A DNA stretch of 23,329 nucleotides, taken from positions 1 to 23,329 of the forward strand of contig JBKJLC010000151.1 of NCBI GenBank assembly GCA_046597055.1, in the 5' to 3' direction. Positions 1 through 23,329 of this stretch are shown here, in pieces (position 1 is the first letter of the stretch; every line of letters starts with the position of its first letter). The translations under genes were made by a program, and so were the position numbers. This stretch comes from Kofleriaceae bacterium (GTDB taxonomy: Bacteria; Myxococcota_A; Polyangia; Haliangiales; Haliangiaceae). Under the pieces are notes generated by a model, which ran no database searches, was not told the origin of the DNA, and was given only the letters and a program-made list of their open reading frames with translations.

Positions 1-232
1 CGTCGATGTTGCCGCGGATCGCCAGCACCGGCGCCACCGCGGCCAGCTCCTCCAGCACGCCGAGATCGCCGATGTCGCCCGCGTGGAGGATCGTCGTCGG
101 GGCCCACGCCGCCAGCAACGCGGTCGCGCGCGGATGCGGGTGCGAGTGGGTGTCGGCGACCACCGCGATCCGCAGCGGGCCGTCGGCCGGCGCCGCGATC
201 GCGGCCGAGGTCTTGAGCAGCGCCTGCGCCAT
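1..232 (-). CDS. Metallophosphoesterase, YfcE/MJ0936-like calcineurin-like family; 5' part only, runs off the window start
   Basis: Own translation from ATG at 232: [31 protein letters not shown]...ILHAGDIGD...LAIRGNID. Contains the DxH, GD and GNxD metallophosphoesterase motifs. Not in the ORF track because the stop lies outside the window. Confidence 0.9.
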
Positions 233-360
233 GCCCGGGTCTACCCCGTGGGCGGCCGCGGCGCCCGTCGCGGGCCCCGCGATCGACCGGTCAGCCGGTG
301 GCGCCCAGCGCCCGGAACCGCCGGCGCTCCCCAGCGGCGTTGCCGCGGATCCCCGCGGTC

Positions 361-3300
361 CTACTGGACGTTGCAGACCAGGTCGACGCCCGCGGTGGTT
401 CCACAATCGGTGCCGATCGGGGTCGCGCTGGTGATCGTCACCCACGTGTTCGACTGGCCGGTGCCGTTGGGGATCTGGAACCTGGCCATCGTCCAGGTGG
501 CGGTCGGGTAGGTCGTCCCGCTGAACGTGATCGCCGCGAGCTGCTGGTTGTAGACCTGGTACGCGTCGCCCTTGCCCGAGGCGGGCACCAGCCCCGACGA
601 CGTCGTGTTGTTGCCGTACTGCACGAAGCCGGTCGCGCAGCCGGCGCCGGCCGCGCTGCGCGCGCTGTTCGCGTAGCTCCAGCTGTTGGTGCCGGTCGCG
701 GTCGGGCTGCAGGTGCCCCAGCTCAGCATCGTGCCCGACAGGGTGCCGGTCGCGTTGCTCGCACAGGTCCGGTTCACGGTCGGCGTGTGGTTGGTGCAGG
801 TCGCGTCGCCGCCGCCGCAGTTGGACAGCGAGCCGGGGTTGTTGAGGAGGTTGAGGCTGTGATCGTTGTTGGCGTGGAGGGTCGCGCCGTTGGTCTGGGT
901 GAACTCGAGCGGCAGGTACCACTCGACCAGGCGCACGGTGCCGGCGCCCGGCACGCCGCTGGCGCTGTTGGTGAAGCGCAGCCGCGCGAAGCCGCGCGCG
1001 AACGTGCCGCCGCCGATGAAGGGCGACGAGTTGGTGGTGCTGGTGAACGGCGGGGTGCTCGCGTTGTTGGTGAGCCCGGTGAAGGTCTGGTTCCCGACGC
1101 CGAAGGTGGTGCCGGCGATCTCGAAGGTGGCGGTGAGCCGGTACACGACGTCGGTATGGGTGCCGCACGACGACGCCAGGCAGGTCGGCGCTGCCCCGCT
1201 CCACCCGGTCGCGCCGCAGGTGCGGGTCGGCGCGCCCACGATCGTGAAGCTCGGGTTGCACGCGTAGGTCGCGGTGGCGCCCAGGGTGGTCGCGGCCGCG
1301 TTCACGGTGCCGTTGGCCGGCGCGGTCAGCGCGCCGCAGTCGAACGGGGTCTGGCAGGTGGTCCCCGCGTAGCCGCTCGCGCACGTACACAGGAAGGTGG
1401 TCGCGCCGGTCGCGCTGCAGGTCCCGTTGTTGAGGCACGGGTTGGGCGAGCACGGGTTGGCGGTCTGCATCATGCAGGTCGGCGCGGTCCCGCTCCAGGT
1501 ACCGCTGGCCTGGCAGGTGCGGGTCGCGCTGCCGTTGAGCGTGAAGGTCGGGTTGCACCCATAGGTCGCGGTGGTGCCGAACGTGGTCGACGCGGTCGGT
1601 GCGGTGGTGATGGTGCCGTTGCCCAGCGTGCCGAGCGGCCCGCAGTCGACCGCGGTGCCGCAGGTCGCGCCGGTGTAGCCGGTGCCGGCGCAGCTGCAGG
1701 TGAAGCTGGTGCCACTGCCCGGGGTGCACACGCCGCCGTGCTGACAGGGCGTGGTGGAGCACGGGTCCGAGACCGCCACGCAGCTCGGGCTGGCGCCGGT
1801 CCAGGTGCCGTTGGGCTGGCAGGTGCGGGTCGGGTTGCCGCTCAGGGTGAAGCCGGTGTCGCACTCGTACTGGGCGACGCCCCCGGCCACCTGCGACGAG
1901 ACGGTGAGGTCGCCGTTGCTGGGCGCGGTGAGCGCGGGGCAGGTCGCGACCGTGTCGCAGGTCGGCCCCGAGTAGCCGGGCCGGCAGGTGCACGCGAAGG
2001 TGGTCGCGCCGGTCGGCGCGCAGCTGCCGCCGTTGGCGCACGGGTTGGGCGTGCACGCCGCGGCGATCTGACAGTTGGTCCCGCCGTAGCCGGTCGGGCA
2101 CGCGCACGTGTAGCTGTTGTCGGGGCCATCGGTGCAGGTGCCGCCGTTGACGCACGGGTTGGCCGCGCAGGCGCCGGCCCCGGTCGCGGTGCAGGTCAGG
2201 CCGTTGCCGGTGTAGCCGGGGTCGCAGACGCAGCGGCCATCGTCGTTGCCGTCGACCGAGCAGGACGCGTGCGAGTTGCAGAACCGACAGTCCTCGTGGG
2301 GGACGCAGAAGGTCTGCGGGTTGGTGCTGCCCGGCACCTGCGAGATGAACTCGGGCATCACCAGCTTGCAGGCCTGGTCGGAGAAGCACTCGAGCCCGTC
2401 GGTGCACGAGCGCAGGCACACGCCGTAGCCGCCGAGGAAGTCGAGGGCGCCGCTGGCGAGCGGCGGGTCGAAGGTCCCCTCGAGGTCGCGCAAGGTCTGG
2501 TCGGTGACGTTGCGGAATGGCGCCAGGCACTTGCCGTGCGGCCCGCACTCGATGTTCGACGCACAGTTGGGCTGGTTCGAGCAGTAGCCGCGCGGGAAGT
2601 CGAGCCCGATCGAAGCCAGGAACTCGGTCGGCGGCAGCGCCGCCTCGAGCGGATGGACCTCGGTCAGGCAGCGCGGGGTGCCGCGGACGTCGCACTGCGC
2701 GTCCGAGCTGCACGCCTCGCCGATCTCGCGATCGGGGACCACCGACTGGGTGCCGCAGGTCGGGCCCGAGAATCCCTCGGCGCAGGTGCAGGTGAAGCTG
2801 GTGCCGGCGGTGGCGCAGGTGCCGCCGTTCTGGCACGGGTTGGGGCTGCAGGCGCCGGCGGTGCAGCCCTCGGGCGGGCAGCTCGGGTCGGGCACGCAGA
2901 ACGAGGCGTCGTTGATCGCGCCCGGCACCAGCGTCACGAAGTCGGTGAGCGGCGGCTCGCACAGCTGCCCGACCTCGCAGTCGGAGGCGGCCGTGCAGGT
3001 GCGCAGGCACACGCCGTAGCTCGGCAGGAAGTCGAGGGTGCCGGCCGAGACTCCGAGCGGCGGCTCGAGCTCGCGCAGGGTGGTGGCGGTCACGTCGCGG
3101 AACGGCCGGTAGCAGGCGCCGCGCGCGCCGCAGTGGGCGTCGCTCGCGCAGTTGAGCACGCTCGAGCAGTAGCCGTCGGGGAACACCAGCCCGAGCGCGG
3201 CGAGCTCGGCGGGCACGCCGGCCAGCGAAGCCAGCGGCTTGATCTCGGCCAGGCACTCGGGCGAGGTCGGGCTCTCGCACTGCGACGCCAGGGTGCAGGG

Positions 3301-3468
3301 CGAGCCGACCGCGCGACCGCTGCTGGGGCCGCTACCGTCGATGGCGGCGTCGGTGGGGGTCGACGTCCCCGATCCGCAGCCGGCGAGCGCGAGCGCCCCG
3401 ATGACGGCGACGACGAGCATCCCGGCCGCACTCGGCAGGAATCCAGCGCGAGCAGGTGAGGCGTGCAT
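361..3468 (-). CDS. Large Cys-rich surface lipoprotein: two 12-Cys repeats, 6 EGF-like and 3 Sushi/CCP modules, unknown ~270-aa C-terminal domain
   Basis: Lipobox LALAG-C (Cys31). EGF patterns such as [26 protein letters not shown]. Sushi patterns such as [44 protein letters not shown]3-rich codons. Confidence 0.9.
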
Positions 3469-3492
3469 GATGAGGAACTCCTGGCGCGAGGT

Positions 3493-4509
3493 TCAGGGCG
3501 TCGCGACCGGCAGCACGTCGCGCAGATCGACGTCGGTCGCGAGCAGGTACGACATCGTGTATGGGGTCGACACCCCGTCGAGGCTGAGCGTATAGCTGCC
3601 ACCGGCGGCCATGCCGTCGTAGATCTCGAGCGCGGCATAGTCGACCGAGCCGCGCACGATCACGTCGGTGGCGCCGCCGGCGCCGCGCATCACGAAGTTG
3701 AGGACGCCGCGCATCATGCCGGCCCCACCGGTATCGACGTCGGTGGTCTGCGGGCCATCGATGACGATGCCGGTCAGATCCTCGAGCTGGTAGTACGAGA
3801 TCAGCGTGTTCGGATCGAGCAGCGCCTCGACGTTGACCGTGAAGCGATTGCGGACCGCGCCGCCGAACTCGGCGGTGGTTCCGACGTACTGGGTCATGCC
3901 CGTGCTGCCGAACCCGAGCAGCCGGGTCTGCGACGTGAACAGCGGCAGGTTGTAGAGGCGGAACACGTCCTCGGCGCCGGCTTGCGTCGTGATGTCGAGC
4001 GCCTCGACCACCGCACCCAGCGCCGTCATGCGCCGGGGCTCCCCGTCGATCGTGACGATCAACTGGGCGCCGTCGGGCTCGATCGACAGCCGCTGATCGA
4101 CTGGCGCGTCGAGATCGGTGCGGACCGCGCCGTCGCGCGAGTAGACCGAGATGTCGGGCTCGTGCGGGAACGTGTACACGAGCTCGTGGACCGCGAGGCC
4201 CTCGCCGTTGGCGCCGAGGGTGTACGAGCCGAACTCCAGCCGGGTCGAGCTGTCGTGCGCGACGAAGCCGCGGCCGTAGCAAGCCGACTGACCGAGCGGC
4301 ACCACCGCGGTCGGCTCGGGCCGGCCCAGCAGCAGGATCTCGGTGCCCTCGGCGGTCGAGCGCAGCCAGGTGCTGGTGGTCTCGACCCGGCCGAGCGCGT
4401 CGACGTCGCACGGCACCAGCGCGTCGCGCAGCCGGCCGAGCCCGTGGATGCCGGACGGGTCGCACCCGGCGACGAGCGCGAAAAGACAGAGCAGGAGGCG
4501 GGTGCGCAT
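3493..4509 (-). CDS. Hypothetical lipoprotein (338 aa), beta-rich, N-terminal part possibly lipocalin-like
   Basis: Start re-called at ATG 4509 (MRTRLLLCLFALVAG-CDPS: charged N-terminus, hydrophobic core, lipobox). The upstream part of track ORF 3493..5337 is an out-of-frame shadow of the barrel gene. Confidence 0.8.
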   Translation of the reverse strand: MRTRLLLCLFALVAGCDPSGIHGLGRLRDALVPCDVDALGRVETTSTWLRSTAEGTEILLLGRPEPTAVVPLGQSACYGRGFVAHDSSTRLEFGSYTLGANGEGLAVHELVYTFPHEPDISVYSRDGAVRTDLDAPVDQRLSIEPDGAQLIVTIDGEPRRMTALGAVVEALDITTQAGAEDVFRLYNLPLFTSQTRLLGFGSTGMTQYVGTTAEFGGAVRNRFTVNVEALLDPNTLISYYQLEDLTGIVIDGPQTTDVDTGGAGMMRGVLNFVMRGAGGATDVIVRGSVDYAALEIYDGMAAGGSYTLSLDGVSTPYTMSYLLATDVDLRDVLPVATP

Positions 4510-4532
4510 CGGGAGGTGCTCGTCGGATGCGG

Positions 4533-5285
4533 TCAGTGGTACCCGGCGAGCGCGAACGAGGTCGCGATCGGGATGACCCAGCTCGCGGGGTTCTTGTGGT
4601 CGGCGAGATCGATCAGGTCGAGCCCGACCGCGACCTGCCCCGACACCGTCAGCCAGCCGTTCAGGACGTAGTCGAGCTTGCCGAGCCCGCCCAGCCCGAC
4701 GCTGACGTTCTCGACCGGCGAGTAGTACGTGGAGGTCAGCGCGAACGCCTGAAAGTGGGCCCCGCCGCCGGCGGTGACGACCAGCCGCGGGGTCATCGGC
4801 AGCCGGCGCCCCACCATCAACATGCCGTCGAAACCTTCGTTGCGCTGATCGTAGTAGCTGCCGAGCGCGCCGGTGAACTCGCCGCTGGGGCCGCTCATCC
4901 GGCCCGACACCAGCGCGAACGCCGAGGCCCGCGCCATGAAGCCCCAGCGCCGGCCGATGAAGTAGTCGTACACGAGCGCCGGTCCATGGATGACGTAGCG
5001 GTCGGAGCGCTCGGTTGCGAACACCACGCCGTGGTAGCCGAGGCCGAGCCCGTGCTGGTGGACCCGCTTGGGCCGCGGCGTGCCCGGTGCCGGGTCCGGC
5101 GCAACCGCGAGCGCAGACGCCGCGGGGGCGCGCGCGGGCGCCTCGGTGAGCGCGTCGGGCGCAGGGGCCGCGCGGGCCCGGCTCGGGGCCGCACACGCCA
5201 GGATGATCACGCTCAGGCCCGCGAGGCCTCGGCTCGCGGCGACGAACGGTCCCGGCTGCACGCGGCGCGATCCAGTCTTCGCCAT
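4533..5285 (-). CDS. Probable small outer-membrane beta-barrel protein
   Basis: AGGAGG 8 nt before ATG. Signal-like segment ending ARA, Pro/Ala linker, then alternating amphipathic strands (GLGLGY, LVYDYF, GKLDYVL, VSGQVAVGLD) and a terminal strand SFALAGYH. Confidence 0.7.
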   Translation of the reverse strand: MAKTGSRRVQPGPFVAASRGLAGLSVIILACAAPSRARAAPAPDALTEAPARAPAASALAVAPDPAPGTPRPKRVHQHGLGLGYHGVVFATERSDRYVIHGPALVYDYFIGRRWGFMARASAFALVSGRMSGPSGEFTGALGSYYDQRNEGFDGMLMVGRRLPMTPRLVVTAGGGAHFQAFALTSTYYSPVENVSVGLGGLGKLDYVLNGWLTVSGQVAVGLDLIDLADHKNPASWVIPIATSFALAGYH

Positions 5286-5305
5286 CCACTGCCCTCCTGC
5301 CGCGC

Positions 5306-5345
5306 AAGCTAGCAGGTCCGGACCGCGAATGAAACACGTTCTACC
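5306..5345 (-). promoter_or_regulatory. Palindromic operator TGAAACACGTTCTA (5330-5343) plus extended -10 TGcTAGCTT for the barrel/lipoprotein/EGF operon
   Basis: Matches TnnAACnnGTTnnA. Near-identical architecture at 22421-22460. Confidence 0.75.
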
Positions 5346-5361
5346 TCAGCCGGAAACGGTT

Positions 5362-6312
5362 TCAGGCATGGGTCGTGCGCGCCGGGTCGGGGCGCGGGGC
5401 GCGGGCCGCGTGCTCGACGGTGGTGCTGGCGCCGGCGAGCTGCGAGGTGAGCAGGCTGCCGCTGCTGCCCGGCGGCAGGAGCGTGATCCGCGCCGCACTC
5501 TCGAGCAAGCGCTGGACCTCGAGCACGTCGAACATCGCGTCGCCGATCTCGCGATCGCGCGAGATCTCGCGCAGGGCGGCGCCGACGATCTCGGGCCGGA
5601 TCGCGGCGGCCCGCGCGAACTCGACCGCGGCCATGCGCTCGGCGCTGCTCGCGATCACGCTGACCTGGTTGGCGCCGTCCTGCCGGATCGCCGAGGTCAC
5701 CTGGCGCAGCCGGTTGACCACCTTCTCCTCGATCTGCTTGGTCATCCCGGCGTCGCGAAAGTGGACCTTGCGGATGTAGATCGAGCCGACCTTGAAGCCC
5801 CAGTCGTGCGAGCGCGGCGACACCTCCTCGCGCACGGTCTGCGACAGCTCGTGGCGGTTCTCGAGCAGCCGGGCCAGCTTCATGTTCGACAGGCAGCGCA
5901 CGGTCGCGTTCGACACGTTGGCGCGCAGCGAGCCGCGCGGATCCTGGTTCTTGAACAGGTACGCGACCGGATCCGAGATGAACATCTCGTACCAGACGCC
6001 GATGCCCATCGGCGCGCCCTCCTCGGAGTTGACCGGCTGCGAGCGCAGGTAGGTCTGGTCGATGCGCAGGTCGAGCACGTAGCGCTTGCCGAGCAGCGGC
6101 ACCAGCAGGGCCTTCAGCCCCATGCGCGGCCACAGCGAGGCCAGCCCGGGCTGGTCGTAGACCGCCGCGACCTTGCCGAACAGCGTGTAGACGTGGGCCT
6201 GGCGCTCCTCGACCACGATGTAGAAGCCGAGCATGCGCAGGAGCGCGAGCAGCAGCGGCACCCCCACGGTGAACGCGACCGCGGACACGACGGCGATGGC
6301 GAACAGCGACAT
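5362..6312 (-). CDS. SPFH (band 7/stomatin/HflC-like) membrane protein, 316 aa
   Basis: ATG at 6312 overlaps the upstream TGA (TGATG). N-terminal TM segment, then FYIVVEERQAHVYTLFGK...PGL, LDLRID, ISDPVAYLF, WGFKVGSIYIRKV, then a coiled-coil-like tail. Confidence 0.88.
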   Translation of the reverse strand: MSLFAIAVVSAVAFTVGVPLLLALLRMLGFYIVVEERQAHVYTLFGKVAAVYDQPGLASLWPRMGLKALLVPLLGKRYVLDLRIDQTYLRSQPVNSEEGAPMGIGVWYEMFISDPVAYLFKNQDPRGSLRANVSNATVRCLSNMKLARLLENRHELSQTVREEVSPRSHDWGFKVGSIYIRKVHFRDAGMTKQIEEKVVNRLRQVTSAIRQDGANQVSVIASSAERMAAVEFARAAAIRPEIVGAALREISRDREIGDAMFDVLEVQRLLESAARITLLPPGSSGSLLTSQLAGASTTVEHAARAPRPDPARTTHA

Positions 6313-7331
6313 CAGCGGAGCTCCATGAAGACGCGGTCGGCGCGCGGGTAGAGCCCGAGCCGCACGTTGCGGAGGTAGGCGGCCAGGGTGTCGGGCCCGA
6401 GCTGCTTGAGCGCGCCCAGCTGGGCGGCCAGCGCGCGCAGCGGCTCGACCTCGGCCTGGGCCTTGAGCGTCTCGATCTCGACCGCGCGCCGCGACAGCAC
6501 GATGCGCTGGTCGGCCGAGGCCTGGGCCAGGCTGATGTCGGACGACACGCTGTTGTGGGCGGTGTTGATCGCGGCCAGCGCCGACTCGACCTCGTGGGGC
6601 GGCGCGATCTCGGTGATGAGCGACGCGTCGAGGTGGACCCCGTAGCGGGCGACCGAGGCGGCGCACTCGGCATCCATCATGTCGTTGAGCAGCCGCAGGT
6701 TCTTGCGCAGGTCGTTGATCGAGATGCCCGAGATCGACGACTGGTCGATCGCGGTCCCGGCCTGGTCGTGGCTGGGCGCCTCGAAGTTGGCGATGCGCTC
6801 GCGCAGGATCGAGATGAAGAAGCCCATGACGTGGGCCGGCGGGTTCTTCACGCCGAACAGGTACGCGTACAGGTTCTGCTCGGAGACGCGGAAGCGGATC
6901 TGCCCGGTCAGGCCGACGTCGAGCTGGTCCTTGGTCACCGCGTCGAGCGTGGTGCCGCCGTGGTTGGCGGCGAGGTTCTCCGGGTCCCACGCCATGTTGA
7001 CGGTCTGGGTCGCGATCGACACCTTGCGCACCTGCTGCCAGGGCCAGCAGAAGTACGGACCGCCCGGGCCGATCACGTCGACCTGCGGATACGCATAGCG
7101 CGCCTTCTCGCTGTCGCGCATGAGGTCGCCTTCGGGCGTGTAGACGGTGGTCGCGCCCAGGATGCGGCGGGCCCGGCCGAAGCTGCACAGCACCGCGCGC
7201 TCGTTCTGATCGACGGTGTAGAAGCCCATGATCACGTAGCGGATCACGAACCACGCCGTGAAGCCGAGCGCGACACCGAGCAGCCAGTCACCGCCGTCCG
7301 CGGCCCGTACCTGCAGCCAGAGTTGTTGCAT
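6312..7331 (-). CDS. SPFH (band 7/stomatin/HflK-like) membrane protein, 339 aa
   Basis: Start re-called at ATG 7331. TM segment, then FYTVDQNERAVLCSFGR, GPGGPYFCWPWQ, AVTKDQ, YGVHLDASLITEIAPP, and an Ala/Glu-rich tail. Confidence 0.88.
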   Translation of the reverse strand: MQQLWLQVRAADGGDWLLGVALGFTAWFVIRYVIMGFYTVDQNERAVLCSFGRARRILGATTVYTPEGDLMRDSEKARYAYPQVDVIGPGGPYFCWPWQQVRKVSIATQTVNMAWDPENLAANHGGTTLDAVTKDQLDVGLTGQIRFRVSEQNLYAYLFGVKNPPAHVMGFFISILRERIANFEAPSHDQAGTAIDQSSISGISINDLRKNLRLLNDMMDAECAASVARYGVHLDASLITEIAPPHEVESALAAINTAHNSVSSDISLAQASADQRIVLSRRAVEIETLKAQAEVEPLRALAAQLGALKQLGPDTLAAYLRNVRLGLYPRADRVFMELR

Positions 7332-7411
7332 CCGGCGATGCTGCGCCCGGCCGGCCCCGGCGGCAACCGCGACGCGTGGCAAGTGGCCGCGCGACCGGGC
7401 CCGGGCCGCGA

Positions 7412-8140
7412 TCAGATCAGGTCGAGGATCACGCGGACGCCGCCCCCGTACAGCGTCGCGCCGTCGCCGAGCACCGGAAAATCGACCCGGGCATACCCAT
7501 CGATGATCGGCGATCGCGGACCCTTGCCCGGCAGGATCTGGAGCGTCAGCTCCGGGCCCAGGAGCAGCACGGTCTCGTCGGCGAAGCGCGTGGTGGCGGC
7601 CAGCCCCAGCGACACCGGCTTCACCCCGACCGCGGCGCCGAGGCGCCCGGACCAGTCCCCACCGTCGAGCGTGCGTCCGGCCTCGATCATGGCGCGCAGC
7701 CGCGGCTTCTCGAACGTCTTCGGCGTGCGCTCCTCGAGGAACTCGGCGAGCACGTCCTGGTAGATCTGCCGGCTGGTCGCCGCGAGCTCGGCGCCCTCGA
7801 GGGGCCGGCCGCCCGCGGCGGCCTGCTCGATCGCCTCCGCCACGCGGGCCTTGGCGCGGTCGGTCACGATGCCCTTGACGGTCTCGGCGTCGGGGACGAT
7901 CTGCACCTTGAAGATCGAGAGGTCGAAGCCGAACCCGAGGGTCCCGTCGGTGCCGCCGCCATCGGCGACCTGGATGCCGGCGCCGACGAACGGCCCGATG
8001 GCGACCGACCGGCGCGCGCGCTGGATGACGAGCGCGGCGATCCGCCGTGCGGTCGCGTCGTCGGCGTGGGCCGGACGGGCGTCGATCCCGGTCGCCGCGA
8101 TGCCCGCCAGGACCACCATCGGTACGAGCTGCTGGTTCAT
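7412..8140 (-). CDS. Hypothetical exported protein, beta-barrel-like with a helical insertion
   Basis: Purine-rich RBS (GAAGAAGGGA), signal ending AHA-DD, amphipathic strands, C-terminal GGGVRVILDLI. Confidence 0.7.
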   Translation of the reverse strand: MNQQLVPMVVLAGIAATGIDARPAHADDATARRIAALVIQRARRSVAIGPFVGAGIQVADGGGTDGTLGFGFDLSIFKVQIVPDAETVKGIVTDRAKARVAEAIEQAAAGGRPLEGAELAATSRQIYQDVLAEFLEERTPKTFEKPRLRAMIEAGRTLDGGDWSGRLGAAVGVKPVSLGLAATTRFADETVLLLGPELTLQILPGKGPRSPIIDGYARVDFPVLGDGATLYGGGVRVILDLI

Positions 8141-8258
8141 GAACTGGTCCCTTCTTCATCGAAGCTCGCACGGCGGCGGAGCCAGCTTCAAAGGCCACGG
8201 GTGGCATCCGGTGGCGATCGAGATCACGCGGGGGGTCGCGCGCGACGCCCCGGCGTGG

Positions 8259-8272
8259 TGGAACCGGTTCCA
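8259..8272. promoter_or_regulatory. Perfect palindrome TGGAACCGGTTCCA, putative operator
   Basis: Matches TnnAACnnGTTnnA. Lies in the divergent intergenic region 8141-8625. Confidence 0.65.
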
Positions 8273-8625
8273 GTTTCGGCAGGTGAAGCGCCTGCGCAGG
8301 TTGGTGGCCGGCGCCCCGGAAGGGATCGGCGGTTTCGGGCCGGCCGCCGCACCCGACCGCGCGGTGCTCGCCGCATGTGGTCGCGCCCCGCACCCGCCGA
8401 GATCGCGCGCGCCACCCGTCTGCAACAGCGCGATAGTGCGAACGTTCCGGGCCGCGCTGGAACGAGGGCTGCCGCGCGTCCGATCCGCGGGGGCGTGCTG
8501 CGGACCGCGGTGAGACGTCGTGGTGGCATCTGCTGCGCTTCACTGACAGCATGCGGTCCGGCCCCTGCGCCGACGTGCGCGGTAGTGTCTAGCCCCCGCC
8601 AACGCCCAGCTCGGAGCACCGCCCC

Positions 8626-10014
8626 TTGAGCCAGTCCCTTCGTATCGGCAGCGCTGTCCTCGCAACTCTGGTGATCGCCGTCGCCGCGCCTGGTGGCGCC
8701 GCCGCGGCGCCCAGGCTCCAGCTCACGCCGGAGGGGCACTGGATCCGCCCGGCCGACGGCTGCGGCACCCATCAGGTGAATCGCGCCGGGACCGTGCAGC
8801 AGCACCAGCGCGCGGCCGGCAGCCAGCGCACGGTCTATCTGAACCGCAACGGCGGCACGTATCAGATCGGTGGCGGCGGCGCGACCAACGCCGGCACCAA
8901 CGTCGCCTCGTCGAGCGTCAGCGCCGACGGCCGCGGCCGCACCGCGGTCATCCCGCCGCTGGCGGCCGGGTTCAACTGGTCCGCGATCGCGGCCTGCGTC
9001 CGCGTCCACTACGACAAGTACAACATCCGCGTGGTCGAGACCGAGCCCACCAGCGGCGACTACGTCGAGGCCGTGGTCGGCGGCTTCGGCACCGAGCTCG
9101 GCTTCGGGTCCGACGAGCTGTTCGGCATCGCCTCGGCCGACAACTTCTGCGGGGTCACCGAGCGCGGCATCGCGTTCAACTTCTCGGAGACCCATCGCCA
9201 GGTCCCGCGCAAGGACGACGAGCTGTGCGCGACGATCGCGCACGAGGTCGGCCACCTGCTCGCGCTCGAGCACGAGACCCTCGCCACCGACGTGATGTCG
9301 TACGTCCTCATCGCCGACTCGTCGACCAAGGCGTTCATCGATCAGAACGTCGCGTGCGGCGTCCAGCCCGGCCAGAACCAGCCGTGCTCGTGCGGCACCG
9401 CCCAGACCAACTCGCACGCGCGCCTCGCCCAGTTCGTGGGGACCCGTCCGACCGAGACCGTGGCGCCGACGATCACGCTGGTGTCGCCCGGCGACGACGA
9501 CCGGCTATCGCCGGCCTTCACCGTGGTCGCGACCGCGGCCGACGACCAGGCGATGGAGGGCGTGGCCCTGCTGCTCGACGGCTTCGAGATCGGCAACGAC
9601 TACGAGGCGGTGGGCGACCGCTACGAGATCGCGGTCACCGACATCGCCGAAGGCGAGCACACGCTCGCGGTCGAGGCGCGCGACCAGGCCGGCAACGTCG
9701 CGATGGTCCAGATCAGCGTCATCGTCGCCAAGCTGCCGGCCGGCGAGGTCTGCGTCTCGAGCGCCGAGTGTGCCGGTGCGGTGTGCGCCACCAGCGCCGA
9801 CGGGAACTTCTGCACCCAGACCTGCGACGTCGCCAGCGACAGCTGCCCGTCCGACTTCGCCTGCTCCGAGGTCGCGGTCGGGCCTGCGCTGTGCGTGCCC
9901 GACGAGGACGCCGGCGGCTGTTGCTCGACCGGCGGCGGTCACCCCGCCTCGACCGCGCTGCTCGTGGTCGGCCTCGGCCTGCTGCTGGTGCGCCGCCGGC
10001 GCCGCGCTGCCTGA
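8626..10014 (+). CDS. Secreted metzincin (matrixin/M10-like) zinc metalloprotease with Ig-like (Big) domain, Cys-rich module and MYXO-CTERM-like anchor
   Basis: TTG start with GGAG upstream and a signal peptide. HEVGHLLALEH (9241-9273) followed by Met-turn DVMSY. APTITLVSP...GEHTLAVEARDQAGN is an Ig-like pattern. C-terminus GGCC..TM..RRRRR. Confidence 0.85.
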   Translation: MSQSLRIGSAVLATLVIAVAAPGGAAAAPRLQLTPEGHWIRPADGCGTHQVNRAGTVQQHQRAAGSQRTVYLNRNGGTYQIGGGGATNAGTNVASSSVSADGRGRTAVIPPLAAGFNWSAIAACVRVHYDKYNIRVVETEPTSGDYVEAVVGGFGTELGFGSDELFGIASADNFCGVTERGIAFNFSETHRQVPRKDDELCATIAHEVGHLLALEHETLATDVMSYVLIADSSTKAFIDQNVACGVQPGQNQPCSCGTAQTNSHARLAQFVGTRPTETVAPTITLVSPGDDDRLSPAFTVVATAADDQAMEGVALLLDGFEIGNDYEAVGDRYEIAVTDIAEGEHTLAVEARDQAGNVAMVQISVIVAKLPAGEVCVSSAECAGAVCATSADGNFCTQTCDVASDSCPSDFACSEVAVGPALCVPDEDAGGCCSTGGGHPASTALLVVGLGLLLVRRRRRAA

Positions 10015-10055
10015 GGGCACCTCGGCGCCCGAGCCTCTGCTAGATTTGCCAGGAC

Positions 10056-11141
10056 ATGGCAAGCAAGCTGAAGGTTGGCGTCCTCGGCGCCACCGGTATG
10101 GTGGGCCAGCGCTTCGTCGCGCTGCTCGCTGATCACCCCTGGTTCGAAGTCGCCGCGGTCGCGGCGAGCCCCAGCTCCGCCGGCAAGGCCTACGCCGATG
10201 CCGTCGCCGGACGCTGGTCGCTCGCCACCCCGGTGCCCGACGCCGCGGCCCGGCTCCGCGTGACCGACGCGTCCGACGTCGCCACGATGGCGGACCAGGT
10301 CGACTTCGTGTTCTGCGCGGTCGACATGGCGAAGGAGGCGACGGCCAAGCTCGAGCTCGACTACGCGCGGGCCGAGGTCCCGGTGGTGTCGAACAACTCG
10401 GCGCACCGGTGGACGCCCGACGTCCCGATGATGATCCCCGAGATCAACGCCGATCATGCGGCGGTGATCGAGGCCCAGCGGAGCCGCCTCGGCGTCCGCC
10501 GCGGCTTCATCGCGGTCAAGCCCAACTGCTCGATCCAGAGCTACGTGCCCGCGATCCACCCGCTGCTCGCGTTCGGCCCCAAGCGGCTGGCGGTGTGCAC
10601 CTACCAGGCGATCTCGGGCGCCGGCAAGACGTTCGAGACCTGGCCCGAGATGGTCGACAACGTGATCCCCTTCATCAAGGGCGAAGAAGAGAAGAGCGAG
10701 CAGGAGCCGCTCAAGATCTGGGGCCACCTCGACGACGGCAAGATCGTGAACGCGACGGCCCCGGCGATCACGGCGCAGTGCTTGCGGGTGCCGGTGTCCG
10801 ACGGCCACATGGCCGCGGTGTTCGTCGCCTTCGAGCGCAAGCCGGGCAAGGACGAGATCCTGGCGGCGTGGAAGGAGTTCAGCGGCCGGCCGCAGGCGCT
10901 GGGCCTGCCCAGCGCGCCCACGCCCTTCCTGCACTACACCGACGAGGAGTCGCGGCCGCAGACCCGGCTCGATCGCGACGCCGGCAACGGCCAGGCGGTG
11001 ACGATCGGTCGGCTGCGCCCGGACGCGGTCTTCGACTGGCGGTTCGTGGCGCTGTCGCACAACACCGTGCGCGGCGCGGCCGGCGGCGCGGTGCTGACCG
11101 CCGAGCTGCTGACCGCCGACGGCTATCTCGGCGCTCGCTAG
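10056..11141 (+). CDS. asd: Aspartate-semialdehyde dehydrogenase
   Basis: KVGVLGATGMVGQRF nucleotide-binding motif, SNNSAHR, VPMMIPEIN, catalytic PNCS, QAISGAG, RVPVSDGH, HNTVRGAAG. Confidence 0.97.
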   Translation: MASKLKVGVLGATGMVGQRFVALLADHPWFEVAAVAASPSSAGKAYADAVAGRWSLATPVPDAAARLRVTDASDVATMADQVDFVFCAVDMAKEATAKLELDYARAEVPVVSNNSAHRWTPDVPMMIPEINADHAAVIEAQRSRLGVRRGFIAVKPNCSIQSYVPAIHPLLAFGPKRLAVCTYQAISGAGKTFETWPEMVDNVIPFIKGEEEKSEQEPLKIWGHLDDGKIVNATAPAITAQCLRVPVSDGHMAAVFVAFERKPGKDEILAAWKEFSGRPQALGLPSAPTPFLHYTDEESRPQTRLDRDAGNGQAVTIGRLRPDAVFDWRFVALSHNTVRGAAGGAVLTAELLTADGYLGAR

Positions 11142-11155
11142 CAACGGCCGGCGGC

Positions 11156-11590
11156 ATGGCGATCGTCCCGTCGACGCTCCGCCTGCCCTTCCACGCCGCC
11201 GCCCGGTTCAGCCTCGAGCAGCTGCTGGTCGCGCAGCTCGACTGTCCGTGGTCGGAGGCGTGGATCCTGCGCGAGATGTTCGCGCTCAGCGGCCCCGAGC
11301 TCGGGTTCGCGCGCGTGATGCTCGAGCGCCGGCGCAACCTGTGGCTGTACCGGACCAACCAGCGCCGCTACTGCGGCGACTTCGTCGCGATCGACATGTC
11401 GGCGCCGCGCCACCGGCGCGCCTACGCGCTCGAGCTCAAGGCCGGCGAGCCGGTCCGGACCGGCGTCGGGGGCCGCCAGTTCCTCGGCCTGCCGCGGGCG
11501 CTCGCCGAGCTGGCCGCGGTCATCGGAGACGGCGTGGTGCTCACCGCCCAGGGCGACGGCGACGGCCTGCTGCGCTGGATCGGGCGCTGA
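11156..11590 (+). CDS. Hypothetical 144-aa protein, possible PD-(D/E)xK nuclease-like fold
   Basis: ATG 14 nt after the asd stop; protein-like composition. GDFVAID...YALELK resembles the D...(D/E)xK core. Confidence 0.65.
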   Translation: MAIVPSTLRLPFHAAARFSLEQLLVAQLDCPWSEAWILREMFALSGPELGFARVMLERRRNLWLYRTNQRRYCGDFVAIDMSAPRHRRAYALELKAGEPVRTGVGGRQFLGLPRALAELAAVIGDGVVLTAQGDGDGLLRWIGR

Positions 11591-11613
11591 CCGCGGCACA
11601 CCCGGGGCGCAGG

Positions 11614-11664
11614 TGGAACATGTTCTATTTTCGAGCTCGTGGCCCCGGGCCCGCGTGCTAGCGT
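11614..11664 (+). promoter_or_regulatory. Palindromic operator TGGAACATGTTCTA (11614-11627) plus extended -10 TGcTAGCGT (-10 at 11659-11664)
   Basis: Matches TnnAACnnGTTnnA. The -10 ends 7 nt before ATG 11672, with no SD sequence. Confidence 0.75.
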
Positions 11665-11671
11665 CTCGGCC

Positions 11672-12127
11672 ATGACAGCCCGGGCCGGGTCGATCGTCGG
11701 TGTGATCGTGTCGGTGGGGCTGCTGGCCCGCGCCGCGAGCTCGAACCCACCGCCGGTGCCGCCGGCCGCCTCCGCGGCGGTCGCGGCCGCCGAGGCGCCG
11801 CGCGGCATGGTCGCGTTCGTCGCCGGGGCCGCGTGCCCGCCGGGGTGGCAGGTCTCGACCCTCGCCGCCGGGCGCGTGCTGGTCGGCACCGACCGGGCCG
11901 AGGCGGTCGGCCGCGTGGTCGGCGAGCCGCTCGGCGCCGAGGAGGATCGCGCCCACGTCCACGCGCTGGGCGTCGCGAACCTCACCCTGCCGGCGCGGGC
12001 GATCGCCGGCGCCGACGGCGGCAACCACAACGGCGCGGCCTCCGGCGCCCAGCCGCTCACCGGGACCACCGGGGCGGCCAGCTCGGGGCTGCCGTTCGTG
12101 CAGCTCCCCGCGTGCGTGTCGCCGTGA
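11672..12127 (+). CDS. Exported phage tail-collar-like protein (one domain)
   Basis: Signal-like N-terminus ending ARA. PRGMVAFVAGAACPPGW...GRVLVG...VG...HVH...PFVQLPAC matches the collar/short tail-fibre pattern. Confidence 0.72.
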   Translation: MTARAGSIVGVIVSVGLLARAASSNPPPVPPAASAAVAAAEAPRGMVAFVAGAACPPGWQVSTLAAGRVLVGTDRAEAVGRVVGEPLGAEEDRAHVHALGVANLTLPARAIAGADGGNHNGAASGAQPLTGTTGAASSGLPFVQLPACVSP

Positions 12128-12963
12128 GCCGCGCGCAGCGAGGCGGCCGGCTCGCCACGATCCTGGCGGCGGCGCTCGCGGGCGCGTGCGCCGGCAGCTC
12201 GGCCGGCGGCGACGCGCCGGTGGACGCCGTGGTCGAGCCCGAGCCCGACGCGGCCGTGACCACGCGCGGCGACGGCTTCCCGCCCGGCGCGATCTCGTTC
12301 TTCATGGCGACGTTCTGCCCGGCCGGCTGGTCGCCGTACGCTGACGCGGTCGGGCGCACGATCATCCCGTCGCCCGGGGCGGGCGCCGGCATGCCGGTCG
12401 GCACCGCGTGGGCCGCCAACCAGGAGCCGGCCCACCGCCACGCCCTCGCGATCGCGGTCGATCTGCCGGCGGTCAGCTACGTCGGCATCGTCGGCGGCGG
12501 CAACCACGGCGTCACCCGTGGCGGCCGGGTCGAGGGCACCGCGGCCACCGACGCGACCGTCGACGCGGTGCCCTACGCGCAGCTGCGGGTCTGCCGCAAG
12601 ACCGCGCCGTCCGGCGACCGGACACCCCCGCGCGGCGTGATCGCGTTCTTCGCCACCCCGGCGTGCCCGGCGCCGTGGACCGAGGCGGCGACCGCGCTGC
12701 ACGGCCGGGTGATGGTCGCGCTGCCGGCCGGCGGCACCCCGGGGGCGACCTTCGGGGGCGAGCCGCTGGCGCCGGGCGAGGCGCGCACCCACGTCCATCC
12801 GGTGACCGCCACCCTGGCCGCGGCCGCCCACGGCATCGGGCTGGCGAGCGGCTGCTGCGGCGGGGGCTACGGCGCGGCCGGCACCCACGTGACCACGACC
12901 ACCGCGGCGCCCGCGCCGGTCGACGTGCCGTACCTCCAGCTGCTCGCCTGCCTGGCGCCGTGA
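12124..12963 (+). CDS. Lipoprotein with two tandem tail-collar-like domains
   Basis: GTG overlaps the upstream TGA (GTGA). Lipobox-like LAGA-C. Domain 1: PPGAISFF..CPAGW..GRT..HRH..PYAQLRVC. Domain 2: PRGVIAFF..CPAPW..GRV..HVH..PYLQLLAC. Confidence 0.75.
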   Translation: MSRAQRGGRLATILAAALAGACAGSSAGGDAPVDAVVEPEPDAAVTTRGDGFPPGAISFFMATFCPAGWSPYADAVGRTIIPSPGAGAGMPVGTAWAANQEPAHRHALAIAVDLPAVSYVGIVGGGNHGVTRGGRVEGTAATDATVDAVPYAQLRVCRKTAPSGDRTPPRGVIAFFATPACPAPWTEAATALHGRVMVALPAGGTPGATFGGEPLAPGEARTHVHPVTATLAAAAHGIGLASGCCGGGYGAAGTHVTTTTAAPAPVDVPYLQLLACLAP

Positions 12964-13730
12964 CCGAGCCCGACTTCCCCGCCGGCGTCGCCGCCGTGCT
13001 CGGCGGCAGCGGCGGCATCGGCCGCGCGATCGTCGAGCGACTCGCCGAGCACGGCGCCAGCGTCGCGCTCACCTATCGCGGCAACCAGGCCGCGGCCGAG
13101 GCGGCGGCCCGCGCCGCCCGCGCCGCCGGCGTCGCGGCCTCGACCCACCGGCTCGAGCTCGGCGATCCGACCGCGGTGCGCGACTTCTTCGACCAGCTCC
13201 GCGACCACTACCGGCGGGTCCACACCGTGGTCCATGCCGCCGGCTCGGCGATCGGTCAACCGTTCATCGGCGAGGTCGAGCCCGCGCAGTGGCGCGCGGT
13301 GATCGAGGCCGACGTCAACGGGGTGTTCGACGTGGTCCACAGCTCGCTGCCGCTCCTGCGCGACGGCGGCGGCTCCTACGTCTTCCTCAGCTCGGCCGGG
13401 CTCGAGCGCTATCCGGCCGGCGACATCCTGTCGGTCGCCCCCAAGGCGGCGGTCGAGGCCCTGCTGCGCGGCCTGGCCCGCGAGGAGGGCCGCCACGGCG
13501 TCCGCGCCAACAGCGTCGCCCTCGGGGTGATCGACGCTGGCATGTTCCCGCGCCTGGTCGAAGGTGGGCAACTGTCGGCAGTGTGGGTCGAGGCGGCCCG
13601 CCGCAACGTGGCGCTGCGTCGGTTCGGCAACGCCGGCGAGGTCGCCGACGCGGTGGTGTTCCTGGCGTCGCGCCGGGCCAGCTACGTGACGGGCCAGCGG
13701 CTCTTGCTCGATGGGGGCTACTCGATCTGA
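12960..13730 (+). CDS. Short-chain dehydrogenase/reductase (FabG/FabL-like) with an atypical active site
   Basis: GTGA overlap with the upstream gene. GGSGGIG, HAAG, LSS, KAAVEAL, GVRANSVALG, FLAS..ASYVTGQ.L.LDGG. Confidence 0.92.
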   Translation: MTEPDFPAGVAAVLGGSGGIGRAIVERLAEHGASVALTYRGNQAAAEAAARAARAAGVAASTHRLELGDPTAVRDFFDQLRDHYRRVHTVVHAAGSAIGQPFIGEVEPAQWRAVIEADVNGVFDVVHSSLPLLRDGGGSYVFLSSAGLERYPAGDILSVAPKAAVEALLRGLAREEGRHGVRANSVALGVIDAGMFPRLVEGGQLSAVWVEAARRNVALRRFGNAGEVADAVVFLASRRASYVTGQRLLLDGGYSI

Positions 13731-13758
13731 CGGCGCCGAGGTGATACTAACCGCGGTC

Positions 13759-14979
13759 GTGTCCGAACAAGCCGATCGCCGGCGCCACCATGGTGACGAC
13801 CTGCGCGGCGCGACCCGCCTCATCATCGAGGCGACCCGCGGCGTGACGGCGGTGGTCGAGGCGATGCACCACACCATCGCCGGTGGCCCGGAGCTGCTGG
13901 GCAAGCCGCTGGCGGTGCCGAGTCGCATCCTGACCCGGGTCGTCTACGGCGGCATCCGCGGCGTGACCACGCTGGTCGGCGCCGGCATCGATCAGGTCCT
14001 GGTGCGGCTGGGCGCCGTGCTCGGCGCCAGCGCGCCCGGGCCCGAGCGCGAGGCGGTCCACGCCGCGCTGAGCGGCGTGCTCGGCGACTACCTGCACGAG
14101 ACCGGCAACCCGCTGGCGATCACGATGCGCCTGCGCCACCTGGGCGCGCCGCTCGAGCTGAGCGCGGCCGCCCTGCAGGCGGCCCACCCGGGCGCGGCCG
14201 GACGGGTCCTGCTCCTGATCCACGGCGCGTGCGGAAATGACCTGCAGTGGAACCGGCGCGGGCAAGACCAGGCCGCCGCGCTCGCCCGCGACCTCGGCTA
14301 CACGCCGCTCTACCTGCACTACAACAGCGGCCTCCACGTCTCGACCAACGGCGCGGCGCTGGCGGGGCTGCTCGAGGAGCTGGTCGCAGCCTGGCCGGTG
14401 CCGCTCGAGGAGCTCGCGATCGTCGCTCACAGCATGGGCGGGCTGGTCGCCCGCAGCGCGTGCCATGCCGGTGACACCGCCGGCCACCGCTGGCGGCCCC
14501 TGCTGCGCAGCCTGGTGTGCCTGGGCACGCCCCACCACGGCGCGCCGCTCGAGCGCGGCGGCAGCTGGATCGACCAGCTGCTCGGCATCAGCCGCTACAG
14601 CGCGCCGCTCGCGCGCCTGGGTCAGATCCGCAGCGCCGGCGTGACCGACCTGCGCTTCGGCAACGTGCTCGACGAGCACTGGGTCGGCCGCGATCGGTTC
14701 GCGCACGGCGACGACCCGCGCGGGCCGGTGCCGCTGCCGGCCGGGGTCCAGTGCTACGCGATCGCGGCGACCACCGCGCGCGCCGATGCCGGCAGCCTGC
14801 CCGGCGACGGCCTGGTGCCGGTCTCGAGCGCGCTCGGCCAGCACGCGCACAAGGCGATGACGCTGGGCTTCCTGCCCGAGCACCAGTGGATCTGCCTCGG
14901 CACCACCCACATGGATCTGCTCGCCCGGCCCGAGGTCTACGCCAAGCTGCGCGAGTGGCTCACGCGGACGGCTCGCTGA
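13759..14979 (+). CDS. Alpha/beta hydrolase, lipase/esterase (PGAP1-like); start uncertain (GTG 13741 or 13759)
   Basis: LLIHG oxyanion strand, YNSGLH, nucleophile AHSMGG, LGTPHHGAP, GDGLVP, C-terminal HMDLL. Confidence 0.88.
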   Translation: MSEQADRRRHHGDDLRGATRLIIEATRGVTAVVEAMHHTIAGGPELLGKPLAVPSRILTRVVYGGIRGVTTLVGAGIDQVLVRLGAVLGASAPGPEREAVHAALSGVLGDYLHETGNPLAITMRLRHLGAPLELSAAALQAAHPGAAGRVLLLIHGACGNDLQWNRRGQDQAAALARDLGYTPLYLHYNSGLHVSTNGAALAGLLEELVAAWPVPLEELAIVAHSMGGLVARSACHAGDTAGHRWRPLLRSLVCLGTPHHGAPLERGGSWIDQLLGISRYSAPLARLGQIRSAGVTDLRFGNVLDEHWVGRDRFAHGDDPRGPVPLPAGVQCYAIAATTARADAGSLPGDGLVPVSSALGQHAHKAMTLGFLPEHQWICLGTTHMDLLARPEVYAKLREWLTRTAR

Positions 14980-15823
14980 AGCACAGCGCCTCGAGCCAGG
15001 CCTCGGCCGGGCCCCGCCGCAAGACCCCGCCGAGATCGAACAGGGCCAGCTCGTCGATGCCGGCGCGGCGGGCCAGCGCCACGTCGCGCGCGAGCTCGAC
15101 CACGTCGCGGTAGGCCGGCTCGTCGCCGAACGCGCCGGTCCCGACCGTGCCGAGCGACAGCGCGGCCCGCGCGCCGAACCGGGCGCGCGCCAGCCGGGCG
15201 CAGCCGACCAGCAGCGCCTCGGCGCGGCGGCGGCCGACCAGCCCGCGCGACCAGCCCTCGAACAGCGACGTGTACGCCATCATGCTGTGACTGTCGACCG
15301 GCAGCGCCGACGCCGGCGTGCCGAGCACGCGCTGCAGCCACTGGCCGCGCAGCTCGACCGCGAGCATCGGCATCACCGCGGTGGTCACCCGACGGGTCGC
15401 CCCCCAGCGGGTCACCGCGGCCACCAGGTCGGCGCGCGCGGTCCGGTACGCCAGCGGCGACGGGGTCTGCCGCCAGGTCGGGTCGCCCTCCTTCCAGCGG
15501 GTCAGCAGCGCCAGCGGCGGCTCGAGATCGAGGATCACCTCGTCGACGAACGGGACCCGCGCCAGCAGCTGGTCGCCGAACGCCGCGAACTTCGCGCTCG
15601 AGGCGACGCTGGCCCAGCGGCCATCGTGATCGGCCAGCATCGGCCACAGGGCGACGTACAGCCCGGCGCCCTGCAGTCGACGCACCAGCTCGGCAACCTC
15701 GGGCAGCTGCCAGGGCCGGACCGCCAGCAGCAGGTCGACGTGGTAGCGCCCGAGCAGCGCGGCCAGCGGCGGCTGCGCGACCTGGTCGTACGTCAACGTC
15801 TCGCACCACACCCGTCGGCGCAC
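14960..15823 (-). CDS. Hypothetical TIM-barrel protein, glycoside hydrolase (GH18)-like motifs
   Basis: Alternating beta/alpha pattern. DEVILDLEP resembles the GH18 DxxDxDxE region, and D...MMAY resembles the MxYD strand. No signal peptide. 20-bp convergent overlap with the hydrolase gene. Confidence 0.65.
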   Translation of the reverse strand: MRRRVWCETLTYDQVAQPPLAALLGRYHVDLLLAVRPWQLPEVAELVRRLQGAGLYVALWPMLADHDGRWASVASSAKFAAFGDQLLARVPFVDEVILDLEPPLALLTRWKEGDPTWRQTPSPLAYRTARADLVAAVTRWGATRRVTTAVMPMLAVELRGQWLQRVLGTPASALPVDSHSMMAYTSLFEGWSRGLVGRRRAEALLVGCARLARARFGARAALSLGTVGTGAFGDEPAYRDVVELARDVALARRAGIDELALFDLGGVLRRGPAEAWLEALCFSEPSA

Positions 15824-15826
15824 GAT

Positions 15827-15841
15827 GTCGATAGTATCGAC
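15827..15841. promoter_or_regulatory. Palindrome GTCGATA-G-TATCGAC containing back-to-back -10 elements (bidirectional promoter candidate)
   Basis: TAGTAT on + ends 8 nt before ATG 15846. TACTAT on - ends 7 nt before GTG 15823. Confidence 0.6.
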
Positions 15842-15845
15842 CGCG

Positions 15846-16931
15846 ATGAGGATTCTCTATGGTGTCGTCGGCGAAGGCATGGGGCACGCGATGCGATCCC
15901 GCGTGGTGCTCGAGCACCTGATCGCGGCCGGACACACGGTCGAGATCATGGCGTCGGGCCGGGCCGCCGGGTTCCTCGGCAAGCGGTTCGCCGACGTCAA
16001 CCCGATCCACGGCCTGCACATGATCCTCGACGAGAACCGGGTCCGGCTCGGCAAGACCCTGTGGTCGAACGTGATCAACGGCGTGCTCGGCCTGCCCGGC
16101 AACATCGCCGCGTACTTCGAGCTCATCACCGAGTTCCACCCGGAGGTCGTGATCAGCGACTTCGAGTCGTGGACGTACCTCTACGGCAAGAATCACGGCC
16201 TGCCGATCCTGTCGATCGACAACATGCAAGTGATCCACCGGTGCACGCTGCCCGACGAGATCATCGAGGGCCACCAGGTCGCGTTCCAGCTGACCAAGGC
16301 GTTCATCAAGTCCAAGCTGCCGTTCTGCGACGCCTACTTCGTGACGTCGTTCTTCCAGCCGCCGCCGCGCAAGCCCAGCACCTATCTGTTCCCGCCGATC
16401 CTGCGTCCCGAGATCCTGGCGGCGACGCCCGGCGCCGGCGAGCACCTGCTGGTCTACCAGCCCGGCCCCAACGAGCCGCTGCAGGCCGCGCTGGCCGCCG
16501 CCGGGGTCGAGTGCCGCATCTACGGCATGCGCCCGGGCCTCGAGGCCGAGGAGCGCGCCGGCCGCCTGCGGTTCTTGCCGTTCAGCGAGGCCACCTTCAT
16601 CGCCGACCTGGCGACCTGTCGCGGCGTGATCGCGCCGGGCGGGTTCACGCTGATGGGCGAGGCGGTGTTCTTGCACAAGCCGATGCTGTCGATCCCGCTG
16701 GCCGGGCAGTTCGAGCAGATCCTGAACGCGCGCTACCTCGAGCGGCTCGGCTACGGCCTGAGCGCCGACGAGGTCGACGACCCGGCCCTGGTGGCGCGGT
16801 TCCTCGAGCGGCTGCCCGACTGCGCGCGCGCGCTCGCGAGCTACCAGCAGGATGGCAACCGCCACATCCTGTCGGGGGTCGATCAGTTTCTGGCCCGGGC
16901 CGGCGGCGACGCGTCGATGACGCTGCCCTGA
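15846..16931 (+). CDS. GT-B glycosyltransferase, MJ1255/VC2487-like family
   Basis: MRILYGVVGEGMGHA N-terminus (start re-called from 15825), VISDFE, SIDNM, PPILRPE, GGFTLMGEA, KPML.IP..GQFEQILNA. Confidence 0.9.
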   Translation: MRILYGVVGEGMGHAMRSRVVLEHLIAAGHTVEIMASGRAAGFLGKRFADVNPIHGLHMILDENRVRLGKTLWSNVINGVLGLPGNIAAYFELITEFHPEVVISDFESWTYLYGKNHGLPILSIDNMQVIHRCTLPDEIIEGHQVAFQLTKAFIKSKLPFCDAYFVTSFFQPPPRKPSTYLFPPILRPEILAATPGAGEHLLVYQPGPNEPLQAALAAAGVECRIYGMRPGLEAEERAGRLRFLPFSEATFIADLATCRGVIAPGGFTLMGEAVFLHKPMLSIPLAGQFEQILNARYLERLGYGLSADEVDDPALVARFLERLPDCARALASYQQDGNRHILSGVDQFLARAGGDASMTLP

Positions 16932-16940
16932 GCGGCGGGA

Positions 16941-17236
16941 TCAGCGGCTGCGGAGATCGCGGCGCAGCGCGCCCGTGCGGAGATCGAGGACGATCACGCG
17001 GCCGCGGTCGTCGCCGACGCACAGGCAGCGGTCGGCGAAACGCTTCGAGACTCGGGTCGATCCTTCGAGCACGAGGCGCGCGATCAGGCGGCCGGTCGGC
17101 AGGTAGTAGACGTCGATGATCTGGCCCCAGCCGTGGACGCGCGCGGTCACCGCGGCGAAGCGGCCGGCGGCGGTGACCTGCACCGCATGCGCGAACGGGT
17201 CCCCGTGATCCCGGTCGTCTCCCTCTCCCTCTCCCC
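16941..17236 (-). pseudogene. Probable C-terminal remnant of a beta-propeller-like protein
   Basis: The reading frame stays open upstream of GTG 17183 (GDDRDHGDPFAHAVQV...) into the repeat cluster. It ends with a blade-like LCVGDDRGRVIVLDLRTGALRRDLR. The 5' boundary is approximate. Confidence 0.5.
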
Positions 17237-17240
17237 ATTT

Positions 17241-17574
17241 CCGGTGGCCCTGAGCCGGCGCCGAAGGCGCCGTGTCGAAGGGCAGACCTCAGGATTGATC
17301 CCAAGTCTCCATGCGATCGGAAGCGCTCACCCTTGCCCGGTGTCCCTGAGCCGGCGCCGAAGGCGCCGCGTCGAAGGGCAGCGCGGCAAGGAGCCGCACG
17401 CCGCTCCGACGGGCTGCCCTTCGACGGCGGGCTCGCGTGCGCTCGCCCTGGCTCAGGGCCACCGGGAAGATGTGCGGGATCCTGAGGGCAGACGCACCGG
17501 GTGCAGCACGTTTCCTCGACCCTCCTCGCTGCGCGAACCCCGGCGCAGGGCCACCGGAACGTTGTGCGGGATCG
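17241..17574. repeat. REP-like palindromic repeat cluster: two direct copies and two inverted copies
   Basis: 17241-17285 and 17337-17381 are identical at 43/45 nt (CCGGTGKCCCTGAGC-hairpin-GTCGAAGGGCAG). An inverted copy lies at 17414-17465 and a degenerate inverted copy ends near 17557. The two inverted copies share the downstream TGTGCGGGATC. Confidence 0.85.
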
Positions 17575-17582
17575 TGCGTGGC

Positions 17583-18761
17583 TCAGCGCAGCAGGCCGAA
17601 CACGACCGCCAGCGCCGCCAGCACCGCGACGGCGATCATGATCGTCATCGTCGTCGACATCTCTCCGCGGCGCGCCCGACCGCGGCCGCGGAGCTGCTGG
17701 GTCGCGCCGGCGTCGGGCGCAGCGGTCGCGCCTCCGGTCTCCGCCCCCGCCGCCGCACGCTCATCCGCCGCGCCCGCGGCCGGCGATGCCGCGCGCGGGG
17801 TCGGGGCCCGCGGCGCGCGCGCCGGCGACGGCCCGAACGCCGGCTGGGTCGACGCCCACTCGGCCGCCGCCTCGGCCGCGCCGCCGGTCACCGGCTGGCC
17901 GTTGACCGTGGCTTCGTAGGCCTGCAGGACCTCGTAGGTCGAGGTCACGGTCTCGAACTCGTCGGCCGGGTCGAGGCCGTCGCCGGTCAGGTCGGCGACG
18001 ATCGCGGTCTCGTTGTCGTCGCCACCGCGATCGTTGGCGAGCGCGATCATCGCCTCGCAGGCGGCGCGCGGCTCGGTCCCGGTCATGATCGCGAGCAACT
18101 CGGCGTCGGACACCGCATTGGTGACGCCGTCCGAGCACAGGAGGAAGCGGTCGCCGCGGCGCAGCACGAGGCGGGCGATCGCGACCCGGACGTCGTCGTT
18201 GAGCCCGACCGCCTGCAGGATCACGTTCTTGCCGGGGGCGTGGCGCGCCTCCTCGGCCGACATCACGCCGTGATCGACCAGCAGCTGGACCAGGCTCTGG
18301 TCGCGCGTGATCTGGCGGAGCCGGCCCTGGCGCAGCAGGTACGCGCGCGAGTCCCCGACCTCGGCGATGAACGCCTCGCCGCCGCGCACGAACACCGCGG
18401 TCAGGGTCGCGCCCATGCCGTGGCGGTTGCCGGTCCGCGCCGCCGTGATCACGCTCTGGTTGGCCCGCTTGACCGCCGCCTCGAGCTGCTCGTGAACCGG
18501 GCCCTTGCTGTCGCTCTGGAGCGCCTTCTGCAGCGACTCGAGCACCAGCGCGCTGGCAACCTCGCCGGCCTGGTGGCCGCCCATCCCGTCGGACAGCGCC
18601 AGCAGCACGCCGCGCTCCTGCACGTCGACCGCGGCGCTCTCGCCGGAGTCGTCGAGCTGGGTCCCGCTCGCGAGATCCATCATCGCGAAGGCGTCTTCGT
18701 TGGTGGTGCGCGCCCGGCCGACGTCGGTCAGCGCGGACACCACGATCTTGACGGCGGGCAT
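17583..18761 (-). CDS. PP2C-family (Stp1/PrpC-like) Ser/Thr protein phosphatase with C-terminal TM anchor
   Basis: Start re-called at ATG 18761. TDVGRAR..NEDA, SDGMGGHQAGEVAS, MGATL, VGDSRAY, LLCSDG, GGDDNET, then an Ala-rich linker and a hydrophobic tail. Confidence 0.93.
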   Translation of the reverse strand: MPAVKIVVSALTDVGRARTTNEDAFAMMDLASGTQLDDSGESAAVDVQERGVLLALSDGMGGHQAGEVASALVLESLQKALQSDSKGPVHEQLEAAVKRANQSVITAARTGNRHGMGATLTAVFVRGGEAFIAEVGDSRAYLLRQGRLRQITRDQSLVQLLVDHGVMSAEEARHAPGKNVILQAVGLNDDVRVAIARLVLRRGDRFLLCSDGVTNAVSDAELLAIMTGTEPRAACEAMIALANDRGGDDNETAIVADLTGDGLDPADEFETVTSTYEVLQAYEATVNGQPVTGGAAEAAAEWASTQPAFGPSPARAPRAPTPRAASPAAGAADERAAAGAETGGATAAPDAGATQQLRGRGRARRGEMSTTMTIMIAVAVLAALAVVFGLLR

Positions 18762-18868
18762 CGTCGGTTCTCGAGCGCGGGCAGGACACCCGGCGCAGTT
18801 GCAACCAGCGTCGCACGGGTCCCGGGCGCCGTCCACGGGTCGGGCACTCCGGGTGTACCTTGCCGGCC

Positions 18869-19045
18869 GTGACGGACGACCGCGAGCGACGTGACCTGCA
18901 TGCGCTGGACGAGAACGGGATGCTGGTCTGCAACCCGCGCGACCGCGAGGCCGCCCACCGGGCCGAGATGGAGGGCATCGCCACCGAGCGCCACGCCGCC
19001 GTCACCTGCCAGAAGTGCCGGGCGCTGCTGCACCGGAAGCCGTGA
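18869..19045 (+). CDS. Small putative zinc-binding protein (H..C..CxxC), 58 aa
   Basis: LHALDENGMLVC...VTCQKC; GC3-rich codons; TACCTT 7 nt before the GTG. Confidence 0.65.
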   Translation: MTDDRERRDLHALDENGMLVCNPRDREAAHRAEMEGIATERHAAVTCQKCRALLHRKP

Positions 19046-19076
19046 CCCGATCGCGCGGTGCCGGCTCTCGATAGGG

Positions 19077-19841
19077 ATGATGCATTCGACCCGTCCTGCC
19101 AATGTCTGCACTTTCGCGGTGTTCGCGCTCGCGCTGGCCGCCTGCGGCAGCGGCGACGGTGGCGGCGCGGGCGGGTCCGACGACTCGCCGATCGACGCGG
19201 CCGTGCCGCCGGAGGTCGGATGTGGGCAACTGCTCGCGACCATCCGCGACTTCAATGCCAGTCACCCGGACTTCGAGGAGCCCGACGGGTTCAGCGACTT
19301 CGCGCGGCCCGGCCTGGTCGAGCCGCTCCTCGGCGCCGACCGCACGCCGGTGTACGCGCCCGACGGCGCGGTCGATCCCCACACCACCGGGGCGGCAGAG
19401 TTCGCCGACTGGTACCACGATGTGCCGGGCGTGAATCGCTCGTATCCCTACGTCCTCGACCTCGTCGAGCAGGGCGGCAGCCGGGTGTTCGACAGCTCCG
19501 CGTTCTTCCCGCTCGACGGCACCGGGCTCGGCAACGAAGGTCGCCCCCACAACTTCCACTTCTCGACCGAGATCCACACCAGCTTCCAGTACCGGGGCGG
19601 TGAGGTCTTCAACTTCCGCGGCGACGACGACCTGTGGCTGTTCATCAACGGGCGCCTCGCGCTCGATCTCGGCGGCCTCCATCCCTCGCTGCCGGGCTCG
19701 GTCGACATGGACGCGCAGGCCGCCGCGCTCGGCCTGGTCCCCGGCAACCTCTACGACATGGACATCTTCCACGCCGAGCGTCACACCGACGCCTCGAACT
19801 TCCGCATCGAGACGACGATCGACTGCTTCATCGTCCCGTGA
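19077..19841 (+). CDS. Fibro-slime (PA14-related) domain lipoprotein
   Basis: Lipobox LAA-C. IRDF..HPDFE, F.DWY.D, FFPLDG, HNFHFSTEIH, FNFRGDDDLWLFING.LALDLGGLH, IFHAERHT..SNFRIET. Confidence 0.9.
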   Translation: MMHSTRPANVCTFAVFALALAACGSGDGGGAGGSDDSPIDAAVPPEVGCGQLLATIRDFNASHPDFEEPDGFSDFARPGLVEPLLGADRTPVYAPDGAVDPHTTGAAEFADWYHDVPGVNRSYPYVLDLVEQGGSRVFDSSAFFPLDGTGLGNEGRPHNFHFSTEIHTSFQYRGGEVFNFRGDDDLWLFINGRLALDLGGLHPSLPGSVDMDAQAAALGLVPGNLYDMDIFHAERHTDASNFRIETTIDCFIVP

Positions 19842-19993
19842 GCTGACCGGCCGAGCGCCGCCCCCGAGCGCCCGTCAGGGTCGCCGGCTCCTTGGCGTCA
19901 CGGATCCCGCGCCAGCCGCACACCGACGCGCGTGGTGGGCTCGCCTGATCGTCGGCGCGCGTCACATCCGGCGCCGGCGGGGCTCCACCTGGC

Positions 19994-20845
19994 ATGTGCA
20001 TGTTCTCGGGCCCGGTCGGGGAGGTCTCGGCGACCAGCATCCTGGTGCGGCCGGTCGGCGACCGCCAGCTGCTGGTGTACCAGCTCACCCTGGTGGCACC
20101 CGAGCCGGTCGCGATGGTGGTGCCGGTGCCGACCCCGGTCGGCGCCGGCGACGACGCGGTGCGCTTCATCGATCTGGCGGGCTACCCCGACCTGTTCGCC
20201 GATCTGCGCCGTGCGTTCGCGACCTGGACCTTCGGCCCCGGGCTGTCCGCGCACGAGACGCCGCTGCCGGCGCTGCCGGTGCACCAGGTCGGCAGCTTCG
20301 TCGCGTAGTTCGTGCCGAGCCCGGCCGACTTCGGCCGGCTCGATCCCCGGTTCCGGCTCGCCGCCGACGTGATCCGGGCGTTGCCGCGCTACCGCGACTG
20401 GGGCTTCGTGGTGTTCCAGCTCGCGGGCCGGCCCGATCCCCAGACCGTGCACCCGATGGCGTTCGAGCTCACCAGGCGGTTCCCCGACCGCCTGTTCGTA
20501 CCGACCACCCACGTGCACGACGGCCGGGTCCCGCTGACCGCGAGCTTCGATCACGAGATCTACCTGCAGGGCGAGCGCGATGACGATCCGTGGGAGCGCG
20601 CGCTCGACGACGCCGGCCCCGAGCCGTTCTACGAGCTGCGCACGCCACCGTACGCGCTGCGCTGGACGGGTGACGTCAGCCTGCGGGCGCGTGGGGTCGG
20701 CCTGGCGCTGGCCGATCGCGCGACCCGGATCGTGCTCGCCGGCGTGCGCGAGAACGTCGACACCTGGTTCTCGCCCGAGCGCGGCCTGGACCGGCCCCGC
20801 CGGGCCGGCCGTCCCCGCCCCCCGACGCCGCGGCCGCGGCCGTGA
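19994..20845 (+). pseudogene. Conserved-looking hypothetical gene interrupted by a single in-frame TAG (20306-20308)
   Basis: Track ORFs 19994..20308 and 20312..20845 share a frame and read continuously as HQVGSFVA*FVPSPADFGRLDPRF. Confidence 0.75.
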
Positions 20846-20890
20846 CCGCGCCGGTCAGCGCTTGGTCATCGCCACCCTCGCGACGCCCGG

Positions 20891-22393
20891 TCAATAATCG
20901 ACCAGGTTGGCGGCGCGCCCCACCGGGCCCACCGGGGCCGTGACCGCGCCGGTGCCACCCGCGCCGCCGAGGCCGCCAGTGCCGATCTCGATCACGTTGG
21001 CGCCCGGCTCCCCGGTGGCGTTGAGCCCGCCAGCGACCACCGCGACGCCGATCGACGGGCCGCCCGCGCCCCCGGCGCCGCCCCCGCCGTGGCCGCCATG
21101 CCCGCCAATCCCACCGGCGGCGCCGGCCCCGGCGCGGTACGTGATGGCGCCGCACTGCTGCGACGGTGCGCCCTGCCGACCCGCGCTGCCGTCGGTGCTG
21201 CCGGGTCCGCCGGGATGGCCGTCGCCGCCGACGCCGCCGGCGCCGCCGAGCCCGCCGATGATCGCGACCGCCTCGACCGACAGGGTCGCGCGGATGATGA
21301 CGACCCCGAACGCCCCGCCGCCCCCGCCGCCAGTCGCGCCGCCCCCGCCGCCGCAGCCGCCCGGCGCGCCGTCGCCGCCGCGGCCGCCAGGCAGCGTGCC
21401 GCAGCCGAAACACACCCGGAACCGCTTGCTGCCACCCGAGCCACCGCCGCTGCCGCCGGTGCCGTGGGCGCCGCGCCGCCCGGGCTCGCCGGCGGCTGCC
21501 ACCCAGACGTCCTCCTCGAAGCGGCCGTCGTCGTCGGTCGCGGGCACGCCGGACCCGCCGGCGCCGCCGTTGTTGCCGTTGCCGCCGACGCCCCCGCCGC
21601 TGATGCCGTCGCTGCCGACCAGCGGGCAGGCGTTGGGGCAGTTGCTGCCGCCGGACGTGCCGGGCGCGCTGGCGCTCGCGGGATCGCCGCCGGCGTCGCC
21701 CAGCCGGCCGCTGTTGCCGCCGCAGTCGTAGGCGGTGCCGCCGTCGCCGCCCCGGACCAGACAGCTGGTGAGCGCGCCATCGTCGCCGGGCGCGCCGCGC
21801 GCGCCGCGGCCGGCCTCGATCCGCACCGAGCGGAGCTGCACCGCATCGCCGGTGTCGCGCACGCGCAGCGCGATGCTGGAGCTGCCATCGGTGCGCGCGC
21901 TCAGGTCCGCGCCGCGGAGGGTCACCCCGTCGACGACCGTGGCGGCGATCAGCGCCTCGGCGGTGACCGTGACCGGCAGCTCGCTGGTGAGCACCACCGG
22001 ATAGACCACGAGATCGCGGGTCGCGAACCCGGGCGCCCAGCCGCCCTCGAGGTCGACGCCGGCCGCCAGCGCGATCGACTCCTGATAGAGGCCCTCGGCG
22101 ATCCGCACCGCGCACGGCCCCGGGACACAGCCGCCGGCGCGCTCGATCGCGACCGCGACGTGGCGGAGCGGCTGGGCCGGGTCGCGCCCGGTGTTCGAGT
22201 CGTGCCCGTCGATCGAGACGAACAGGATCGGTGGCGGCGGGCCATCGTCCGGGCTGGCACCGTCCGCGGGGGCGTCGGTGGTCACCGCGCCGTCACCGCC
22301 ATCGCCGTCGGGGCCCGCGCCGGTGCGCGCGTTCGCGCACGCGGCCAGCACGGCCGTGATCGCGGCTGCCTGGAATATCTTCCCTCCGAGCAT
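20891..22393 (-). CDS. Lipoprotein with a DUF1565/parallel beta-helix-like N-terminal domain and a Gly-rich (PE-PGRS-like) region with Cys pairs
   Basis: GAGGAGG RBS; lipobox LAA-C; LFVSIDGHDSNTG..PLR...VRIAEGLYQESI.L..GV.LEGG; GGxGGxGG tracts. Confidence 0.85.
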   Translation of the reverse strand: MLGGKIFQAAAITAVLAACANARTGAGPDGDGGDGAVTTDAPADGASPDDGPPPPILFVSIDGHDSNTGRDPAQPLRHVAVAIERAGGCVPGPCAVRIAEGLYQESIALAAGVDLEGGWAPGFATRDLVVYPVVLTSELPVTVTAEALIAATVVDGVTLRGADLSARTDGSSSIALRVRDTGDAVQLRSVRIEAGRGARGAPGDDGALTSCLVRGGDGGTAYDCGGNSGRLGDAGGDPASASAPGTSGGSNCPNACPLVGSDGISGGGVGGNGNNGGAGGSGVPATDDDGRFEEDVWVAAAGEPGRRGAHGTGGSGGGSGGSKRFRVCFGCGTLPGGRGGDGAPGGCGGGGGATGGGGGGAFGVVIIRATLSVEAVAIIGGLGGAGGVGGDGHPGGPGSTDGSAGRQGAPSQQCGAITYRAGAGAAGGIGGHGGHGGGGAGGAGGPSIGVAVVAGGLNATGEPGANVIEIGTGGLGGAGGTGAVTAPVGPVGRAANLVDY

Positions 22394-22420
22394 CCGGTAC
22401 CTCCTCGCAGAACCGCGCTC

Positions 22421-22460
22421 AGGCTAGCAGGGTCATGGCATCGGTGAAACATGTTCTACC
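22421..22460 (-). promoter_or_regulatory. Palindromic operator TGAAACATGTTCTA (22445-22458) plus extended -10 TGcTAGCCT for the Gly-rich lipoprotein gene
   Basis: Identical at 15/16 nt to 5330-5345, with the same spacing to CCTGCTAGC. Confidence 0.75.
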
Positions 22461-22530
22461 GTCCCATCCGCCCAGCCCGGCCGGCCGGGCCGGGCGCGAG
22501 GTGCGACACGGGTCATATCCAACCCAGGTG

Positions 22531-22559
22531 TTGACGTCGCCCGCCGCGGCAGGTAGTCC
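22531..22559 (+). promoter_or_regulatory. Sigma70-type promoter candidate for the dus gene
   Basis: TTGACG-17 bp-TAGTCC, ending 10 nt before ATG 22570. Confidence 0.6.
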
Positions 22560-22569
22560 GGGGGCGCTG

Positions 22570-23329
22570 ATGCTGTCCGCCCCGCCCACGGCCGCGCCTC
22601 CGGTCGCCGCGCTGCTCGCCGCCACGCCGATCATCCTCGCCCCGATGGAGGACGTGTCCGACGCGCCGTTCCGCCGGATCTGCCGCGGCCTCGGCGCCAC
22701 GCTGTGCGTGACCGAGTTCATCCGGGCCGAGCTCATGATCGCGCGGGCCCCGGTCGCGCGGCGCAAGGCGACCCTGGCCGCCGACGACCGGCCGACCGCG
22801 ATCCAGATCTACGGCGCGGACGCGGGCCGCTTGCTCGCGGCGGCGCAGATCGCGGCCGAGGCCGAGCCGGCGTTCCTCGACATCAACTGCGGGTGCTGGG
22901 TACCGAAGGTGGTCGGGCGCGGCGCGGGCGCGGCATGGCTACGCGAGCCCGACGCGATGGTCGCGATGGCGAAGCGGATCGTCGAGACGGTCGCGCTGCC
23001 TGTCACCGTGAAGACCCGGATCGGCTGGGGACCCGAGTCGCACATGCCGATCGTCGAGCTCGCGATGCGGCTCGAGGGCGCCGGCATCGCGGCGCTGACG
23101 ATTCACTGCCGGACCGCGCAGATGGGCCACAAGGGCGATGCCGACTGGAGCTGGGCCGCGCGCGCTCGCGAGGCCGTTCGGATCCCGGTGATCGTCAACG
23201 GCGACGTCCGCACCGGCAGCGACGTCGTGCGCGCGTTCGCCGAGACCGGCTGTGCCGGCGCCATGATCGGCCGCGCGGCGATGAGTTCGCCCTGGATCTT
23301 CGGCCAGGTGAAACATTATTTCGCGACGG
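22570..23329 (+). CDS. dusB: tRNA-dihydrouridine synthase (DusB-like), runs off the window end
   Basis: Own translation: LAPMEDVSD.PFR, TEF, IQIYG, DINCGC, GAGA, PVTVKTRIGW, TIHCRT, PVIVNGDV, MIGRAA..PWIF. The family is clear; the B subfamily is less certain. Confidence 0.9.
   Translation, partial: MLSAPPTAAPPVAALLAATPIILAPMEDVSDAPFRRICRGLGATLCVTEFIRAELMIARAPVARRKATLAADDRPTAIQIYGADAGRLLAAAQIAAEAEPAFLDINCGCWVPKVVGRGAGAAWLREPDAMVAMAKRIVETVALPVTVKTRIGWGPESHMPIVELAMRLEGAGIAALTIHCRTAQMGHKGDADWSWAARAREAVRIPVIVNGDVRTGSDVVRAFAETGCAGAMIGRAAMSSPWIFGQVKHYFAT

Follow-up and report, generated by a model that had tools for sequence, protein, structure and literature searches.

The window analysed here, that is, the whole 23,329-nucleotide stretch of the Kofleriaceae contig, contains three genes on the minus strand in the order A-B-C: gene A (4533-5285; 250 aa), gene B (3493-4509; 338 aa) and gene C (361-3468; 1035 aa). 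The intergenic gaps measure 23 nt (4510-4532) and 24 nt (3469-3492), and export signals can be read from the sequence of all three products, namely a signal peptide in A and lipoboxes in B and C. The open reading frame coordinates and the export signals thus agree with an initial annotation of this DNA, which had described three closely spaced, co-oriented genes for exported proteins behind one operator-bearing promoter.

The DNA upstream of gene A supports such a promoter, with all of the following elements on the minus strand. A ribosome-binding site, AGGAGGG (5292-5298), lies 6 nt before the ATG of A, and is preceded by an extended -10-like element, CTGCTAGCTT (5306-5315), that fits CTGnTAnnnT and probably has a promoter role. 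The -35 position is occupied by a proximal KstR-type operator, TAGAACGTGTTTCA (5330-5343), which agrees with the KstR palindrome TAGAAC(N2)GTTCTA and its core TnnAACnnGTTnnA, as the motif is defined in the available text of PMC1995591. A distal, degenerate KstR-type box, TGAAACCGTTTCCG (5351-5364), overlaps the stop codon of the upstream SPFH gene and has lost its GTT half in this genome. KstR-type boxes occur in 9/9 close loci, and in seven of these nine there are two, a complete distal box preceding the proximal box by exactly 21 nt. All eight aligned homologous upstream regions share, without variation, the proximal box (13 of 14 positions), the CTGnTAnnnT element (columns C69, T70, G71, T73, A74 and T78 of upstream-region alignment A5) and the ribosome-binding AGG core; DNA farther upstream is not conserved in the alignment, and the boxes form conserved islands amid diverged DNA. 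The other two boxes of the window show the same box-spacer-CTGCTAGC design. KstR-type boxes at 11614 and 22445 of the window also stand before genes for further secreted proteins of unknown function.

Throughout this genome (G000), the core motif occurs 50 times, as compared to 6 and 6 times for same-composition controls, and its strict form 16 times, as compared to 1 and 0. One box (C1:9994) lies between a TetR gene and a divergent kstD-like gene. The product of this TetR gene contains TetR_N and TetR_C_20 domains, the top PDB matches of the KstR-like TetR are 5aqc, 5cw8 and 3mnl (M. tuberculosis KstR; E 6e-19), and the KstD homologue matches a 3-oxosteroid 1-dehydrogenase (E 4e-105). Boxes are further associated with a CYP125 homologue (E 1e-103 to steroid C26-monooxygenase), with two Rieske KshA-like genes that they precede or adjoin (the one scanned contains Rieske and KshA_C), with genes for FadD, FadE, Ech, CoA-transferase and SCP2, and with an ABC_tran/MlaE (two copies)/MlaD operon for an Mce-type transporter. 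The motif is likewise enriched in all four other genomes with the A-B-C cassette (14 vs 4, 16 vs 1, 22 vs 4 and 22 vs 3), where it clusters on KshA contigs, and KshA is present in 5/5 cassette genomes vs 12/56 others. The initial annotation had recognized no named system at the locus; this stands for the combination of genes, but the operator is the known KstR box, a context that had been missed, and it places the A-B-C cassette in a predicted KstR-type cholesterol-catabolism regulon. Since 12 of 17 KshA-positive relatives, including 4/8 of the same genus, lack the cassette, it is not required for steroid catabolism.

At the N-terminus of A, a basic n-region and a hydrophobic core are followed by an A-x-A site near residue 39; Cys31 ('ILAC') is not kept in homologues. 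The signal peptide is followed by an Ala/Pro-rich linker (residues ~40-72) and by a domain (residues 73-250; nt 4536-5069) that AF2 models as an eight-stranded β-barrel with pLDDT above 90 and alternating hydrophobicity of the strand faces. Foldseek matched A to OmpA, NspA, Ail, OmpW and OprG at E values of 5.6e-7 to 1e-4, and VIA gave Z values of 16.2 for NspA, 15.7 for OmpW, 15.7 for OmpA, 12.1 for PagL and 10.2 for AlkL, with Z 14-16 over 130-159 residues for NspA, OmpW, OmpA and OprF. In the model, A combines a signal peptide with eight antiparallel membrane strands, as expected for a small outer-membrane barrel with its two termini on one side and as had been suggested for the 250-residue protein, and has the NspA/OmpW/OmpA fold, tied between NspA/OmpA and OmpW. 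No Pfam or NCBIfam family was matched at E ≤ 1, and hence A is not assigned to the OmpW sequence family; a profile search against PDB sequences returned chance matches only. Residues Tyr145, Asp153, His177, Asp226 and His230 are invariant even in homologues of 19-24% identity, His177 being on the face of its strand that is less hydrophobic; Ser189 is not kept in distant homologues. Conservation is strong in three loops of the presumed outer side, and MSGPSG, YSPVE and DLxDHxNP are highly conserved loop motifs there. Small eight-stranded barrels of the OmpA and NspA type are mostly anchors and not channels.

The lipoboxes of B (LVAG|C16) and C (LALAG|C31) both fit [LVI][ASTVI][GAS]C at the end of a signal peptide, and Cys16 of B is invariant in alignments of 44 and of 22 sequences. 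Residue +2 after the lipobox Cys of B is Asp, which in E. coli retains lipoproteins in the inner membrane. The corresponding signal in M. xanthus is Lys at +2, according to the accessible part of PMC3222651, and neither B nor C has Lys at this position. We infer that B and C are located at the outer membrane. The AF2 model of B (pLDDT 90.7; pTM 0.87) suggests a lipoprotein of two calycin-like barrels: an N-terminal calycin/lipocalin-like barrel (residues 43-170; nt 4000-4383) and a C-terminal helix-plus-barrel domain (residues 171-327; nt 3529-3999). For residues 43-170, the closest VIA neighbours are VtrC (Z 8.3 over 98 residues, rmsd 3.1, identity 4%), Tp0751 (7.2) and a Bacteroides lipocalin-like protein (7.1), with ToxS at 5.7; together with Blc and ApoD, the first three span Z 5.3-8.3, a borderline range in which a match may reflect merely a common arrangement. 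Lipocalins and other calycins are eight-stranded up-and-down barrels around a ligand cavity, and the lipocalin-like character proposed for the N-terminal half of B is consistent with this fold match, borderline as it is. No family, lipocalin included, was found for B in Pfam or NCBIfam, and Foldseek gave no match for B at E ≤ 1e-3.

Both domain types announced for the long protein C exceed their Pfam cut-offs, with six EGF stretches (E 2.6e-31; 107.9 bits, cut-off 21.5) and three Sushi stretches (E 5.8e-28; 97.5 bits, cut-off 20.7). Pfam and PDB sequence matches define the following order from the lipid anchor outward: a novel Cys-rich domain, X1 (nt 2884-3306); EGF1 (nt 2755-2880); a second novel Cys-rich domain, X2 (nt 2293-2721); the array EGF2-4, Sushi1, EGF5, Sushi2, EGF6, Sushi3 (nt 1180-2289); and a novel C-terminal head (nt 364-1173). 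The X domain was found in C-type proteins only. The head lies at the C-terminal end in full-length matches and follows EGF/Sushi repeats in 16 of 20 proteins scanned, on stalks that differ in length and include as many as 15 Sushi repeats. Within C, conservation is highest in X1, X2 and the head (80-82%), and 76 of the 83 Cys of C are conserved in six orthologues. We know of no sterol role for EGF or Sushi domains.

Among 61 related genomes, A and B were both detected in an identical set of five, and the block recurred when neighbourhood conservation was examined. The arrangement of A-B-C is real and beyond chance, because the identical gene order is kept in all four other cassette genomes with non-syntenic flanks: sequence similarity to the other cassettes stops at window positions ~345 and ~5180, and the flanking genes are unrelated between loci. 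Order, short gaps and promoter-operator are shared by nine loci. The interpretation in the initial annotation is supported in part: its three-gene module is recovered as a block, but the evolutionary core of the module is the A-B pair, with C as a lineage-specific addition. Of 17 distinct B loci, 15 have A as the immediate upstream neighbour of B, the stop codon of A overlaps the start of B at three (L032, L034 and L035), and one genome (G174) carries two A-B pairs in tandem. C is absent beside distant A-B pairs; seven of the 17 loci have no third gene at all, and at L022 a DNRLRE-domain lipoprotein takes the place of C. KstR boxes were found at 0/4 distant A-B pairs examined, and the ancestral role of A-B therefore need not concern sterols.

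Based on these observations, we propose that A-B-C may be the outer-membrane arm of the cholesterol regulon, serving the acquisition of sterols or other hydrophobic substrates, a reading to which we give about an even chance. A-B-C would form one self-contained operon, repressed by the KstR-type TetR via one or two operators overlapping the -35 of the extended -10 promoter; given that the repressor sites are shared with the cholesterol genes, the operon would be released along with cyp125, kstD, kshA, fadD/fadE/ech and the Mce-type transporter. At the surface, C would contact sterol-bearing material by means of its long lipid-anchored EGF/Sushi stalk, two Cys-rich domains and distal head, and B would hold the hydrophobic ligand in its calycin barrels. 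A would dock B and let the ligand cross the lipopolysaccharide layer to reach the outer membrane or periplasm, by analogy with AlkL and OmpW-family barrels, for which such a route has been proposed for other hydrophobic molecules, and the co-regulated Mce system would take it onward. Operon layout, conservation as a cassette, predicted folds, the operator and membership in the regulon come from the analysis itself, whereas contact between A and B, the nature of the ligand and the direction in which it moves are presumed in this scheme. Regulon membership alone does not specify transport; the boxes at 11614 and 22445 precede other secreted proteins. A bolder version, which we consider rather doubtful, is a dedicated, KstR-switched machine by which a Gram-negative predator or saprophyte harvests sterol at its outer membrane, in which C is an EGF/Sushi "fishing rod" reaching eukaryotic sterol-containing membranes or particles, the Cys-rich or head domains extract sterol, and B relays it to A and then to Mce.

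The architecture of C would also suit a stalked adhesin or receptor that binds kin cells or the surfaces of eukaryotic prey or hosts, with A and B only anchoring or displaying it and sterol acting, via KstR control, as a cue for eukaryotic material, no ligand being transported. Eukaryote-type adhesion modules carrying a conserved distal head on variable-length stalks, the conservation of X1, X2 and the head above the rest of C, and the replacement of C by a putative glycan-binding lipoprotein at L022 all fit this explanation. However, display of C cannot be the sole role of A-B, given that the pair is kept with no third gene at seven of 17 loci, and twin calycin barrels are typical ligand-holding folds; we judge an adhesin unlikely. 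That A, B and C are mere neighbours with no joint function is barely credible: co-transcription is predicted from the layout, but the recurrence of order, gaps and promoter-operator amid unrelated flanks and the stop/start overlaps in distant A-B pairs argue against coincidence.

As a further alternative, A could be an outer-membrane enzyme like PagL or PagP that modifies or hydrolyses lipids presented by B, such as sterol esters or outer-leaflet lipids, a view encouraged by its invariant two His, two Asp and one Tyr, the position of His177, the PagL neighbour and the conserved loop motifs. Yet A matches neither the PagL nor the PagP sequence family in Pfam, Ser189 is not kept in distant homologues, and polar interiors are usual for small barrels, which makes an enzyme quite improbable. 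Still less probable, in our estimate, is envelope protection or export, in which the cassette would clear or buffer steroids or catabolic intermediates that perturb membranes, or would reshape the outer membrane during growth on sterols. Co-regulation with catabolism agrees with such a function, as does the link of lipocalin-type outer-membrane lipoproteins to membrane maintenance in other bacteria, but the cassette has no energy-coupled partner, and the long stalk of C, extracellular in type, is difficult to reconcile with buffering. Acquisition of sterols or hydrophobic substrates remains our preferred reading.

Two known pairings of a barrel with a lipoprotein do not describe the locus. The Slam-dependent surface lipoprotein system has a 14-stranded DUF560 barrel with a TPR domain, and A is an eight-stranded barrel of ~178 residues with no Pfam match; SusC/SusD comprises a TonB-dependent 22-stranded barrel and a SusD lipoprotein, domains that Pfam does not detect in A, B or C. 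TraA/TraB, the myxobacterial outer-membrane exchange receptor, resembles the cassette in that a Cys-rich stalked surface protein is encoded together with an outer-membrane β-barrel protein. In contrast, C is anchored by an N-terminal lipobox, ends in ...VCNVQ with no MYXO-CTERM and has no PA14 detectable by Pfam, and A lacks an OmpA-type peptidoglycan-binding domain.

A further comparison is with the VolA-FadL pair, made up of the lipase VolA and the barrel FadL with its 14 strands. As described in the available portion of PMC3656444, this surface lipoprotein of Vibrio cholerae is encoded with the outer-membrane lipid channel and serves the use of exogenous lipids. The likeness lies in the use of a lipoprotein and an outer-membrane barrel to acquire external lipids, although neither protein is related in sequence to A, B or C, and B does not have the fold of a hydrolase. 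Among lipocalin-like periplasmic barrels that bind bile salts (VtrC/ToxS), VtrC is the best structural neighbour of the first domain of B and, in the part of PMC4933562 considered, is described as a bile-salt receptor whose ligand is a steroid acid; VtrC and ToxS are, however, partners of membrane transcription factors and not lipoproteins, and B has a second barrel domain. AlkL, OmpW and OprG are eight-stranded outer-membrane barrels proposed to admit hydrophobic molecules, AlkL being encoded among alkane-degradation genes (accessible sections of PMC7474606, PMC2993939 and PMC5376172). A is likewise a barrel of similar size in a catabolic regulon for a hydrophobic substrate, but it has no OmpW-family sequence match, is equally near NspA and OmpA, and has an obligate lipoprotein partner gene.

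The regulatory parallel is the KstR regulon of Mycobacterium and Rhodococcus, which includes the Mce4 sterol importer. The palindromic operator, a TetR repressor nearest to solved KstR, the autoregulatory divergent arrangement and the boxes before kstD, kshA, cyp125, fadD/fadE/ech and an Mce-type transporter are all shared. The present host differs in being a diderm Myxococcota represented by a MAG, in which repressor action is predicted, and A-B-C has no counterpart in the actinobacterial regulon as far as described in the available text of PMC1995591. A-B-C is thus a candidate for how uncultured myxobacteria capture sterols at the cell surface; if the bolder version of our proposal is true, sterol import across the outer membrane would here be described for the first time, and an actinobacterial-type cholesterol regulon would be adapted to a diderm envelope.

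The three genes that make up the cassette lie on the minus strand as ORFs of 250 aa (gene A, 4533-5285), 338 aa (gene B, 3493-4509) and 1035 aa (gene C, 361-3468), encoding a small barrel protein, a lipoprotein and an EGF/Sushi lipoprotein. The gaps between them measure 23 nt (A/B, 4510-4532) and 24 nt (B/C, 3469-3492). Read from the sequence, the N-terminus of A runs from a basic segment through a hydrophobic core to an A-x-A site, and B and C carry the lipoboxes LVAG-C16 and LALAG-C31, respectively. The ORFs, gaps and signals of the three-gene, minus-strand module with export signals that the initial annotation had described were all re-found. Upstream are two adjacent SPFH/Band-7 genes (5365-6312 and 6315-7331) and, further upstream, a gene for a 242-aa secreted protein of no family (7415-8140), all on the minus strand; downstream is a YfcE-like phosphoesterase gene. 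The SPFH genes were rejected as part of the unit, as they show no synteny with the cassette in other genomes.

Searches of 61 related genomes placed A and B each in the same five, namely the genome of the window (G000), G003, G008 and G009, which belong to one genus, and G044 from another family. The order A-B-C is retained in all four of the other cassette genomes, where C shares 75-80% identity with its counterpart in the window, B 66-72% and A 50-63%. Similarity at the translated level ends at about 345 and about 5180 of the window, and the genes that flank the cassette elsewhere, metagenome contigs included, are unrelated both to each other and to the window flanks. The neighbourhood comparison proposed earlier thus finds the A-B-C block recurring in four other related genomes amid unrelated flanks. 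Since similarity stops at its edges and its flanks are unrelated elsewhere, A-B-C is a self-contained cassette, and its distribution is patchy (4/17 genomes of the genus).

Further B loci came from scans of public collections, and 17 distinct ones were examined (L015-17 are duplicates of L011-13, the figures for L020 are those of L012, and the L026 protein is that of L018). B is immediately preceded by A in 15 of these, all but L019 and L033, and followed by C in nine. In the metagenome contig L022, a DNRLRE-domain lipoprotein (NF033679, E 9.8e-18; 2051-2878, plus strand) follows A-B in place of C, and a KstR box is present; nothing comparable to C follows B in the remaining 7/17. Distant A-B pairs, with B identities of 21-46%, occur in L018 (a Polyangiales MAG), G144 and G174, the last of which has two A-B pairs in tandem and a third; in three distant pairs (L032, L034 and L035) the stop of A overlaps the start of B. 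Because A adjoins B in 15 loci and C does so in only nine, and because the distant pairs persist, the A-B barrel-lipoprotein pair forms the evolutionary core, and the third gene, C, is lineage-specific. Neither the A nor the B family is large or named, with 22 and 46 clusters, respectively, among 5.8 billion proteins. A profile for B (A2) found 3 of 401 genomes in a phylum sample, and broadening it (A3) yielded the same three. Translations read by eye place a TetR gene after B in L032, and a 2,4-dienoyl-CoA-reductase-like gene near both L018, which also has a TetR gene, and L034 (G174:C25, 6585-9824, minus strand).

Alignment of the regions upstream of A revealed a conserved island amid otherwise diverged DNA. 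It contains a proximal box, TAGAACrTGTTTCA (5330-5343 in the window), followed after 14-15 nt by a CTGnTAnnnT element; a second box exactly 21 nt upstream of the proximal one in seven of nine loci; and AGGAGG before the start codon of A. The two exceptions for the second box are the window, where the copy is degenerate (5351-5364), and L022, where the contig breaks off 6 nt short of its box. A sigma-70 consensus scan of window positions 1-5800 gave no sites, and the single terminator-like site found there lies on the opposite strand and is at chance level. The box upstream of A fits the KstR palindrome TAGAAC(N2)GTTCTA, core TnnAACnnGTTnnA, which in the accessible text of its description belongs to the mycobacterial cholesterol and lipid regulon (PMC1995591); one KstR binding probe published there carries tagaacacgtttca. 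The four distant A-B pairs examined all lack a KstR-type box.

The motif is enriched throughout G000, where the core form occurs 50 times against 6 and 6 in same-composition controls, and the strict form 16 times against 1 and 0 (15 against 3 in a separate count). One box serves a TetR gene that, among solved structures, is closest to KstR of M. tuberculosis (E 6e-19); a homologue of 3-oxosteroid 1-dehydrogenase (KstD; E 4e-105) lies divergently beside it. The other boxed genes include a FadE / SDR pair; an Mce-type operon of ABC_tran, two MlaE genes and MlaD; two Rieske KshA-like genes, of which the one scanned with Pfam has Rieske and KshA_C domains; an Ech gene and, divergent from it, a CYP125 homologue (E 1e-103 against steroid C26-monooxygenase); and a FadD pair, a CoA-transferase, SCP2, an SDR / alpha-beta-hydrolase pair and a GMC oxidoreductase. 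These regulon genes lie on contigs C1, C48, C117, C161 and C298 (loci L061-L064). In the four other cassette genomes the motif is likewise enriched (14 against 4, 16 against 1, 22 against 4 and 22 against 3), and the boxes cluster on contigs with KshA. All five cassette genomes are KshA-positive, compared with 12 of the 56 others, an association that is no independent test since the genomes are kin.

With an operator, a repressor homologue, putative autoregulation and co-regulated steroid genes all found, the cassette is a predicted member of a KstR-type regulon. Within it the cassette would form one promoter-operator unit, the rest comprising a putative pathway that acts on the cholesterol side chain and opens the rings, together with an Mce transporter. 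As judged from sequence, this Myxococcota MAG has an actinobacterial-type cholesterol regulon, all of it behind predicted KstR boxes.

Two more boxes occur in the window. One, TGGAACATGTTCTA (11614-11627), is accompanied by a -10-like element, CTGCTAGC, as at the cassette, and precedes a gene for a small secreted protein (11639-12124, plus strand); this is followed by a lipoprotein gene (about 12133-12960, plus strand) in which the same Cys-containing domain of ~130 aa appears twice, and then, by eye, by an SDR-like ORF. Neither the small secreted protein nor the twin-domain lipoprotein has a Pfam match. The other box (22445-22458) is ahead of a gene for a 500-aa lipoprotein of no Pfam family (20894-22393, minus strand). 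Since both boxes precede secreted or lipoproteins without a family, the regulon would include several uncharacterised envelope proteins and be broader than catabolism. In G009, a sterol reductase gene of the ERG4/ERG24 family (E 4.7e-76; L012 = G009:C341, 2178-3692, minus strand) lies two genes from the cassette, with an exact KstR-type box (G009:C341:5527; about 3528 in L012) near its 5' end.

The structure of A predicted with 21 sequences has pLDDT >90 over residues 73-250 and eight long strands, in keeping with the membrane barrel suggested in the initial annotation. Foldseek matched it to OmpA, NspA, Ail, OmpW and OprG (E 5.6e-7 to 1e-4), and VIA to NspA (Z 16.2, 153/155 residues), OmpW (15.7), OmpA (15.7), OprF (14.2), PagL (12.1) and AlkL (10.2). 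By predicted fold, A is a member of the 8-stranded outer-membrane barrels. By sequence, it belongs neither to OmpW nor to another Pfam family; neither A nor B has a Pfam or NCBIfam family at E<=1, and profiles A1 and A2 gave chance-level matches or none against PDB sequences. Given the usual barrel topology, the conserved MSGPSG, YSPVE and DLxDHxNP motifs would lie in outward loops. Residues Y145, D153, H177, D226 and H230 are invariant even in homologues at 19-24% identity. Conserved outer loops are unusual for small 8-stranded barrels, and in A they suggest a docking or active site. Assignment of A as a lipoprotein was rejected, as the Cys of ILAC31 varies among homologues.

B is predicted confidently, with pLDDT 90.7 and pTM 0.87. 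Foldseek against the PDB returned nothing at E<=1e-3, and the top ESM Atlas score was only 0.85, to unnamed lipoprotein clusters. VIA matched residues 43-170 to lipocalin-like barrels at borderline values (VtrC, Z 8.3; Tp0751, 7.2; a Bacteroides lipocalin-family protein, 7.1) and more weakly to ToxS (Z 5.7) and to Blc and ApoD (Z about 5.4); residues 170-327 gave assorted barrels at Z 5.8-7. The lipocalin-like character proposed for the middle protein is supported at fold level only, because the Z values are borderline (VtrC at Z 8.3 included). B may be described, at best, as calycin-like.

From its lipobox onwards, C comprises the Cys-rich domain X1 (55-195, 12 Cys), an EGF module, the domain X2 (250-392), three EGF modules, Sushi and EGF alternating three times, and a C-terminal domain of 270 residues. 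Pfam assigns six EGF and three Sushi stretches far above cut-offs, and in a PDB sequence search the stretch 429-707 matched complement receptors, Notch and Delta. Conservation is highest in X1, X2 and the C-terminal domain (80-82%), with the spacer modules at 62-82%. The X domain is confined to C-type proteins, in 22 clusters that all contain EGF and Sushi, and to the same five of the 61 relatives. The C-terminal domain has 43 representative clusters, is C-terminal in full-length matches, and follows EGF or Sushi repeats in 16 of the 20 proteins scanned from the 43. Pfam at E<=10 gave nothing meaningful for X1 or the C-terminal domain, and ESM Atlas no usable match for the latter. We conclude that the EGF and Sushi modules are bona fide and that the X and C-terminal domains are new. 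An autotransporter-like barrel was dropped as an assignment for the C-terminal domain, whose sequence contains 8 Cys and ends without an aromatic residue. Elsewhere in the window, a gene on the plus strand (8593-10014) encodes, as read by eye in translation, a secreted protein bearing an HEVGH motif like that of zinc proteases; when translated, the 3' part of the gene weakly resembles Cys-rich regions of the C orthologues.

Based on genomic context and predicted folds, we propose, at roughly even chances, that the cassette may be an outer-membrane sterol acquisition route of the KstR-type regulon. A diderm cell would need sterols to pass the lipopolysaccharide leaflet, and the cassette would provide three exported envelope proteins suited to this: A, a predicted barrel whose fold OmpW and AlkL employ for hydrophobic molecules; B, a putative twin-calycin lipoprotein that could hold the ligand; and C, a lipoprotein with a long stalk, which could reach the sterol source. 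Lys+2, the inner-membrane lipoprotein signal of M. xanthus according to the accessible text of PMC3222651, is found in the sequence of neither B nor C. Several points speak against sterol uptake, however. The cassette is missing from 12 of 17 KshA-positive relatives, and the ancestral A-B pair appears from sequence to be free of KstR control. Small barrels are often anchors, the structural matches of B are borderline, and the other boxed genes of the window encode uncharacterised secreted proteins.

The cassette could instead be a sterol-cued adhesin module, which we consider unlikely. An outer-membrane enzyme built around the invariant His and Asp residues of A seems rather improbable. To envelope protection or export we give little weight. 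That the three are mere neighbours is scarcely credible, given an order retained in four other genomes amid unrelated flanks.

Sterol acquisition by the cassette would bear on a recognised gap. In the accessible text of a review (PMC6678751), steroid uptake mechanisms are called elusive, especially in Gram-negatives with their outer membrane, and Proteobacteria are described as being without CYP125/142 and mce-like systems for side-chain sterols. The present Myxococcota lineage combines KstR-type-boxed CYP125, KstD, KshA and Mce with a barrel-lipoprotein cassette under the same predicted operator, making the cassette a concrete candidate for the missing outer-membrane step, with a defined regulatory test. 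In the open-access literature, with Myxococcota judged by titles, we found no report of steroid catabolism in myxobacteria or of an actinobacterial-type cholesterol regulon in Myxococcota. Four modules, the A barrel, the putative twin-calycin lipoprotein B, the X domain and the C-terminal domain of C, are without a Pfam or NCBIfam family.

Among known systems, membership of the Slam, SusCD and TraAB systems was considered for the cassette and rejected. Its protein families are undescribed and its host phylum is unexpected; its parts, an outer-membrane barrel and lipoproteins under a catabolic repressor, are of known kinds. As far as the accessible parts of the sources describe them, its counterparts in function are AlkL, encoded among the alk genes, and the VolA-FadL pair.

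Follow-up and report, generated by a model that had tools for sequence, protein, structure and literature searches.

Predicted operators of a KstR-homologous repressor before conserved cell-surface genes of an uncultured Kofleriaceae-type myxobacterium

KstR is the cholesterol repressor of mycobacteria. Why should sequences resembling its operator lie in front of genes for exported proteins in a myxobacterium? The window analysed here, a stretch of 23,329 bp, contains exactly four matches to TNNAACNNGTTNNA by pattern search, with the coordinates and sequences first quoted for them (Table 1), and the published KstR motif TnnAACnnGTTnnA, which has the core TAGAAC(N2)GTTCTA (Kendall et al. 2007, PMC1995591), adds no further match in the window. 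None of 100 dinucleotide-preserving shuffles of the window contains any match, and the coding DNA of the window has none either. GC3-based gene calls place all four sites in intergenic DNA and uphold the gene assignments downstream of each, as the original prediction had it. That prediction also put the chance expectation at about 0.02 matches per window, and an i.i.d. recomputation from genome composition gives the same figure (7.7 sites per 8.38 Mb). The whole genome holds 50 loose-pattern matches, so the real background exceeds the i.i.d. estimate. The tighter core T[AG][AG]AACnnGTT[CT][CT]A is fitted by 20 of the 50; the remaining matches, about 30, are unrelated GC-rich variants, mainly within coding DNA.

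Table 1. Features of the window discussed in the text; operators and promoter elements are predictions from sequence.
Feature	Coordinates	Strand	Description	Detail
-10 of D promoter	5306..5314	-	putative extended -10, TGnTAnnnT	18 nt after operator
Operator 1	5330..5343		TGAAACACGTTCTA; overlaps -35; promoter-proximal predicted operator of D-C-B	exact match; PWM 25.3
Decayed distal operator	5351..5364		21 bp from operator 1	two mismatches to core
D	4533-5285	-	secreted small outer-membrane beta-barrel protein (predicted)	250 aa
C	3493-4509	-	lipoprotein, no recognised family	339 aa; lipobox LVAGC
B	361-3468	-	lipoprotein, EGF-like and Sushi/CCP repeats	1,035 aa; lipobox LAGC
G	7412-8140	-		site 2 is 118 bp upstream
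Site 2	8259..8272		TGGAACCGGTTCCA; fits consensus; probably not a working operator	PWM 18.8
H	8626-10014		MYXO-CTERM domain	site 2 is 353 bp upstream
Operator 3	11614..11627		TGGAACATGTTCTA; predicted operator upstream of K-L operon	exact match; PWM 28.8
-10 of K-L promoter	11656..11664	+	putative extended -10, TGcTAGCGT	31 nt after operator 3; 7 nt before K ATG
K	11672-12127	+	secreted or membrane-anchored; one tail-fibre-tip-like repeat with HxH	151 aa
L	12124-12963	+	lipoprotein; two copies of the repeat of K	279 aa
SDR	12960-13730	+	Pfam adh_short_C2, E 1.2e-48	start overlaps L end by 4 nt
PGAP1-like alpha/beta hydrolase	13711 or 13759 to 14979	+	Pfam PGAP1, E 4.7e-9
S	20891-22393	-	glycine-rich lipoprotein	500 aa; lipobox LAAC
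Decayed second operator	22371..22384		just inside S reading frame	three mismatches
-10 of S promoter	22421..22429	-	putative extended -10, TGcTAGCCT	18 nt after operator 4
Operator 4	22445..22458		TGAAACATGTTCTA; predicted operator, overlaps -35 of S promoter	exact match; PWM 29.0

A PWM trained on the 20 tight-core sites of the genome places operators 1, 3 and 4 among its top 17 sites. The intergenic enrichment of these is strong, with 16 of 17 outside coding sequence in a genome that is about 14% intergenic (binomial P = 4e-13); among PWM sites scoring below 24.7, 12 of 20 are inside coding sequence. The genome-wide family numbers about 17 strong sites, of which the window contributes three and the remaining 14 lie elsewhere.

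Beyond the window, each of the 14 strong sites lies next to genes whose domains are steroid- or lipid-catabolic, in keeping with the sterol link that had been proposed. The operator-adjacent genes include a 3-ketosteroid dehydrogenase-type flavoprotein, two KshA-type Rieske oxygenases, a P450 followed by an HsaA-like enzyme, a set of extradiol dioxygenase, hydrolase and aldolase, MlaE/MlaD (Mce-type) transporter genes, ChsH2-type and thiolase-like proteins, acyl-CoA dehydrogenases and ligases, a CoA-transferase and SCP2. In the relative G009, one site adjoins a gene of the ERG4/ERG24 sterol reductase family. Together, the promoters marked by the operator family serve a nearly complete steroid catabolic gene set of the actinobacterial type.

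The regulator had been predicted to be KstR-like and to be encoded outside the window, and a TetR gene of this kind is found on another contig (G000:C1:10076-10735). Its product has the Pfam domains TetR_N and TetR_C_20, and its best PDB matches are the KstR chains 5aqc, 5cw8 and 3mnl (E ~3e-19, ~195 residues aligned). Counted on the printed alignment, identity to KstR is about 30% overall, with 19 of 35 positions identical across the helix-turn-helix region, and nowhere is the repressor more like KstR than around its DNA-reading helix. The NCBIfam KstR model is its top family match, and since it scores 109 bits where the equivalog cut-off is 280, we regard the protein as a KstR homologue. Operators flank the gene, one of them in its own promoter, and an upstream operator precedes 10 of 11 copies in relatives, the arrangement looked for in an autoregulated TetR.

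Motif and repressor co-occur across relatives. Twelve of 40 relatives are motif-rich, with 12–44 matches each against 0–1 for a reversed-pattern control, and the repressor is present in every one. Among the 28 others the count is 0–5, and two of these carry a more distant homologue; that of the motif-poor G021, the sole such locus checked, lacks an upstream operator. Orthologues of D, L and S (for S, at least 59% identical) are found in 10 of the 12 motif-rich relatives and in none of the 28 others. The three window units keep their operators before every orthologue with readable upstream DNA; conservation thus holds for operators 1, 3 and 4 but fails for site 2 (0 of 22 loci). We propose with considerable confidence that operators 1, 3 and 4 are operators of the KstR-homologous TetR-family repressor, and the same sites very probably also control conserved cell-surface proteins of this uncultured myxobacterium.

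Operator 1 recurs at the equal position before the D orthologues in four of four relatives and in all five metagenome contigs that reach upstream of D. The four orthologous loci each have a second operator 21 bp further upstream than the proximal one; the window has its decayed counterpart. Operator, 18-nt spacer and TGnTAnnnT are kept in five of five aligned upstream regions of D, and the -10 is followed by an AGGAGG ribosome-binding site and then the ATG. In all four of these relatives C follows D (66–72% identity) and B is the third gene of the operon (74–80%), D-C-B being kept as a unit with two operators in each. B matches Pfam EGF (E 2.6e-31, five stretches) and Sushi (E 5.8e-28, three stretches), and C gives nothing significant in Pfam, NCBIfam, PDB sequences or Atlas.

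The family of D has 22 clusters among 5.8 billion. Its AlphaFold2 model (mean pLDDT 81; most 10-residue blocks above 90 from residue 71) has about ten long antiparallel strands, and Foldseek returns 26 PDB matches at E ≤ 1e-3, including the OmpA transmembrane domain, OmpW, OprG, NspA, Ail and AlkL. D resembles the OmpW/OprG/AlkL and OmpA/OmpX/Ail barrels (E 1e-6 to 1e-3) in its signal peptide and long antiparallel strands. The matched OmpW/OmpA-kind barrels are mostly eight-stranded; D differs in its roughly ten predicted strands, in a last residue that is His and not aromatic, and in having no Pfam match at E ≤ 0.1. The modelled fold alone cannot separate a hydrophobic-substrate channel from an adhesin. 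The same fold is common to the non-transporter barrels OmpA, OmpX and Ail.

Operator 3 has counterparts before K-L in all six relatives with readable upstream DNA (G004, G007, G012, G026, G029 and G032). The -10 stands so close to the ATG of K that a leaderless transcript is implied. In G012 and G004 a phospholipase C gene leads the K-L operon, with the order operator, 31 nt, TGnTAGAAT, 8 nt, ATG. Operator 3 is centred near -50, upstream of the -35, an unusual position for simple occlusion.

In K, H95 and H97 are invariant across eight aligned orthologues, and in L both HxH pairs and several cysteines are invariant in the alignment. K is predicted to bind L. Together they have three beta-rich HxH repeats, which by prediction would form a single intertwined body. 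T4 fibre tips, for comparison, are trimers in which HxH motifs hold a metal ion. The likeness to such tips (T4 gp37, 2xgf; T4 gp12, 1ocy; Pa223, 9nxk; Photorhabdus eCIS, 8on5) is weak. The fold matches of L (AlphaFold2 pLDDT 76) are solely to phage and eCIS tail-fibre tips at Z 2.5–3.4, its Foldseek search gives nothing at E ≤ 0.001, and neither K nor L matches Pfam Collar at E ≤ 0.1. Here the repeats are divided between two cellular proteins with lipid or membrane anchors, and not among three identical chains as in phage. Of 5.8 billion clusters, 29 belong to the L family, and no Pfam domain occurs in any of these.

The K-L unit had been described as a collar-collar-SDR-lipase operon belonging to the regulon. 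K and L are indeed conserved members; the lipase, the PGAP1-like hydrolase of Table 1, is not. Its orthologues are present in genomes with and without the repressor, and none of 13 hydrolase loci has the motif nearby or a neighbouring K, L or SDR gene. The SDR and hydrolase genes are probably co-transcribed with K-L in the window only, and they are window-specific passengers.

For S, operators stand before orthologues of 59–64% identity at six of six loci and before paralogues at none of the five loci checked. Operator, 18-nt spacer and TAnnnT hexamer are found in six of seven aligned upstream regions, with TG two bases before TAnnnT in five of those six; in the G023 region the sole site is at the ORF start. 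A perfect operator lies 6 nt after the S ATG in G003, G004, G007 and G009, where the window has only the three-mismatch remnant. The S family is restricted to Myxococcota, and S itself has no match in Pfam, NCBIfam or PDB sequences; in the Atlas, the clusters that score 0.98 have either no name or the label 'PGRS family', and DUF1565 (beta-helix) is a lead on 35% of one lower-ranked Atlas cluster. On the plus strand, operator 4 neighbours a dihydrouridine synthase gene, for which a separate promoter-like region lies about 75 bp farther along. In each of the three window promoters the operator has a fixed place: it either covers the -35, with 18 nt separating it from an extended -10, or precedes the -10 of a leaderless gene by 31 nt, and this geometry is conserved while the spacer sequence varies.

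KstR binds its motif as a dimer, and the motif overlaps promoter elements (Kendall et al., PMC1995591). KstR (Rv3574 / MSMEG_6042) of Mycobacterium and Rhodococcus and the present system share a 14-bp palindrome with TAGAAC-type half-sites, an operator in the repressor's own promoter, double operators at some promoters, some operators inside reading frames, an overlap of operators with promoter elements, and targets that include Mce-type transport, side-chain and ring-opening enzymes. Both repressors are of the TetR family, KstR being the best structural and family match of the one described here. The differences are that the host is a Kofleriaceae-type myxobacterium with two membranes, and that its repressor, at about 30% identity, falls below the equivalog cut-off. 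The motif here also precedes a CoA-transferase and enoyl-CoA hydratase cluster, which in mycobacteria is part of the separate KstR2 regulon. The conserved outer-membrane and lipoprotein genes have no counterpart in the portions of the mycobacterial lists compared.

We suggest that a repressor dimer on the operator would block RNA polymerase and that a sterol-derived acyl-CoA from the pathway would release it, as described for mycobacterial KstR. One signal would therefore switch on the catabolic enzymes, the Mce-type importer and three envelope units. The first is barrel D together with the lipoproteins C and B, the second the predicted K-L heteromer, whose operon in sister genomes begins with a gene for a secreted phospholipase C, and the third lipoprotein S. 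Our preferred reading of these units, and the part of the proposal with the least support, is that they plausibly help a two-membrane cell to reach and take up sterols from foreign membranes. The envelope proteins have no feature showing sterol binding.

It is possible, if on balance unlikely, that the operators are real and the envelope units have a purpose unrelated to acquiring sterols: protection or remodelling of the envelope against detergent-like sterol intermediates, adhesion, or a social or predatory surface trait timed with lipid feeding. As C, K, L and S have no recognised family, D is a generic barrel and B has EGF and Sushi repeats of the adhesion type, a lipid-binding signature is seen in none of them; moreover, the fold of D also matches the adhesin barrels Ail, OpcA and NspA, and K-L is weakly like phage receptor-binding tips. 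Yet the orthologues were found solely in steroid-regulon genomes, in the 10-of-12 against 0-of-28 distribution given above, and the phospholipase C heading the K-L operon in sister genomes fits membrane attack better than self-protection.

Site 2 had been counted as a regulon member, and we doubt that it works as a fourth operator, one for G or for the metalloprotease-like H. In its favour, its 14 bp form a perfect palindrome in agreement with both the tight core and the published consensus, the site sits in the longest intergenic gap of the window, and tight-core chance matches are expected by the i.i.d. estimate at about 0.5 per genome, roughly 0.001 per window. Against this, its score falls in the range below 24.7, where 12 of 20 sites are in coding DNA, and its CG centre is found in none of the top 17 PWM sites. 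The motif, with at most one mismatch allowed, is missing within 1.5 kb from all 11 loci of G and all 11 of H, repressor-bearing genomes included, and both genes also occur in repressor-free genomes. No TAnnnT stands at +18 or +31, the conserved spacings, on either strand. Because it is weaker, unconserved and without promoter geometry, site 2 is probably a chance match. The MYXO-CTERM domain of H bears out the myxobacterial host that had been proposed.

Returning to the signal, we consider it rather unlikely that the regulon senses the general supply of lipid or fatty acyl-CoA, not sterols, with the surface units scavenging prey membrane lipids of any kind. Generic beta-oxidation-type genes are numerous among the targets, these operons include a lipase gene in the window and, in relatives, one for phospholipase C, and mycobacterial KstR-regulated genes are reported to be induced on palmitate as well (Kendall et al., PMC1995591). 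The operator nevertheless also precedes ring-specific genes, those for the two KshA-type oxygenases, the ketosteroid dehydrogenase-type enzyme, the extradiol dioxygenase with its hydrolase set, and SCP2, and the G009 site adjoins the sterol reductase gene; these argue for sterols.

It is very improbable that the palindrome is bound by another TetR paralogue or some other dimeric regulator and that the KstR homologue encoded on C1 just lies nearby: its score below the equivalog cut-off would allow this, but the operator upstream of its gene here and in relatives, its presence in every motif-rich relative, the motif-poor G021 with a distant homologue and no upstream operator, and the KstR-like DNA-reading helix region all speak against it. 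The genome bin has an estimated contamination of 7.55%; the repressor and the window targets occur together in several independent bins, which counts against a bin mix-up.

The window contains exactly four matches to TNNAACNNGTTNNA, beginning at 5330, 8259, 11614 and 22445, and no match occurs in any of 100 dinucleotide-preserving shuffles. Coordinates and sequences are those on which the original prediction had based its four KstR-like operators, and its rough chance rate of about 0.02 hits per window agrees with the i.i.d. expectation from the genome composition (7.7 sites per genome, ~0.02 per window). That all four sites are intergenic also holds, by gene calls that were made from codon-position G+C and then checked by Pfam. 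The motif of KstR, the TetR-family repressor of cholesterol catabolism in mycobacteria and rhodococci, is given in the available text of Kendall et al. 2007 as TnnAACnnGTTnnA, with the palindrome TAGAAC(N2)GTTCTA (PMC1995591). The same text describes KstR as binding motif-bearing probes as a dimer, and two-site promoters and intragenic sites were found (PMC1995591).

The genome bin to which the window belongs as contig C70 (8.38 Mb in 303 contigs, 72.3% G+C, with an estimated completeness of 94% and contamination of 7.55%) holds 50 matches to the loose pattern, 20 of which fit a tighter core, T[AG][AG]AACnnGTT[CT][CT]A, usually with an AT centre. A symmetrised position weight matrix (PWM) was built from these 20 tight-core sites and used to scan the whole genome. 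The best 17 sites score at least 24.7, and 16 of them are intergenic in a genome of which gene calls cover ~86% (binomial P 4e-13), so that the enrichment for which such a scan had been proposed is present. The pattern found is that of a KstR-type palindrome, that is, a 14-bp TnnAACnnGTTnnA located at promoters with an intergenic bias. In the window, the sites at 22445, 11614 and 5330 score 29.0, 28.8 and 25.3, respectively, and three of the four sites are predicted, with considerable confidence, to be operators of a working type. One strong operator elsewhere in the genome is intragenic (G000:C48:9169-9182, locus L003). It lies within an acyltransferase-like ORF, 225 bp past an operator shared with a KshA-type gene; pairs of sites with the 225-bp spacing are also found in the related genomes G004 (contig C12) and G007 (contig C511), and it looks like a conserved intragenic site.

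Operators and genes discussed in the text, in window coordinates unless a contig is named
Feature	Position	Strand	Description
Operator 1	5330-5343		before the D-C-B operon
Site 2	8259-8272		between genes G and H
Operator 3	11614-11627		before the K-L unit
Operator 4	22445-22458		before gene S
Decayed second operator of D	5351-5364		two mismatches
Decayed second operator of S	22371-22384		three mismatches
B	361-3468	minus	lipoprotein, five EGF and three Sushi stretches
C	3493-4509	minus	lipoprotein
D	4533-5285	minus	predicted small outer-membrane beta-barrel
G	7412-8140	minus	
H	8626-10014		metalloprotease-like, MYXO-CTERM
K	11672-12127	plus	one repeat copy with HxH
L	12124-12963	plus	lipoprotein, two repeat copies, each with an invariant HxH; invariant cysteines
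S	20891-22393	minus	glycine-rich lipoprotein, family restricted to Myxococcota
Repressor	G000:C1:10076-10735		219-aa TetR (TetR_N and TetR_C_20), flanked by two strong sites

A candidate repressor is encoded outside the window, on contig C1 of the same genome. Its best matches among all PDB sequences are the KstR chains 5aqc, 5cw8, 3mnl and 5ua2 (E 2.7e-19 to 4.6e-19, ~195 residues aligned), with ~30% identity overall and 19 of 35 positions shared around the helix-turn-helix by a hand count on the alignment. Of the NCBIfam models, the KstR equivalog scores highest (109 bits, below its cut-off of 280 bits), and the protein is therefore called a KstR homologue, not an orthologue. The gene is divergent from a ketosteroid dehydrogenase-type gene and is located upstream of an Mce-type operon. 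By gene call, an operator lies 68 bp upstream of the repressor gene, in the gap shared with the divergent gene. The original prediction had suggested looking for an autoregulated KstR-like TetR, and this homologue, with an operator in its own promoter, has an autoregulation-type arrangement; an upstream operator is present at 10 of the 11 loci listed for its homologues in relatives, the exception being G021. In metagenomes, close relatives of the repressor (60–89% identity) are common, several of them from Kofleriaceae bins, and in some cases the automatic annotation of the source reads “cholesterol catabolism regulator”. The operator–repressor pair is homologous to that of KstR and would work like it.

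Fourteen strong sites lie outside the window, on contigs C1, C31, C48, C117, C161 and C298, and scanning of the flanking genes with Pfam and NCBIfam gave a regulon content that is established at the level of domain families only, as follows. The genes encode a 3-ketosteroid-delta-1-dehydrogenase-type flavoprotein and two KshA-type Rieske oxygenases (KshA_C domain). In another group, a cytochrome P450 is followed by an Acyl-CoA_dh_2 enzyme, a BphC-type extradiol dioxygenase and an alpha/beta hydrolase (meta-cleavage hydrolase), together with a fumarylacetoacetate-hydrolase-fold protein, an acetaldehyde dehydrogenase and an HMGL-like aldolase. The Mce-type operon contains ABC ATPases, two MlaE permeases and two MlaD proteins. 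Also present are ChsH2-type OB-fold and thiolase-like proteins, several acyl-CoA dehydrogenases and ligases, enoyl-CoA hydratases, a CoA-transferase, an SCP2 protein and a GMC oxidoreductase. By analogy with the mycobacterial pathway, we take these genes to be putative equivalents of kstD, kshA, cyp125, hsaA/C/D/E/F/G, mce4, chsH/ltp2 and ipdAB/echA20. Steroid and fatty-acid catabolic genes were where further copies of the motif had been anticipated, and at the domain level this is where the 14 sites are found.

The tight pattern occurs 12–44 times in 12 of 40 related genomes, where a reversed-pattern control gives 0–1 matches; in the remaining 28, the pattern gives 0–5 matches and the control 0–7. 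All 12 motif-rich relatives have a homologue of the repressor (E 3e-74 or better). The only motif-poor genomes with a homologue are G011 and G021, and in both it is more distant. Within the window's own genus, 8 of 16 genomes have a homologue at E <= 1e-20 and 7 of these 8 are motif-rich; G011, with its more distant homologue, belongs to this genus and has one motif match only. Since the homologue is found in 8 of the 16 genomes of the genus, the system has the distribution of an accessory trait. Orthologues of D, L or S (for S, at least 59% identity) are present in 10 of the 12 motif-rich relatives versus none of the 28 others, a comparison that, like the other counts across relatives, is given without a statistical test and involves related genomes that are not independent.

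Conservation upstream of orthologues, proposed as a check on the regulon, was found for sites 1, 3 and 4. Orthologues of D are present in four relatives (G003, G008, G009 and G032), all four of which keep the D-C-B order with two operators 21 bp apart before D; the genes flanking the operon there match nothing in the window. Identities are 49–63% for D, 66–72% for C and 74–80% for B, the last being more conserved between genomes than its operon partners. A wider related-locus search for D in genome contigs returned only three genomes, all already found. Metagenome contigs with DNA upstream of D carry the operator(s) in five of five cases, one of which is perhaps not independent, as its match statistics are those of G009 and the same or a near-identical organism is possible; a sixth contig begins inside the gene. 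L has orthologues in seven relatives, and the operator precedes the K-L unit in all six with readable upstream DNA. Orthologues of S (59–64% identity over the main match) occur in six relatives, with operators at the gene start in 6 of 6 loci; five more distant S paralogue loci were also checked, and none has an operator.

Site 2 has a PWM score of 18.8 and a CG centre, and it falls among the weaker matches, 12 of 20 of which are in coding sequence. Its distances to the genes downstream are 118 bp for G and 353 bp for H, which have orthologues in 13 and 26 relatives, respectively, with and without the repressor. Among the loci listed, the motif with at most one mismatch was found within 1.5 kb at 0 of 11 G loci and 0 of 11 H loci, and no TAnnnT is present at +18 or +31 of site 2 on either strand. 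The i.i.d. expectation for a chance match to the tight core is ~0.001 per window. The genome, however, has three tight-core matches with a G/C-only centre, two of them in coding DNA, and so the true background is several-fold above i.i.d. With 0 of 22 loci conserved, a low score and no -10 element at the conserved spacings, the assignment of site 2 as a regulon operator for G or H is not borne out: it is probably a chance match, and we think it unlikely that it works. A further correction concerns the transcription unit behind operator 3, predicted to run from K through L and an SDR gene to a lipase. The start of the SDR gene overlaps the end of L by 4 nt, and a PGAP1-like hydrolase gene comes next. 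Orthologues of the hydrolase occur in 18 relatives, some without the repressor, and at the 13 loci examined neither a motif nor an adjacent K, L or SDR gene is present. Thus, K-L stands as a regulon unit while the SDR and hydrolase genes do not, and we read the latter two as local passengers of a K-L insertion.

The upstream regions were aligned with each gene reading rightwards. D and S have the same design, that is, operator, 18-nt variable spacer, extended -10 (TGnTAnnnT), AGGAGG-type ribosome-binding site and ATG. It follows from the 18-nt spacer that the promoter-proximal half of the operator sits at the place of the -35 hexamer. This design is found in five of five D regions and six of seven S regions; in the S region of G023 the only site is at the ORF start. 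For D, the relatives' extra operator is 21 bp further upstream; for S, it lies 6 nt into the reading frame. A decayed second operator of each is found in the window. Just upstream of operator 1, on the same strand, are the adjacent genes E and F (window 5362-7331), of which one has an SPFH/Band 7 domain and the other no Pfam match; the stop codon of E falls within the decayed distal operator. The K promoter consists of the operator, 31 nt, TGcTAGCGT, 7 nt and ATG, a leaderless arrangement that is also found before a phospholipase C gene in G012 and G004. The K operator of G026 and G032 follows the 18-nt design. Several catabolic promoters of this genome have an operator that stops 8–9 nt short of the start codon.

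Three other explanations of the sites were rejected. The first is a repeated promoter cassette or mobile element; flanks and spacers vary between sites, with only the operator and the -10 kept, and since the spacers differ everywhere the promoters are not a copied cassette. The second, which reads the motif as an ECF-sigma -35 element (GGAAC/TGAAAC), does not accommodate a symmetric palindrome that occurs in both orientations with a sigma-70-type extended -10 downstream. An actinobacterial origin of the high-GC window, which would make the sites trivial, is contradicted by the MYXO-CTERM of H and the EGF and Sushi repeats of B.

The phospholipase C promoter of G012 (L050:2867-2897) has a perfect 12-bp palindrome between the operator and the -10, at the -35 place, and in the window a different 8-bp palindrome occupies the same place before K. 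Such a palindrome may be the site of a second regulator.

Near the N-terminus of D is a hydrophobic stretch, taken to be a signal peptide, and an Ala/Pro-rich linker comes after it. The AlphaFold2 model (20 relatives) has a mean pLDDT of 81, with most 10-residue blocks from residue 71 on above 90, and about ten long antiparallel strands. Foldseek gave 26 matches of the model in the PDB at E <= 1e-3, all of them small outer-membrane barrels, including the OmpA transmembrane domain, OmpW, OprG, NspA, Ail and AlkL. Sequence and model together thus give D the predicted marks of a small barrel, a signal peptide and a closed antiparallel beta-barrel fold. D is outside the curated barrel families (Pfam OmpW, OMP_b-brl and OmpA_membrane), with no Pfam match at E <= 0.1 and no NCBIfam match at E <= 1e-5. 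The modelled fold is compatible with both hydrophobic-substrate channels and adhesins and does not separate them. For C, no relatives of known function were detected, the best Atlas score being 0.85, below the useful range, and PDB sequences giving none at E <= 1. B further contains two long N-terminal repeats rich in Cys, and its C-terminal ~300 aa match no family. A search of PDB sequences with S gave no match.

K and L, labelled as collar proteins in the original prediction, do not match Pfam Collar (PF07484) or any Pfam family at E <= 0.1. With the model of L (pLDDT 76), Foldseek gave no match at E <= 0.001; in a wide structural search (VIA-align) the highest-ranked entries are tail-fibre tips of phages and eCIS, with Z of 2.5–3.4, below the convincing level. 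A complex of mature L with mature K was predicted with a score of 0.86 in three runs, the best of three controls being 0.00. Of solved complexes, 116 of 157 attain the mark used for such scores, as do 2 of 215 mismatched pairs; this calibration is only rough here, as own alignments were used. The runs agree in at least 91% of contacts (~460–480 contacts), with a partner pLDDT of at least 87. These predictions support the binding of K and L to each other. The predicted body contains three HxH- and Cys-bearing repeats, one from K and two from L, in one intertwined 1:1 heteromer in which the three HxH motifs come together. The fibre tips of phage T4 are trimeric and hold metal, and the three HxH repeats of K-L in one body recall them, although the likeness in fold is weak. 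As modelled, K-L looks like a cellular, lipid-anchored pseudo-trimer.

A gene of ~430 aa lies between the operator and K in G004, G007 and G012. In G004 and G012 it encodes Zn-dependent phospholipase C and Big_5 domains (E about 1e-6 and 2e-5, the second just under the Pfam cut-off); the G007 gene is of similar size and is grouped with them by position only. The secreted phospholipase C and Big_5 protein heads the K-L operon at L050:2954-4252 (G012) and L052:5986-7299 (G004), with the same operator and leaderless promoter. When this genome was searched for the Zn-dependent phospholipase C family, a single sub-threshold match was obtained, and its contig lacks an operator. The leaderless promoter shared with G012 and G004 suggests that the window's lineage lost the phospholipase C gene and retained its promoter. 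Downstream of K-L in G026 (L053:4067-9038) lie a TonB-dependent receptor gene, a gene for a YfiR/HmsC-like protein and one encoding a hybrid histidine kinase with a CHASE8 sensor domain.

The mechanism that we propose starts from these observations: a motif family biased towards intergenic DNA, a regulon described by its domain content, a repressor that co-occurs with the motif, and conserved operators and promoter geometry. At the D and S promoters, a repressor dimer on the operator would block polymerase. It would be released by a sterol-derived CoA thioester, the kind of ligand reviewed for KstR (PMC6678751), and the envelope units would thereby be co-induced with catabolism.

For the envelope units we favour, as the least certain part of this reading, a candidate role in the acquisition of sterols across the outer membrane and from foreign membranes. 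It is favoured because the envelope genes occur only with the steroid regulon, because a barrel and a lipoprotein could plausibly form a passage through the outer membrane, and because the K-L operon of sister genomes starts with a phospholipase C gene. Fourthly, a search of this genome for the oxidosqualene/squalene cyclase family gave weak partial matches only (best Pfam 43.9 bits); with no convincing sterol cyclase, any sterol would come from outside.

It is tempting to go further, to a tentative and rather doubtful proposal in which Kofleriaceae-type myxobacteria carry a sterol-induced surface harvesting apparatus, formed jointly by K-L, D-C-B and S, on the same KstR-type switch as catabolism. 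The tail-fibre-tip-like K-L heteromer, with the secreted phospholipase C in sister genomes, would dock on and open foreign sterol-bearing membranes. The barrel D and two lipoproteins, one with eukaryote-type EGF and Sushi stretches, would capture the sterol and pass it across the outer membrane to the Mce-type importer, and the glycine-rich surface lipoprotein S would be a third part. To our knowledge, the passage of hydrophobic sterols across an outer membrane is poorly understood. If true, the proposal would be the first account of sterol removal from prey or host membranes by a two-membrane bacterium, and would place steroid catabolism in a phylum so far known for making sterols.

The switch itself, a TetR repressor on a palindrome, is ordinary, and its weight comes from the context. 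A near-complete actinobacterial-type gene set for steroid breakdown, with its control code, in uncultured Myxococcota would add a new phylum to those known for steroid breakdown. A full-text literature search, with most subscription journals outside its scope and hence no proof of absence, found no report of sterol or steroid catabolism or of KstR in Myxococcota. The available text of two genomic and metagenomic surveys of steroid degraders (PMC4810484, PMC5790920) has no word beginning with “myxo” or “deltaproteobacteria”. The sterol-synthesis literature, as far as its available text goes, treats Myxococcota as producers, and Cyp51 is reported in Kofleriaceae MAGs (PMC12004948). Regulon membership provides a small, conserved set of envelope proteins outside known families, open to testing and predicted to be switched on with the pathway, as candidates for sterol uptake in a two-membrane bacterium, and the operator provides an easy genomic marker for telling sterol consumers from producers.

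Some further genes accompany the operators. Within an operator-marked steroid cluster (G000:C48:11548-21000; L003, L004) are F420 biosynthesis genes of the CofC, CofD and CofE types and two radical-SAM CofH-like genes, as well as genes for a luciferase-like monooxygenase and an F420-type oxidoreductase. In G009, a gene for an ERG4/ERG24-family sterol reductase (L058:1175-2518, contig C341; E 3e-76) starts 10 bp from a perfect operator and adjoins the D-C-B operon of that genome.
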